DNA of 64,000 nt, taken from assembly GCA_963810095.1 (NCBI GenBank), contig CAWEMM010000006.1:1184001-1248000 (forward strand). Reading direction: 5' to 3'. The position numbers were made by a program, and so were the translations under genes. The notes beneath the pieces are model-generated. The model was not told the origin of the DNA, searched no databases, and saw only the letters and a program-made list of their open reading frames with translations. Shown piece after piece: positions 1 to 64,000 of the stretch (position 1 is its first letter; every line of letters starts with the position of its first letter). This stretch comes from an uncultured Chloroflexia bacterium (GTDB taxonomy: Bacteria; Chloroflexota; Anaerolineae; CG2-30-64-16).

Positions 1-86
1 ACACCTGCACCGAGTGGGCCTGGTGGAAGCCGCAGCCCTTCCGGTCACACGGCAACTACAACGCCAGCAAACTGCAGGGCGAATAG
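1..86 (+). CDS. 3' end of an upstream gene, possibly a radical SAM/SPASM C-terminus
   Basis: Frame from nt 3 reads TCTEWAWWKPQPFRSHGNYNASKLQGE* (TAG at 84-86); Cys-containing tail directly upstream of two radical SAM genes. Too short to assign. Confidence 0.35.
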   Translation, partial: TCTEWAWWKPQPFRSHGNYNASKLQGE

Positions 87-142
87 CGCAAGTCGCTGAC
101 AGAGCCGAGGACAACCGAAGTCGGAGCTGCGGTCGCGAGATC

Positions 143-1489
143 ATGAGTATACGCAAGATCATATTGATCCAGCCGGGGCGGGACGGCCGGAAATTCGGGC
201 GCGCGACGAGCGAGCCCTACACCCTGATGCGCCTCGCATCGCTGGTCCCGCTCGACATTCCCGTCGAAATCTGGGACGAAGACCTGATGCGCCTGCCCAT
301 CGAGACGCTGGGCAAGGGCGACCTGGTCGGCATCACCGCCAAGACACTGCTGATCGACCGGGCGAAGGTGATGAGCCGCCGCATCCAGGCGCAGGGCGCG
401 ACCGTGGTCATGGGCGGCACGCACACGACCCTCGTGCCCGGAAGAGGTCGAGGGCTGGGCCGACGCGATCGCGGTGGGCGAAGGCTATCGCACCTGGCCG
501 CAGATCATCAAGGACTTCGACAACGGGACGCTCCAGCCGCGCTACTGCGATGAGGAATGGGCGCCGCTCGACTCGGGCGTGGCAAACCTCCAGGACCGCG
601 TGCTGCAAGATGGTGGACGAGCACCGCAACTACTGGACGCCCTACCTGGAGATCACCCGCGGCTGCCCGCGGTCCTGCACCTTCTGCACGGCGATCCGCG
701 TGTCGGGCCAGAAGATGCGCCTGCGGCCGGTCGAAGAGGTGGTCGAGGAAATCGAGCGGCGCAAGCTGCGCCGCTTCTTCCTGACCGACGACAACTTCGG
801 GCTGAACTTCCGGCTCTTCCCGGCCTACATGGAAGAGCTCTTCCGCGCGCTGGCGAAGCTGCCGCTGGACGGCTGGACCGCGCAGGCCGAGCAGATGGTG
901 GCCGAGCACCCGGACCTGCTCGACCTGGCCCGCGAGGCGCACCTGGACAAGTTCTTCATCGGCTTCGAGTCGATCAACCCGGGCAACCGCAAGGAACTGG
1001 GCGGCAAGGCACGCGGCGACGTGGTCAAGTCGCAAGCAGGTGATCGAGACGGTGCAGAAGCACGGCATCGGCGTCGTCGGCTTGTTCGTCTACGGCTTTG
1101 ACAGCGACACGCCCGATATCTTCCCGACCGCCTGGGAGTTCATCAAGAGCAGCGGGCTGGACAGCGTGAGCGCCACGATCCTGACGCCCTATCCGGGCAC
1201 CGCGCAGCGCAAGGAGCTGCTTGGCGCAGGGCCGCATCCTGCCGCACGACACCTGGGAGAAGTACAACACGAACCACGTCACGTACATGCCCGCGCAGAT
1301 GACCGTCGAAGAACTGCAAGACGGGTACGACTGGCTCTGCCGGCGGCTGTACAGCCCCGGCGCAGATCGCGGCGCGAGGGTTGCGCGGCATGGAAGCGGC
1401 ACTGGCCGGACCGGGCGCGGCAGCGCCTGTTCTCCAGCTTCAGCACCGATGTGGGCTATCGCTGGGAGACGGCGCACCGGTTGGATTGA
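143..1489 (+). CDS. Cobalamin-binding domain radical SAM protein (frameshifted in this sequence)
   Basis: Stitched from ORFs 14-553, 474-, 550-1101, 1040- and 1221-. B12-binding N-terminus (LVGITAKT...VVMGGTHTT, GEG), ITRGCPRSCTFC CxxxCxxC motif, TDDNF, FIGFES, FVYGFDSD, LTPYPGT. Confidence 0.85.
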
Positions 1490-1585
1490 GGATCTGCCGA
1501 CGCACGACGCGGCTGAAGCAGCATCCTGAGCGAAGTCGAGGTCTTCGTGCCCGGTCTTAGCGTTGCAGCTTAAGGAAGCAGACGT

Positions 1586-3035
1586 ATGAGAGTTTTATTG
1601 GCGAGCCCGGAATCGGGCGTGTGGACCTCGCGGAAGCATATCCCGCTGGGGCTGGGCTACCTGGCCGCGGTGCTGCGCGAGGCGGGGCACCCGGTGGCGA
1701 TCTACGACGCGGCCGTCGAGGATGAGCCGCTGGAAGACGGTCGTGCGCCGCGGCGGATACCAGATGCTCGGCATCACGGCGGCGACGCCGCTGATCAAAG
1801 ATGCCTGGAACATGGCAAAGGAAGGCAAGCGCCTGGGCATGATCACCGTGCTCGGCGGCCCGCACCTGACCCTGATGCCCGAGGAGTCGGTCGGCCCGGA
1901 GCATCCCGAGGTCGACTACGTCGTCAAGGGCGAAGCCGAGGAGAGCATCATCGAGCTGGTCGACGCGATCGAAGGCCGCCGCGCGATGGAGACCGTGCAC
2001 GGCCTCTACTGGCGCAAGAACGGCGAGATCGCCGTCAACCCGCCCTCCGGCCTGGTTCGGAACCTGGATGGCATCCCCTATCCCGCGCACGACCTGTTCA
2101 AGATCAACCGGTACACCAACCTGCAGCCGCTGACCGACGGGCTGGACACGAACGCCCGGGCGTTCACGATCATGACCAGCCGCGGCTGCCCGTACAAGTG
2201 CACCTACTGCTCGAAGCCGATCACGGGCGACACCTGGCGCGCCCGTTCGGTCGACAACGTGATCGGCGAGTGGCGCTGGTTGGTGCGCGACCTGCGCGCG
2301 ACCGAGATCGGGCTGACCGACGACATCTGGAACCTGAAGCTGGACCGGGCCAAGGAACTCTGCCGGCGCATCGCCGCCGAGGGCTTGAACACGGTGCCGT
2401 GGGTCACCGTCCATGGGATGAAGGTCAACCACGCCGATGCCGAGCTGTTCCACCTGATGAAGGCCGCCGGCTGCAAACGGGTCGGCTTCGGTGTGGAGAG
2501 CGGCGACCAGCAGATCCTGCGCAACGTCATCAAGAAGAGCCAGACGCTCGACATGGTGCGCAACGCGTTCAAGTGGTCGAAGGAGGCCGGCCTCCAGACC
2601 ATGGGCTTCTTCATCTTCGGCATGCCGGGCGAAAACGAAGAGACGATGGAGAAGACCATCCAGTTTGCACTCGAGCTGGACCCCGACCTGGCGAACTTCA
2701 TGCTGGCCACGCCCTACCCCGGCACGGAGATGTACGACGTCATCCAGAAGTACGGCAACATCTTCGCCCACGAGTGGGAGGACTTCGCGATCCACTCGGA
2801 CCACGCCCGCTTCTCCATGCCCGGCTACGATCCCGACATGGTCGTGAAGAAGTGGAAAGAGGCCTACCGCCGCTTCTACCTCTACCGCCCGAAGCGCGTC
2901 TGGCAAAAGGTGTCGAAGAAGAGTTTCTGGACCGAGCTGCCGAGCACCGTGTCGAATGCGAAGCGCTTCTTCGTGCCCGACAAGCCGGCCCAACCGGGCG
3001 CCCCGGCCACCATTCAGCCGGCGAATCGCTCCTGA
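1586..3035 (+). CDS. Cobalamin-binding domain radical SAM protein (one frameshift near 1735)
   Basis: [15 protein letters not shown]-terminus, [48 protein letters not shown]. Confidence 0.9.
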
Positions 3036-3155
3036 CGCCGTTCTGCTGCCGCCGCCACAGCCGCTCGCGCTCGACCGTGGCCGGGCCAAGCGGCTGAAGA
3101 TCAGGGTCAGGGGGGTGCAAAAGCTCGGCTCGTTGAGCCACTCACCCGCATCTCC

Positions 3156-3190
3156 AAGGCGCTCCGCCGGTGGCGGGGCGCCTTTTGTTT
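3156..3190 (+). terminator. Intrinsic terminator after the radical SAM genes
   Basis: AAGGCGCTCCGCC-GG-TGGCGGGGCGCCTT hairpin followed by TTTGTTT. Confidence 0.7.
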
Positions 3191-3266
3191 GGCCCGGCGC
3201 TACCTGTGCCCGTTTCCTACGTAATACTGGTTGCAAGCATCCTGACTTAGCGAAAGGCACCAGACC

Positions 3267-4006
3267 ATGCGCCGGGCACTCGTCATCGTTCTCTCCTCCC
3301 TGCTTCTCTTTGCCGCCGGTTGTGCGCCCATCCTCTCTGCTGGACAACCTGTCCAGATCAAGGGGTCGGGCAAACTCGTCACCCAGGAGTTCACCTTTGA
3401 CAAGGCGGACCGCCTGCTGGCCGCGTCGAACTACCGCGTAACGCTAACCCCCGGCGACAAGGTCGCCGTGACGGTTACTGCCGACGACAACGTTATGGAG
3501 TACGTGTACGTGCACGTCTCAAACGGTGAGCTGCGGCTGGAGTTGAAGCCGGGCCGCGGCTACAACATGGACAAAGTTACCCTGAAGGCGGCGGTGACCA
3601 TGCCCGTCCCCGGGGCCGTGTCACTGCAGGACAACGCAGTGGTCGACCTCGGCAAAGAGCTGCCGCGAGCGAGCTGACGCTGAACTTGGCGGGTAACGGC
3701 ATCGTGATGGGCGAGATGATTTCGGCTGCGCGCCTGAGCCTGACCGGCAATGGCAACGGGCAGGCGCGGCTGAGCGGCGCCGCGGCCGAGCTCAAGCTGG
3801 ACGCCCGGGGCAACGCGATCGCCGCCTGCCCCGACCTGCAAGTGCACACTGCCGGCGTAACACTCCGCGAGAATGCCATGGCCGCGCTCCATGTCACCGA
3901 CAAACTGGACTACAACGTGTCGGGCAACGCGGGCCTCGTCTATACCGGCACGCCCCAGTTGGGCGAGCAGAAGCGCAGTGGAAACGCCACGGCGACTCAG
4001 AAGTAA
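3267..4006 (+). CDS. DUF2807/GIN-domain lipoprotein (frameshift near 3670)
   Basis: Signal peptide with lipobox (FAAGC); IKGSGKLVTQEF, VTVTADDN, beta-helix repeats ending LDYNVSGNAGLVYTGTP...SGNAT; ORFs 3267-3677 plus 3686-4006. Confidence 0.75.
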
Positions 4007-4023
4007 GCCTGCCCATTAGGAAC

Positions 4024-4086
4024 CTAAACCAGTCGCCGCATGAAATTGCGGCCAGACCTTCGGGGTCTCGGAGACCCCGAAGGTCT
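4024..4086. repeat. REP/MITE-like element, family A, copy 1
   Basis: CTAAACC...GCCGCATGAAATTGCGG followed by palindrome AGACCTTCGGGGTCTC-G-GAGACCCCGAAGGTCT; matches the reverse complement of 25700-25764. Confidence 0.75.
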
Positions 4087-4262
4087 CCGGGGAGCTGTCA
4101 TCTCCTCCGACAGCGCGCCCAAGGCCACGACGGATTCCTGCAGCCGGGCTTCGCGCCGCTTCTTGTGCCAATATCGCGACAAATGGCCGATGACGCACGG
4201 ACCCCGCCTCGCTATACTCAGCTGCGACGTATTTAGTCATGGTTCATTGAAAGGAGCAAGGT

Positions 4263-4655
4263 ATGGGAGTTCTGATTGCGTTCTTGATCTCACTGATCGT
4301 ATCGGCCATCGTCATCTACATCGTGAGCAGGCTCAACTTGGGCCTGACGGTCAACAGTTTTGGCAGCGCGATTGCGGCGGCCTTCGTCATCGCCATCGTC
4401 ACTGCGATTCTGGTCTGGCTTCTGGGCCTGATCGGCGTCAGCCTGCCAACCGCCGGACTGCTGGGCGCGATCATTAACATCATCGTGGCCGCAATCGTCC
4501 TGATGATTGCCGACCGGTTCCTGCCCGGGATGCAGGTCAACGGCTTCGCGGGCGCGATCATCGCCGCGATTGCGATCGGCGTGGTCGCCTTTATCATCGC
4601 TTGGCTGCTCGGGCTGCTGGGCATCACTCTGCCGGCCGGCGCGGTCATCCCGTAA
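4263..4655 (+). CDS. Phage-holin-family (YvlD-like) 4-TM membrane protein
   Basis: AAGGAG RBS; two hydrophobic repeats (VNSFGSAIAAA / VNGFAGAIIAA). Confidence 0.7.
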   Translation: MGVLIAFLISLIVSAIVIYIVSRLNLGLTVNSFGSAIAAAFVIAIVTAILVWLLGLIGVSLPTAGLLGAIINIIVAAIVLMIADRFLPGMQVNGFAGAIIAAIAIGVVAFIIAWLLGLLGITLPAGAVIP

Positions 4656-4678
4656 CGCGCAAGCTGCTGGGGCGAACG

Positions 4679-4710
4679 GTGCGCGGTCCTCATGGGGGCC
4701 GCGCACTTTT
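4679..4710 (+). terminator. Intrinsic terminator
   Basis: GTGCGCGGTCCT-CAT-GGGGGCCGCGCAC followed by TTTT. Confidence 0.7.
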
Positions 4711-4827
4711 GGGTAAGGCACCCCTGTTTCCCGCTGTCACAATCGAGCGATTCGGCGCGATAATGATCCCGACTCGCTGCACCCTCGCTTTGCCTGGTCA
4801 AAATCCCCGCGACTGGTCTATGAAGGG

Positions 4828-6519
4828 ATGGCTAACATGATCGAAAGGCCCTGGCTGGAGCACTATGAGCCCGGCTTGCCTCGGACGCTGCGCCCTTATC
4901 CCGAGTGCACCCTCCTCGACACCCTGACCGATACCGTGCGCCAGCGGCCCGACCACACTGCCCTGATCTTCAAAGGGACGCGCCTTTCGTATGCCCAACT
5001 AGAGCAGTTGTCCAACGCCTTTGGCGCCGCGCTCGTGGCGCAAGGCGTCCAGAAGGGCGAGCGGGTGGCGTTGTTGCTGCCCAACTCGCCCCAGAGCATG
5101 ATTGCGCAGCTCGGCGTCTGGAAGGCGGGCGCCATTGCAGCGCCCATTAACTCCTTGTACACCGAGCACGAGCTCGAGCATGCGCTGAACGAGATCGGCG
5201 CCGAAACCGTCGTCGTCCTCACCCCGTTCTACAGTAAGGTGAAGGCACTGCAGCCGCGCACGCAGGTGCGCCGGGTCATTGCGACCAATATCAAAGAGTA
5301 CCTGCCCGCTCACATGCGCCTGCTGTTCACCCTCGCCAAGGAGAAGAAGGAAGGACATCGCATCCGGCTGCAGGTGGGTGACCTGTGGTGGCGCGACCTG
5401 ATGCGCGAGCATGCCCTTGCGCCGCGGCCCGCGGTGCCCATCGCCATCGATGACCCCGCGGTCCTCCTGTTCAGCGGCGGCACCACGGGTACGCCCAAGG
5501 CTGCGCTGGGCACGCACCACAAGCTCCTCATGTCGGCCATGCAACTACACGCGTACGGCAGCACGGCGCTGGCCGACTGGGACGACACCATTACGCTGGT
5601 CATGCCCATGTTCCACGTGTACGGCAATATGGCCTTTAACACGTCGCTCGTCGCCCATTGGCCGATGGCGGTCGTGCCCAATCCACGCGATATCGACGAC
5701 CTGGTGCAGACGATCCTGAAGGTGCGCCCCGCCGTTCTGCACGGCGTCCCCACCCTGTTCATCGCGCTGCTCAATCACCCCAAGGTGAAAGCCGGCCAGG
5801 TGGATTTCAGCTGCATGAAAGTGTGCTACGCGGGCGCTGCACCGCTCCTGGTCGAGACCAAGCGGCGGTTTGAGGCCCTGACCGGCGGCTGGCTGCTCGA
5901 CGCGTACGGCATGACCGAGACCATGCTGGCAGCGGTCGTTTGCCCGGTCCATGGCGAATACAAAGAAGGGTCCATCGGCATTCCCGTACCGGACGTCGAC
6001 GCCCGGATCGTCGACGTCGACACCGGGCAGCAAACGCTGCCGTGCGGGGAGATCGGCGAGTTGTGCATCAGCGCGCCGCAAACCATGGTCGGCTATTGGG
6101 GCCGCCCGGCCGAGACCGCGGAGATGATCCGTGATGGTTGGGTCTACACGGGCGACCTGGCGTACATGGACGAGGACGGTTACATCTTTATCGTCGACCG
6201 CAAGAAGGACCTGATTAAGCCCGGCGGTTTCCAGGTGTGGCCGCGTGAGGTCGAAGAGGTGCTGGCGGCGCACCCCGCCGTCGCCGAGGTGAGCGTGGCG
6301 GGCGTGCCCGACGAGTACCTGGGCGAAGCAGTCAAGGCGTGGGTGGTGCTGCGCCCGGGCGAAAGGGTCACAGTCGACGCACTGCGCGCCCACTGCAAGG
6401 AGCGGCTGGCCGCGTACAAGGTCCCGAAACAGATCGAGTTTCGTGACACGCTGCCGAAAACCATGGTCGGCAAGGTGCTCCGTCGGGTGCTGGCCCAGGA
6501 GGAGGGCCGCCAAAACTGA
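4828..6519 (+). CDS. Long-chain fatty acid--CoA ligase (AMP-binding)
   Basis: FSGGTTGTPK, YGMTE, YTGD, VDRKKDLI, LPKTMVGK motifs. Confidence 0.92.
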   Translation: MANMIERPWLEHYEPGLPRTLRPYPECTLLDTLTDTVRQRPDHTALIFKGTRLSYAQLEQLSNAFGAALVAQGVQKGERVALLLPNSPQSMIAQLGVWKAGAIAAPINSLYTEHELEHALNEIGAETVVVLTPFYSKVKALQPRTQVRRVIATNIKEYLPAHMRLLFTLAKEKKEGHRIRLQVGDLWWRDLMREHALAPRPAVPIAIDDPAVLLFSGGTTGTPKAALGTHHKLLMSAMQLHAYGSTALADWDDTITLVMPMFHVYGNMAFNTSLVAHWPMAVVPNPRDIDDLVQTILKVRPAVLHGVPTLFIALLNHPKVKAGQVDFSCMKVCYAGAAPLLVETKRRFEALTGGWLLDAYGMTETMLAAVVCPVHGEYKEGSIGIPVPDVDARIVDVDTGQQTLPCGEIGELCISAPQTMVGYWGRPAETAEMIRDGWVYTGDLAYMDEDGYIFIVDRKKDLIKPGGFQVWPREVEEVLAAHPAVAEVSVAGVPDEYLGEAVKAWVVLRPGERVTVDALRAHCKERLAAYKVPKQIEFRDTLPKTMVGKVLRRVLAQEEGRQN

Positions 6520-6772
6520 ACTGCCGGCCGCCTTAGCGCGTGCAGAAGAGAGCACTTCGAGTCTATCCGAAAGTGCTCTAGCGGTCTCGTACGCCAGCTT
6601 GGCTGGCGCCCGGGCCACACGGGGCACGGTCAGACATCGGCCCCAGCTAATTCTCGGATAGATACTTCATCTGGAAGTCAAATCTTCGTCGACAAATATA
6701 TTGTATTTCATTTTCAGATGTGCTATGATTCCTCCCAATAAATAATATTCTCTTCGTAACCAGGAGGAACAC

Positions 6773-7849
6773 ATGGGCATCTTCACCAACACCCGCGTGG
6801 CTCCCACCATCGTCGTGGCGGAAGCAAGTCCCCTTGTCGAGCTTCTGCCCGGCCTCGACCTGGCAAAGTTCTACACCGAAAACACGGGCCTGGCGCCCGA
6901 CCCCAACTATTTCGGCGTGTACGCAGTGCAAGCGATCGGCACCACCCTCTATCTCGGCATCGGCACCGCGCGGCCGGCCGAGGCCAACGGCGCGCTGCTG
7001 GTGAAAACGGATGGCACCACGCTGAAAGCGGTCAAACAGCTCGACGAGCAGGGCTTTGTAGACATGCGTGCGGGCGGCAGCACCCTCTACATCCCCGGTG
7101 TGGATCCCCTCGAAGACTGGAGCATGGGTGAGATCTATGTCGGCAATCCGCCCGACGCGGTGAGCAAACACCGGGACATGCCGAACGTCATCCACACCTG
7201 GGGCCTCGATCCCCAAACGGACAAGGGACGGCTGTACGCCGCCGTCGGAATGCACGCGGGCGACAACCAGACCTTCTACGGGGGCGTGTTGATCAGCGAC
7301 GACGACGGCGACTCGTGGAACGTGGTCGCCGACCCGCGCCACACCCTCGGCGCGTATCGCACCTATGACATCCGGCAGTTCTGCGGCAAACTCTACGTGA
7401 CGGCGAACGACGATTACGAGAAGGCTTCGCAGTTGGCGGTGAGCAGTGACGGTGGGGCGACTTGGAAGCGCATCCGCGTGTCGGTCGAGAGCCGGCCGCG
7501 CCTGCTTGCAGGACGCGATTATCTCGCTGCGCTGGCCTGGGGGCGCGACGGTCTGCAGCTTGTGACGCCGGGGGGTAAGGTCACGAAGGCCCGTTTCCCC
7601 GGCTTCTACGCGGCCGACTGGGCCTATAACTATATCTGCGCGGGCTACGGGGGTTGGTACTATCTCCTCGCCGACGCCGGCCGCCTGTACAACTCGCGGG
7701 ACCTCAAGACCTGGACGCTGGTCGCCGATACCGGCCTCACCTTGCTGGGCGTTGGCTACTGGCAGTCGGGCAACAAGCTGATCGTCACCGACCGCGGCGC
7801 CGGCGCGAGCATCTACGCGCTCGACCTGGCAACTTACGGCGCGGTATGA
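6773..7849 (+). CDS. BNR/Asp-box beta-propeller protein
   Basis: Asp-boxes SDDDGDSW, SSDGGATW, SRDLKTW; AGGAGG RBS; AT-rich upstream region containing TGcTATGAT (6721-6729). Confidence 0.65.
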   Translation: MGIFTNTRVAPTIVVAEASPLVELLPGLDLAKFYTENTGLAPDPNYFGVYAVQAIGTTLYLGIGTARPAEANGALLVKTDGTTLKAVKQLDEQGFVDMRAGGSTLYIPGVDPLEDWSMGEIYVGNPPDAVSKHRDMPNVIHTWGLDPQTDKGRLYAAVGMHAGDNQTFYGGVLISDDDGDSWNVVADPRHTLGAYRTYDIRQFCGKLYVTANDDYEKASQLAVSSDGGATWKRIRVSVESRPRLLAGRDYLAALAWGRDGLQLVTPGGKVTKARFPGFYAADWAYNYICAGYGGWYYLLADAGRLYNSRDLKTWTLVADTGLTLLGVGYWQSGNKLIVTDRGAGASIYALDLATYGAV

Positions 7850-7927
7850 CGCTGCGGCTTTGGTGAGGGCGGCCCCCAGACGCTTGGCTTCGCACGAAGG
7901 CTCGATCTGTCGGGGGCCGCCCGGCCT

Positions 7928-9463
7928 TTACTGCGCCGTCGTCCCGTTCGAATAGACCCACTCGTTGAAAAGTTGGTCGAGGTTCTGGCCCGCGATCTGG
8001 CTGGCCAGGGCCTGGAACTCCGCGGGCGTTGCGATGGTCCACTGGCGCTCGCGCGCCCATGTCCGTAGCAAAGCCTGGAACTTCGCGGGTCCCATCAGGT
8101 CACGGAGGGAAGCGAAGAACAGCGCCCCCTTGCCATACACCAACGTTTCGTAGTCCTGCTTGTAGTCCCACACGGGCATCCCGATGGGTTGGTCCGCGTT
8201 GCGCCGCTTAATGCTCGCGATGGGCAGTTCCCAGCGCCGCGCGCGCAAGTTGTCGGCAACCCCCTCGCCATCGTGCAGCCGGTAGTAGTCATACATGGAG
8301 AACTCCGCCAGGCCCTCGTCGAGCCAGGGCGTGCGCACCTGGTCGCTGCCCACCAGGTTGTACCACCATTGGTGGGCGACTTCATGGACGACCCGATCCA
8401 CCAGGTCCTTCTGATACCTGTCGTACGTCTGGCTGCCGATGATGCCCAGCGAAGGAAACTCCATGCCCTTGAACGTCAGGGGCGCCTGGACGATCGACAA
8501 ATCGCGGTAGGGATAAGGGCCGTACTGGTCGGTGTAGATCTCGAGGGCGGCAGCCGCCGCGTACAGCGCGCTCTTGCCCGCCTCGGCGTTCGCCCCGGTG
8601 AAGTAGGAGCGCACGCGGGTGCCCAGCGCCTCGACCTCGAGCGATTGGAACTGGGGGCTCATCAGGGCGGTGAACTCACGGGCCGGCCCGAGGGCGTAGC
8701 GAGCGGTGGTCCAGCCCGCCTCTACCGTGCGCGTTACCTCGGTGCCGGTGGCAACGAGCACCTGGTCGGAGGGGTAGGTGAGCGCCACGTTGTAAAGCGA
8801 TGCGTCCGCAAAGCCCACGTCGCCCTGCGGGTGGGGCACGTCGAGCGCCCACTCGTCCCCCCGCCGAGCCGCCAGGATCGGATAGAAGTTCGTCAGGCTC
8901 GTCGTGTCCTCGTTGATCCCGAAGATCGTATACTCGCCGGGCTGCGACCGGTGGACGATCTCGCCCTGGTAGGTGAGCGCCACGTGCACCCGGCTGCCCG
9001 GCTTGGCGGGTTCGGGCAGCACCAGCTGGACGGCCGTGCGGCCGGCCGCGGGCGCGAAATTGACCATCTTGCCGTCAACCCGTGCGCCCGTCAGGTCGAG
9101 CTTCCCGCCGAAAAACTGTAGGTTGGGGTAGGTGCGGAAGTAAATGTCGGCCAGCGGCAGCGTGGACGACACGGTGAAGTCCACGTCCAGGGTACCCGTA
9201 TAGGCCCGGTTCGCGGGGTCGATCCGGGTCGTGATGCTGTAGAACGGCATGGCGCTCAAGCGCTCGTCCGGCACGGCATAGCCCGGGCTCCAGGTCTGGC
9301 GGATCTCTGCGAAACGATCCGGTCCGCGCTGCAGCAGGCTGCAGCCCGCCAGCAGGCCCAGGCACAGCAGCGAGGCCGTCACGATGGCCAGCAGTGCCGG
9401 GCGAAGAGCGGAACCATGCGAACGCCGCGGCAGGCAAGGCGCACCGCCGGCAACCTGGTGCAT
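7928..9463 (-). CDS. M1-family zinc metallopeptidase, probable lipoprotein
   Basis: GMEFP, VVHEVAHQWW...WLDEGLAE (HEXXH-X18-E), VYGKGA; LLAGC lipobox. Confidence 0.88.
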   Translation of the reverse strand: MHQVAGGAPCLPRRSHGSALRPALLAIVTASLLCLGLLAGCSLLQRGPDRFAEIRQTWSPGYAVPDERLSAMPFYSITTRIDPANRAYTGTLDVDFTVSSTLPLADIYFRTYPNLQFFGGKLDLTGARVDGKMVNFAPAAGRTAVQLVLPEPAKPGSRVHVALTYQGEIVHRSQPGEYTIFGINEDTTSLTNFYPILAARRGDEWALDVPHPQGDVGFADASLYNVALTYPSDQVLVATGTEVTRTVEAGWTTARYALGPAREFTALMSPQFQSLEVEALGTRVRSYFTGANAEAGKSALYAAAAALEIYTDQYGPYPYRDLSIVQAPLTFKGMEFPSLGIIGSQTYDRYQKDLVDRVVHEVAHQWWYNLVGSDQVRTPWLDEGLAEFSMYDYYRLHDGEGVADNLRARRWELPIASIKRRNADQPIGMPVWDYKQDYETLVYGKGALFFASLRDLMGPAKFQALLRTWARERQWTIATPAEFQALASQIAGQNLDQLFNEWVYSNGTTAQ

Positions 9464-9517
9464 GAAGACCTCCGGGGAAACAAGTACTATCTTCTGGCCG
9501 AGTATAGCACAAAACTA

Positions 9518-9546
9518 TTGACAAGGAAATGTATATATCCTATAAT
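9518..9546 (+). promoter_or_regulatory. Consensus sigma70/SigA promoter for the LysM gene
   Basis: TTGACA (9518-9523), 17-nt spacer, TATAAT (9541-9546). Confidence 0.85.
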
Positions 9547-9609
9547 TGCAAATAGCATATACTTGACGAGCAGGGTGATTCACACGCATCGTGGCGAAAG
9601 GAGCCGGCC

Positions 9610-10296
9610 ATGTCATTCTTGAAGCCCGCTTACGGAAGCATTCTGGTCACCGTCATTGTTCTCGCGTTGGCCCTCGTTGCGGGGAACGCAGTCGGTCAGG
9701 TGCAGGCCGCTCCGGTGCGTGCACCGCTTGCCGCGCCGCATGCCGAATCACAGGGCGCTGTGGGCGAAGTGAGCGGTACGGCGCTGCCCGGGGATGCCGT
9801 TCGGGTGACGCAGGGTGACGCCTTGATTGGCGAGACGACTGCGGGGAAAGACGGCGCCTGGCAGGTGCCCATTCCCAAGACGGCCTCGGCCACCGCGCCG
9901 TATCACGTGCAGATCTTGCCCGCCGCGCAGCGCGGCGCGGCCCCCGAAGAGCCGGTTTCGATCGTCGTCATCGTGGTAGTCGGCACGAACAAGGTCGAGG
10001 TGCGCGTCCAGGTCATCTCGCCCAACGGGCAGGTAGACATCGAAGTGCAGGTGCCGATCAACCCGCCGTGCGAGACGGAAGGCGCGAAGACCCAGGCACA
10101 GGACGCCGCAACCCAGGCACAGCCAACCGCTGAAGCAGCGGCCGCGCCGGTCTATCACCAGGTCCGGGCCGGCGAGACGCTGGCGATCATCGGGGCGCGC
10201 TACGGCGTCTCACCGCTGGCCATCATGCAGGCCAACAAGCTGCGCAACGCCAACCTGATCTTTGTCGGCCAGCGCCTCCTCATCCCTGCACGATAA
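9610..10296 (+). CDS. Secreted LysM peptidoglycan-binding protein
   Basis: N-terminal signal/TM segment, Ig-like middle region, C-terminal LysM ([19 protein letters not shown]...[12 protein letters not shown]). Confidence 0.85.
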
Positions 10297-10303
10297 TCCC
10301 GTT

Positions 10304-10362
10304 CTCCCACGCGCGAACGTGTCCGGCGGTTTAGAACCGCCGGACACGTTCGCGCGTGGGAG
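10304..10362. repeat. Perfect 28-bp inverted repeat with 3-nt loop (REP-like)
   Basis: CTCCCACGCGCGAACGTGTCCGGCGGTT-TAG-AACCGCCGGACACGTTCGCGCGTGGGAG. Confidence 0.85.
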
Positions 10363-10505
10363 GTGACACCAAAGTGGTCACATTTGTATGTAGCGAGTTC
10401 CGCTCTATTCCAATATTCGCTGATTTTCGCCGTTACTGAACGCGCGGGCCGTCGTCTTGTAGAGTAGGTGACAGGGACCTACGGATAACTACAGGAGAAG
10501 GACCG

Positions 10506-10811
10506 ATGAAGAAAATGGTGATGATTGGGATCGTGGTCGTGGTGGTCCTCGCCATGGCCGTTCCGGCTGCATTTGCACAAGCGCCGCTGCCGCCCAACAA
10601 CACGACCGTGAAAGTCAACGGCTGGCACAACAGCGGGACCGTCATGATCCAGGGCTGGGGCAACAACACCAGCCTCTACTACGGGCGGTACAGCAAGTGG
10701 AACTCGGCCGTCATCGGCGTGAACGGCTGCGGAAACAACACGAGCGTAAAGTTCGGGAAGAAATCGGGGGGCAACCGCGTCGTCGTGGGCGTGATGAGCC
10801 CCTGCCCGTGA
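10506..10811 (+). CDS. Small secreted Asn/Gly-rich repeat protein (curlin-like beta-solenoid candidate)
   Basis: AGGAGAAGG RBS; Sec signal ending AFA; five 11-13 aa repeats ending in Asn. Confidence 0.65.
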   Translation: MKKMVMIGIVVVVVLAMAVPAAFAQAPLPPNNTTVKVNGWHNSGTVMIQGWGNNTSLYYGRYSKWNSAVIGVNGCGNNTSVKFGKKSGGNRVVVGVMSPCP

Positions 10812-11004
10812 TCTGTAAATCGCGCGCCTTCCGGGCTCGGCTACCCGAGTTTGCGAAATGACAGGCATCCTGTCCCTGAGTCACCTGACATCGGCCCCGT
10901 AGCCTTCATCGCACCCTTGCCGATGCGCCCATGGCCTGCGGCGGCGCGCTAATGCCGGCCCCGAGCCTCTTCCCGGCCAGCCCGCGAAGAAGCCCGGGGT
11001 CGCT

Positions 11005-11076
11005 TCATTCCTCGCTTGCACCACCCATCCCCCCTTGCACTACTCATTCCCCGCTTGCACACCCCGGTGCTATAAT
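11005..11076 (+). promoter_or_regulatory. gatC promoter region: three direct repeats plus extended -10
   Basis: CATTCC.CGCTTGCAC-like repeats with TTGCAC at 11016, 11035 and 11055; TGcTATAAT at 11068-11076. Confidence 0.5.
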
Positions 11077-11125
11077 GAACCCCGTTTCAGGCCACAACGA
11101 ACCGCGCCGGGATGGAGCTTATCGC

Positions 11126-11434
11126 ATGCCACTTTCGCTAACCGAAGTCGAGCACGTCGCGGAGCTGGCGCGCTTGAGCCTCACCGATGAGGAGAAGGCC
11201 CTCTTCCGCGAGCAGCTCTCGGCAATCCTGGATCACGCGGCTGTCCTGCAGGGGGTCGACACGTCGGCCATTGCACCGACGGCCACCGTCCTGCCGCTGC
11301 GCAACGTCATGCGCGAGGACGAGGCCCGCCCGTCGCTGCCCCAGGAAGACGTGCTCGCCAATGCGCCGGACGCCCGCGACGGGTTCTTCGCCGTTCGGGC
11401 GATCCTGCGGGCAAGCGGCCGGAAGACGCCATGA
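11126..11434 (+). CDS. gatC: Asp/Glu-tRNA amidotransferase subunit C
   Basis: [11 protein letters not shown]...NVMREDE...LANAP; overlaps the gatA start. Confidence 0.92.
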
Positions 11435-12951
11435 ATCTCACTTCCCTTTCCCTTCACGAAGCCGCGCGGCTTCTGCGCTCCGCCGAGATCGGCGCGGTCG
11501 AACTGACCGAAAGCGTGCTGGAGCGCATCTATGCCCTGGATAATACGGTCAAGGCGTACCTCGCGCTCACGCCCGAGGCCGCCCTGGACGCGGCGCGGGC
11601 TGCCGATATACAGTTTTCAGCCGCCCGCCGGGACGGGACGGCGGCATCGCTCGCGCCCCTCCTGGGCATCCCCGTTGCCGTCAAGGATGTCATCACCGTC
11701 GAGGGCGTGCCCCTGACATGCGGCTCGCGCATCCTCGAAGGCTACATCCCGCCCTACCAGGCCACGGCCGTCGACCGGCTTGCGGCTGCGGGCGCGGTCA
11801 TCCTGGGCAAGACCAATACCGACGAATTTGCGATGGGGTCGAGCACCGAGAACTCGGCGTACTTCACCACCCGCAACCCTTGGGACCTGACCCGCGTGCC
11901 CGGCGGCTCGAGCGGGGGCAGCGCGGCCGCGGTCGCCTCCGACCTGTGCATCGCCGCGCTCGGCTCTGACACGGGCGGGAGCGTACGCCAGCCGGCCAGC
12001 CTCTGCGGCATCGTCGGGCTAAAGCCCACCTACGGCCGGGTGAGCCGCTACGGGCTCGTGGCCTACGCCTCCTCTCTGGACCAGATTGGGCCTTTGGCCA
12101 AAAACGTCACGGATGCGGCCCTGCTGCTCGGTACGATCGCGGGACACGATCCCCTGGACAGCACAAGCGTCGACCGGCCCGTGCCAGACTACGCCGCGGC
12201 GTGTGCCGCACTCGGGCGCATTCAGCCGCAGGATGGGCGCCCGCTGGCGGGGCTCCGGGTGGGCGTCCCGAAGGAGTACTTTGTCGCCGGGATCGAGGCG
12301 GCGGTGGAGGCGGCGGTCCGTGCGGCCATCGGCCGGCTGGCAGAGCTGGGGGCCAGCGTCCGCGAGATCAGCCTGCCGCACACCGACCTCGCGCTGCCGG
12401 TCTACTATCTCGTCGCGCCTGCAGAGGCGTCTGCCAACCTCGCGCGCTTCGATGGCATCCGCTACGGTCTGTCAGTCGAGGCGGAATCCCTGTGGGACAC
12501 CTACCTGCGCACGCGCGGGCAAGGGTTCGGCCCCGAGGTCAAGCGCCGGATCATGCTCGGCGCCTATGCCTTGAGCGCCGGCTACTACGATGCCTACTAT
12601 CTCAAGGCGCAGCAGGTGCGTACGCTGATCAAGGCAGACTTCGACGCGGCGCTGCAAGAGGTGGACGTCATTGCCTGCCCGACGAGCCCGACCACGGCGT
12701 TCCCCATCGGCGAGCGCGCGGCCGACCCGCTCAGCATGTACCTGGCCGACGTCTTCACGCTCTCGCTCAACCTGGCGGGCATTTGCGGCCTCTCGCTGCC
12801 GTGCGGGTTCGATCCAACGGGCTTGCCAATCGGTCTGCAGCTGATCGCCGGGCCGTTCGAAGAGGAGCGGCTCCTGTCGACCGCGTATGCCTACGAGCAG
12901 ACAACGGAATGGCATTTACGAAAGCCGGCACTGATAGCAGAGGATGAGTGA
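11431..12951 (+). CDS. gatA: Asp/Glu-tRNA amidotransferase subunit A
   Basis: [50 protein letters not shown]. Confidence 0.97.
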
Positions 12952-14369
12952 TGCAGGGTGATTTTCGACCGTTTGCCGAACGCATGACAGCAGAGGGGCT
13001 GCCAAGTGTCGTCATTCGGACCTTTGAACACTACTACCAACAACTGGCCGAGGGGCACACCGGCCTGCTCCCGGAGAGCCAGATCCGCCCCATCGAGTCG
13101 CTGCCCGACCTGGAGCATCTCCCTGCCGCACTGATCGCCGCGGGGCACGCGGCCTTGGATAAGGCCGTGATGATCAAGCTGAACGGCGGGCTCGGCACAG
13201 GCATGGGGCTCGAAAAGGCCAAGTCGCTGCTGACCGTGCGCACCCTGCCCCAAGGCGAGACGCTGACTTTCCTCGACATCATCGCCCGGCAGGCGCTGCA
13301 CGCATCGGTGCCCTTGGTGCTGATGAACAGCTTCGCCACCCGGGAGGACTCGCTCCAGGCCGTCGCGAAGTATCCTCGGCTCCGAGGGAGCATTCCGCTC
13401 GACTTCCTGCAGCATAAGGTGCCCAAGGTGCTGCAGGACGGTCTGCGCCCGGCTGACTGGCCGCAGGACCGCGGGCTGGAATGGTGCCCGCCCGGACATG
13501 GGGACATCTACACGGCCTTGATTACCAGCGGTATGCTCGACGCGCTGCTGGCGTACGGGTACGAGGTCGCGTTCGTATCGAACGCCGACAACCTGGGCGC
13601 AGTGCTGGGCAGCCCCGACGGGCTGCGCGTGCTGGGCTACTGCGTCACAAACCGGCTGCCCTTCCTGATGGAGGTGGCCGACCGCACCGGGGCCGACCGC
13701 AAGGGCGGCCACCTGGCGCAGCGGCTCAGCGACGGGCGCCTGGTGCTGCGCGAGTCGGCCCAATGCCCCGATGCGGACATGGACGCGTTCCAGGACATCG
13801 GGCGCCATCGCTACTTCAACACCAACAACCTCTGGGTCCACCTGCCCAGCCTGCGAGAGTGCCTGGCCGAGTTGGACGGCGTCATGGGGCTGCCGATGAT
13901 CCGCAACAGCAAGACGCTGGACCCGCGCGATCCGTCGTCGCCCAAAGTGTACCAGTTGGAGACGGCGATGGGTGCGGCCATTTCGTCGTTCGAGGGCGCC
14001 GGCGCCCTGCGCGTCCCGCGCACCCGCTTCGCGCCCGTAAAGACGTGCGACGACCTGCTCGGCGTGCGCTCTGACGCGTACGTCCTCACGGAGGATTGGC
14101 GCGTCGTCTTGAACCCACAGCGAGGCGAGGACGTGCCCGTCATCAGCCTGGACCCGAAGTACTACAAGCTGATCGACCAGATGGAGTCGCGCTTCCCCGA
14201 CGGCCCGCCGTCGCTCGTCGAATGCGAGAGCCTGACGGTCAAAGGCGACGTCCGCTTCGGGCGGGGGGTGGCGTGCCGGGGGACCGTCGAAGTGGTCAAC
14301 GAGGGGCCTGGGCAGCCGGCGGTAGAAAACAGGGTGTTGAGCGGCCCCATCGCATTAACGGGTGACTGA
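12948..14369 (+). CDS. UTP--glucose-1-phosphate uridylyltransferase, eukaryote-type (UDPGP family)
   Basis: KLNGGLGTGMG..KAKS, LMNSF, WCPPGHGD, SNADNLG, FNTNNLW, QLETAMG, RFAPVK. Confidence 0.9.
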   Translation: MMQGDFRPFAERMTAEGLPSVVIRTFEHYYQQLAEGHTGLLPESQIRPIESLPDLEHLPAALIAAGHAALDKAVMIKLNGGLGTGMGLEKAKSLLTVRTLPQGETLTFLDIIARQALHASVPLVLMNSFATREDSLQAVAKYPRLRGSIPLDFLQHKVPKVLQDGLRPADWPQDRGLEWCPPGHGDIYTALITSGMLDALLAYGYEVAFVSNADNLGAVLGSPDGLRVLGYCVTNRLPFLMEVADRTGADRKGGHLAQRLSDGRLVLRESAQCPDADMDAFQDIGRHRYFNTNNLWVHLPSLRECLAELDGVMGLPMIRNSKTLDPRDPSSPKVYQLETAMGAAISSFEGAGALRVPRTRFAPVKTCDDLLGVRSDAYVLTEDWRVVLNPQRGEDVPVISLDPKYYKLIDQMESRFPDGPPSLVECESLTVKGDVRFGRGVACRGTVEVVNEGPGQPAVENRVLSGPIALTGD

Positions 14370-14465
14370 ATGGCCCACTGATCGGACTGATGCAACTGAT
14401 TGGCCCGATCGTTCCTGGATCAGAGATCATCCAGATCAGTTCCATCAGTCAAATCAGCGTCCCAT
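14369..14465. repeat. ~97-bp MITE-like element, family B, copy 1
   Basis: AATGGCCCACTGAT...ATCAGCGTCCCAT ends with internal ACTGAT/ATCAG sub-repeats. Confidence 0.7.
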
Positions 14466-14495
14466 GTCTGATCACAAGAAGGAGATAACTGTCCC

Positions 14496-15662
14496 ATGCC
14501 CGAACGCATCTCCGCCCGGGTGGCGGCCGTGCCGCCCTCCGGCATCCGCAAGTTCTTCGACATTGCTGCAACGATGCAGAACGTCATCTCGCTCGGCATC
14601 GGCGAACCCGATTTCGTGACCCCCGACGTCATCCGCCAGGCCGGCATGGACTCGCTCACCCGCGGCGAGACACGCTACACCTCCAACTCCGGCATCTTGG
14701 AGCTGCGCAAGGCGATCGTGGCAAAGTGGGCCCAGTTGTACGGCGTCGAGTACGACCCGGAAGCGGAAACGCTCATTACTGTGGGCGGGTCCGAGGCCCT
14801 GTACCTGGTGCTGACCGCCATCCTCAACCCCGGCGACGAAGTGCTGATCCCCGAGCCCTGCTTCGTGTCGTATGAGGCCGAGGTTATCTTTGCCGGCGGC
14901 ACGCCCGTCCCGATCGCGACGCAGGTCGAGACGCTGTTCCAGGTCACCGGCGCCCAGCTCGAGGCCGCAATCACGCCCAGAACCAAGGCCGTCCTGATCA
15001 ACTACCCGAACAACCCGACCGGTGCGATCCTCACGGCCGAATACATGGCCGAGATCGCGGCCGTCGCGGCACAGCACGACCTGCTCGTCATCTCGGACGA
15101 AATCTACGACCGGCTCGTCTATGCCGGGAAACACATCACGTTCAGCAGCCTGCCGGGCATGCGCGACCGCACCGTGATCATTGGCGGTTTCTCGAAGGAC
15201 TACGCGATGACAGGCTGGCGCCTGGGCTTCGCACTCGGGCCGGCCGACATCCTCTCTGTCATGCGCAAGATTCACCAGTACACGATCATGTCCGCGTCCA
15301 CCACCGCGCAGATGGCGGCGATTACGGCCGTGAGCGACCCACGGGCGGAAGAGGCGGTGCTCGCCATGCGCGAGAGCTACAACACCCGCCGCCAACTTCT
15401 GGTCGGCGGGCTGGCCAGCATCGGCCTGCCCGCATTCGAGCCCCGGGGCGCGTTCTACGCCTTCCCCGACATCCGCATCAGCGGGATGACGTCGGATGAG
15501 TTCTGCATGACCCTGCTGGACGAGGAAGCGGTGGCCTGTGTACCCGGCCCGGCCTTCGGCCTGGGCGGCGAAGGGTACGTCCGCATGTGCTACGCCACGG
15601 CCAAGGACAAGATCGAAGAGGCGCTGGAGCGCATGCACCGCTTCGTCGTGCGGCACGGATAG
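14496..15662 (+). CDS. PLP-dependent class I/II aminotransferase
   Basis: LGIGEPDF, NYPNNPTG, SDEIY, GFSKDYAMTGWRLG. Confidence 0.92.
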   Translation: MPERISARVAAVPPSGIRKFFDIAATMQNVISLGIGEPDFVTPDVIRQAGMDSLTRGETRYTSNSGILELRKAIVAKWAQLYGVEYDPEAETLITVGGSEALYLVLTAILNPGDEVLIPEPCFVSYEAEVIFAGGTPVPIATQVETLFQVTGAQLEAAITPRTKAVLINYPNNPTGAILTAEYMAEIAAVAAQHDLLVISDEIYDRLVYAGKHITFSSLPGMRDRTVIIGGFSKDYAMTGWRLGFALGPADILSVMRKIHQYTIMSASTTAQMAAITAVSDPRAEEAVLAMRESYNTRRQLLVGGLASIGLPAFEPRGAFYAFPDIRISGMTSDEFCMTLLDEEAVACVPGPAFGLGGEGYVRMCYATAKDKIEEALERMHRFVVRHG

Positions 15663-15675
15663 ACCACGCTACAAT

Positions 15676-15771
15676 AATGGGACGCAGATCTGACTGATCG
15701 AACGCTTCACCTGATCCTTCGGCAAGGCAAATCAGGTAAATCAGTCCAATCCGTCGAATCTGTGTCCCATT
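15676..15771. repeat. ~96-bp MITE-like element, family B, copy 2
   Basis: AATGGGACGCAGAT...ATCTGTGTCCCATT terminal inverted repeats, between convergent genes. Confidence 0.75.
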
Positions 15772-15780
15772 CCTGCGTCC

Positions 15781-16818
15781 CTACAGCGCCAACTCCGCAC
15801 GCAGCCGGGCGATTTCCCCCTCGAACTCCCCGTACAGCCGCGCCTTCTCAGCCTCGGGCAGCGTGCTTGCGCGCACTCCATTCAGGCTGACCTGCGCCAG
15901 TTCGTCCGCCGTGAACCCAAAGTGATCCACCAGGATCTCGTACTCGTGGTTCAGGTCCGTCCCGAACAACGGCGGGTCGTCCGAGTTAACCGTGACCAGC
16001 AGCCCTTCGTCCCACAGCCGGCGCAGCGGGTGCGACGGGTAGTCCGGGTAGACATTCAGGCGCACGTTGCTGGTGGGGCAAAGGTCGACGCCAATACCCT
16101 GCTCGCGCAGATAGGCCACCAGTGAAGGGTCTTCGATCACGCGTACGCCGTGCTGCAGTCGCCGCGGCTTCAGATAGTGAATCACCTCCCACATCTTGTC
16201 CGGGCCGGAAAGCTCGCCGGTGTGGGGAATCCCCGGCAGGCCGGCTGCGGCCGCCCGTTCGAAGCTAGGTTGGAAGGTCGCGGCGCTGTCCATCCGTTCG
16301 TCGCCGGCCAGGCCCAACGCCACCACGCCCCGGTCGCGCGCCGCCAGCGCCATGTCGACCACGTCCATCTGCAGGTCGGGCAAGTCGCGCACGATGTCGA
16401 AGATCCAGCCCCAGCGCACCCCAAACTCCGCTTCCGCCGCCGCCCGCCCCTGGTTCAGCCCATCCAGGATTACCTCCCAGGGCAGGCCCGCGTATTTGAC
16501 GTTTGAGATCATGGTGAACGTGACTTCGGCGTAGCGGATGTTCTGGCGGGCACACTCCCTGCCGAACTCGTAGGCGACAAGCCGGTAGTCCTCGGGGGTG
16601 CGGAGGCACTTCAGGATGGTGATATACAGGTTCAGAAAATGCGTAAAATCGGTGAACCGGTAGTAGGCGCGCAGCCCCGCCTCGTCATCCGCGGGCAGCG
16701 CCTGGCCGTTCTGACGGGCCAGCTGCAGCAGGGTGGCCGGCTGGATGGAGCCTTCGAGGTGAACGTGCATCTCGGCCTTCGGCAGGCGCCGGGCAAACTC
16801 GTGTAACGGTGTCGACAT
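15781..16818 (-). CDS. add: Adenosine deaminase
   Basis: PKAEMHVHLEGS, HTGE, HGV, LCPTSN, NSDDP. Confidence 0.9.
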   Translation of the reverse strand: MSTPLHEFARRLPKAEMHVHLEGSIQPATLLQLARQNGQALPADDEAGLRAYYRFTDFTHFLNLYITILKCLRTPEDYRLVAYEFGRECARQNIRYAEVTFTMISNVKYAGLPWEVILDGLNQGRAAAEAEFGVRWGWIFDIVRDLPDLQMDVVDMALAARDRGVVALGLAGDERMDSAATFQPSFERAAAAGLPGIPHTGELSGPDKMWEVIHYLKPRRLQHGVRVIEDPSLVAYLREQGIGVDLCPTSNVRLNVYPDYPSHPLRRLWDEGLLVTVNSDDPPLFGTDLNHEYEILVDHFGFTADELAQVSLNGVRASTLPEAEKARLYGEFEGEIARLRAELAL

Positions 16819-16988
16819 ACTCTCTCCGTCTCGGTGCGGCTTCATGATCGTTCCGACAGCAACTTTAGCACAAAGACGCGCCGGCCGTGGAATTGCTGCG
16901 CCACTGCGGAGACATTGCGCCCGAGCCGGGACGGGCAGATTGCGCTTCCATGCGGCCCCGTGATATCCTCCGGGGAACGGAGATTGCC

Positions 16989-18500
16989 ATGACGTCCTAC
17001 GAAACTGTTATCGGCCTGGAAGTCCACGCCCAGGTCCTCACCGCCTCCAAAATGTTCTGCGGCTGTGCGACGGATTATGCGGCCGCGGCCCCGAACACCC
17101 ACGTCTGCCCGGTGTGCATGGCCCTCCCCGGCGCACTGCCGGTCATCAACAAGAACGCGGTCGAGAAGACGATCATGGCCGGCCTGGCGCTCAAGTGCAC
17201 GATCGCCGAGCACGCGGTCTTTGCCCGCAAGAACTACCATTACGCCGACCTGCCCAAAGGGTACCAGATCAGCCAGTACGAGTTGCCCTTCTGCCGCGAC
17301 GGCTGGCTCGAGATAACGACCGAGGCCGGGATTCGGCGCATCGGAATTACACGCGCCCACCTCGAAGAAGACACCGGCAAGCTCGTGCACGCCGCGCTCG
17401 GGGGGCGGCTGACGGAGGGCGGCGGAGAGGGCGTCACGACCCTGGTCGACCTCAACCGGGCCGGCGTGCCGCTGCTGGAAATCGTCACGGAGCCGGACCT
17501 GCGCTCGCCCGACGAGGCCTACGCCTACCTCACCAGCCTTCAGCGCATCCTGCGCTACCTCGGCGTCAGCACCGCGGACATGGAAAAGGGCGCGATGCGC
17601 TGCGAGGCCAATGTCAGCGTGCGGCCCGTTGGGCAAACGGCGTTCGGGACAAAGGTGGAGGTCAAGAACCTTAACAGCTTCCGCTCGGTGAAGCTCGCAC
17701 TCGAATACGAGGTGAAGCGGCAGATCGAAGCGTTGACGCACGGCGAGTCCGTGGTGCAGGTGACGATGGGCTGGGACGAAGAGGCGGGGCGCACGGTGCT
17801 GCAGCGCAGCAAGGAGTCGTCCGACGATTATCGTTACTTCCCCGAGCCCGACTTGCCGCCCCTGGAAGTAAGCCGGCAGTGGGTGGAGGAGCTGAGGCAG
17901 CGCATGCCCGAGCTGCCCGAGGCCAAGCGCGCCCGCTTCGTGAGCGATTTGGGGCTGGACCCCAAGGACGCCGCAGTGCTCGCCGAAAACCGCACGGTCG
18001 CCGAGTATTTCGAGGCCACCGTGGACGCACTCCGCGGCGCGCCTCCCGGCATTCCCGGCCCCGAAGCAGCCAAGGATGCGGCGAACTGGATTACGGGCGA
18101 GCTCTTCCGCCTGATGAAGGCCGGCGGAACCGACATGGAGGCAGTACGGGTGACGCCCGTCGCGCTGGCCGAGCTTATCGCGCTCGTGGCGGGCGCGCAG
18201 GTTAACCTCAACAGCGCCAAGCGCGTGCTGGGTGAGATGTTCGATTCGGGCCGCGGCGCCCGCGAGGTGATCGACGCGCTCGGCCTCGGCCAGGTCAGCG
18301 ACGCCGGCGCACTGGCGGCAATTGTAGCAAAAGTCATAGAAGCCAATGAGGACCAGGTCCTAAAGTACCGGTCAGGCAAAGAGAGCGTCTTTAACTGGCT
18401 GCTTGGGCAGGTCATGCGCGAGACGCGCGGCAAGGGCAACCCGGCGCTCGTGCGCGAGCTCCTGGCAGCCGCTCTCGCCGAGACCGCCACGCAGGAGTAA
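16989..18500 (+). CDS. gatB: Asp/Glu-tRNA amidotransferase subunit B
   Basis: [54 protein letters not shown]. Confidence 0.97.
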
Positions 18501-18503
18501 AGC

Positions 18504-18845
18504 ATGTCGTTTGACCGGGCCATCGAAGAGATCATCCAGGCCGCGCTGGCCCGCGGCGAGTTCGATAACTTGCCGGGGCAAGGCAAGCCCCAGGACCATT
18601 CGGACTACTTCTCCATGCCCGAAGAGGACCGTTTGTCGTATACCGTCCTCAAGAATTCGGGCTACCTCCCGCCCGAAGTGGAACTGCTCAAGGAAATCGA
18701 CGGCCTGCGCGCTCAGCTTGCGGCCGGGCCGTCCGAATCCGAGCGCCGCTACCTGGCCAAGCAGATCGACGAAAAGACCCTGGCGTTCAATTTGCTGCAG
18801 GAACAGAAGCAGGCGGCGCGGCGCCGCGCACGAAAAAGCCGGTAA
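18504..18845 (+). CDS. DUF1992 (DnaJC28-like) protein
   Basis: IQAALARGEFDNLPGQGKP...LKNSGYLPPE. Confidence 0.8.
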   Translation: MSFDRAIEEIIQAALARGEFDNLPGQGKPQDHSDYFSMPEEDRLSYTVLKNSGYLPPEVELLKEIDGLRAQLAAGPSESERRYLAKQIDEKTLAFNLLQEQKQAARRRARKSR

Positions 18846-18922
18846 GCCCGGTTGGACCCTCAGGCGTTTCGTCCCTGAGCTGCGCTCAGGCAACCCCAAA
18901 AGCCGCAACAACAGGGGTGCAT

Positions 18923-19492
18923 ATGTCCCGTCTCTCTCGCTGGCTCTACCGCATCTCCCGGGGCTGGGTCGTCCTCCTCGCGATCGTCGTCTTCTTCGTC
19001 TTCACGCCCCTCGTCCTGCCCCAGCAGGCGGCGCGGTTCGAGGCGGCCGCGGGGTCGGGCCCATCGCCCGATCAATCCTTCTTCTACTCGGCGGGCGACC
19101 TGTACCGGATGGCAGACGCATTCGGCCCGGCCGGCAGGTCCGCCTACGTGCGCGCCCGCTGGACGTTCGACGTGATCTGGCCGCTGGTCTACGCGTTCTT
19201 CCTCGCCACGACCATCAGTTGGCTGGCGAAGCGCGCTTTCCCCGAGCAGAGCCGCTGGCGCCTGTTGAACCTGGTCCCCGTGGCCGGGCTGCTGCTCGAC
19301 TACGCCGAGAACGTCTGCACATCGCTGGTGATCGGACGCTATCCCGCGCAGACACCCGTCTTTGATTTCCTGGCTACGGTTTTTACGCCGCTCAAATGGG
19401 TGTTCGTAGGGGGCAGCTTCGTGGTGCTGGTGGTGGTGGCCATCGCCGCGCTGGTGCAGTGGCGGCGCGGGGCCCGGGCAGAGGTCGCGTAG
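18923..19492 (+). CDS. Hypothetical membrane protein
   Basis: About four TM segments; D..WP..Y and DYAEN motifs. Confidence 0.65.
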   Translation: MSRLSRWLYRISRGWVVLLAIVVFFVFTPLVLPQQAARFEAAAGSGPSPDQSFFYSAGDLYRMADAFGPAGRSAYVRARWTFDVIWPLVYAFFLATTISWLAKRAFPEQSRWRLLNLVPVAGLLLDYAENVCTSLVIGRYPAQTPVFDFLATVFTPLKWVFVGGSFVVLVVVAIAALVQWRRGARAEVA

Positions 19493-19502
19493 GGCGAGCG
19501 GC

Positions 19503-19536
19503 AAACCTCCGGAGCTTATGAAACCCCGAAGGTTTT
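19503..19536. repeat. Degenerate family A palindrome core, between convergent genes
   Basis: AAACCTCCGGAG...ACCCCGAAGGTTT resembles the 4054-4086 core. Confidence 0.45.
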
Positions 19537-19543
19537 TGCCGTG

Positions 19544-20326
19544 TCAGCCCACCACCGAGGCCTGCGTCTCGATGGCGTGGTCCCAGGCGTCGAGGAGGTC
19601 GGGCAAGTCATCCAGGCTTGCAAGACGGGCGTCGGGGACAATCTCGTCGCTGGTCTCGTCGCGGAAGGGAGACTGGAGCAGGATCGCGCGCATGCCGATC
19701 TTCAGGGGGCCGGCTACGTCGACGTCCAGCTTGTCGCCGACAAACACCGCCTCGGCGGGAGCCACGTCGAAACGATCCAGCGCCTGGCGGAAGATCCGTT
19801 CGTCCGGCTTGATGTAGCCCGCCCGGCACGAATAAACGCGGACGGGCAGGTAATCCAGCAGGCCAAAACGCTGCAGGTCGGCGTCGTGCACCTCGGGCGC
19901 CCACAGGGTATTAGAGACGACGCCCAGCAAACGCCCCTGGTCCGTCAAGCGGCGCAAGACCTCGGCAGCATTCCCCTCGACAGGCGTAACCACCTGCGAG
20001 ATGACCTCGTAATACGCTTGCATCGCCTCGGGAAAGGCCTTATCGGACACCCGTACGCCCACCGCCTCCAGCCCCTCCCGGATCACCGTCTCCGCTTGGT
20101 TGCTGTAGTGGGTGCGCTTCGCCTTGGCTTCGAGCGCGGCGCCCATGCGGGCCACGGCCCGGATCGCGAGGTCAGGGTCCGCGACCCGCGTGCCGTCCTG
20201 CACTGCAACCTTCAAAAACGCGCGCAGGGCCCGGCCGTTCATTGCCTCGAACGTGTTCTCGGGCGGCTGCTCGTAGTGCAGCAGGGTGCCACCGAGATCG
20301 AATAGGACGGCTTGGATTATCGGCAT
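19544..20326 (-). CDS. HAD-superfamily hydrolase
   Basis: FDLGGTL, VVSN, KPD..IF, FVGDKLDVDVAG. Confidence 0.88.
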   Translation of the reverse strand: MPIIQAVLFDLGGTLLHYEQPPENTFEAMNGRALRAFLKVAVQDGTRVADPDLAIRAVARMGAALEAKAKRTHYSNQAETVIREGLEAVGVRVSDKAFPEAMQAYYEVISQVVTPVEGNAAEVLRRLTDQGRLLGVVSNTLWAPEVHDADLQRFGLLDYLPVRVYSCRAGYIKPDERIFRQALDRFDVAPAEAVFVGDKLDVDVAGPLKIGMRAILLQSPFRDETSDEIVPDARLASLDDLPDLLDAWDHAIETQASVVG

Positions 20327-20922
20327 CAGGAATTCTCCGTTTTCCTATCGTCAACGCTCGCGGCGGCCATCCCGCTACTGTCGGGTAAATCGAGTCCCAG
20401 AGCGTTCATGATTTTTCGCAGGTTGGTTGGCACGGTCTCGGCCGTGTCGACGACGAGGCGCGGCCCGCTCAGGCGCTCGAGCCGCTCGCGGGCCTGCTGG
20501 TACGCATCCCAATCGCGGACGCGGTGCTCGGGCAAGTCCGCACCCCGGCGCTCGATCCGCTCGCGGAGCAGCGCCTCGTCGGTCGTGATACATTCGATGA
20601 GCCGGAAACTCACCTTGACGCTGCGCACCAACTGCTCGATCGCGTCCTGAAAGCTGCGGTAGCCCGCAGGGCTGTCGACGATGACGCTCGTGCCCACGGT
20701 GAGGTTGTCGCGGGCAATCGGGATGAGCAGCGTGTACGAGAGTGCGCCGGCAAATTGCAGCGCGTTCTCGATCTTCAGCTCGCGCCCCAGCTCAAGGGCC
20801 GCGTCCTTCACCGTGTCTTTGTCCAAGTAGGCCGCGCGCAGCTCCCGCGCAACGGCCCGGGCAAGGGTGGTTTTACCCACGCCCGGCGCGCCGGCGAATA
20901 CGACGAGAAGCGGCTCAGCCAC
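20326..20922 (-). CDS. P-loop kinase (AAA_33-like)
   Basis: GAPGVGKTT Walker A; SVIVD. Confidence 0.8.
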   Translation of the reverse strand: MAEPLLVVFAGAPGVGKTTLARAVARELRAAYLDKDTVKDAALELGRELKIENALQFAGALSYTLLIPIARDNLTVGTSVIVDSPAGYRSFQDAIEQLVRSVKVSFRLIECITTDEALLRERIERRGADLPEHRVRDWDAYQQARERLERLSGPRLVVDTAETVPTNLRKIMNALGLDLPDSSGMAAASVDDRKTENS

Positions 20923-21648
20923 TCAAAATGCCACCCCTAACAGGCTCAGCACGATCACGATCAGCGGTGCGATGAACACCGCAGGCAGCAAGTTCGCGGC
21001 CCGAATGCGCTTGATGTCGAGCAGCAGAAATGCGATGCTCAGGATTACGACACCGCCCGTGGCAGTCATCTCTACCACCCACGGCGTCGTGCGCGTGACG
21101 CCGCCCAGCGCGGCGCCGAATGAACCGGCGGCGAGGCTGAGCGCACCCTGGTACACGAGCACGGTTGCCGCCGATAGGATCACCCCCGCGCCCAGGCTGG
21201 CCGCCAGCGCCATCGCGGCAAAGGCATCCATCAGCGACTTGACCGCAAGCAGCGTATAGTCGCCCATCAGCCCGTCCTGGATCGAGCCGAGGATCGTCAG
21301 CGGCCCAACGCAAAAGACGAGGCTGGCCGTGATAAACCCCTGCGCAAACGTGCCCTGGTTACCCCCGAACAGCCCGCCCAGCCGCAGCTCGCTCCACCGC
21401 CCAAATCGCTCTAACGCATCTTCGATGCGCAATAGTTCCCCGAGGATGCCGCCGATCAGGATGCTGAACAGCGGGATCAGGATGTTCTTCGTGGTGATGG
21501 CCATGGTCACGCCGATGGTCAGCGTAATCAAGCCCAGGCCCTGCAGCACGGTGATGCGCATCTTCTCGGGCAGGCGATTGCCGAGCACGGTGCCCGCCAG
21601 TCCGCCGGCGACGACCGCGCCGACGTTGATAATGGTTCCGGTAATCAT
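20923..21648 (-). CDS. DUF554 family membrane protein
   Basis: GTIINVGAVVAG, FCVGPLTILGSIQDGL, KSLMD, YQGAL. Confidence 0.88.
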   Translation of the reverse strand: MITGTIINVGAVVAGGLAGTVLGNRLPEKMRITVLQGLGLITLTIGVTMAITTKNILIPLFSILIGGILGELLRIEDALERFGRWSELRLGGLFGGNQGTFAQGFITASLVFCVGPLTILGSIQDGLMGDYTLLAVKSLMDAFAAMALAASLGAGVILSAATVLVYQGALSLAAGSFGAALGGVTRTTPWVVEMTATGGVVILSIAFLLLDIKRIRAANLLPAVFIAPLIVIVLSLLGVAF

Positions 21649-21868
21649 GCGTTGCTTTCTACTGGCCGGCTTCTCGTTGCAGCGGCGAACCCGGGCGCTT
21701 GCTTCGGCCGGCTACATCCGGCCCGCGGGCGGCGCTCCGCCGATCTGTTCTAAGACAAAAAGCATAGCATGGTTCTCAAATGGGGGCAAGCGCGTTTTTT
21801 GGGCCCAAGGTTGACGCCTGTGGAGAAACGGTGTACAAATACGCTACTTCTCCAACACAAGAGGCATC

Positions 21869-22468
21869 ATGCGCGACGCCGTTCTGGCCTTCGCTAAGCG
21901 ATTCGATTTCGATGAACCGCACTCGCTGCAGGACGAGCGGCTCGCCCTGCTTCTCTTTGACGAGACCGCCCGCCTGGGTCTGCACCATATGGACCAGGTC
22001 CCGCTGGACGGAGAAAAGGCCCTGACCCCCCGGCAGATCCTTTCGTGTGCCGCGCTCCTGCATGATATCGGCTACGTCGAGGGTTACGAGAACCACCACA
22101 AGACCTCTTTCAAGCTCATTACCGGGGAGAAGATCGCGGGCCTGACGAAACACGACCGCCTGCTCGTCGCATTCGTCGCGCGCTACCACCGCGGCGCGAC
22201 GGCCGATCCGGAGAAACACGAAGCCTACGCGGCGCTCTCACCCGAGGATCAACGCATGGTCGCACGGCTCGGCGCGATCCTGCGCTTCGCCGACGGCCTC
22301 GACCGCAGCCATTCAGATGCCGTGCAGGGTATCCGGCTTTCCCTCGAAGGCAACCGGCTGACGGCCGCGCTCGAGCCGGGCCTGGGCGATGACGAGGAGC
22401 GGCTGGCGGGCCAGAAGAAGGCCCACTGGTTCGAGACCCAGTTCAAGGTGCGCGTGGAATTGAGGTAA
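21869..22468 (+). CDS. Stand-alone HD domain resembling the Ppx/GppA C-terminal domain
   Basis: AALLHDIG...HHK, ARYHR, ILRFADGLDRSH. Confidence 0.8.
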   Translation: MRDAVLAFAKRFDFDEPHSLQDERLALLLFDETARLGLHHMDQVPLDGEKALTPRQILSCAALLHDIGYVEGYENHHKTSFKLITGEKIAGLTKHDRLLVAFVARYHRGATADPEKHEAYAALSPEDQRMVARLGAILRFADGLDRSHSDAVQGIRLSLEGNRLTAALEPGLGDDEERLAGQKKAHWFETQFKVRVELR

Positions 22469-22821
22469 GTGCAAGCACAGCTAAATTGCAGGCTGGCCGT
22501 GCGAGCCACGTCATGCTCTTTGGAGCGAGCCACCTGCCTCTTGACTGTTAGGCCCCTCACCGTGCCGTGCGCGGCCATAATCGCTTCTCACACAACGGCC
22601 GCTGAATACACGCAGGGTTCCTGCCGCCCCTGCCTCATCCCCCATGCGGTGCGTAGCCGGGCGAACGCGTCCCCACAGCGTTCCCTTTGGGGTTCCAAGG
22701 GGCGTAGCCCCTGGTCGGGGGCGGCGGGGGCAAGAGCGCCCCCGCCAAACAGCCTGTGGTTACTCTCAGATTCTGACAACACGGTAATGGGCACCCCGCG
22801 CATCCACCGCCGTGTTGCCAT

Positions 22822-24603
22822 TTACTGAGTCACGTAATCCGAGTAACCCCCCACAATCTCGCGGGCGGTTCCCCCTTCGAGCACCACCACCCGGTCCACA
22901 ATGCGGTCGAGAAAGTAGCGGTCGTGGGAGATGACCAGGACCGTGCCGTTGAACTCCTCCAGCGCGGCCTCCAACACCTCCGACGACGGGATGTCGAGGT
23001 TGTTCGTCGGCTCGTCGAGCATCAGGAAGTTGACGTCCGAAAGCATCAGCTTCGCGAGCTGCAGCCGGCTGCGCTCGCCGCCGCTCAGGTGGTGAACCTG
23101 CTTCTGCGCGGCGTAGTAGTCGAACAGGAAGCGCTGCAGGATCGCGACGGCGTCGGTCTCGTACATCGGCTTTGCGTCGCGAATTTCCTGCACCAGCGTC
23201 CAGTCGGGGTGCAGGGTCTCGTGCTGCTGCGCGTAGTACCCGATCTTCACGCTCGGTCCCAGCTTGATCACGCCACCGTCCGGCTGCTCGAAGAGCGACC
23301 GCCCCCCTGCTCCCGATTCGGCAGAGGCTGACGCGCCCGGCGCATTGCCGTTTGCGACCGCTGCCGGCAAGTTACCCGCGGTCAGGGCCTCGCCCAGGAT
23401 GCAGCGGAACAGCACGGATTTGCCGGCCCCGTTCGGCCCGACCAGGCCGACGCGCTCGCCATGCCATGCCTGGAAGCTGACCCCCTCCAGGACGACGCGC
23501 AGGTCGCCCGTCGCGGGGTCCTCGAACCACTTGTCCACCCGCTGCACGTCGAGCACCTTGTTGCTGCCGCGCCAGCCGCCCAGCTCCAGCCGCATCCGGC
23601 TGCCCTCCTGCGGCCGCTCGATCTTGTCCATCCGCTCGAGCATCTTGTGCCGGCTGCGCGCCTGCCGGGCATGCCGCTCGTCCTGCGTGAACGCCGCGGC
23701 CTCCTCGAAACGCTTGATCGCCGCTTCGATCTGCGTCACGCGTTTCTGCTGGGCCCGGTAAAGCTGCTCCTGGCGCAGCATCGCCAGCTGCTTGTTCACC
23801 GCATAATTCGAGTAGGTGCCGGGCCAGACCTTGATCTGCCCGCGTTCCAGTTCGGCGATGGTGGTGACCGTTTCGTCCAGCAAGTAACGATCGTGCGACA
23901 CGATCACGACCGCCCCGCCGTAGCCGCAAACCAGCTTTTCGACGCGCTCCTTGCCCTCCAGATCCAGGTGATTATCCGGCTCGTCGAGCAGGAGCAGGTC
24001 GGGCGACCACACGATGAGCCGCGCCAGGCCTACCAACTTGGCTTGCCCGCCGCTCAGTACGTCGACAGGCTGCTCGAACGTCTCGTCGCCCAGTCCAAGC
24101 TCGCGCAGGGTCGACCGCACCCGATTCTCGTACGTCAGGCCGCCGGCCGCTTCGTAGGCGTGCAACAGCCGGGCGTGCTCTTCCATCACCCGCGCAAGCC
24201 GCCGCTCGTTTCCGAAGACGCTCGGGTCGCCCATCTGCCCTTCCGCAATCGCCAGCGTGTGGCGCAGCAGCGCAATTTCCGGCGAGCCCGACAGCGCCGC
24301 TTCCAGCACGGTGAGCGCGAGCGTGCCGTTGCCTGTGGCCTGCGCCGCCTGCCCCGCCAAGGCCTCGACCGTGACTTCCTGGGGCAGATAACCCACGGTC
24401 AGGCCCTTTTGCTTGGAGATCGTGCCCGAGTCGGGCTGGAGCAGGCCGAGGATCAGCTTGAGCAGCGTCGACTTGCCGCCGCCATTCGGCCCGACGAGGC
24501 CGGTCTTTTGCCCGGCCTGGATTTCCCAGTTCAGCCCGACCAGGACGGGGGTGTCGAAGTAAGTATGGTGCACGTCGTTCAGGTTGACGATAATCGGTGC
24601 CAT
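22822..24603 (-). CDS. ABC-F family ATPase (ribosome-associated)
   Basis: Two NBDs (GPNGGGKST/LSGGQ/LDEPDNHLD; GPNGAGKS/LSGGE/LDEPTNNLD), helical linker, no TM segments. Confidence 0.93.
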   Translation of the reverse strand: MAPIIVNLNDVHHTYFDTPVLVGLNWEIQAGQKTGLVGPNGGGKSTLLKLILGLLQPDSGTISKQKGLTVGYLPQEVTVEALAGQAAQATGNGTLALTVLEAALSGSPEIALLRHTLAIAEGQMGDPSVFGNERRLARVMEEHARLLHAYEAAGGLTYENRVRSTLRELGLGDETFEQPVDVLSGGQAKLVGLARLIVWSPDLLLLDEPDNHLDLEGKERVEKLVCGYGGAVVIVSHDRYLLDETVTTIAELERGQIKVWPGTYSNYAVNKQLAMLRQEQLYRAQQKRVTQIEAAIKRFEEAAAFTQDERHARQARSRHKMLERMDKIERPQEGSRMRLELGGWRGSNKVLDVQRVDKWFEDPATGDLRVVLEGVSFQAWHGERVGLVGPNGAGKSVLFRCILGEALTAGNLPAAVANGNAPGASASAESGAGGRSLFEQPDGGVIKLGPSVKIGYYAQQHETLHPDWTLVQEIRDAKPMYETDAVAILQRFLFDYYAAQKQVHHLSGGERSRLQLAKLMLSDVNFLMLDEPTNNLDIPSSEVLEAALEEFNGTVLVISHDRYFLDRIVDRVVVLEGGTAREIVGGYSDYVTQ

Positions 24604-24653
24604 TGCGTTTGCCTCGCCTCGCCGGTTGCCCTGGCGCCCGGCGCCAAGCCGGG

Positions 24654-24688
24654 AAATAAAAAGACCGTGAGCATCAGCGCCCACGGTC
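24654..24688 (-). terminator. Attenuator terminator in the ABC-F leader
   Basis: Minus strand GACCGTGGGC-GCTGAT-GCTCACGGTC followed by TTTTTATTT, about 50 nt upstream of the ABC-F start. Confidence 0.8.
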
Positions 24689-24727
24689 AGAAGTTGACGT
24701 AATCTCAAGTCTCTTGGGCGCGCTGAA

Positions 24728-24799
24728 CTAGGGCTGCACCCCCCAAGACGAGATGCGAGGCAGGTAAAGAATCGAGCGACCCGTACTCACGAAAAGCAT
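24728..24799 (-). CDS. Putative leaderless leader peptide (23 aa) MLFVSTGRSILYLPRISSWGVQP
   Basis: ATG begins 6 nt after the -10 box; the ORF ends just before the antiterminator/terminator sequences. Confidence 0.6.
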   Translation of the reverse strand: MLFVSTGRSILYLPRISSWGVQP

Positions 24800-24805
24800 G
24801 TTTGG

Positions 24806-24834
24806 AGTATACTGGGGGCCGAACCTCTTGTCAA
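24806..24834 (-). promoter_or_regulatory. sigma70 promoter of the ABC-F leader
   Basis: Minus strand TTGACA, 17-nt spacer, TATACT. Confidence 0.8.
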
Positions 24835-24854
24835 GCCGAAAGACGATCAGTTCC

Positions 24855-25503
24855 ATGCCAACTGTTGACTATTCCTTTCTCATCAACCGGCTTCGCGACG
24901 CGCTGGCGCGTCCGCTCCCGGGGCTGTCCGCACAATTGGGCATGTCTCCGCAGCCCCGACCGGGCGCGGAGCGCATCTTCGACCCACTGCTGGACTGCCG
25001 CCGCGCGGCCGTCCTGGTGCTGTTTTACCCGTGTGACGGCGACATGTGCCTCGTGCTCACCCGCCGTACCGAGCGACTGGAAAGCCACAGCGGCCAGATT
25101 TCCTTCCCCGGCGGCAGCATGGACCCGGGCGAAGACGCCGATCGCGGCGGCCAAGCGCGAGGCGCAGGAAGAGTTGGGGGTGCAGCCCAGCCGCGGTCGA
25201 GGTGCTTGGGCAATTGTCGCCCTTGTTCATCCCCCCCAGCGGCTTCTGCGTTTATCCCGTCGTCGCCTGGGCGCCGGTCGCCCCCACTTTCACTCCGAGC
25301 GAAGAAGAAGTGGCAGAGGTGCTCCAGGTGCCCGTGCGCCACCTGCTGCTGCCCGCCACCCGGTGTGAGGAGATGTGGGACCTGCGCGGGCGCGCGTGCG
25401 CGTGCCCTACTATGCGGTCGGAACGCACAAGGTGTGGGGTGCGACCGCCATGGTGCTCTGCGAATTGCTTGGGCTGCTCAGCGATTTGGGCGACGCTTAC
25501 TAA
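24855..25503 (+). CDS. Nudix hydrolase, CoA pyrophosphatase type (frameshifted)
   Basis: AAVLV, LTRR...HSGQISFPGG, AAKREAQEELG, KVWGATAMVL, spread across three frames. Confidence 0.85.
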
Positions 25504-25530
25504 GGTGAATCTGTTGGACCATGACGCTCG

Positions 25531-25642
25531 GCATCCTTCGACTGCGGGCGCTCCTGCGGACCGCCCTCCGCTCAGGGTGCCTGCGCTTAAAGCATCCTGA
25601 GCGGAGGCGCCAGCGCAGCTGGCGTGCCGCAGTCGAAGGATG
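25531..25642. repeat. REP doublet, family C (intergenic)
   Basis: GCATCCTTCGACTGCG..hairpin..CTCCGCTCAGGGTGC plus inverted GCATCCTGAGCGGAG..hairpin..CGCAGTCGAAGGATG. Confidence 0.75.
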
Positions 25643-25670
25643 TGACCCGACAGAATCAGTGTGTTTCCAC

Positions 25671-25764
25671 CTAAACGAATCGCATCGTGGAACTGCGACC
25701 TCGAGACCTCGCGGTTTCGGAGACCCCGAAGGTCTGCCGCAAGTTCATGCGGCGTTTGGTTTAG
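25671..25764. repeat. REP/MITE-like element, family A, complete copy
   Basis: CTAAAC...GTTTAG ends with central AGACCTCGCGGTTTCGGAGACCCCGAAGGTCT palindrome. Confidence 0.75.
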
Positions 25765-26889
25765 TCACCTGAACGCCACACAAACCGGCGCGGGCACCTG
25801 AGCGGATTGTCCGGTCCACTCGGGCACGCCGCTCGCCGGGTCAACACGAAACGTCGTCAGCGTGTCGCTCTTCTGATTTGCCACAACCAGCCACTGGCCG
25901 CTGGGGTCAAGCGCAAAGTGACGTGGGAACGAGCCGCCGGTGGGGCACTGGGCGACAAGTGTGACCGTCCCCGACTCGTCGTCCACTCGGAAGACCGTGA
26001 TCGCGTCGTACCCCCGATTCCCCGCGTAAATGAAGCGCCCGTCGGCCGACACGGCGACCTCGGAGGCCGTGTTTTCGCCCTCCCACCCGGCCGGCAGCAG
26101 GGCCAGCGCGTTTGGCTCGCGCAGCAATCCCTCATTCGCGTCGTACACGTAGACGAGCAGGGTGGAATTGAGCTCGCCGGTGACGTAAAGCCAGCGGCCC
26201 GACGGGTGAAACGCGAGGTGGCGCGGGCCGGTGCCCGGGAACACGTCGTACACGTTGACCGGCTCCGCGCTGATCCGGCCGTTCGAGGGATCGAGCGCAT
26301 ACTGGTAGATGCGGTCCGCGCCGAGGTCAGCCGCGAAGGCGAAGCGGTTGTTGTGGTCGGGGATGATGCAGTGGGCGTGCGGCGCGTCCTGGCGGTCGGC
26401 CACGGGTCCCGGGCCCTCATGCGGCATTGAGTGTGCGACTACCTGCGAAGGCGCGTCCAGCAAGCCGCCCGCGGATATGGGCAGGCTAGCCACGCTGCCC
26501 CCCACGTAGTTCGCCACCAACGCCACCCGGGCCGTCGCGTCAGTCGTGACGTAGGCCGGTCCTGCGCCCCCGCTCGACTCTTGGCTAAGGGCGCTCAAGT
26601 CCCCCGTCGCCGGGTCGATGGCCAGCGCCGCCACCACCCCGCCGGGCTCGCCGTCGTGCTCGCCCACCTCCGAGAGCGTGTAGACCCGGTCGCCCCGCAC
26701 GACGAGGAAGGTCGGGTTCGTCATCCGTGCGGCCACACCCTCCACCCGCACCGCGCCGCTGGCGGGCAGCAAAACCGCCCGGTAAATGCCCTCACCGGTC
26801 AGGCCCTGGGGCGAAGGCTGATTCGTGTAGGTCCCGACGTACAGCGTCAGAACCTGCTCTGGCAGGGCTTGTTCCTGGTCCCGCTCCAT
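25765..26889 (-). CDS. pgl: 6-phosphogluconolactonase (7-bladed lactonase family)
   Basis: YVGTYT, ANYVGGS, PHAH, DLGAD, GPRH, NRG, PRHF. Confidence 0.85.
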   Translation of the reverse strand: MERDQEQALPEQVLTLYVGTYTNQPSPQGLTGEGIYRAVLLPASGAVRVEGVAARMTNPTFLVVRGDRVYTLSEVGEHDGEPGGVVAALAIDPATGDLSALSQESSGGAGPAYVTTDATARVALVANYVGGSVASLPISAGGLLDAPSQVVAHSMPHEGPGPVADRQDAPHAHCIIPDHNNRFAFAADLGADRIYQYALDPSNGRISAEPVNVYDVFPGTGPRHLAFHPSGRWLYVTGELNSTLLVYVYDANEGLLREPNALALLPAGWEGENTASEVAVSADGRFIYAGNRGYDAITVFRVDDESGTVTLVAQCPTGGSFPRHFALDPSGQWLVVANQKSDTLTTFRVDPASGVPEWTGQSAQVPAPVCVAFR

Positions 26890-27050
26890 GCGTCACGCGT
26901 CCTTTCACTCCTACGAATCCCATTCTGATGTTAGCATGGGCGGCGGCGCCGGCGTCGTCATCTGTCTTCCCAAGAAAGCTCGTGGGCCATGATATAATCC
27001 GGCTCACCACGTTCCATCTGGCATATGAACACGATTTCGGAGATTCTGCG

Positions 27051-28219
27051 ATGCAATATCGACAGTTCGGCCGGCTCGACTGGCGCGCCTCCGCGCTCGG
27101 TTTTGGCGCGATGCGCCTGCCGGTCACCGACGGTGACACGAAACAGATTGACGAGGGGGCCACGGTTGCCCTGATCCGCCGGGCCATCGACGAGGGCGTC
27201 AACTACATCGACACGGCCTACCCATACCATGGGGGCGCCAGCGAGCCACTGGTTGGCCGTGCGCTCCAGCACGGGTACCGCGGCCGCGTCAAGCTGGCGA
27301 CCAAGATGCCGTGCTGGCTGGTGAAAGAGCCGGGCGATTTCGACCGGTATCTGGACGAGCAGCGCAGCCGGCTGGACACCCCGGTCGTCGACTTCTACCT
27401 CCTGCACGCGCTCGATGCCGGACGCTGGCACACGATCCGCGACCTCGGCGTGTTGGACTGGGCCGAGAAGGCGCGGGCCGACGGCCGCATCGGGCACCTC
27501 GGTTTCTCGTTCCACGACACCTACGACGCCTTCCAGGAGATCGTCGACGCGTATGACGGCTGGGACTTCTGCCAGATTCAGTACAACTACCTGGACGAGG
27601 AGTACCAGGCAGGGACGCGCGGACTGGCGTACGCGGCGGGCAAGGGGCTCGCGGTGATCGTCATGGAGCCGCTGCGCGGTGGGCTGCTGGCGGGGCGCGC
27701 CGGCCAGCGGGTCGGTCAGGGGCTGCCGCCCAGCATCCAGGCGCTCTGGGACTCAGGGCCCGTGTGCCGGAGCCCGGCCGAGTGGGCTTTCCAGTGGCTG
27801 TGGGATAAGGGCGAAGTCTCGCATGGTATTGAGCGGCATGAGCACGCCGGAGCAGGTGGCGGAGAATGTCGCCGAGCGCGAGCCGGTCGCGGGTGGGCGG
27901 GCTGACCGCCGAAGAGCTGGCCCTCGTGGCTCGCGTGCGCGACGAGTACAAGCGGCTGATGCCGATCCCGTGCACCGAGTGCAAATACTGCCAGCCATGC
28001 CCGAATGGCGTGAACATTCCGACGATCTTCGGCTTCTATAACGAGGCGATCATGTTCAACGCGATCGGGTACGGACAGTATGCGTATCAGAACTGGATGC
28101 CGGAAGATCAGCGTGCGGATAAGTGCCTCGAGTGCGGCGAGTGCGAGGCGCAGTGCCCGCAGCATATCCAGATCATCGAGTGGCTGCAGAAGGCCGGCAG
28201 TAGTCTCTCAGGAAGCTAA
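27051..28219 (+). CDS. Aldo/keto reductase with C-terminal 4Fe-4S dicluster domain (frameshifts near 27810-27890)
   Basis: LGFGAMRLP, DTAYPY, GFSFH, QIQYNY, MEPLRGG; CTECKYCQPCP and CLECGECEAQCPQ. Confidence 0.88.
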
Positions 28220-28270
28220 ACTAACCCGAAAATGGACACTGCACCCCGCGCTGCCGGACAACGCGGGATG

Positions 28271-28367
28271 AAATGGGACACTGATTGGACGGATTCGACT
28301 GATTATCAAGATCTCTGCCCAACGGACAGTGCAGATCAGTTCAATCAGTTGCATCAGCGTCCCATTT
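28271..28367. repeat. ~97-bp MITE-like element, family B, copy 3
   Basis: AAATGGGACACTGAT...ATCAGCGTCCCATTT. Confidence 0.75.
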
Positions 28368-28379
28368 TAGATCAGACAC

Positions 28380-30068
28380 TCACCCCACGCTGCCGGCGCG
28401 CATGTGCTTGTACGCATTGATCAGCCCATTCGTCGACGAGTCGTGCGAATGGACCGGCGCGTCATTCGTCAGTTCGGGCACGATGGCCTTCGCCAGTTGC
28501 TTTCCCAGCTCCACGCCCCACTGGTCGAACGAGTTGATATCCCACACCGCGCCCTGCGTGAAAATCTTGTGTTCGTATAGGGCGATCAGCGAACCGAGGA
28601 TCTCCGGCGTGAGCTTCGGATAAAGAAACGAGTTGGTCGGACGGTTGCCGGGGAAGGTTTTCGCCGCCACAAGCGTCTCGAGCGCTGCACCCGTCAGCCC
28701 CGCCTTCGTGACCTCTGCCCGAGCCTCTTCGGCCGTGCGCCCCTTCATCAGCGCCTCGGTCTGGGCGAAGTAGTTCGATAGCAGCAAGGTGTGGTGAGCC
28801 TCGGCGCCCGTTCCCAGCGGATTCTGGCTTTCGGCCGCGGCCAGGAAATCGCACGGGATCAGCTTGGTGCCCTGATGAATCAACTGGTAGAACGCATGCT
28901 GCCCGTTCGTTCCGGGCTGCCCCCAGATGATCGGGCCCGTCTGATAATCCACCCGCTTCCCGTCCCGCGTGACGCCCTTGCCGTTGGACTCCATGTCGCC
29001 CTGCTGGAAATAGGAAGCGAAGTGCATGAGGTACTGGTCGTAGGGCAAGATGGCGTGCGATTGGGCATCCCAAAAATCGTTATACCAGATGCCCAGGAGC
29101 CCCATCACCACCGGCACACTCTGCTCGAAAGGCTGCGTCCGAAACGCCTCGTCGACCCGGTGCGCGCCCGTCAGCAGCGCCTCGAAGTTGTCCATTCCCA
29201 GGAACAGGGCGATCGACAGCCCCACGGCCGACCACAGCGAATAGCGCCCGCCGACCCAGTCCCAGAACTCGAACATGTTGCCCCGGCCGAGCGGGCCCGG
29301 GGTGGTGTCGATGCCGAACGCTGCCACGGCATCGGCGTTCGTCGACATCGCGACGAAGTGCTTCGCGACGGCCCCCGGGTCCTGCGCCGCGTCCAGGAAC
29401 CATTTGCGCGCCGAGTGCGCGTTGGCCATGGTTTCCTGGGTCGTAAACGTCTTGGAGGCCACGAGGAAAAGCACGGTTTCGGGCTTGACCAGCTTGAGGG
29501 TCTCGACAAGATCCGTGCCGTCGACGTTGGACACGAAGTGAACGTGCAAGCCGGGCTGCCCGTAGGGTTTCAGCGCCTCGCACACCATCTTTGGCCCCAG
29601 GTCAGAACCCCCGATGCCGATGTTCACGATATCGGTAATGCGCTGGCCCGTATAGCCCTTCCACTCGCCCGACCGGACGGCTTCGCTAAACGCCCGCATC
29701 TGGGCCAGCACTGTGTTGACGTCCGGCATCACATTCCGGCCGTCCACCAGGATCGGCCGGTTCGAGCGGTTGCGCAGCGCGACGTGCAGGACGGCCCGGT
29801 TCTCGGTGTTGTTATATTTCTGCCCGCCGAACATCGCCTCGATCTTCTGCGCCAGGCCCGCCTGTCGCGCAAGGTCGAACAGCAGGCGCATCGTCTCCTG
29901 CGTCACCCGGTTCTTCGAGTAGTCAAACAGGATCTCGCCCGCCATCAGCGAAAAGCGATCGAACCGCTGCGGGTCCTGAGCGAACAACTCCCGCATGTGA
30001 ACGCCCGATATCGCGCGTTGGTGCTCTTCCAACGCCTTCCAGGCTGGCAAATCAACCGGTCCAGGCAT
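28380..30068 (-). CDS. pgi: Glucose-6-phosphate isomerase
   Basis: [58 protein letters not shown]. Confidence 0.97.
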
Positions 30069-30317
30069 ACATTCCCTCCCCTTGCCGCGAGCCGAAGTGC
30101 TCTGGGCGGCATGCGAAGAATACAGACCATTAAGCAGCGAAAAAACCAAGTTACACCAGGAACAGGTGGGGGCCTGTAATGCGCCTTATGAAAGAGCACT
30201 AACCCCCCAGTCTCGTAAAAACTCAAAAATACTCAAGTATTGACAAGGAAGCGCAACAGCGCGATAGTATCGCCATTGGCGCACCCTGTCACAATCCTCG
30301 GGGTAAGGAGTCCACGG

Positions 30318-32090
30318 TTGGAAACCTACCTGCGGCGCCAGGCGATCCTCGCAATCCTCCGGCAAACCGGCTGGGTCGACGTCGAAGACCTCGTCGTCAA
30401 ACTCTCCGCGAGCCCCAACACGATCCGCAACGACCTGAATGTGCTCGATACGGCAGGTTACCTGCGCCGGGTGCGCGGCGGGGCAGCCCAAGTCGAACCC
30501 CCGGCAGCAGTTAACCGCACGCCCGCGACCCTGCCGGGCCGGCAAGGTCCGCACGCCGCGGTCGAGCAGCGCCTGGCCCGCTGGGCCGCGGCGTTGGTCG
30601 ACGACGGCGACGCCATCGCCCTCGACAACAGCGATGCTTCCTACTACCTCGCCGCCGAGCTGCGCGAGCGCCGCCGCCTGACCGTGGTCGCCAGCGCGCT
30701 CGACACCGCGCTGCTCCTGGCCCAGAACCCTACGAACAAGGTTATTCTCGCCGCCACCACGGCCGGCCCAGACGGCCACTCGGTCGTCGGCCGCATCAAC
30801 CCCGACCTGCTCGACGGCTTCTATGTGGCACACTGCTTTGTGGGCTGCGCGGGGTTTTCCCTCGAACAGGGCCTGATGGAGAACGACGTGGACGTGGCGC
30901 TCGTCACGAAGCACCTGGTCGGCCTCTCCCGTGAGCTTGTCGCCATGCTCGATCACAGCAAGCTCGACCGCGCCGGCGCCAACCGCTTCGCCGGCGCAGC
31001 CATGATTGGGCGCCTCGTCGTGGACGACGCCATTCCCCGTGACGAAATCGCTGCGCTCACCCAAGCCGGCCTGTTTCCGGTCACCACCGTCGGCGAAGCC
31101 GGCGCAACCACGCATCCGCCCATGGCGGCCGCGCATCCGAAGCGGCGTTACCGCATCGGCTTCGCCAACCTTTCCCCACGCATCGACTTCGCCTGCGAAG
31201 TGCACGAAAGCCTGGCGCGGGCCGCCGCTCGCGTCCCCGAGGTTGAGCTGCTGGTCCTGGAAAACGAGCTCAGCCCCGAGAAGGCGCTGGAGAACGCCCA
31301 GTTGCTCGTCGATTCCGGTGTCCAGCTGGCGATCGAGTACCAGGTTGATTCGCGCGCCTCGAACGTGATTATGGATCGCTTCAATCGCGCCGGCATCCCT
31401 GCCATCGCCGTCGATATCCCCATGCCGGGCGCCACCTACTTCGGAAGCGATAACTACCGGGCGGGGTTCATGGCCGGCGAAGCGTTGGGCGCGTGGATTG
31501 CGCAGCACTGGGACGGCGAGCTCGACCTCCTGCTGGCCCTGCAGTCGGGCATGGTGGGCACGGTGAACGAGGCTCGCATGCAAGGACAGCGTGAAGGACT
31601 GGAATCGGTCGCCGGTCCCATCCCTGCCGGCCGCGTTCAGACGCTGGACGCGCCCGTTATCCTCGACGAAGTCATCCCATTCGTGGCCGCGCTGCTGCCC
31701 ACCTTGGGCCGCCGCACACGCATCGCGGCCGTCGGCCTCAACGACGACCAGTCCGTGGGCGCGCTGCTCGCCTTCGAGGCCGCGGGCCGGCTCGACCAGG
31801 TCATTGCAGTGGGCCAGGGCGCCGATCGCCTCGCCCGGGCGGCGTTGAGCCGGCCCGGTTTTCCCCTGATCGGTTCCACCATGTTTGCGCCCGAGAGCTA
31901 CGGCGAGCGCCTGCTCGAGCTGGCGCTCCGGATTCTCGACGGTCACCCCGTCCCTCCGGCCGTTTACTCGCGCCACGTTTTCATCACCCGCGACAACCTT
32001 GCCGAATACTACCCCAACTCCCACGACGTGCTGCCCGGCGCGGCACAGGTGCAAGCCCTGCTTGCCAGGACCAGAAGGAGCGAGCCATGA
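30318..32090 (+). CDS. DeoR-family regulator fused to a C-terminal type-I sugar-binding domain (paralog 1)
   Basis: AAGGAG RBS then TTG start; HTH (SPNTIRNDL...RVRGGA), DeoRC (DGDAIALD...DHSK), binding domain (IGFANLS, AVDIP, GSDNYRAG). Confidence 0.82.
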   Translation: METYLRRQAILAILRQTGWVDVEDLVVKLSASPNTIRNDLNVLDTAGYLRRVRGGAAQVEPPAAVNRTPATLPGRQGPHAAVEQRLARWAAALVDDGDAIALDNSDASYYLAAELRERRRLTVVASALDTALLLAQNPTNKVILAATTAGPDGHSVVGRINPDLLDGFYVAHCFVGCAGFSLEQGLMENDVDVALVTKHLVGLSRELVAMLDHSKLDRAGANRFAGAAMIGRLVVDDAIPRDEIAALTQAGLFPVTTVGEAGATTHPPMAAAHPKRRYRIGFANLSPRIDFACEVHESLARAAARVPEVELLVLENELSPEKALENAQLLVDSGVQLAIEYQVDSRASNVIMDRFNRAGIPAIAVDIPMPGATYFGSDNYRAGFMAGEALGAWIAQHWDGELDLLLALQSGMVGTVNEARMQGQREGLESVAGPIPAGRVQTLDAPVILDEVIPFVAALLPTLGRRTRIAAVGLNDDQSVGALLAFEAAGRLDQVIAVGQGADRLARAALSRPGFPLIGSTMFAPESYGERLLELALRILDGHPVPPAVYSRHVFITRDNLAEYYPNSHDVLPGAAQVQALLARTRRSEP

Positions 32091-32725
32091 CGTCGACGTT
32101 TGCCGAACTGCAGGAAGCAGTGATTGACGGGCAGAACAAGCTGACCGTCAAGCTGGTTGAACAGGCACTGGCCGAGGGCCAGCCCGCCGGCGACATTCTC
32201 AACAAGGGCTTGACGCCGGCCATGGAAGAAGTGGGCCGGCAATTCGAGCTCCGGGAGGTCTTCATCCCCGAGATGATGCTGGCCGCTCGGGCAATGCGGG
32301 AGGGCGTGGATGCGCTGAAGCCCTACCTCAAGCAGGGCGACGTGAAGCGGGTCGGCAAGGCGGTCATCGCCACGGTAGAGGGCGACCTGCACGACATCGG
32401 CAAGAACCTCGTCATCGTCATGGTCGAGGGCGCGGGCTTCGAGATTGTCGACCTCGGCGTCGACATCCCGGCCGCGGCCATCGTCGAGGCGCTGCGCCGG
32501 GAAAAGCCGGACGTGCTGATGCTCAGCGCGCTGATCACGAGCACGCTCAACTACATGCGGACGACGATCCAAACCATCGAGGAAGCCGGCCTGCGCAGCC
32601 AGGTCAAGATCCTGGTCGGCGGCGCGCCGGTCACCGAGTCGTTTGCGAAGCAGATCGGGGCAGATGGCTATGCGACCGACGCTGCGGGCGCGGCCCGGGT
32701 GGCGCTCCAGGTCATCGGGCAGTAA
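32087..32725 (+). CDS. Corrinoid (cobalamin-binding) methyl-carrier protein, MtaC/MttC/MtvC-like
   Basis: Helical cap (GLTPAMEEVG..FIPEM), EGDLHDIGKNLV (DxHxxG), LSAL, VGGAPV. Confidence 0.92.
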   Translation: MTSTFAELQEAVIDGQNKLTVKLVEQALAEGQPAGDILNKGLTPAMEEVGRQFELREVFIPEMMLAARAMREGVDALKPYLKQGDVKRVGKAVIATVEGDLHDIGKNLVIVMVEGAGFEIVDLGVDIPAAAIVEALRREKPDVLMLSALITSTLNYMRTTIQTIEEAGLRSQVKILVGGAPVTESFAKQIGADGYATDAAGAARVALQVIGQ

Positions 32726-32738
32726 GGGGAGGTGGACC

Positions 32739-33891
32739 ATGCTGAGTGAAATGACCCCGCGAGCGGATCGAAGCCGTCTTCAACCACCGGGAACCGGACC
32801 GGGTGGCCCTCTACGACATCGTCCACAACATCCCGATCCTGGAACACTTTGCGGGCGAGAAGATCACCGCCGCGAACGCGTTCGACACGTCGCTGCGCGG
32901 CATCGGCTGCGCGCTCGACCTGACCCGCTGCATCGCGATCCCCGGCTCGGGCGAACGTGTGCACAGCGCTTCCCAGGGGTTCGAGTACTCGTTCGAGTGG
33001 TGGACGTTCACGATCACGAAGCGGCCGTACCGGGACGCCGCGCACCTTGCCGAGTGCGTGCGCCGCGAAATCGACGGCATTTACGATGCGATGGCCCACG
33101 GGAGGCTGACGGCAGACGCCGCGCTGATCGCGCAGCTCACCGCGTCCGACGCCCAATCGCCCGAGGAGGTGCACGACATCTATGCGAAGATGTGCCGCGC
33201 ACTTCAGCCGTGCGTGCTCATCCACCCCGAGAGCATCGTCGGGCTGACCACGGCCTACGTGCGCGCAGGGTGGGAGCTTTTCATCTACCTGATGGGCGAC
33301 GATCCCGAGCTGGTGGACCGCTGGCTGACCTGCCTGGCCGACTACGAGGTGTGGCGCATCCACAAGATCGCCGACCGCGAGCTGAGCCCGGTGGCCCTGG
33401 TGGCCGACGACCTGGCGGGCAAGGGCGGCCTCTTCTTCTCGCCCAAGTGGCTGCGCAAGCACTGGCTGCCCCACACCCAGCGCTGCATCGACGCGTGGCA
33501 CGAGCACGGCATCAAAGTCGTGTTCCACTCGGACGGCGACAAGATGCTCCTCCTCGACGACCTGGTACAGGCCGGCATCGACGGGATCAACCCCATCGAG
33601 CCAACGTGCAACATGACGGTCGGCGGGGTGAAGAAGCTCTATCCCGACCTGGTGGTGACCAGCATGATCGACTGCGATCAGCTGCTGCCTTTCGGCGAGC
33701 CCGATGAAGTCGAAGCGGCGTGCAAGCAGGCCATCGACGACGGCGCGGCCGGCGGGTCGTTCCTGCTCGGCTCGAGCTCCGAGCTGCACCCCGACGCCAA
33801 GCTTGAAAACTTCCTCAAGATGCGCGAAGTGGCGCTGACGTACGGCCAATACAGCAACAAGGCCAACTGGGGCGCACCGTCCTGGCAGTAG
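32739..33891 (+). CDS. UroD/MtaA-CmuA-fold methyltransferase-like protein 1 (frameshift near 32767)
   Basis: MT.RERI.A...EPDRV N-terminus, ADDLAGK..LFFSP, HSDG, GIDGINPIE, GSSSELH; lacks the UroD RQAGR motif. Confidence 0.8.
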
Positions 33892-33916
33892 TTCGCACCA
33901 GCAAAGAGAGGTAAAC

Positions 33917-35155
33917 ATGCAGACCTGGGAAAAACAATACACCATCCTGGCGGAGGACCTCGCCGGCCGCGGGGTCGACGTGGAGGCTGTCAAGGCGGCC
34001 ATCAAGAACCTGGTCATCGAGATGCCTTCCTGGGCGGTCGGCAACTCGGGCACGCGCTACGGCGTGTTTCGCCAGCCCGGCGCCGCACGGACCATCTGGG
34101 AGAAGGTGGACGACTGCGCAGAAATCCAGCGCGTACTGGGCGTCTGCCCCGTCATGGCGAGCCACGTCAACTGGGACAAGACCGACGACGGCCGCTACGA
34201 GCCGGTCCGCGACTATGCGGCGCAGCGCGGGCTGCGCATCGGCACGGTGCACCCGAACACCTTCCTCGGCCAGGAGTACAAATTCGGCAGCGTCTGCAAC
34301 CCGTTCGCCGAAGTGCGCCAACAGACCATCGACCACTTTATCGACTGCGTCCGCATCACCCGCGAGTTCGGCTCCAAGTCTGTCGGTATCTGGCTGGCCG
34401 ACGGCACCAGCTACCCCGGGCAAGACCACCTGCGCAGCCGGAAACACCGGCTCTACGACGGGCTCAAGGCGCTGTACGACGCGCTCGACCCCGACATGAC
34501 CCTCTTCATCGAGTACAAATTCTTCGAGCCGTTCTTCTACACGACGGACCTCCAGGACTGGGGCATGTCGTTCACCATGTGCCAGCGCCTCGGCCCGCGC
34601 GCCAAGGTCCTGGTCGACCTGGGCCACCACGCGTCGGGCGTCAACGTCGAGCATATCGTCTCGATCCTGCTCGACGAGAACAAGCTGGGCGGCTTCCACC
34701 TTAACAACCGCAAGTACGCGGACGACGACCTGATGGCCGGCACGGTCAACCCGCTCGAGCTGTTCCTGATCTTCGACCAGATTGTCGATGCTACGCTCGA
34801 CCCCCACACGGCAGACACGGCCAAGGGCATCACTTACATGCTCGACCAGTCCCATAATATCGAGGGCAGCCTGGAAGGCATTATCCAGTCGGTGATGAAC
34901 ACCCAGACGGCGCACGCCAAGGCCCTGCTGGTCGACCGGGCCGCGCTGCGCGAGGCGCAGGAAGCGGGCGACGTGATCCTCGCGAACCGCACGCTGATGG
35001 CCGCGTATGACACTGACGTCCAGCCCTTGCTCAAGCAGGCCCGCGTCGAGATGGGCCGGCAGCCCGACCCGATCGTCGACTTCCGCGCCTGCGGTTACCT
35101 GCAGCACATTGCCGCCACCCGCACGGGCGCAGGGCTTGGCGCGCTGGGCGGATGA
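33917..35155 (+). CDS. rhaI: L-rhamnose isomerase (RhaI-type, xylose isomerase TIM barrel)
   Basis: EMPSWAVGNSGTRY, WLADGTSYPGQ, EYKFFEP, DLGHH, GGFHLN..KYADDDL, MLDQSHN. Confidence 0.85.
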   Translation: MQTWEKQYTILAEDLAGRGVDVEAVKAAIKNLVIEMPSWAVGNSGTRYGVFRQPGAARTIWEKVDDCAEIQRVLGVCPVMASHVNWDKTDDGRYEPVRDYAAQRGLRIGTVHPNTFLGQEYKFGSVCNPFAEVRQQTIDHFIDCVRITREFGSKSVGIWLADGTSYPGQDHLRSRKHRLYDGLKALYDALDPDMTLFIEYKFFEPFFYTTDLQDWGMSFTMCQRLGPRAKVLVDLGHHASGVNVEHIVSILLDENKLGGFHLNNRKYADDDLMAGTVNPLELFLIFDQIVDATLDPHTADTAKGITYMLDQSHNIEGSLEGIIQSVMNTQTAHAKALLVDRAALREAQEAGDVILANRTLMAAYDTDVQPLLKQARVEMGRQPDPIVDFRACGYLQHIAATRTGAGLGALGG

Positions 35156-35165
35156 GGAGGCGGGG

Positions 35166-35489
35166 ATGAAACGCGTCGGCATGACATGGCAGGTCCGCCC
35201 CGAGCACTGGGAGGAATACAAAGCCATCCATCTGAACCCCTGGCCCGAGCTCCTCACCGCCATCCAGGAGCACGGCATCCACAATTACAGCATCTTTGCC
35301 GTCGGCACCCGCGTCTTCGCGTACATGGAGGTCGACGGTGACGATGTCTATGCCGCACTCGGAGCCCTGGCGCAAACCGAGGTCAAGCAGCGCTGGGACG
35401 CCGAGGTAACGCTGTGGGTGGCGCCCGAAGCCGAGGCCGGGAGCGGCATCCAGTTCCTCGAGCTGGAGCGGATCTTCTATTGCCCCTGA
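35166..35489 (+). CDS. rhaM: L-rhamnose mutarotase
   Basis: EEYKAIH..PWPEL...GIHNYSIF...QRW. Confidence 0.85.
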   Translation: MKRVGMTWQVRPEHWEEYKAIHLNPWPELLTAIQEHGIHNYSIFAVGTRVFAYMEVDGDDVYAALGALAQTEVKQRWDAEVTLWVAPEAEAGSGIQFLELERIFYCP

Positions 35490-35496
35490 GGATCAA

Positions 35497-36579
35497 ATGA
35501 ACGCTACCACCCCACCCGCCGCCCGGGCGGCCGAGATGACTTCGCTCGAACGAGTGCAGGCCGTGCTGCGCCGCGAAGAGCCCGACCGCGTCCCTCACTT
35601 CGAGTGGGTGCACGATGCGGGCGTGACCGCAGCACTGACCGGCGGCGGCGCCTATTGGGACCTGGTCGACCGGCTCGACATCGACGGCGTGATGGTGGCG
35701 CCCGCCTACCGCAAGCAGCCGGCCGCCCCGGGCGCGCCCGCGGGCGCCCTGCTCGACGAATGGGGCGTGACCCGCATCGTCGCGCCCGACGGCTATGCGA
35801 TGGTCGTCGAGGACCACACCCCCATTCGCGACGAAGCGACGTTCGCAGCGTGGCAGCCGCCCGATCCTGACGACCCGTATCGTTATGAACCGCTCCGCCG
35901 CACCGTGGCTCGCTTCGGCGGCCGGCGCGCCATCATCCTCCAGATGCGCGACGTGTTCTCGGGCGTACGCGACTGCATGGGCTACGAGCGCGCGCTCGTG
36001 AACATGATCGAAAACCCCGCGTTGGTGACCGCGGTCGTGGAGCAGTGCGTCGACCACTACATCCGGGTGATCCGGCACGCCGCGCCCCTGGGCGTCACGA
36101 TCGTCTTCACGGGCGACGACATCGCGAACGCCCGCGGCCCGCTCTTCTCGCCGCGGCTCTGGCAGAAACTGCTCCTGCCCCACTACCGGCGGTTGGTCGC
36201 CGCCATCCATGACGCCGGCCTGTACCACTGGAAGCACTCGGACGGCAACCTCTACCCGTTCCTCGACAGCATCGTCGACGCAGGCACCGACGGCATCGAT
36301 CCGATCGATCCGATGGGGGGGATGGACCTGGCCACGGTCAAGCAGCGCTACGGGAGCCGGGTCGCGATCAAGGGCAATGTCGACCAGGTCGAGCTGCTCA
36401 CCGGTGGCACGCCCGAGGCCGTCGCCGCAAGCGTGCAGTCGTGCATCGCCGCGGCCGGCAGGGGCGGCGGCTACGTCTGTTCGTCCAGCAATTCGATCCA
36501 CTCGGGCGTGCGCCCCGATCTGTACCGCGCGATGGTCGAAGCCATCCACACCTACGGTCGCTATCCGTTGAGCTGGTAA
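35497..36579 (+). CDS. UroD/MtaA-CmuA-fold methyltransferase-like protein 2
   Basis: MTSLERV.A.LRREEPDRVP, DEWG, GDDIA..GPLFSP, HSDGN, IKGNVD, SSSNSIH. Confidence 0.82.
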   Translation: MNATTPPAARAAEMTSLERVQAVLRREEPDRVPHFEWVHDAGVTAALTGGGAYWDLVDRLDIDGVMVAPAYRKQPAAPGAPAGALLDEWGVTRIVAPDGYAMVVEDHTPIRDEATFAAWQPPDPDDPYRYEPLRRTVARFGGRRAIILQMRDVFSGVRDCMGYERALVNMIENPALVTAVVEQCVDHYIRVIRHAAPLGVTIVFTGDDIANARGPLFSPRLWQKLLLPHYRRLVAAIHDAGLYHWKHSDGNLYPFLDSIVDAGTDGIDPIDPMGGMDLATVKQRYGSRVAIKGNVDQVELLTGGTPEAVAASVQSCIAAAGRGGGYVCSSSNSIHSGVRPDLYRAMVEAIHTYGRYPLSW

Positions 36580-36588
36580 GGGGGAAAT

Positions 36589-38061
36589 ATGCCCAAGTAC
36601 GTCGCCATCGACCTGGGCGCCGAGAGCGGCCGGATCATCGTCGTCACGATGGATGCGGCCGCGGGCTGCGTGGCGCTCGACGAGGTGCATCGCTTTCCCA
36701 ATGGTCCGGTCCAGGTGGGCGGGAGCCTGCACTGGGACGTCTTGCGGCTGTGGAGCGAGATCAAGCTGGGTCTGCGCAAGGCGGCCGCGGCGCATCCCGG
36801 CGAGCTGCGTTCCGTCGCCGTCGACACCTGGGGCATCGACTACGCGCTCCTCGACCGCCGCGGCGCGCTGCTCGGCAACCCCTACGCCTACCGGGACCCT
36901 CGAACGAACGCGGTCTTCGCGCCCGCGGTGGAGAAGGCCGGGCGCTGGGACATCTACCGCCAGAGCGGCGGCGTCCAGTTCATGTCGATCAACACGCTCT
37001 ACCAGCTCTATGCGGCGGCCCTGCAGGGCGACCCGGCCCTGCAGGCTGCCGACACCTTCCTCATGCTGCCCGACCTCTTCGGCTACTGGCTGACCGGCGA
37101 GCGGGCGTGCGAATTCACCGATGCGACGACCACGCAGTTTTATGACGGCGCGGCCCGCCGCTGGGCGACCGGGCTGCTCGACTGCCTCGGGATCCCGACC
37201 GCCATGCTGCCGCCCGTCATCCTGCCCGGCACGCAGCTGGGCGTGCTGCGCGCGGACGTGGCCGAGGAGACCGGGCTGGACCGGCTGCCGGTCATCGCCG
37301 TTGCGGGCCACGACACGGCCTCCGCGGTGGTTGCCGTGCCGGCCGACAGCGGCCACTTCGCCTGGCTGAGCTCGGGCACATGGTCGCTGCTGGGCGGCGT
37401 ATCTGACGAGCCCATCGTGACCGAGCAGGCGCTGGCCTACAACTTCAGCAGCTACGGGGGCGCCGCAGGCCAGTTCCTGCCGTGGAAGAACATCATGGGC
37501 TTGTGGTTGGTCCAGGAGTGCCGGCGGGCGTGGAGCCGCGAGGGGCGCGAACTCTCCTACGACGAGCTGACCGAACTGGCTGCGGCCGCGCCGCCGTTTG
37601 GCTACCGGCTCGACCCGGACGACCCCGCGTTCCTTGCGCCGCCAAACATGCCCGAGGCCATTGCGGCCTACTGCCGGCGCACGGCCCAACGCCCGCCCGT
37701 GGGCCCCGGCGAAACCGTACGCGGGGTGCTCGAGAGCCTGGCCGTGTGCTACCGGCGCACGCTCGAGTGGTTATCTGAGCTGCAGGGGCGGCGGTTCGAC
37801 GCGCTCTACGCCATCGGCGGCGGCACGAAGAACAGCCTCCTGTGCCAGTTCACGGCCGACGCGTGCGGCGTGCCCCTGATTGCAGGCCCGGTGGAAGCCA
37901 CCGCCTTGGGCAACGCCGCGCTGCAGGGCGTGGCGCTGGGGGATTTCGGCTCGCTGGACGAGGCCCGCGGGGTGATTCGCCGCTGCGCCGAAGTGGTCGT
38001 CTATGAACCTGGTGCGGGCGGCGGCTGGGACGAGGCGTACGCGCGGTTCGCCGCTCGTTAG
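36589..38061 (+). CDS. rhaB: Rhamnulokinase (FGGY family)
   Basis: AIDLGAESGR, DTWGIDY, AYRD.RT, INTLYQL, GHDTASA, SSGTWSLLG, GPVEATALGN. Confidence 0.9.
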   Translation: MPKYVAIDLGAESGRIIVVTMDAAAGCVALDEVHRFPNGPVQVGGSLHWDVLRLWSEIKLGLRKAAAAHPGELRSVAVDTWGIDYALLDRRGALLGNPYAYRDPRTNAVFAPAVEKAGRWDIYRQSGGVQFMSINTLYQLYAAALQGDPALQAADTFLMLPDLFGYWLTGERACEFTDATTTQFYDGAARRWATGLLDCLGIPTAMLPPVILPGTQLGVLRADVAEETGLDRLPVIAVAGHDTASAVVAVPADSGHFAWLSSGTWSLLGGVSDEPIVTEQALAYNFSSYGGAAGQFLPWKNIMGLWLVQECRRAWSREGRELSYDELTELAAAAPPFGYRLDPDDPAFLAPPNMPEAIAAYCRRTAQRPPVGPGETVRGVLESLAVCYRRTLEWLSELQGRRFDALYAIGGGTKNSLLCQFTADACGVPLIAGPVEATALGNAALQGVALGDFGSLDEARGVIRRCAEVVVYEPGAGGGWDEAYARFAAR

Positions 38062-38104
38062 CAGCAGAGCGGCACTCGCAGGGGAGCAGGGCGGCTCAAA
38101 CGCA

Positions 38105-38159
38105 AGATTTCGAAAATCTCCAAAAATCTATTGACAGATTTCGAAATCTGCAGTAGGGT
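38105..38159 (+). promoter_or_regulatory. Promoter with two palindromic operator candidates
   Basis: TTGACA (38131-38136), 17 nt, TAGGGT; perfect palindrome CAGATTTCGAAATCTG (38135-38150) over the spacer and near-copy AGATTTCGAAAATCT (38105-38119). Confidence 0.75.
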
Positions 38160-38206
38160 GTAAGCGTCAACTTTCACTAATCCACTTGCTCAATCCGCGG
38201 GACCCT

Positions 38207-39912
38207 ATGACCAGCTTCCAGCGACGCCAGCGCCTGTTAAGCCTCCTGCGCGAGCAACCGGGAATCCGCGTTCCCGAGCTCGCCCGGCTCCTTGGCGTCT
38301 CGGAAGCAACCGTCCGCAACGATCTGAATACGCTGGCCGGCGCCGGGCAGATCACCCGGGTGCGCGGGGGCGCGGTGCCGGGCGACGCCAACAGTGTCCC
38401 GGTGCCTGACTACTCGGTGCGGGCTGCGGTCAACGAGTCCGCCAAGCTGCGCATGGCGCGGCTGGGCGGCCGACCTGGTGGAAGATGGGGACGCCATCCT
38501 GCTCGACGCCAGCTCGACTGTCTATCACATGGCCCAGTTCCTCGAAACCCGCCGCCGCCTGACCATCATCACCAACGGCGTCGAGGTCGGCCGTAAGCTG
38601 GCAGCCAACGGCGACCACAAGGTGATCCTGCTGGGCGGCGCGATGCGCCAGGACGGCGCTTCCGTGACCGGCCTGCTGAGCGGCTCGCTGCTGCGCACGC
38701 TCCGCATCAAGCTGGCGTTCCTCTCCTGCGCGGGCTTCGCACTCGACGCCGGCCTCACCGAGGTCGACATCGAAGAGGCGCAGCTCAAGAGCCAGATGAT
38801 CGCCTCCGCAGGCTCGGTCGTCGCGCTGATTGATTCGAGCAAGTTCGGGCGCCTCGCGCTCATGCCGTTTGCCCGCCTCGACCAGGTGTCGCACATCTTC
38901 ACGGACAATGATATCGACGCGGGCTGGGTCGAGCAGCTGCGCCAGGCCGGCGCCACCCTCACCGTCTGCGCCACCAACACGATCTCCACCTTCCCGCCGG
39001 GCGCGCAGGAACAAGAGCACTACCGCATCGGGTTTGCCAACCTGAGCGAGCAGATTCCCTTCGCCGTCGACGTGCGCCGCAGCCTGGAACGGGCGGCCCA
39101 GGATGCCGGAACGGTGGACCTGGTGGTGGCCGACAACCGGCTGGACGGCGAACACGCGATCACGGTCGCCGACCGCCTGCTCGCCCAGGGGCTGGACCTC
39201 CTGATCGAATACCAGGTCGATGCCCAGGCGGGCGAAGTCATCATGAGCCGGTGCCGGGCGGCGGGCGTCCCGGCCGTGGCAGTCGACATCCCGATGTTGG
39301 GCGCCACCTTCTTCGGCGTCGACAACTACCGGGCGGGTTACATGGCCGGCGAGGCGCTGGGCAAGTGGGTCTGCGCCCATTGGGGCGGCGAGCTCGACCG
39401 GCTCTTTGTGCTGGAAGAGCCCCGCACGGGCCAATTTGCAGCCACCCGCATGCGCGGCCAGTTGGAAGGCCTGCAAAACGCGGTCGGGCCGCTGCCCGAA
39501 GAGAAGATCGTGCACGTCGATTGCGGCAACACGGCGGAGACCACTGCAGCCCGGCTGCGGCCCCTGCTGCAAGACCCCACCGTAGCCGGCCTGCACCGGC
39601 TCGCCGCCGTTTCGATCAACGACGACGCTGCGATCGGCGCGATTGCTGCCGCGGCGCGCATTGCGGCGGGCAGCGGACCTCATCGTGGTGGGCCAGGGGG
39701 CCGACCGCCGGGCGCGCGAGGAGCTGCTGCGCCCCGACTCCCGGCTCGTCGGCTCCACTTCCTACATGCCCGAGCGCTACGGCGAGAAACTCATCCCGCT
39801 GGCGCTCAACATCCTGCGGCGCGCGCCCGTGCCGCCGGCGGTTTATGTGGAGCACCACTTCATTACTGCCGAAAACCTGGTCGACTTCTACCCGTCGCGC
39901 CTGCCGGAGTAA
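38207..39912 (+). CDS. DeoR-family regulator fused to a sugar-binding domain (paralog 2; frameshifts near 38460 and 39665)
   Basis: VSEATVRNDL..RVRGGA, DGDAILLDASST, IDSSKFG, IGFANLS, AVDIP, GVDNYRAG, PERYGE. Confidence 0.82.
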
Positions 39913-39968
39913 TCCGGACGCCGGAAGGCCCTTGCCCGTGTCCGGGCCGAACTGAGCTCGAGGAGACC

Positions 39969-41141
39969 ATGGCCAACCATTGCGAAACGATGACGTCCCG
40001 CGAACGGGTGCACATTGCCCTCAACCACGGCGAGCCGGACCGCGTCCCCATAGACCTGGGCGGCTTTCAGACCGGCATCCACCGCGTGGCCTACGAGGAT
40101 CTGCTCGGGTACCTCGGCGTCGACGAAGCGTTCGAGCTGCGCGACCCCGTCCAACAGTTAGCCGTTCCCTCCGAGCGCATCCTCGAATTGCTCCATGCCG
40201 ACTTCCGCTACGTCACCGCGCACGGGCCGGCCAGCTTCACGGGCGCCATCGAGGAAAACACGCGGGGCGGCAAGCTGTGGTACGACCTGCGCGACGAATT
40301 CGGCGTGGTTTGGTCCATGCCGGCCGACCAGATGCTCTACATGGACATCACGCATCACCCGCTGGCCCACGCAACCCTCGCCGACCTCGAGCGCTATCCC
40401 TGGCCCGACGGTAAGGACCCGACACGGTTCACCGGCGTGCGCGAGAAAGCGCTCGCCCTGCGCCAGCGCACGCCCTATGCGCTCTCGAGTGGGATCAGCG
40501 GCGTCACCTACGAAACCTGTTGGTATTTGCGCGGGCTCGAACGGTGGTTCATGGACATGGTGGAGGACCCCACGTTCTGCGAGGCGCTGATCGATCGCAC
40601 CGCGCAGTACTGGGTCGACTGGATCCCCGGCTTCCTCGCCGAGGTGGGCGATCTCCTGGACGTGATCATGATCGGCGACGACCTCGCGGGGCAGAACGGG
40701 CCGCTTTTCTCGCCCAAGTTCTACCGCCGTGTCGTCCGCCCTCGCCAGCAGCGGGTGGTGGATGCGATCAAGGCACGCACCAACGCCAAAATCTGGTACC
40801 ACACCTGCGGCGACTGCTCGGTCTACATCCCCGACCTGATCGACATGGGGGTGGACATTCTCAACCCCGTGCAGATCAGCGCCCGGGGCATGGACCCGGC
40901 AACGCTCAAGCGCAAGTACGGCGACAACCTGGTGTTCTGGGGCGGCGGCATCGACGCACAGCACATCCTGCCGTTCGCAACCCCCGCCGAGGTGCGCGCC
41001 GAGGTCCGCCGCAATCTCGAAATCTTCCGGCCGGGCGGCGGTTACATCTTCAACAACGTGCACAACATCCAGGCCGGCGTGCCGCCTCAGAACGTAATGG
41101 CCCTGTACGAGGCCGCCTACGAGTTCGGCTTCTACGAATAA
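39969..41141 (+). CDS. UroD/MtaA-CmuA-fold methyltransferase-like protein 3
   Basis: GAGGAG RBS; MTSRERV.IALNHGEPDRVPID, DEFG, GDDLAGQNGPLFSP, HTCG, LNPVQ, FWGG, NNVHNIQ. Confidence 0.85.
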   Translation: MANHCETMTSRERVHIALNHGEPDRVPIDLGGFQTGIHRVAYEDLLGYLGVDEAFELRDPVQQLAVPSERILELLHADFRYVTAHGPASFTGAIEENTRGGKLWYDLRDEFGVVWSMPADQMLYMDITHHPLAHATLADLERYPWPDGKDPTRFTGVREKALALRQRTPYALSSGISGVTYETCWYLRGLERWFMDMVEDPTFCEALIDRTAQYWVDWIPGFLAEVGDLLDVIMIGDDLAGQNGPLFSPKFYRRVVRPRQQRVVDAIKARTNAKIWYHTCGDCSVYIPDLIDMGVDILNPVQISARGMDPATLKRKYGDNLVFWGGGIDAQHILPFATPAEVRAEVRRNLEIFRPGGGYIFNNVHNIQAGVPPQNVMALYEAAYEFGFYE

Positions 41142-41205
41142 AGGCGGCCGCCCAGAACGGCGCGGCGACCTGCCGGCGGGCCGGCAGGAACATGAAGGAG
41201 GGCTG

Positions 41206-42733
41206 ATGACCGAGGAAATGGCCCCGCTGCTGAGCATGAAAGGCGTCAGCCGGCGGTTCCCAGGGGTGCTGGCGCTGGACCACGTCGATTTCGACCTGCG
41301 AGCGGGCGAAGTGCACGCACTGGTAGGCGAAAACGGCGCGGGCAAATCCACGCTGATCAATATCCTCGCGGGGGTGCACCCACCATCCGGCGGCGTGCTC
41401 GAGCTGGCCGGCAAGCCGACAGTGCTGCCCGACCCGGTCAGCGCGCAGCGGGCGGGTATCAACGTCATCTTCCAGGAATTCAACCTGCTGCCCCACCTCA
41501 GCGTCGCGGAGAACATCTTCCTCAACCGTGAGCCGACCCGCGGGCCGCGCATCGATTGGCCGGCCCTCCACCGGCGCACCGCCGAAGTGCTCAAGCAGCT
41601 CAAGATCGACTTGAACCCGCGTACAGTCGTGCGCGAGCTGCCCGTCGCGCAACAGCAGTTGGTCGAGATCGCCCGTGCGCTGGCCTTCGACGCGAAGGTC
41701 GTCGTGATGGACGAACCCACCGCGGCGTTGTCAGAGGTTGAGATCGGCCGGCTGATGGAGCTCGTCCGTTCGCTGGCCGGCCGCGGGGTGGGCGTGATCT
41801 ACGTGTCGCACAAGCTCTCCGAGGTGTTCACGGTGGCAGATCGGATCACCGTGCTGCGCGACGGCAAACGCATCCTCACTGCGCCGCGCAGCGAGCTCAC
41901 CGAGCGCCAGGTGGTCACCGCGATGGTGGGCCGCGAGTTGGCCTATACGAAGTGCCCGCCGCGCCGCCCGGGCGAGCTCGTGCTTTCGGTGCGCGACTCT
42001 TTCCTCGGGCCGGGCCGTTCAGGGCGTGTCGTTTGACCTGGCGGCCGGCGAGGTCGTCGGCCTGGCCGGCCTGATGGGCAGCGGCGGCCTCGAGTTGGTC
42101 GAAGCCCTGTTTGGCTTGCGGCCGATTACGGGCGGCGAGGTCCTGCTCGAGGGCAAGCCGCTGCTCGCGCGGGGCCCGCGCCAAGCCATCCGGGCGGGGT
42201 TGGCGTACGTGCCGGATGACCGGAAGGGCGCGGGCCTCTTGCCCGACCTCTCCGTCCAGCACAACATCAGCATCGGCGTCATCGAGCGACTGCGCCGGGG
42301 CCCGATCATCGACGTGCGGCGGGAGAGCGAGCTGATGACCGAGTACGGCGGGAAACTCTCGATCCGCTATGCGAGCCCGAAGCAGTTCGTCAGCGACCTG
42401 AGCGGCGGGAACCAGCAAAAAGTGATCCTGGCCCGTTCGCTCGCCGAGCAGTGCAAGGTGCTGCTGCTGGCCGAGCCCACCCGCGGCGTCGACGTGGGCG
42501 CGAAGCAGGAGATTTACGCACTCATCGACATGCTGCTCGAGCAGGGCATCGCAATCGTCCTGCAATCGTCAGAACTTCCCGAACTCATTCGGCTGGCCGA
42601 GCGCTGCCTCGTCTTCGCCGGCGGGCAGATGCGCGGCGAGCTGGCGGGCGCCGAGTTCACGCAGCCCAACGTCATGGCCCTCGCCACGGGACTCGATCCG
42701 TCCCACGTCGTGCAGGAAAGTGAGGTGGCATAG
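41206..42733 (+). CDS. Sugar ABC transporter ATP-binding protein, RbsA-like (frameshift near 42000-42025)
   Basis: GENGAGKST, MDEPT, SHKL; second half LSGGNQQK, EPTRGVDVGAK. Confidence 0.9.
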
Positions 42734-43717
42734 GTGGAGCGCATCCGTGCAACCGCGGGGCGGCTCTGGCGCTCGTACAGCGTCGCGGTCGTCGTGATCG
42801 TCTTGGGCGTCATCCTGGCGATCCTGTCGCCCCGGTTCCTGCTGGTCGGCAACTTGCTGAACGTCTTGACGAACGCTTCCGTGATCGCGATCGTTGGCCT
42901 GGGGATGACCCTGGCGATCGCGTCCGGCAACTTCGACTTGTCGGTCGGCGCCACCGCCGCCTTCGCAGCCTGCATTGCCTTCAGCATTGTGCCCGTGCTG
43001 GGTGTTCCGGCCGGGATCCTGGTCGGGCTGCTGGTGGGCGCCGCGATCGGCCTGGCCAACGGCATCATCATCACCGAGCTGCGCGTCAACGCCTTCATCG
43101 CCACGCTGGGCGTCGGCAGCGTCGTGCGCGGGGCCACCCTGCTCTTCACCAGCGGCCGCGACATGTATCTGCAGGGCTACCCCGGCTACAAGGTTCTGTC
43201 GGGCGGGCACATCCTGGGCATCCCCATGCCCGTGATCATGGCGCTGCTGCTGGCCGCGGTGCTGGGCCTCGTCATCGCCCACACCCGCTTCGGCCGCTAC
43301 ATCCTGGCGGTGGGCAGCAACGCCGCGACGGCCCGGCGTTCCGGTGTGCCGGTCAACCGGGTGCTCTGGGGCATCTTTGCGATCGTCGGCGCGACCGCCG
43401 CGCTGAGCGGGCAGATCTACAGCGCCCAGGTGGTGACCGCCAGCGCCCGCATCGCGGTCGGTCTCGAGTTGTCCGCCATCGCGGTCGTCGTCGTGGGCGG
43501 CACTCCGCTCACCGGCGGGCGGGCGTCGCTGATCGGCACCCTGCTCGGCAGCCTGCTGATCGCCATGATCAACAACGGGCTCAACCTGCTGAACGTCTCG
43601 GTGCTCTACCAGCAGGTGACCATCGGCCTGCTCCTCCTGTTCACGCTCGCCATCAGCGTGGAGCGGAAGCGCAAGGTGACCGGTCCCCTGCCGCAACAGG
43701 GCCGGAGGGCGGCATGA
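42734..43717 (+). CDS. Sugar ABC transporter permease, RbsC-like
   Basis: FDLSVG, FIATLG, T.FGR...AVGSN, ELSAIA.VVVGGT. Confidence 0.9.
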   Translation: MERIRATAGRLWRSYSVAVVVIVLGVILAILSPRFLLVGNLLNVLTNASVIAIVGLGMTLAIASGNFDLSVGATAAFAACIAFSIVPVLGVPAGILVGLLVGAAIGLANGIIITELRVNAFIATLGVGSVVRGATLLFTSGRDMYLQGYPGYKVLSGGHILGIPMPVIMALLLAAVLGLVIAHTRFGRYILAVGSNAATARRSGVPVNRVLWGIFAIVGATAALSGQIYSAQVVTASARIAVGLELSAIAVVVVGGTPLTGGRASLIGTLLGSLLIAMINNGLNLLNVSVLYQQVTIGLLLLFTLAISVERKRKVTGPLPQQGRRAA

Positions 43718-44717
43718 CGACAGCAGCTGACACCCGCAGCAGAGGCAGGCGGACCACTCGCAACTGGGCCCTCTTGTGGGAGAAATACGGCATTACCGCC
43801 GTTCTGGTGGTCGCCTGGATCTTCGCCGCGCTGTTCACGCCGAACTTTGCGACCGTCGACAACCTCGCCAACGTGCTCCGCTCGGCCAGCTTCGTGGGCA
43901 TCGCCGCGGTCGGCATGACGATTGCGATCATCTCCGGGACGTTCGACCTCTCGGTCGGGTCCACCCTCGCGCTGGCCGCGGTGGCATGCGTCTGGACGGG
44001 GTCGCGCTACGGTGTGGTCGCTTCGGTCGCCGCCGGCTTGCTGGCCGGCTTGGCCGTCGGCGCCATCAACGGCCTGCTCGTCCGCGGGTGCGCATCCCCG
44101 CGTTCATCGCAACCCTGGGCATGCTGTTCGTGGTCAGCGGTTTCACGCTGATTCTCACCGGCGGGCAGGCCTACCGCTACAACGCACCAAACTTCGTGTG
44201 GCTGGGCAACGGGGATGTATTGGGGTTCCCCGTGCCGTTCCTCGTTTTTCTGATCTGCGCCCTCTTGGGCGAAGGCGTGCTGCGCCGCACGGTGTTTGGC
44301 CGGCACGTGTTTGCCACGGGCAGCAACCCGACCGCCGCCGAGATCGCAGGCGCACCGGTGCAGCGCATCTCGGGCCTGGTGTTCGTGGTCGTGGGCCTGT
44401 TCGCCGGCCTGGCCGCAGTCCTGCTGGCCGGCCGGTTGTACTCGGCCGGCCCCGGCCTCGAGCCGGGCTTCGAGCTGCGAGTGATCGCAACAGTCGTGCT
44501 CGGTGGCACCCGCTTGCAAGGTGGCCGCGGCGGTATGCTGGGCACCGTGTCGGCCGCTATCCTGTTTGCCACGCTGGCTAACGTGCTGAACCTGTTCCAC
44601 GCCGATGCTTTCTGGCAGCGCGTCGTGGAGGGCCTCGTGCTCCTGCTCGCCCTCTCGATCGAAGGCATCCGGCAGCGAGTCGAGGAGCGCATGAGCCGGC
44701 GCACGCAAGGAGACTAA
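43714..44717 (+). CDS. Sugar ABC transporter permease (frameshift near 44085)
   Basis: FDLSVG, PAFIATLG, FGRHVFATGSN, ELRVIATVVLGGT. Confidence 0.88.
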
Positions 44718-44799
44718 GAAGGAGGTGTACGAACCCCCAAATCGGTCACAATGTCGTGCTTATACAAACGTTCCCACATTCCCCAAGGAGGAAAACAGA

Positions 44800-45787
44800 A
44801 TGTCTCGCAAGGTTTGGATGTTCGTCCTCGTCGCCCTGTTGATCGCGGCCGTCATGCTGACGAGCTGCGCCCCCCAGGCCGCGCCGCAAGCGGCTGCGCC
44901 CGCCGCAAAGAAGAAGATCGGCTTCTCGGTCTACGACATGCAATACGGGTTCTTCCAGGACATGGAGAAGGGCACCCGTGAGGCCGCGCAGGCGGCAGGG
45001 TACGACTACGTGCTGGTCGACCAGAAGTCGAGCGAGTCGACGATGGTCTCCGCGACGCAGGACCTGATCAACCAGGGCATCGAGCGCGCTGATCATCTCG
45101 CCGGTCAAGCCCGATGCCATGGGGCCCCTGGTCGATGCGGCCAAGAAGAAGGGCATCCCGGTCGTGGTCGACGACATCGGCGGCGGCGGCACGGCGTATG
45201 ACGTCATCGTCATCTCGAACAACGCCGAGGGCGGCGTGATGGCGGCCGAGCACCTGGACAAACTGATCCAGAAGACGGGCAACACGTCGAAGAAGGTTGC
45301 GTCGATCACGTGCGACCCGACCGCCGTGTACGCGTGGCAGCGTAACGTCAACTTCGAGAAGAAAATCAAGGAAATGGGCTACACCGTCGTCGCGTCCCTT
45401 AACGGCAACAGCAAGCAGGAAGAAGGCTACCGCCTGATGAAGGACGTCCTGTCGGCGAACCCCGACGTAGCGGGGATCTTCTCCTGCAACGATCCGATGG
45501 CCGTCGGCGCAGCCCAGGCCATCGCCGACAGCGGCAAGAGCGGCGTCAAGGACATCCCGGTGGTTGGCTTCAACGCAGACGAGATCGCGCTGAAGGCCAT
45601 CAAGGAAGGCTCGATGGCCGCCACCGTCCAGCAGATCCCGTACGACATGGGCAAGATGACCGTCGCGTTGGCCACGAAGCTCATGAACGGCGAGAAGCTG
45701 AAGTTCGACAAGGAAGCCGAGCGCGAGATTTACGTCCCCGTGAAGCTCATCACGGCCGAGAACGTGGACACCCTGCTGAAGAAGTAA
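44800..45787 (+). CDS. Sugar ABC substrate-binding lipoprotein, RbsB-like (frameshift near 45083)
   Basis: Lipobox LTSC; GIPVV..D, SNN..GG, NDPMAVGA, VVGFN, TVQQ.P. Confidence 0.88.
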
Positions 45788-45804
45788 GCTCTCTCAGCGT
45801 TAGG

Positions 45805-45841
45805 GCCGCCCGATCATGATTTGGTCGGGCGGCTTTCTTTT
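45805..45841 (+). terminator. Intrinsic terminator closing the sugar locus
   Basis: GCCGCCCGATCA-TGATT-TGGTCGGGCGGC followed by TTTCTTTT. Confidence 0.75.
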
Positions 45842-45856
45842 GTGGCTGTGGCAGCC

Positions 45857-46498
45857 CTACATGCTCAGCCCCGTCTCGCTGCGCCGCCGGATGATGTAGA
45901 CCGGGACCAGGAGCAGCCAGGCGAAGACGGCCGCATCCACGTTGATCAAGGCGACGCCCGCGGACGCCAGAAACACCAGTGGGGGCAGCAAGAGGTACAG
46001 GCGGACGCTCTTGATCAGGGCCGGCGAGGCTTCCGCAGAAACGAACCGGCGGCGCACCGCGTAGACCCAGAGCCCGGCCAGCGACAGACCCATGCCCGCG
46101 GCTGTGCCTGCGTACAGAATGACCGATGCCGCCTGCAAGCCGTTCGAGAACAGCAGCGTGGTGGGGAAGGGCATAAAGGCAATAAACATGAGGAACAGGA
46201 AGTTCAGGTACATCAGCCGCCGGTCGTACCGCTGGATGTAGCCGTAGCAGCGATGGTGCGCCACCCAGTACAACCCGATGACCCAGAAGCTCACGGCCCA
46301 GCCGAGGACCTTCGGCCAGAGTGCCAGCAGCTGCGGTCCAATGTTCTCCAACCCCTGGGGCAGGCGAATGTCGAGGACCAGCAGGGTGATGGCAATGGCC
46401 ATGACCGCGTCGCTGAAGAAGACAATCCGCTCCAGGCCCAGCGTTGCACCCTCGGGTGCATGGGCTTCTTTGCGTGTGGCGTTGCTCAATTTCGGCAT
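45857..46498 (-). CDS. TMEM175-family K+ channel homolog (DUF1211)
   Basis: ERIVFFSDAVMAIAITLLVLDI, YW..HH, FMPFPT. Confidence 0.85.
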   Translation of the reverse strand: MPKLSNATRKEAHAPEGATLGLERIVFFSDAVMAIAITLLVLDIRLPQGLENIGPQLLALWPKVLGWAVSFWVIGLYWVAHHRCYGYIQRYDRRLMYLNFLFLMFIAFMPFPTTLLFSNGLQAASVILYAGTAAGMGLSLAGLWVYAVRRRFVSAEASPALIKSVRLYLLLPPLVFLASAGVALINVDAAVFAWLLLVPVYIIRRRSETGLSM

Positions 46499-46704
46499 CT
46501 ACTCCTCCCAGCCGGCCCCAGTTTAGCACAGGCCCAGCCGCTGCATCCAGCCACGCCGGCCCCCCTTCGCGCTTGTGGTCTTCGTCCATCTTCGCGTCTT
46601 CGTGTTCCAAAACGCCACGCGCAAAAACCCGAACCGCACCCCCACTCACCGGGTGCTTGCCAGATGCCCCGGTCTGAAGTATACATGGGGGACGGAGGCG
46701 GTGA

Positions 46705-47457
46705 ATGGACGGCGGGCTCGGACGTGCGGCACAGCTCATCTCGAAGGCCAGGCGGGTGGTCGTCCTGACGGGCGCGGGCGTGTCAAAAGAGTCCGGCATC
46801 CCAACCTTCCGGGAGGCGCAAGCGGGGTTGTGGGCCCAGTACGACCCCATGGACATGGCTTCCGAAGCGGGTTTCCGCCGCAATCCAAAGCTCGTCTGGG
46901 AATGGTATGAGTACCGCTTCGGCATGGTGAAGTCCGCACACCCGAACGCCGGTCATCTTGCCATCGCCGAGCTCGAACGCTTGGTGCCCCAGGTCACCGT
47001 CGTCACGCAAAACATCGACGGCCTGCACGCCGCCGCGGGCTCAACCTCCGTGCTCGAGCTCCACGGCAGCATCCAGCGCTACAAGTGTCTCAGCGGCCGC
47101 CACACGGGCTTCTCCCTTGACGACGTGACGGCGCAAACCGAGAGGCCGCCGCGCTGTCCAAAGTGCGGCGATCTGATCCGGCCCGACGTCGTCTGGTTCG
47201 GCGAGTACCTGCCCGCAGACGTGATGCGCCGGGCATACGACGCCAGCGAGCGCTGCGCCCTCATGCTCGTCGTCGGCACCTCGGGGGTCGTGCAGCCCGC
47301 CGCCTCGCTGCCCTACGTCGCCGCTCGCACCGGCGCGCTGGTCGTCGACGTCAATCCGGAGCCGGACGAAATCAGCGACATGGCCGACATCTACTTGCAG
47401 GGCAAGGGCGGCGAAATCTTGCCCCGGTTGCTGCAGGCCATCCGGTCCGCGCATTGA
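46705..47457 (+). CDS. cobB: NAD-dependent protein deacylase (sirtuin, CobB-like)
   Basis: LTGAGVSKESGIPTFR, TQNIDGLH, ELHGS, RPDVVWFGE, VGTSG.V.P. Confidence 0.9.
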   Translation: MDGGLGRAAQLISKARRVVVLTGAGVSKESGIPTFREAQAGLWAQYDPMDMASEAGFRRNPKLVWEWYEYRFGMVKSAHPNAGHLAIAELERLVPQVTVVTQNIDGLHAAAGSTSVLELHGSIQRYKCLSGRHTGFSLDDVTAQTERPPRCPKCGDLIRPDVVWFGEYLPADVMRRAYDASERCALMLVVGTSGVVQPAASLPYVAARTGALVVDVNPEPDEISDMADIYLQGKGGEILPRLLQAIRSAH

Positions 47458-48462
47458 TGGAGGCGCATGTGAGCCCTGCACCGCCGCCCGTCGCCTGGCT
47501 GCTCGAAGGGCCTCCCTACATCCGCTACCGGACCCGGCGCGACCTGCTGGCCCTACCCGAGGCCGACCCGGAAGTCGCGTCCGACAGGGCGGCCATGCTC
47601 GCCGATCCCGCCGTACAGGCTATCGTCGCGGAGCTTGCGGGCTGGCCCGGGCCGGCCATCAGCAGCCATAAATCGGCTCACCAGTTCTTCCACAAGCTGA
47701 CGTTTCTGGCCGATCTCGGCCTGCGCCGCGACGACCCGGGAATAGCATCGCTGATCGAACGCATCCTGTCCCGCCGCTCGGCTGAAGGGCCATTCGCAAT
47801 TGGAATGAACATCGGCAGCGCGTACGGCGGTTCGGGGCAGGATCAACTCGCGTGGGCGCTGTGTGACACGCCGCTGATCGAGTACGCGCTGCTCAAGCTC
47901 GGCCTGGGCGCCGACCCCGCCGTGGACGCTGCCGGCGAGCACCTGATGGGGCTTGGCCGGACAGACGCGGCGAGCGGGCGCATGGGGTGGCCGTGTGCGG
48001 TGTCCTCGGCCCTCGGCGGCTGGCGTGGGACCTGGTCGCAAAGACGACCCGTGCCCCTTCGCCAACCTTGCCATGCTGCGCATGGCCGCGCAGCACGACG
48101 CCTGGCGCGATGCGGCCGAGACGCGCGCCGGTGCCGAAACGCTGCTCGGCCTCTGGCAAGACAGCCTGACCCGGCATCCCTACATCTTCTATATGGGCCA
48201 CGACTTTCGCAAGCTCAAGGCGCCCTTCGTCTGGTACGACCTGCTGCACGTGCTCGAGGTGCTCACGCAGTTCCCCTGGCTGGCGGGCGACGAGCGGCTG
48301 CGCGAGATGATTGACGTGCTTGCCGGCAAGGCCGACGCGGCGGGCCGCTTCACGCCCGAGTCGGTCTACCAGGCGTGGAGCGGGTGGGACTTCGGCCAGA
48401 AGAAGGCGCCGAGCCGCTGGCTGACGCTGCTGGCGCACCGCATCCTGGCCCGGCAAGGCTAG
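47457..48462 (+). CDS. Conserved hypothetical protein, possible prenyltransferase/alpha-barrel-like repeats (frameshift near 48028)
   Basis: WLLEG.P.IRY, GWPC, PCPFAN, P.VWYDLL.VL, PSRWLT, across two frames. Confidence 0.55.
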
Positions 48463-48648
48463 GCCCGCCGTGCTCCTCGCGGTCCTGGCAGGCATCGAAA
48501 CGGGCGTCGACGTGGCCCGGGCGCTGCTGCAGCACGCTGACCGTTTCAAAGAAGCTCAGGGCGGCGACCGCGAACAATTCATGAGCGACGAAACCTGGGA
48601 AGCGGCCGCCGGGTGCTTTGACTGGCCAAAATACGAACGAGGTACGCA

Positions 48649-50014
48649 ATGACATCTACATTGATTCGCAACGGGCTTTTGATTCTGCCGGACGGCGAGC
48701 GTGAGGGCGACATTCTGATCGCGGGTGAAACGATCCAGGCGCTGGGCGCAAGCCTCCCGGCTGCCGATCACGTCGTCGACGCGAGCGGCTGCGTGGTGCT
48801 GCCCGGCCTGGTCGATCCGCACACGCACATCGTGCTCGACACGGGCATCTACAAGACGCCTGACGACTGGGAAGTGGGCACGCGCACCGCTGCCTGCGGC
48901 GGGGTGACCACGGTCATCGACTTCGCAACCCAGTTCCCCGGCCAGGACGTGCGAGCGGCGCTCGCCGCGCGCGAGGCGGAGGTCGGCGGGCTCGCGCAGA
49001 TCGACTACGGCCTGCACATGATGCTGACCCAGCTTCCCGAGGACGACGCCGTCCTCGACGGGTGGATGATCGACCTGCTTGACCTGGGCATCAACGCGCT
49101 CAAGGTTTACACGACCTACAAGCCCAACTATTACCAGGCCGACGACGCGCTGCTGCGCGTCTTCCGCGCTGCGGCCGCACACGACGTCGTCGTGATGATT
49201 CACTGCGAGAACGACATGCTGGTCGCTGCGGCGCGTGATGCCCTGGTGAAAGCCGGCAAGACGAGCCTCGCCTATCACGGGCAGGCGCGGCCCGCATTAG
49301 CCGAGGTGGAGGCGGCCAACCGGGCGCTCTTTCTCGGCCGGGCCGCCAACGACCCCACCATCTACGTCGTCCACTGCTCGGCCAGCGGGACGGTGACCGA
49401 GGTCACCCAGGCCGCGGCACGCGGGCAGCGCGCGATCGCCGAGACGACGGTCCAGTATCTAACCCTCGACGAGACGGTGTACACGGGGCCGCACCCGGAG
49501 TGGGGCATCATGCAGCCGCCGCTGCGCGCGCCCGAGGAGAAGGAGAAACTGTGGGCGCAGGTCGTCGCGGGTGAGATCGCCACCATCGGTACAGACCACT
49601 GCGACTATACCATCGCCCAGAAACGCGAGCACACCGAGTTTACCAAGACGCCCGGCGGCATTCCCGGCCTCGAGACGATGCTGCCCCTGCTCGTCACCCA
49701 CGGCGTCGCGGCCGGCCGTATCGGCTGGTCGCGCCTCGCCGAGCTGACCAGCACCAATCCCGCCCGTATTTTCGGGCTGAAGCAAAAGGGTGCGCTCCGC
49801 GTAGGCGGCGATGCGGACGTGGTCATCTACGACCCGCGCGTCCAAACGACTATCCATTCGAGCCGGTTGCACAACCTGTCGGGGTATACGCCTTATGAGG
49901 GGATGACCGTGCAGGGCGCGGTGCGCGACGTGTTCGTCCGCGGCCGGCAACTGGTCGAGAGAGGGAGAATTCCGGCCCGCGCCCCATTGGGGCCGGTTCG
50001 TCAAAGCAGCATAG
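48649..50014 (+). CDS. Cyclic amidohydrolase, dihydropyrimidinase/allantoinase family (late frameshift near 49962)
   Basis: PGLVDPHTH, GGVTTVID, HCEN, VVH, GTDHC, GGIPGLE, STNPARIFG, DADVVI.D. Confidence 0.85.
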
Positions 50015-50048
50015 TGTATGGGGACGGGCTTCGCCCGTCCCCATACAC
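50014..50048. terminator. Palindrome between convergent genes
   Basis: GTGTATGGGGACGGGC-TTC-GCCCGTCCCCATACAC. Confidence 0.65.
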
Positions 50049-50058
50049 TACAGATTCG

Positions 50059-51772
50059 TTAATCTACCCAGAGCGGCACGATCTTGAACTGATCCACGTC
50101 GACCAGGCCCTGGTCGGTCAGCTTGAGGTGCGGGATGACCTCGAGCGCCAGGAAGCTCAGCGCCATGAACGGGTCGTGCAGGTCTGACCCCAGGCTGCGG
50201 GCGGCCGCGATGACCTCGTCGCACCCCCGGCGCACTTCCTGGATCGGTTTGTTCGACATCAGCCCGGCGACGGGCAGCGGCAGCCGCGCCAGGATGCGAA
50301 CGCCGTCTACAACCGCCAGCCCACCGCCCATGTCGGCCACCGCGCCGGCTGCCGTCGTAAGCGACACGTTGTCCACCCCGGCAACGGCAAGGTTGTGGTG
50401 GTCGTGTGCGATGGTCGAGGCGATGGCCCCGCGGCGGATTCCGAGGCCCTGGACGAACCCTTTGCCCATCTGCCCGCTCGCCATGTGCCGCTCGATCACG
50501 GCCATCTTCACGATGTCCTGCTCGTAATCCGGCGTTGCCACGCCCGACTGCGACGGGATTTCGAGGACGCGCTTGTCGGTAATCAGCTGGTTCGGGATCA
50601 CGCCGATCACGTTCGCCCGGCGGCCTTCCGCTGGGATGGTGAAGTTGACCGTGTGCCAGTTGATGTTCATCGAGCCGCGCAGATAGGACGGCCGCTCGGG
50701 CACGTCCAGCGGGCACGATCTTGCCCTCTTCGGCCGCGATCTGGCCGCCGCGGATGACCAGGCGGACGTTGAACTCTTCGGGTTCGTCAAACACGATCAG
50801 GTCCGCCCGGTTCCCCGGCCGGATGCCGCCCCGATCATACATCCGGAACCACTCCGCCGTGTTGAGGGTCGCCATCCGAATCGCCGTCACGAGGTCGACG
50901 CCCGACCGGATCGCGCAGCGTACGAGATAATCCACGCTCCCCTGATCCAGCAGGTCGCCGGGATGGCGGTCGTCGGTGCAGAAGCAGATGCGCCGGGCGT
51001 TGTCCGGCGTAATCATCGGGAGCAAGGTGGCAAGGTTGTGTGCGCCGGTGGCCTCGCGGATAAGGATGTACATGCCCAACCGCAGCTTCTCCAGCGCTTC
51101 CTCGACCGTCATACATTCGTGGTCCGAGCCGATGCCCGCAGCCACGTATGCGTTGAGGTCCTTGCCCGACAGCCCGGGTGCGTGGCCATCCAGCACACGC
51201 GTCCGAAACGCCTCGATCTTGTCCAGGGTGCCCTGGTCCTGGTTCACCACGCCCGGGTAGTTCATCATCTCGCCCAGGCCCAGCACCCACGGGTCGCCCT
51301 GCAGCGAGGCAATGTCCTTCGCCTCGAGATACGCGCCGGCGGTCGCCATGTGGGTGGCGGGGACGCAGGAAGGCACCATCACGAACATGCTCAAGCGGCC
51401 GTACTTCGCCTGGTCGAACATGTAGCGGATACCGTCCAGGCCCAGGACGTTGGTGATCTCGTGCGGATCGGCGACGACCGACGTGACCCCGCGCGGCACC
51501 ACTGCCGCGGCGAACTGGCGCACGCCGACCATCGCGCTCTCGATGTGCACGTGTCCGTCGATCAGGCCGGGGGCCAGGTAGCCGCCCTTCAGGTCGATTT
51601 CCTGCACGCCCGTGTACCCGCCGCCGATGCCGGCGATGCGGGCGTTGTAAATGGCGACGTCGGCCGGATAGATCTCGCCGGAATAGACGTTCACAAGCTT
51701 GGCATTACGAAGGACGATATCGGCCGGCGCCTCGCCGTGAGCGACGCGCACGAGATTACTGAGTTCTGCCAT
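50059..51772 (-). CDS. ade: Adenine deaminase (frameshift near 50715)
   Basis: PGLIDGHVHIES, ADPHEI, GEMMN, DGHAP, SDHE, CTDD, HDHHN, LEVIP.LK.TD.GL. Confidence 0.92.
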
Positions 51773-52087
51773 GGGCTCCTCCTGACGCAGCGTCACGCGA
51801 TTATATCACACCCACTTCACGGTTCACCCGCCCCACAAAGCCGGTTCTGCGCGAGCCCCTGCCTCGCAGCCCTCTGCCGGCCGCCGCCAAAAACAAATAC
51901 AGGCTCCGCCCTGGAATGCCGGTGAGGCCAGAAAACAAAACCCGGGGTGAATGGACGCGCTTAATCATTTGCCAACAGGCTAAGCTCACGCTACAATCTA
52001 CCGGCGCGACAGGGGCGTTGCGCTCCTCGCAACGCTTCGATCCGATACTCGGGAACACAACTATCCACATCTCTAGGAGGAGTCTCG

Positions 52088-53378
52088 ATGCGTAAGCAGT
52101 TCTGGAGCGTTCTCGCTCTGCTCTTGGTGATCTCCATGATCGCCTCTGCATGTGCCACGCCGGTCACGTCCCCCGCCTCGGGGACGGCGCCGACCGCGGC
52201 CCCCGCTCAATCCCAGCCTACCGCTGCAGCCGCAGCACCGACCGCCGCACCCGCTGCCCAGGGCGGCCTGCAGATCCCCGACGTGCAAGAGGGCAAGTTC
52301 AACGTCGGCGCAATCCTGATCGGCCCCCACGACGATGGCGGTTGGAGCCAGGCGCACTATGACGGCCTGACCTACCTCGAAAAGAACGTGCCGAACACGC
52401 ACGTCGCCTACGTCGAAAACGTGCCCGAGGGCGCAGAGGCCGAGCAGGCCATCCGCGCGCTGGCCCGCAAGGGTTTCAACCTGATCTTCACGACCTCCTT
52501 CGGCTTCATGGACCCGACCGCGGCCGTGGCCGAGGAGTTCCCCGACACGACCTTCATCCACGTGTCGGGCTACAAGACCAACAACAAGAACTTCGGCAAC
52601 CTGTTCGGCGCCATGGAAGACATGAAGTACCTGGCCGGCATGGTTGCAGGCTCGCGCGCCAAGACCGACGGGGTGACACAAGCTCGGCTATATCGCCACC
52701 TTCCCCATCCCCGAAGAACTGCGCCTGGGCAATGCCTTCGCGTTGGGCATGAAGAAGACCTGCCCCGACTGCACCATGGACGTGCGCTGGATCAACTCCT
52801 GGCACGATCCCGTCCTCGAGAAGGAAGCCGCGGCGTCCCTGTTCGATGCCGGCGCGCAGGTGGTCTTCACCGGCGCCGACACCCCGGCCCCGGCCGATGT
52901 TGCGCAGGCCAAGGGCAAGTGGGGCATCACCTATGACTGGGTCGGCTCCTGCAAGGTCGAGCGCTGCCTCACCACCATCTACTGGGACTGGGGCAAGATC
53001 TACTCCAAGGTCGCGCAGGGCGTGATCGACAAGACCTACAAGCCCGGCTTCGACTACTTCGACGCGGACAGCGGCGCCCTGGGCCTCTTCGGCTTCATGG
53101 AAGGCCAGCAGCCCACGAAGGGCATGCAGGATCTGCCCGCCGAAGACATTCAGATGGTCAAGGACACCCTGGCCAAGATGTTGAAGGGCGAGTTCACCCG
53201 CTTCGACGTCTTCTCGGGCCCGATCAAGGACAACAAGGGCAACATCGTGGTCCCGGCCGGCGAGAAGATGACTCAGAATGACCTCGACCAGTTCCCGCCC
53301 GGCGCCAAGGGCCTCGAGTGCAAGTACTGCATGTACTGGTGGGCCGACGGCGTCACCGCCGAACTGCCGAAGCAGTAA
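52088..53378 (+). CDS. BMP-family nucleoside/purine-binding lipoprotein (frameshift near 52680)
   Basis: Lipobox ASAC, Pro/Ala linker, DDGGWSQAH, TSFGF, YLAG, W.DP..E. Confidence 0.85.
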
Positions 53379-53391
53379 CCCTCACAAGCGA

Positions 53392-53426
53392 AAGAAACCG
53401 GGTTTCTGACAGAAACCCGGTTTCTT
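53392..53426. repeat. Intergenic palindrome after the BMP gene (REP-like or mRNA-stabilising hairpin)
   Basis: AAGAAACCGGGTTTCTG-A-CAGAAACCCGGTTTCTT. Confidence 0.7.
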
Positions 53427-53460
53427 AACCAGGTATTCGCACCAAAGATTGAGGTTCCCC

Positions 53461-55027
53461 ATGCCTGACACCCCATTGGCAGTCGAAATGCGGGGCATCG
53501 TCAAGCGCTTCCCAGGCGTCCTCGCAAACGATCACGTCGATTTTGACCTGTACGAGGGCGAAGTACATGCGCTGCTCGGCGAGAACGGCGCAGGCAAAAG
53601 CACGCTCATGAACGTGCTGGCCGGCATGTACAAGGCCGAGGAAGGCGAGACCCGGGTCTACGGCAAACGCGTCAACCTGAGCTCCCCGCGCGACGCGATC
53701 GCCGCGGGGATCGGCATGGTCCACCAGCACTTCATGCTCGTGCCGTCGCAGACCGTCACCGAGAACATCATCCTCGGCCTGTCGGAATCACGCTTCAGGC
53801 TTCCGATGGCCGAGCTCGACAAGAAGGTGCTGGGCCTGCAGGAGCAGTACGGTCTCAAGGTGGACCCGAAGGCCAAAATCTGGCAGCTTTCCGTCGGCGA
53901 GCAGCAGCGCGTGGAAGTCCTCAAGATGCTCTACCGCGGCGCCAAAGTCCTCATCATGGACGAGCCGACCGCCGTGCTCACCCCACAGGAAGTCGACGAG
54001 TTGTTCGTCACCCTGCGGGCGATGCTGCAGCGCGGCCACTCCATCGTCTTTATCAGCCACAAGCTCGACGAGGTGCGCGCCATCGCCAACCGGGTGACCG
54101 TCCTGCGCCGCGGGCGTTGTGACGGCGGCGGGGGTCACCGCCAAGGGTGCGACCAAGGCTGCAGCTGGCCCAGTTGATGGTCGGCCGCGAGGTCGTCTTC
54201 ACGGTCAAAAAGAAGCCGGCCCAGCCGGGCGACGTCGTGCTCGACCTGCAAGGGCTGTGCGCCGAGAACGATCGCGGCGTGCCGGCGTTGCGCAACTTCA
54301 ACCTGACCGTGCGGGCAGGCGAGATCGTCGGCCTCGCCGGCGTGGCGGGCAACGGACAGAGCGAGCTGGCGCAGGTCGATCACCGGGCTCCGCCTACTGA
54401 CCGCCGGGAAGGTGCACGGTCAACGGCGAGGACCTGACGAACAAGCCGCCGCGGGCCGCGATCCAGCGGCACGTCGCGCACATCCCCGAGGACCGTAACG
54501 GCGTGGGCTCCTCGCCCGGCCTCAGCCTGGCCGAAAACCTGATCATGAAGAACTACCGGTCCGCGCCGATCTCCACCGGCTGGGCGCTCAATCGCAACGG
54601 TGATCCGCAAGCAGGCGACCGAGATCCGCAAGAGCTACGACATTGCCGCGCCCGAACATCGACGTACAGGCCCGTCTGCTGTCGGGCGGCAACCTCCAGA
54701 AGGCCATCCTCGCCCGCGAAATCGGCACGCAGCCGAAGCTCATCATCGCGTGCCAGCCCACCCGCGGCCTGGACGTGGGCGCCATCGAGGCCGTCCATCG
54801 CCACTTGCTCGACGAACGCGAGCAGCGGCACCGCCATCCTGCTCATCTCCGAGGAACTCGACGAGGTCATGTCGCTGGCAGACCGCATCGTCGGCATCTA
54901 CGAGGGGCAGAACATGGGCGAGCTGAGCGCCGAAGAAGCGACGCTCGGCGAGATCGGCCTGATGATGGCGGGCACGCGCCCGGCAGCGAATCTCAGCACG
55001 GCAGGAGCGAACCATGGCAGCAAGTGA
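53461..55027 (+). CDS. Nucleoside ABC transporter ATPase (several frameshifts)
   Basis: GENGAGKST, MVHQHF, LSVGEQQRVE, GVAGNGQ, LSGGNLQK, QPTRGLDVGA. Confidence 0.85.
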
Positions 55028-56138
55028 GAGCATCCAGGAAGGCGGAGGATTCCACCTGCCGTTCAGCCTCCGCATGGAGCGCCGCCTCGGCACGCCGAAA
55101 TGGCTGCCCGCGGCGACCTCGGTCGGCGCGGTGATCGTCGCGCTGATCATCGGCGGCGTCGTCATCCAGCTCGCGCGGCGGCCAGGCGCTCGCCTCGTAC
55201 GCGCACATCGGCAAGGCTGCGTTCGGCAGCGTCGGGCAGTTCAACGACACGCTCGTCCGGGCCACGCCGCTGATCCTGGTCGGCCTGGCCTGCGCCTCGC
55301 CTTCCGCATGCGCCTGTGGAACATCGGCGCCGAGGGGCAGTTCTTCCTGGGCGCCTGGGGCGCGAGCGCCATCGTCCTGACCCCGGTGCTCTCCGACTCG
55401 GCACCCCGAGTGGCTGATGCTGCGGCACGATGGCGCTGGCAGGTTTCGCGTGCGGCGCGGCGTGGGCCTTCATCCCGGGCTACCTCAAGGCGAAGCTCAA
55501 CGTCAACGAAATCATCACGACGCTGATGCTGAACTACATCGCCACGTCGTGGGTGCTCTTCTGGGTGTTCGGCGCGTGGAGCGAATCCGGGTTCCAGATG
55601 TCGCCGACGTTCCCCAAGAACGCCTGGCTGCCGCGGCTCCTCGACTACGCCAAGTCGTTCAAAGGCTTCGGCGGCCTGACGCTGCACGGCGGCATCCTGT
55701 TCGGGCTGATCGCCGCGGTGATCGTCTACTTCATCATCTACCGCAGCAAGTTGGGCTACGAACTCCGGCTGATCGGCGACAACCCGCGGGCGGCCAAGTA
55801 TGCGGGCGTGAACCTCGTGCGCAACACGGTGCTGACGATGATGCTCTCGGGCGGGCTCGCGGGCCTCGCGGGCATGTCCGAAGTGACGGGCGTCGGTGCA
55901 CCGCCTGCAGGGCGCCATCTCGCCGGGCTATGGATTTACCGGCATCATCATCGCATGGCTGGCGAAGCTGAATCCGTTCGGCGTCGTCCTCGTCTCGATC
56001 CTCTTCGGCGGCCTGATCCAGGCCGGCCGCGAGATCCAGCCCTCGGGCGTGCCCCGCATGCTCCAGGGCATCATCCTGTTCTGCGTGATCGCCAGCGACG
56101 TGCTGCTGCGCTATCGTGTCCGCGTCGTGAGGAGGTAG
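55014..56138 (+). CDS. Nucleoside ABC transporter permease (frameshifted)
   Basis: WNIGAEGQF, VNEIITTLMLNYI, GYELR.IG.N..AA.YAG, GYGFTGIIIA. Confidence 0.82.
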
Positions 56139-56143
56139 GCACC

Positions 56144-57118
56144 ATGCTTGACTGGACTATCATCCTCCAGGCCGGCATTGCGTCCGGCACCGTCCTCCTG
56201 TTCGCGGCCCTCGGCGAAATCCTGGCAGAGCGGTCCGGCGTGCTCAACCTGGGCCTCGAAGGCATGATGCTGTTGGGCGCCATGTTCGCGTTCAAGATGG
56301 CGGTTGCCACCGGCAATCCCTGGCTCGGGCTGCTGGTCGCCGCGATCGCAGCGGGCCTGCTGGCGCTGCTGCACGCGATCGTGACCGTCAACTTCCAGGC
56401 CGACCAGGTGGTCAGCGGTCTGGCGGTCAACTTCGTCGGCGTCGGGCTTGGCCATGGTGCTGGGCGAAGGGCTTGAGCAAGGCGGGCGCGGTCTCCGTGC
56501 TGCCCGTCATCACCCTCCCCGTCCTCTCGCAGATCCCGGTGCTCGGCCCGATCCTCTTCACCAACCACAGCCCGCTCGTCTATGTCGGGTACCTCCTGAC
56601 GCCAGCCATCGCGTTCTACGTGAACCGCACCCGGCAGGGCCTGCACCTGCGGGCGGTCGGCGAATATCCCGCCGCGGCGGATGCGCTGGGCATCAACGTT
56701 GCGCGCACTCGCTACATCTACGTCATCGTCGGCGGCATGATGGCCGGCATCGCCGGCGCAAACATCTCGCTTGGCCGTCTCCCCCGGCTGGTTCAGCGAG
56801 TTGACCACGGGCGGCCAGGGCTGGATCGCGGTCGGCCTGGTCATCTTCGCCCAGTGGAACCCGTGGCGGGCGCCGCGGGCGCGTACATGTTCGGCGCGCT
56901 GCGCCGCCTGATCCTCGACCTGCAGGCTCCGCACGATGCTGTTCGGCTTCGCCAACCCGATCTACTACATGCCGAAGCTGAGCTTCTTCCTGCAGATGCT
57001 GCCCTATGCGCTGGTGATCGTCATCCTGGTCATCGGCTCGCGGGAGGCCATGAAGAAGCGCATCGGCGCACCCGCTGCGCTCGGGTTACCGTACGTGCGT
57101 GGGGAGCGCGGGTTGTAG
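56144..57118 (+). CDS. Nucleoside ABC transporter permease (frameshifted)
   Basis: ERSGVLNLGLEGMM, DQVVSG, RAVGE.P.AA, MLPY, PAALGLPY.R. Confidence 0.82.
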
Positions 57119-57196
57119 CGCAGGGAAACAGTCAGTTCCCATGGTCACGTGCCGGGTACTTTCGAAGCGCCCGGCACGTTCGCGTTTGGTCCGCTT

Positions 57197-60100
57197 TCAG
57201 ACCCCCCGCCAGTAATCCAGCCCCGTCGGGCTGCGGCTCGCCCCCAGCTCGCGCAGCAGCGCCTCGCCCGGGCTGCCGATCACCGGCGCGTCGTTCCAGG
57301 ACTTGATTTCCGCCCGCCGCGGCGCGCCCGGCCGGTTCAGGTAGGCTTCCAGCGCTCGCTTCAGCACGTCGACACTCACCTCCGCGGTGCTCAGCCGGGT
57401 GCCGTTGTCCTCGCCCACCAGGGCCGGCGCGCCCCGGTACACGACAAGGTGCGTCGAGGCAACGCGGGCGAAACGAAACGCCGGAGACGGCGCAGCAGGG
57501 GCTCCCGGCCCTTGCCCGGCCTCTGTTCCCTCTGCGACCTCCGTGGCCAGCACCCCCAGGTCCCCGCCGTACAGGTTTGCCGGGTCGAGCGCCGACAACA
57601 GGGTGAGCTGTCGCTGGTGTCCAACCCGCTGCGGGCCCCCCGCAGCGACTCCACGGCCTGCGGCAGCGCGTACTGCACGCCCGACAACCCCTTGACGAAG
57701 TAGCCCCGCCGCACCTCGCCCCGCAGCTCCATCCGCCCCAGCTGCTCCGACAACTCGCCCCAGTTCCACGCCACCTCGCGCGGCCCGTGCAATTCGCGCA
57801 GTGCGTGCTGCGCCTGTGGCTCGTGCCGCCCCTCCCAGAGTCGCGCGCACCGGCGGCTCGGCCGCCGCCTCTTCCGCCCAGCGTCCAGCGCGACTCGAAG
57901 CGGGCGACGATCTCGGGGGTGATGAGGCCGTAGCGTTCGAGCGCGATCTGCACGAAGGCCGCAGCAGCCTCGTCGCTGCGCCGGGCCGGCCCCATGATTG
58001 CCGCCCGGTTCACCAGCGACCACCGCCCACTCCAGCCGTGCTCTGACTGGGCTTCCGCCGCCAGCGCTGCGTGACCAGGCGCTTTTGCTCGCGCATCCGC
58101 TGAGGTGAGGGCCGCGCCGCCGCCGCGCGCCGCCCCATCGGCCGCGGCGGCAGGCGCTGCGCCAGGTCCTCCTCGCAGGCTGCTTGCGGGCCTTGGACCT
58201 GGCGCCTCCTCTCGGGCGGCCAGCACCGCGGCCAGCGCGCTCAGGTCTTCCCCGGTCACCAGGCCGGCCAGCGCCAGCTGGCGCAGGGCCTCGCGCAAGC
58301 CGGCCGCGCTCAGGCCGGCGCCTCCCTGGATGTCGGCAAAGAACGACGGGCCTTCGGACTTCAGATAGGCGAAAACCTCTGCCGCCGGCCCATCGTCGAA
58401 ACCGCCGGGCACGGGTCCGCCAGGAAAAGCGCCCCTTCCCGCCGGGCGACGAAACGCAGGTTCGGGCGGCCCTTCGACCCCGCCCGCGACCCACGCCAAG
58501 TCACCCTTCCGCACCGGGTCGTCAAGGTCGCGCCACGGCTGGCTGATCCCGCGCGCCGGCAGCACCTCGCGCTCCCAGGCGGCGGCCGGCAGCGCCAGCC
58601 CGCGCATCTGGTGCAAGGTCTCGGCCGGCCCGCTGCGTCCGGATGCCGCGCCCGGCCCCACCTGCTGCCAGCCCAGCAGGAACGCCTGGTAGGCCGGCAG
58701 GGGGACCGGCTCCACCTCCCGGCGCAGCAGGTTGAGCGTGCGCCGGTAGACCTGCTCGAAGAGTTGGCGGTCGCAGTACTCGAGCTCCGGACCGCCCGGC
58801 CAGGAAGTGGCCCTGCACGATGGCGCCGCTCGGCGAGGAGTTCGCCCAGGCGTCGCGTCGAGCCAGGCCGGGTCGAAGGCATAGCGGTCGAGGATGGCGG
58901 CAGCGCGTCACCGGCCCCGCCCAGCGCAGCTAGCGGGTAAGGATGCGTGTCGCCGCGTCGTTAACCGTCGAGCGTCCTTCGTCGGGTCCACGCCCTTCGG
59001 TCATTCCGCTCGGGATGCTCGCTGGCTCACCGTCAACGCTCTCCCCGAGAAGGGCGCGGTACTCCTGTGCATACTCCGCGGGGATCCAGCGCGGCACCGG
59101 GCCGCGGGCCGTGGGAATCGGCGAGCGACCGGATCGTGCCCCGGCGCGCCAGCTCGTCGAGCCAGGGGGCGGGGTCGGCAGTGCTGCGCTCCGCAATCTC
59201 GCCGTCGCTCAGGTCGCCGAGCTCGAGCAGGAAGACGCTCAGTTCCTCAGCCGTGCGCACCTTGCGCAGCTCAGACGTGTGCGCCGCGCTGCCCACGACC
59301 GCCTCCACGGCCTCGGGCTTGAGCGGCAGTCGCCCCGATCCCGATCCTTCCAGCAGGTCGTCGACCAGCTCGCGGCGCATGGCCAGCGACTGCAGCTGCT
59401 GCTCGGCCTTCGGCGTGTCCCACTCGTACATGTAGGTGCTGATGAACTTGTAAGCAGGCCGGACGCCAGCGGCGATGGGACACGCGTGTGAACGGGCAGC
59501 ACCTTGACCCGGCCCTCTTCGATCGCGGTCAGCAGGCCGTCCAGGTGCCCCAGGTCCATCACGTCGCGCAGGCAGTCCCGATAGGTCTCGGCCATGATCG
59601 GGAAGTCGGGCACGTTGCGGACGGTGGCCAGCAGGTCGCGGGCCTTCATCCGCTGCAGCCAGAATGGGGTGCGCTTGCGGCCGCGCGACCGCGGCAGCAG
59701 CAGCGCCCGGCCCGCGTTGACGCGGAAGCGCGCGCCGAACACGGCCGAGTTGGGCAGCTCGCGCAGGATGCGCTGCCGCGCCTCGCGCACCGGCATCCCG
59801 CCGACCACGTCCGGCAGCGACGGAGAGGTCGGCGCCGGCAAACGCGGCCTCCCGTGGGACGCCGGTCGCCAGGTTGCCCTGGTCCTGCGCGCCGAGCACG
59901 ACGCCGGGCAGGCGCAGGAGGATGCCGTCGTCGCTGACCATGCTCTCGATCTCGATGCCCGTGCGCTCCTTGAGCGCGTCGACCAGCGCCAGCGCCCACG
60001 CGCCGTTGATGCGGCCCCCGAACGGCGAATGGACCACCACCCGGCGCCTCGCCGACGGCGTCGAAGAAGGTCTCGACGATGATCGTCTCGTCCGAAGAGA

Positions 60101-62414
60101 TGGCGCCCGAGCGCGTCGACCTGGCTTTTGACGTAATCGTACAGGGCGCGGGCGGAGTTGAGATCGAGCGCGTAGTCGCGCTGGAGGTCGGCGACGACGT
60201 CGTCCCGGTCTCGCCGGGACGGGCGGCAATCTGGTCGGCGACCCGGCGGCGCAGCACGCCGATGCGTTCCCCAAGCTCGTACGACCGCCAGGGATAGTCG
60301 CCCTTCCAGAAGGGCATGCGCGGCAGCTGCCCGGCCGCGTCGCCCACGATGACCCGGTCGTCCTCCAGCGCCTCGACGCGCCACACGCTCGACCCGAGCA
60401 TGAACACGTCGCCGGGCCGCGTCTCGAAGATAAACTCCTCGTCGAGCGTGCCCACCCGCGTCTTGCCGTCGGCCAGGTAGACGTCGTAAGCGCCGGTGTC
60501 GGGGATGGTGCCCGGGTTGTTGAGCGCCAGCAGCCGGGTGCCGGGCAAGGCGGCCAGCCGGTTGTTCGTGCGGTCCCAGGCGATGCGCGCTTGAAGCGAG
60601 GCGTGGCCGGGGCCGGGCACATTCTGGAAGCGGCCCGAGACCATGCCGAGAACCTGCTCCCACGCGGTGCGCGACAGGTCACGGTAGGGAGTAGGCGCGG
60701 CGGACGAGCGCAAAGAGTGCGTCCGCGTCCCACTCGTCCACCGCCACGGCCGCAATCACCTGCTGGCTGAGGACGTCGAGCGCGTTAGCGGGCGTCTGGT
60801 CTCCTCCACCGCGCCGTCCAGCATCCCACGCACGACGGCCGCCGCCTCCACCAGGTCCTCGCGGTGCGTCGCGTAGATGCGGCCCTTGCTCGTCTGCCCC
60901 ACGAGGTGGCCCGAGCGCCCGACCCGCTGCAGGCCCTGCGCCACGCTGCGCGGCGCCTGGAGCTGCACGACCAGGTCGACCGCGCCGATGTCGATGCCGA
61001 GTTCGAGCGTGCCGGTCGAGACGAGCGCGGGCAGCTTGCCCGCCTTGAGCGCCTCCTCCATCTCGCGCCGCGACTCCTTCGACATGCTGCCGTGGTGCGC
61101 CTTGATCGGGCCCTCTGCGCCGAGCGCAAAGAGGCCCTTGTCGCGCATCACGCCGCCCGGCGCCAGCACCTCGGTCGAGCCCGGCTCCACCTCCTCCGAG
61201 CGCTCGGCCGCAATCTGCGCGTTGAGCCGGTCGGCCGTGCGCTCGGCCAGCCGGCGGTTGTTGGCGAAGATCAGCGTGGTGCGGTGCCGCATGACGTCGC
61301 CCAGCACCTGGGGAATCACCGACGGCCAGATCGAATCTCCCGGCATGTCACTGAAATCCTCGACCGGCATGACGACCTTCAGGTCAAGCGCCTTCTTATA
61401 GCCCGTGTCGACGATGGTGACAGGGCGCGGCGCCATGCCGCCGCGGGGCGCACCTGCAGGGGCGGGCGTCCTTCGACTGCTTCGCTGCCGGCAGAGGGCG
61501 GGCCTCCTTCGACTGCGCTCGCGCCCGCAGGTGCGGCGCTCGTTGCAGCGGCGCTGTTTGCAGCGGCGCTGTTTGCAGCGGTGCTCGCTCCGCTCAGGAT
61601 GCCCTGCGTATGCGGCTCTTCGGCAGCAGTCGAAGCATCCTGAGCGGAGGGGCTGCCCGCAGGCAGCACCGCAGTCGAAGGATGCGCCCCGGTTGCCTCT
61701 TCCTCCTGCCCGCCCAGGAAGCGCGCCGCCTCTTCCAGCGGCCGGACCGTCGCGGACAGCCCGATGCGCTGGATGCGATGTCCCGCGAAGTGCTCCAGGC
61801 GCTCCAGGCTGAGCGCCAGGTGGACCCCGCGTTTCTCGCCCACGAGCGTGTGGATTTCGTCGACGATGACCGACCGGACGGTCTTGCAGCATGTCGCGGG
61901 CGCGCGGGCTGGTCAGGATCAGATACAGGGACTCGGGGGTCGTGATCAGGATGTGGGGGGGCAGGCGAACCATGGACTGGCGGGCGCCGGCCGGCGTGTC
62001 GCCCGTGCGCACCGCGACCCTCAGCGGCGGCAAGGGGTCCTTGCCCTCCTTGCCATAGCCCAGCCGCTCGGCTTCGGCGCGGATGCCGGCCAGCGGCGCG
62101 CGCAGGTTGCGCTCGATGTCGTTGTTCAGTGCCTTCAGTGGCGAGATGTAGAGCAAGCGCACGCCCTGGTTGCGGGCGCCGTCCTCGGCCGCCAACTCCC
62201 GGTAGATCTCGTCGATCCCCCACAAGAATGCGGTGAGCGTCTTGCCGGAGCCCGTCGGCGCCAGGATGAGCGTGTTATCGCCCCGGGCGATCGCGGGCCA
62301 GCCCTGCGCCTGCGGCGGGGTCGGCCGGCCCAGCGCGCGCTCGAACCAGGCACGCACGGGCGGCGAAAAGAAGGCCAGCGACGAGTCACCGTTCGCGGCA
62401 TTGCTCATGGGCAC
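57197..62414 (-). CDS. lhr: Lhr-family SF2 DNA helicase, long form with C-terminal domains (multiple frameshifts)
   Basis: [85 protein letters not shown]. Confidence 0.85.
61469..61685. repeat. Family C REP cluster inside lhr
   Basis: TCCTTCGACTGC (x2)...CTCCGCTCAGGATGC and GCATCCTGAGCGGAG...CGCAGTCGAAGGATGC, matching 25531-25642; includes a 15-nt tandem repeat (TTGCAGCGGCGCTGT, about three copies). Confidence 0.75.
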
Positions 62415-62499
62415 ACACTCACTATCTCAGGGGTCAACAGCGTCCCCATCGTAGCACATGGGTGCTAAGTGGTCAAGCATTTTCTTCGCAGTTAGCCCC

Positions 62500-63309
62500 T
62501 TACTGCGCCTGCACCACGAAGTTGAACGTGCCCGTCTCCCCGTCTGCGTTCTTCTGCACTTCCATGATCAGCTGCGGACTGAAGATGTTGTCGCGGGCGT
62601 TCGCAGGCTCGTCGGGGAAGTACAACTGCGTCGTCAACGTCGGGCCGTTCGGCGGCGTGATCTTCACATGGATATGCCGGGTGCGTCCGGGATAGAGCCC
62701 GGGTGCGACCGTCTCCACCGTATAGCGTCCCTCTGCATCGGTCACCTGGTAGCCGCGCAGCGTGTAGCCCTGGTTGTCGTACTGCCCCTCGCTGTCGGCC
62801 TGCCAGAAGTCCACCCGCGCACCCGGAACGGGCCGGCACTGGGCGTCCAGCACGTACCCTGTAATGGTAAGCTTCGTCCCGCCCATCCCCGGCCGCAGCA
62901 GGTCCGACGACTCGGGCGGGTTCGTTTTGTAATACGGCCCTTCGGTCTGTTCTGGCGTCAGCGTGCCGGGCGTGCAGGCGATGGGAAGGGCAGTGGGCGC
63001 GGGCGGCAGCGTGGGTTCCGGAACGGTCGTCGCGGCCGGCTCGACGGTCGGCGCCGGCGTATCGTAGGCGACCGCAGACGCGGCGGGGTCAAGGGTCGCT
63101 GTCGGACGCGGTTCGTCGCGCGCCGGCGGCATGGCCGGCGCCGCAGTGGCATTCGGGTCCGGCGCCGGTGCGGCCTCGGTGGACCCGGGCGCTTGGGTCG
63201 CAGCGGGGGCTTCCGTGGGAACGGGAACCGTAGCGGTGGGCAGGGCCGTGCACGCCCCCAGCAGCACGACCACCGCCACCAGGCCGGCAAATCTCAACAC
63301 GCTCCGCAT
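62500..63309 (-). CDS. Intradiol ring-cleavage dioxygenase-like lipoprotein
   Basis: Lipobox LGAC, Pro/Thr/Ala linker, TEGPYY, WQAD..G.Y, PG.Y.GR..HIH, TQLYF. Confidence 0.82.
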   Translation of the reverse strand: MRSVLRFAGLVAVVVLLGACTALPTATVPVPTEAPAATQAPGSTEAAPAPDPNATAAPAMPPARDEPRPTATLDPAASAVAYDTPAPTVEPAATTVPEPTLPPAPTALPIACTPGTLTPEQTEGPYYKTNPPESSDLLRPGMGGTKLTITGYVLDAQCRPVPGARVDFWQADSEGQYDNQGYTLRGYQVTDAEGRYTVETVAPGLYPGRTRHIHVKITPPNGPTLTTQLYFPDEPANARDNIFSPQLIMEVQKNADGETGTFNFVVQAQ

Positions 63310-63586
63310 ACCACACCTCTCATAGTAGGATAACGATCGGGCGTGCGCCACAAACGGCAGCATTCGCCCGCCGTCTGCGCCACAAAACCTTCATCCTAGA
63401 TCGCGCATCCGAGCGCGCATGTCAGTGGCACGCGACCCAAGCCCGAGGCACAAGGTCGCGTTCCGGTTCGCCGCAGTCCGCCGGGCTACCCCGCTTTTAA
63501 ATTCACAACAGCGGTTGTCTTACAGCAGTCTTGCGGGTGCAGGGTCAGAATGCCACGACTGCCGCAATCCGTTATGGAGTGGGAAC

Positions 63587-64000
63587 ATGCGACGACTTCG
63601 TTTAATCCTGCCGGTTCTGGCGCTGCTTGTCCTGAGCGCCGTCCTGGCAGCGAATGCATACGCCAGCCCGGAAACGCTGGCAAACTCAGGGCCGAAGAAA
63701 CCGATTCCAACCGCAGGCTGCGTGCCCAGCGGATACCAACCTAAGAAGTGCCCTACGTTCACTCCGACGCCGACCAATACACCCACCAACACGCCGACGA
63801 ACACGCCGACGAGCACACCGACCAATACGCCGACGAATACCCCGACGGACACGCCGACGAACACGCCGACGAATACCCCGACGGACACGCCGACGAGCAC
63901 ACCGACCAATACGCCGACGAATACGCCGACGGACACGCCGACGAGCACGCCGACGAATACCCCGACGGACACGCCGACGAGCACGCCGACCAATACGCCG
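63587..64000 (+). CDS. Secreted protein with Pro/Thr repeat linker (runs off the window end)
   Basis: [26 protein letters not shown] signal followed by ([12 protein letters not shown])n; absent from the ORF track because no stop is reached. Confidence 0.75.
63760..64000 (+). repeat. 12-nt coding tandem repeat (ACGCCGACGAAY-type)
   Basis: About 20 units encoding T-P-T-[N/S/D]. Confidence 0.85.

Follow-up and report, generated by a model that had tools for sequence, protein, structure and literature searches.

A locus that combines a corrinoid protein and three URO-D-fold proteins with L-rhamnose genes in an uncultured Chloroflexia bacterium, possibly for oxygen-free demethylation of methylated rhamnose

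Introduction

The locus reported here encodes proteins that resemble the methyltransferase MtaA and the MtaC/MtgC-type corrinoid carriers. Known O-demethylase substrates release a phenolate, whereas a sugar methyl ether would release an alkoxide, which leaves far less readily; this counts against our proposal that related enzymes act on a methylated sugar. An earlier note, made from the DNA sequence alone, had read the locus as a B12-dependent pathway for methylated rhamnose-type sugars and had known of no characterized enzyme of this kind. The literature that we searched agrees, as it yielded no description of a corrinoid-dependent O-demethylase for methylated rhamnose. According to a 2025 paper, how anaerobic bacteria demethylate methylated galactose is not yet elucidated (PMC12316285).

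Results

The locus occupies positions 30240-45836 (+) of the window, the 64,000-nt stretch of DNA that was analyzed. All of its genes are co-oriented, and by Pfam and NCBIfam every gene that the earlier note had listed was found in the order and on the strand given there. Two units can be distinguished, the first running from Reg1 to RhaB and the second from Reg2 to the binding protein.

30240..30268, +, promoter-like site upstream of Reg1 (TTGACA, 17 nt, GATAGT; 10/12 matches)
30318..32090, +, Reg1, three-domain regulator (Pfam HTH_DeoR 52 bits, DeoRC 100 bits, Peripla_BP_4 72 bits)
32087..32725, +, CP, MtaC/MtgC-type corrinoid (B12) methyl-carrier, 212 aa (Pfam B12-binding_2 75 bits, B12-binding 97 bits)
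32739..33891, +, MT1, divergent URO-D/MtaA-fold protein, H-S-D motif (Pfam URO-D 42.9 bits)
33917..35155, +, RhaI, L-rhamnose isomerase, xylose-isomerase-like TIM-barrel type (NCBIfam TIGR02635 521.7 bits, cut-off 531.35)
35166..35489, +, RhaM, L-rhamnose mutarotase (Pfam rhaM 80.5 bits; start codon read from sequence)
35497..36579, +, MT2, URO-D/MtaA-fold methyltransferase candidate, H-S-D motif (Pfam URO-D 101.9 bits)
36589..38061, +, RhaB, rhamnulokinase, FGGY family (NCBIfam TIGR02627 443.1 bits, cut-off 527.95; Pfam FGGY_N, FGGY_C)
38105..38170, +, unit-2 promoter-like TTGACA and candidate operator (read from sequence)
38207..39955, +, Reg2, Reg1 paralogue (42% identity over the main HSP; two frameshifts in the assembly)
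39969..41141, +, MT3, URO-D/MtaA-fold protein, MtaA-like H-T-C motif (Pfam URO-D 82 bits)
41206..42733, +, sugar ABC importer ATPase, two ABC domains (Pfam, NCBIfam; split by a frameshift)
42734..43717, +, ABC permease 1, BPD_transp_2 (Pfam 141 bits)
43714..44717, +, ABC permease 2 (Pfam; split by a frameshift)
44725..45787, +, periplasmic sugar-binding protein, Peripla_BP_4 (Pfam; split by a frameshift)
45802..45836, +, terminator-like hairpin closing unit 2 (15-bp stem, 9 G-C pairs, T-rich tail)

The tight spacing described earlier was borne out: the end of Reg1 runs 4 nt into CP, and the remaining gaps of unit 1 measure 7-25 nt, including 13 nt between CP and MT1 once the MT1 start is corrected and 10 nt between RhaI and RhaM, whose ATG lies at 35166. 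CP and the three URO-D genes are interleaved with rhaI, rhaM, and rhaB in a tight operon arrangement. The spacer of about 145 nt between RhaB and Reg2 carries a TTGACA and a perfect 14-bp palindrome, AGATTTCGAAATCT, at 38136-38149 with an imperfect copy upstream, which fits the two-unit layout; the palindrome, a candidate operator, is unique in the 6.1-Mb genome with up to 1 mismatch allowed. The hairpin lies directly 3' of the binding-protein stop. The site at 30240-30268 is weak evidence on its own, since 2 promoter-like sites of this kind were found in 29800-46300 and 1.8 were expected from shuffles.

At least six frameshifts, overlooked in the earlier reading of the sequence, lie within the locus. 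A 1-nt shift at about 32745-32760, near codon 8, places the N terminus of MT1 in another frame, with the true ATG at 32739; an intact orthologue of 384 aa is present at locus L152. Reg2 is shifted twice (about 38350-38460 and 39626-39682); single shifts affect the ABC ATPase near 41998, permease 2 near 44083, and the binding protein near 45084. In contigs of other public runs, one base is missing at 45082-45085 (X2, X4, and X6) and at 41998 (one X6 contig, depth 2.9), and a 151-nt X1 contig spanning 39535-39686 differs by 0 letters and 1 gap. Since these contigs show 1-base indels at three of the shifts, no fewer than three of the six are probably assembly errors. Further split genes are present outside the locus, elsewhere in the window.

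Reg1 joins a DeoR helix-turn-helix and a DeoRC sensor to a sugar-binding domain of the periplasmic-binding-protein type. In CP, the motifs DLHDIG (residues 100-105), SAL (147-149), and GG (178-179) are present, and D100, H102, G105, S147, G178, and G179 are invariant across 24 relatives (alignment A3); its NCBIfam scores for MtgC (206 bits) and pyl_corrinoid (193.7 bits) are both under the cut-offs. The AF2 models of MT1 (pLDDT 92.2) and MT2 (pLDDT 92.3) both have MtaA (4ay7) as their best PDB fold match, with TMq values of 0.62 and 0.76, respectively. The curated NCBIfam MtaA/CmuA model leaves all three methyltransferase candidates far under its cut-off of 235.4 (72, 44.7, and no match). The MT3 family is very conserved, at 71-90% identity in all 120 matches listed, and the modeled CP-MT3 complex scored 0.77 versus 0.00 for the best control, with at least 69% of contacts shared between runs and a partner pLDDT of at least 89. 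The mark used for such models was attained for 58 of 80 solved complexes and for 2 of 110 mismatched pairs, rates that apply only approximately here because custom alignments were used.

Permease 1 is of the ribose/arabinose type by NCBIfam, with scores under the cut-offs. For the binding protein, only the C-terminal 222 aa were scored: RbsB gave 96.6 bits, and assignment to the RhaS type was rejected at 36.5 bits against a cut-off of 342, a low fragment score that leaves room for a ligand besides plain rhamnose.

The conserved synteny that the earlier note had named as a check was found. We compared 77 of 80 MT2 loci, 3 having been dropped with a best HSP under 300 aa. Among the 12 with orthologues of at least 60% identity, CP is fused or within 1.5 kb in 10, RhaI is present in 7, RhaM in 6, and a regulator of the Reg1 architecture in 9; three of these 12 loci (L009, L012, and L017) have no rha gene although their downstream flanks extend 5 kb or more. 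RhaI occurs in 0/25 loci of MT2 relatives at 47-60% identity and in 1/40 of those under 47%, and a quick tree places MT2 in a clade of 13 (SH-aLRT 100), in which 8 members have rha genes. A B12-binding domain sits on 45 of the 120 MT2 matches listed, as B12-binding_2, URO-D, and B12-binding in 43 and as URO-D and B12-binding in 2 more, and fusions were confirmed at six loci (L009, L012, L013, L015, L018, and L043). As this linkage of methyltransferase, CP, and rha genes recurs in other genomes, the arrangement goes beyond chance.

The other two candidates show related contexts. Orthologues of MT1 (80% and 89% identity) follow a CP orthologue in both of two metagenome loci, with Reg1 or RhaM adjoining, and distant relatives (41-45%) have mixed gene contexts. 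Two of five loci with MT3 orthologues (70-77%) are rhamnose-linked, one between two GH78 rhamnosidases (L147) and one beside RhaA and aldolases (L146); the other three adjoin ABC importers, and CP was found in 0/5. Similar gene sets include an ABC system, MT2-like gene, isomerase, FGGY kinase, class II aldolase, and CP in Pelolinea (L039), RhaI, an MT2-like gene, and an FGGY kinase in a member of the Acetivibrionales (Bacillota; L071), RhaD, RhaB, RhaM, and RhaI with two URO-D genes at L091, and a fucose-isomerase-like gene, FGGY kinase, RhaM-like gene, and two URO-D genes at the host's own C7 locus.

URO-D genes adjoin RhaI in only 1 of 40 loci from 39 genomes (2 more have one URO-D gene 6.5-8 kb off), as would be expected of a feeder step, and the methyltransferases therefore appear to be an accessory that feeds the rhamnose pathway. 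The nearest relative (G187) has Reg1, ABC, RhaI, RhaM, and RhaB genes without a methyltransferase or CP, and its MT2 homologue (58%) is found away from this locus, next to genes for an alcohol dehydrogenase and a DeoC-like aldolase.

Discussion

The occurrence of a CP and three methyl-transfer enzymes among rhamnose genes most likely reflects oxygen-free demethylation of methylated rhamnose. In this respect the earlier reading is partly upheld by the conserved synteny, the MtaA-like folds of MT1 and MT2, and a CP-MT3 model above its controls, but most rhamnose loci of the class are without methyltransferases. Moreover, tblastn found no second RhaI copy in the genome, so the locus must also serve plain rhamnose, and its rha genes are not reserved for a methylated sugar.

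The locus contains no pterin-binding methyl-acceptor methyltransferase, activase, or aldolase. Elsewhere, the host genome encodes 3 RACo activases, pterin-binding proteins, one of them (L148) beside RACo and a corrinoid/homocysteine module, an acetyl-CoA synthase, and class II aldolases; CobS was not found in this genome, which is 88.5% complete. Judged by its genes, which include three COX1 genes (haem-copper oxidases) as well as the acetyl-CoA synthase, this bacterium is no strict anaerobe, and an oxygen-dependent demethylation route may therefore operate in it.

On the basis of the genes present, their folds, the corrinoid-binding motif, the conserved linkage and fusions, and the trans-acting parts that the genome contains, we lean, with modest confidence, toward corrinoid-dependent O-demethylation of methylated rhamnose, for which the activase, pterin methyltransferase, and aldolase would come from outside the locus; from gene context alone we infer the substrate, the methyl position, and the direction of transfer. 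The locus would serve uptake and catabolism of a methylated 6-deoxyhexose, most likely O-methyl-L-rhamnose, alongside plain rhamnose. The sugar would enter through the unit-2 ABC importer, which is of the monosaccharide type, and the two DeoR regulators with their added sugar-binding domain might sense it. MT2 and MT1, and probably also MT3, would bind the sugar and use its O-methyl group to methylate the Co(I) corrinoid of CP, giving methyl-Co(III) and free rhamnose, which RhaM, RhaI, and RhaB would convert to rhamnulose-1-phosphate for cleavage by a class II aldolase from elsewhere. The methyl group may move from the carrier to tetrahydrofolate through a pterin-binding methyltransferase from elsewhere or one of the three candidates, and then enter acetyl-CoA synthase, oxidation, or methionine synthesis, while RACo-type activases from elsewhere would re-reduce oxidized carrier. 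The three methyltransferases may act on different methyl positions or carry out two half-reactions.

If true, this would be an O2-free removal of methyl groups from methylated rhamnose, a step for which the literature searched describes no enzyme. Compared with MtaA, which has a zinc-binding H-x-C, MT1 and MT2 carry H-S-D at that place, which makes their catalytic metal site uncertain, whereas the H-T-C motif of MT3 resembles that of MtaA.

Organization of the locus

The locus (window 30240-45836, + strand) lies on a 1.92-Mb contig of a 6.13-Mb host genome, which is assembled in 16 contigs (completeness 88.5%, contamination 4.8%, G+C about 65%) and has relatives labeled Chloroflexota (Caldilineales, Anaerolineae, or "Chloroflexia"). 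Unit 1 runs in the order Reg1, CP, MT1, RhaI, RhaM, MT2, RhaB, where Reg1 is a regulator, CP is a corrinoid (B12) carrier protein, and MT1 and MT2 are URO-D-fold methyltransferase candidates. Unit 2 encodes a second regulator (Reg2), a third methyltransferase candidate (MT3), and a sugar ABC importer composed of an ATPase, two permeases, and a binding protein. The gene list, the gene order, and the + strand given in the earlier note were all borne out by Pfam and NCBIfam scans, and its division of the locus into two transcription units is reasonable, given the promoter-like sites, the terminator-like hairpin, and a spacer of about 145 nt between RhaB and Reg2. Reg1 and CP overlap by 4 nt and the other gaps in unit 1 are 7 to 25 nt, spacings that indicate a putative single transcript.

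Features of the locus and sites of broken reading frames
30240-30268, +, promoter-like site 5' of Reg1
30318-32090, +, Reg1, with DeoR HTH, DeoRC, and Peripla_BP_4 sugar-binding domains
32739, +, real ATG of MT1, 13 nt past the CP stop; MT1 frameshift near codon 8
38207-39955, +, Reg2, a fused DeoR and periplasmic-binding-protein-type domain; two frameshifts
39969-41141, +, MT3, URO-D
About 41998, +, frameshift in the ABC ATPase
About 44083, +, frameshift in permease 2
44725-45787, +, binding protein, frame broken near 45084
45802-45836, +, terminator-like hairpin with a 15-bp stem, 3' of the binding protein

Reg1 and Reg2 are proteins of about 570 to 590 aa in which a complete DeoR repressor (HTH and DeoRC sensor) carries, as a second sensor, a sugar domain of the periplasmic-binding-protein (PBP) type, and this two-sensor architecture also accompanies a single-chain CP::MT2 fusion in relatives (loci L012, L014, L015, and L018). 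In the RhaB-Reg2 spacer, a perfect 14-bp palindrome, AGATTTCGAAATCT, at 38136-38149 overlaps a TTGACA promoter-like hexamer and has no second occurrence in the genome, even with 1 mismatch allowed. An imperfect copy lies some 30 nt upstream of it. We regard the palindrome as a candidate operator, of the DeoR type, for unit 2. The regions upstream of Reg1 and Reg2 have no word of 9 nt or longer in common, i.e., no shared operator, and an Rfam scan of 26000-48000 gave no match of any kind at an E value of ≤0.1, hence no cobalamin riboswitch.

Six reading frames of the locus are broken by the assembly, which had gone unnoticed in the earlier note. When contigs of four other public sequencing runs were aligned to window 38100-45800, indel-free contigs matched three of the six frameshift sites (the second in Reg2, the ATPase, and the binding protein). 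At 45082-45085, contigs of three runs (X2, X4, and X6) have one base fewer than the window, the X4 contig being 292 nt long with one further difference; at 41998, one base is absent in a single X6 contig of depth 2.9; and 39535-39686 is spanned by an X1 contig of 151 nt that is identical apart from a single gap. Genes are also split outside the locus, both within the window (adenine deaminase, a Bmp-type binding protein, and another ABC system) and among other corrinoid genes of the host genome. Because of the indel-free contigs at three sites and the split genes elsewhere, we read the frameshifts as probable consensus errors and not as gene decay. Pseudogenization of unit 2 was judged unlikely on these same grounds, the contigs that lack the indels being near identical to the window, and a homopolymer origin of the indels was dropped, as the frameshift sites are not long homopolymers.

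Several neighboring regions deserve mention. Directly upstream of the locus, 25765-30149 holds a 6-phosphogluconolactonase-like beta-propeller lactonase, an aldo-keto reductase followed by a 4Fe-4S dicluster open reading frame (ORF), and a divergently oriented glucose-6-phosphate isomerase. Downstream, genes at 50059-56476 appear to be split or truncated (adenine deaminase, Bmp-type binding protein, ABC ATPase, and permease), consistent with assembly-wide indel errors. At the start of the window, 1590-3035 and the sequence upstream of it (C6:1176691-1186000, C6 being a host contig) hold a B12-binding/radical-SAM cluster with several genes split by frameshifts, which appears to be unrelated to the rhamnose locus.

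The carrier protein and the methyltransferase candidates

CP (212 aa) has a helical cap (PF02607, 75.1 bits) and, after it, a Rossmann-type B12-binding domain (PF02310, 96.9 bits), each of which scores above its cutoff. It carries the base-off/His-on fingerprint as DLHDIG (100-105), SAL (147-149), and GG (178-179), in the DxHxxG ... SxL ... GG spacing of the MetH literature, and D100, H102, G105, S147, G178, and G179 show no variation across 24 sequences. Its best NCBIfam matches are MtgC (206 against a cutoff of 370), pyl_corrinoid (193.7 against 215.3), MtbC (175.5 against 350), and MetH, with 126 bits for the MtaC model, and it stays below every curated cutoff. By its cap, Rossmann domain, and DxHxxG motif, CP is predicted to be a corrinoid module of the methyltransferase-cognate type.

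MT1, MT2, and MT3 all exceed the Pfam URO-D cutoff. The best Protein Data Bank match of the AlphaFold2 models of MT1 (pLDDT 92.2) and MT2 (pLDDT 92.3) is MtaA (4ay7), with a TMq of 0.62 and 0.76, respectively, ahead of uroporphyrinogen decarboxylases; the fold matches of both also include UROD and MetE, and MtaA was the only methyltransferase retrieved by a profile search of the Protein Data Bank with MT2 relatives. The MtaA/CmuA cutoff (TIGR01463, 235.4 bits) is missed by MT2 (72) and MT3 (44.7), and MT1 is absent from the matches listed. Judged by these scores, the three candidates and CP are predicted superfamily members that lie outside any characterized family. In a profile of MT2 relatives, the MtaA zinc motif HICGN aligns with KHSDGN of MT2. 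The His of this metal motif is invariant across paralogues, while the third position, which is Cys in MT3 (H-T-C), is Asp in MT1 (H-S-D) and MT2 and in most of the relatives; the second site reads SSSNS in MT2, GSSSE in MT1, and NNVHN in MT3.

A model of CP in complex with MT3 scored 0.77, against 0.00 for the best control. Among solved complexes, 58 of 80 attain this mark, as do 2 of 110 mismatched pairs, although this calibration is only rough, since our own alignments were used, and close cousins of a true partner can pass it too. At least 69% of contacts recur between runs, and the pLDDT of the partners is at least 89. The modeled contacts involve the CP cap helix (56-68), CP 107-111 just past DxHxxG, and residues 191-199 and 242-251 of MT3.

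Rhamnose enzymes and trans-acting functions in the genome

RhaI, which is single copy in the genome by tblastn, and RhaB stay below their NCBIfam cutoffs (TIGR02635, 521.7 against 531.35, and TIGR02627, 443.1 against 527.95), and RhaM misses TIGR02625 (55 against 99.6) while passing the Pfam rhaM model (80.5 against 23.4). No rhamnulose-1-phosphate aldolase is encoded in the locus; seven class II aldolase matches, which are blind to specificity, lie elsewhere (e.g., C6:348398-349863). Likewise, the locus holds neither a pterin-binding methyltransferase II (PF00809; four matches elsewhere in the genome) nor a RACo-type activase (PF14574; three copies elsewhere). One PF00809 match (host locus L148) is clustered with a homocysteine-methyltransferase domain, a corrinoid domain, and RACo, and the acetyl-CoA synthase gene (C6:918651) is close to RACo and a pterin-binding gene. 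With these RACo, PF00809, acetyl-CoA synthase, and class II aldolase matches, the trans-acting parts that are absent from the locus exist in the genome. CobS (PF02654) was not found in the 88.5%-complete genome, and this is no evidence of B12 auxotrophy. The host has three heme-copper oxidase subunit I genes and looks facultative, as far as its gene content can tell, rather than strictly anaerobic.

The genome has 44 URO-D matches and 22 B12-binding matches, and its predicted corrinoid methyl-transfer repertoire is unusually large; most of its URO-D paralogues have no corrinoid gene nearby. It also has three GH78 matches, one of them about 7 kb from a URO-D gene. A second deoxyhexose-type locus (L149, at 447000-460000 of host contig C7) encodes a LacI-type regulator, a URO-D protein, a RhaM-like mutarotase, another URO-D protein, a creatininase-family protein, a CUT1 importer, and a fucose-isomerase-like protein, and ends with an FGGY kinase (47% to RhaB); no corrinoid gene is near it. 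It may be a methyl-fucose counterpart. In a third host locus, an FGGY kinase and sugar regulators accompany five URO-D genes.

Conserved linkage of MT2 to CP and rhamnose genes

MT2 has 860 relatives at an E value of ≤0.001 among the candidates scored and 9,403 cluster representatives at the same threshold. Among the 120 matches listed, 43 (about 610 aa) have a B12-binding_2, URO-D, and B12-binding architecture and 2 more combine URO-D with B12-binding; in many relatives, CP and the MT2 orthologue thus form a single covalent chain. Screening species genomes gave 80 MT2 loci, of which 77 were counted and 3 were left out for a best HSP of <300 aa.

Genes near MT2 homologues, by identity to MT2
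≥60% identity, 12 loci (5 with <5 kb of flank on one side): CP within 1.5 kb, 10; RhaI, 7; RhaM, 6; Reg1-like, 9; ABC ATPase, 7
47-60% identity, 25 loci: CP within 1.5 kb, 1 (6 anywhere in the locus); RhaI, 0; FGGY kinase within 3 kb, 5
<47% identity, 40 loci: CP within 1.5 kb, 0 (1 anywhere); RhaI, 1 (Acetivibrionales, L071); FGGY kinase within 3 kb, 20

The earlier note had staked its idea, B12-dependent O-demethylation of methylated rhamnose-type sugars, on synteny that is conserved in other genomes, and the linkage is indeed found there, with RhaI beside MT2 orthologues in 7/12 loci. The accompanying RhaI orthologues are 72 to 79% identical. Three loci of the top band (L009, L012, and L017) have no rha genes despite sufficient downstream flank. 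In a quick IQ-TREE phylogeny, MT2 of the window falls in a clade of 13 rows (SH-aLRT 100), 8 with rha genes and 5 with adjacent CP only. According to Pfam maps, a conserved module (L013, L014, L015, L018, and L043) comprises DeoR, CP::MT2, sometimes a DUF455-like protein, a DeoR-PBP regulator, a binding protein, an ATPase, permease(s), sometimes an alpha/beta hydrolase, RhaI, and RhaM, and the order RhaM-MT2-RhaB of the window is repeated in L019. The DUF455-like (ferritin-like) protein, which has 438 aa and is not in the window, flanks CP::MT2 at L014:7597-8916 and L018:6880-8196.

To judge from gene content, the sister clade of MT2 repeats the same logic with other putative parts, as L039 (Pelolinea) has an ABC importer, an MT2-like protein, a xylose-isomerase-like protein, an FGGY kinase, a class II aldolase, CP, and a PfkB kinase, and L036 has an ABC importer, an MT2-like protein, an FGGY kinase, and CP. 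A separate relative of MT2 (55% identity; L137, genome G200) has a GH38 alpha-mannosidase and a CUT1 importer on one flank and kinases of the FGGY and PfkB families on the other, which hints that its clade, a neighbor of that of MT2, might serve a mannose-type sugar.

MT1, MT3, and the view from RhaI

MT1 has only five close relatives (64 to 89% identity) in a large protein collection. One orthologue locus reads Reg1 (76%)-CP (81%)-MT1 (89%) and another CP (74%)-MT1 (about 81%, intact at 384 aa)-RhaM (77%), so that CP lies directly upstream of MT1 in 2/2 orthologue loci. Distant relatives (41 to 45%, seven loci) have mixed, inconsistent contexts and say little on MT1. In the MT3 family, all 120 matches listed are 71 to 90% identical and about 389 aa long, a conservation that sets MT3 apart from MT1 and MT2 and hints at one widespread and fixed substrate or partner. 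Five MT3 orthologues (70 to 77%) were placed in context: one is flanked by two GH78 alpha-L-rhamnosidases (L147), one adjoins a nonhomologous E. coli-type RhaA, two class II aldolase genes, and a DeoR regulator (L146), and the remaining three adjoin ABC importers. CP is absent from all five loci.

The GH78 neighbors bring into view an aryl methyl ether O-demethylase acting on methoxylated aglycones of plant rhamnosides (e.g., flavonoid rhamnosides), whose genes would be coregulated with rhamnose genes since one substrate yields both products. The host's own GH78 genes, including the one about 7 kb from a URO-D gene, and its approximately 40 URO-D paralogues would fit such a role, and known O-demethylases of the UroD superfamily use aryl methyl ethers (PMC10418091). 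However, MT2, MT3, and their relatives are linked to importers of the monosaccharide (BPD_transp_2/RbsABC-like) or sugar CUT1 type, MT2 sits between mutarotase and kinase, its distant relatives have an FGGY sugar kinase within 3 kb in 20/40 loci, and none of the loci annotated has aromatic-catabolism genes; we therefore consider this explanation unlikely.

As a reverse control, we took 40 RhaI loci from 39 genomes, RhaI being present in 52/201 genomes of the class, the host included. A URO-D gene adjoins RhaI in only one of the 40 (L091), where two lie next to RhaI and a third past the importer, with RhaD, RhaB, and RhaM alongside; an MT3-like gene lies 6.5 to 8 kb from RhaI in two more, and CP is in none. 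A creatininase-family (PF02633) gene lies beside URO-D in deoxyhexose loci of three genomes (L091:8261-9052, L132:10478-11392, and L149:8205-8981) and might encode a deacylase for decorated sugars. In the nearest relative of the host (G187, same family), the rhamnose genes comprise a Reg1-like regulator, an ABC importer, RhaI (83%), RhaM (76%), and RhaB (67%). CP and URO-D genes are absent from the surrounding 10 kb, and the second RhaI paralogue of G187 adjoins an orthologue of the unit 2 importer (65 to 76% identity). As the rhamnose pathway dispenses with methyltransferase and CP, yet MT2 and CP usually lie beside rha genes, the pattern suggests that MT2 and CP provide an accessory step that feeds the pathway.

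That step may be something other than methyl transfer, e.g., isomerization, epimerization, or decarboxylation of a deoxy sugar by the URO-D proteins, or sensing or redox chemistry by the corrinoid domain. MT1 and MT2 lack the H-x-C of MtaA and match UROD and MetE in fold, the MT3 orthologues have no CP in 5/5 loci, most URO-D genes of the host have no corrinoid gene nearby, and the superfamily also includes decarboxylases and cobalamin-independent enzymes (PMC10418091). Such a role appears quite unlikely to us, however, as CP is by type cognate to methyltransferases and is fused to MT2 orthologues, MtaA outranks UROD as the structural match of MT1 and MT2, and in 37/40 RhaI loci the rhamnose pathway needs no such step to be complete.

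Alternatively, a methyl group may be taken from another donor, such as an S-methyl (methylthio-) or N-methyl sugar, or from a nonrhamnose methylated 6-deoxyhexose (e.g., methyl-fucose) that relatives of RhaI and RhaB can use. Corrinoid methyltransferases of the UroD superfamily do include S-demethylases (PMC10418091), both RhaI and RhaB score below equivalog cutoffs, L039 has a different set of isomerase, kinase, and aldolase, and the fucose-isomerase-like gene on C7 keeps company with two URO-D genes. Against this, we find RhaI orthologues of 72 to 79% identity with the MT2 orthologues, RhaM and a rhamnulokinase-like kinase in the locus, MT3 orthologues adjoining rhamnosidases and the nonhomologous RhaA, and no methionine-salvage-type genes in the loci annotated, so that another donor or another deoxyhexose is very unlikely.

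Insertion of the methyl-transfer genes into a rhamnose locus by rearrangement, with no functional link, is largely refuted by the synteny, which counts against a chance arrangement as far as gene neighborhoods can tell, and we give it hardly any weight. While 44 URO-D and 22 B12-binding matches make chance neighbors likelier than usual, the rha operon of the nearest relative lacks these genes, and gene order varies among relatives, the linkage recurs over gene orders, genomes, and two phyla, separately for MT2 (7/12), MT1 (2/2), and MT3 (2/5), and the window genes are set 7 to 25 nt apart with one 4-nt overlap.

A putative pathway for methylated 6-deoxyhexoses

Our results lead us to favor, with modest confidence, the view that the locus serves the corrinoid-dependent use of a methylated 6-deoxyhexose, although we infer every chemical step. 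The methylated sugar would be imported, the MtaA-fold enzymes would move its O-methyl group to Co(I)-CP, and the freed rhamnose would pass to RhaM, RhaI, and RhaB, an aldolase encoded elsewhere cleaving the product of the RhaB step. The resulting methyl-Co(III) would be discharged to folate, and the carrier would require occasional reductive reactivation. What weighs most against this pathway is, among other points, the leaving-group chemistry of alkyl ethers, which is poor, the noncanonical metal motif of MT1 and MT2, the location of methyltransferase II and activase outside the locus, and the fact that MT3 has no CP neighbors elsewhere.

Corrinoid methyl transfer is reversible in principle, and the same proteins might conceivably run in the biosynthetic direction, methyl-corrinoid methylating rhamnose or a rhamnoside for a cell envelope glycan. 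The partners, i.e., importer, mutarotase, isomerase, and kinase, are catabolic, however, and the locus has neither a glycosyltransferase gene nor a nucleotide-sugar gene, which makes this direction extremely improbable.

It is quite possible, if tentative, that MT1, MT2, and MT3 represent, as its first examples, a very large and so far uncharacterized UroD branch of corrinoid-dependent sugar (alkyl) methyl ether demethylases with one paralogue per sugar, which would act here on methyl-rhamnose and elsewhere on methyl-fucose, methyl-mannose, and others. Methyl ethers block the catabolism of sugars, and methylated rhamnose, fucose, galactose, xylose, and mannose occur in plant, algal, and bacterial glycans. 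With such a branch, Chloroflexota, Planctomycetota, Verrucomicrobiota, Kiritimatiellia, Spirochaetota, and Clostridia would possess an O2-independent way of unblocking methylated glycans, and the methyl groups would enter folate and Wood-Ljungdahl C1 metabolism with no release of formaldehyde.

For the locus itself, the proposed pathway would add carbohydrate ethers to the substrates of B12-dependent methyl transfer, alongside aryl ethers, methanol, amines, and thiols, would provide a function for thousands of "uroporphyrinogen decarboxylase family" annotations, and would connect the breakdown of glycans in sediments and soils with C1 metabolism. The locus supplies testable candidates, namely, a carrier, three enzymes, and a binding protein, and its flanking rhamnose enzymes narrow the guess at the substrate.

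Comparison with known systems

In working principle, the closest known system is the corrinoid-dependent O-demethylase of anaerobes, and the closest solved structure is MtaA. An O-demethylase system consists of methyltransferase I, a corrinoid protein, methyltransferase II, and an activating enzyme; Odm/Vdm of Acetobacterium dehalogenans and MtvABC of Moorella thermoacetica are examples that act on aryl ethers. The likeness lies at the level of family profiles, as aryl O-demethylases pair a UroD-superfamily methyltransferase with an MtaC-type corrinoid protein (PMC10418091), and the host genome holds RACo-type activases and a pterin-binding methyltransferase. In contrast to the aryl systems, the gene context here suggests a sugar (alkyl) ether, methyltransferase II and activase lie outside the locus, no curated cutoff is reached, MT1 and MT2 have an H-S-D metal motif, and the orthologues are often CP::MT fusions.

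With the methanogen systems MtaA/MtbA/MtsA and MtaC/MtbC (methanol, methylamine, or methylthiol:coenzyme M), the locus shares MtaA as the top structural match of MT1 and MT2, the resemblance of CP to MtbC and MtaC (175 and 126 bits), and the H-x-C of MT3. The identity of MT1 and MT2 to MtaA is only 14 to 16%, however, the host is a bacterium, the genes lie within sugar catabolism, and nothing seen in their context pointed to coenzyme M. A plain L-rhamnose operon such as that of G187 has the orthologous regulator type, RhaI, RhaM, and RhaB in the same order, whereas the window has CP-MT1 and MT2 inserted and a second unit (MT3 plus another importer) appended.

In its proposed role, the removal of a sugar O-methyl group that blocks catabolism, the locus resembles the P450 monooxygenase that oxidatively demethylates 6-O-methyl-D-galactose, the only characterized route of sugar O-methyl removal that we found (PMC6292453), which requires O2 and gives off formaldehyde (PMC10033563 and PMC9400963). 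The proteins and chemistry are unrelated, the methyl group here would stay on the corrinoid, and the 14 locus ORFs scanned with Pfam gave no P450 match. Our literature search, with most subscription journals outside its scope, found no paper on a corrinoid- or B12-dependent sugar demethylase, and the papers that it turned up all concerned aryl, amine, betaine, halomethane, or methanogen systems; the available part of the mlp-cluster preprint (PMC10418091) makes no mention of sugars or rhamnose, and a 2025 paper (PMC12316285) describes the demethylation of methylated galactose in anaerobic bacteria as still to be discovered. Seen against these systems, we class the putative rhamnose-linked system as corrinoid methyl transfer with a new substrate class and new wiring.
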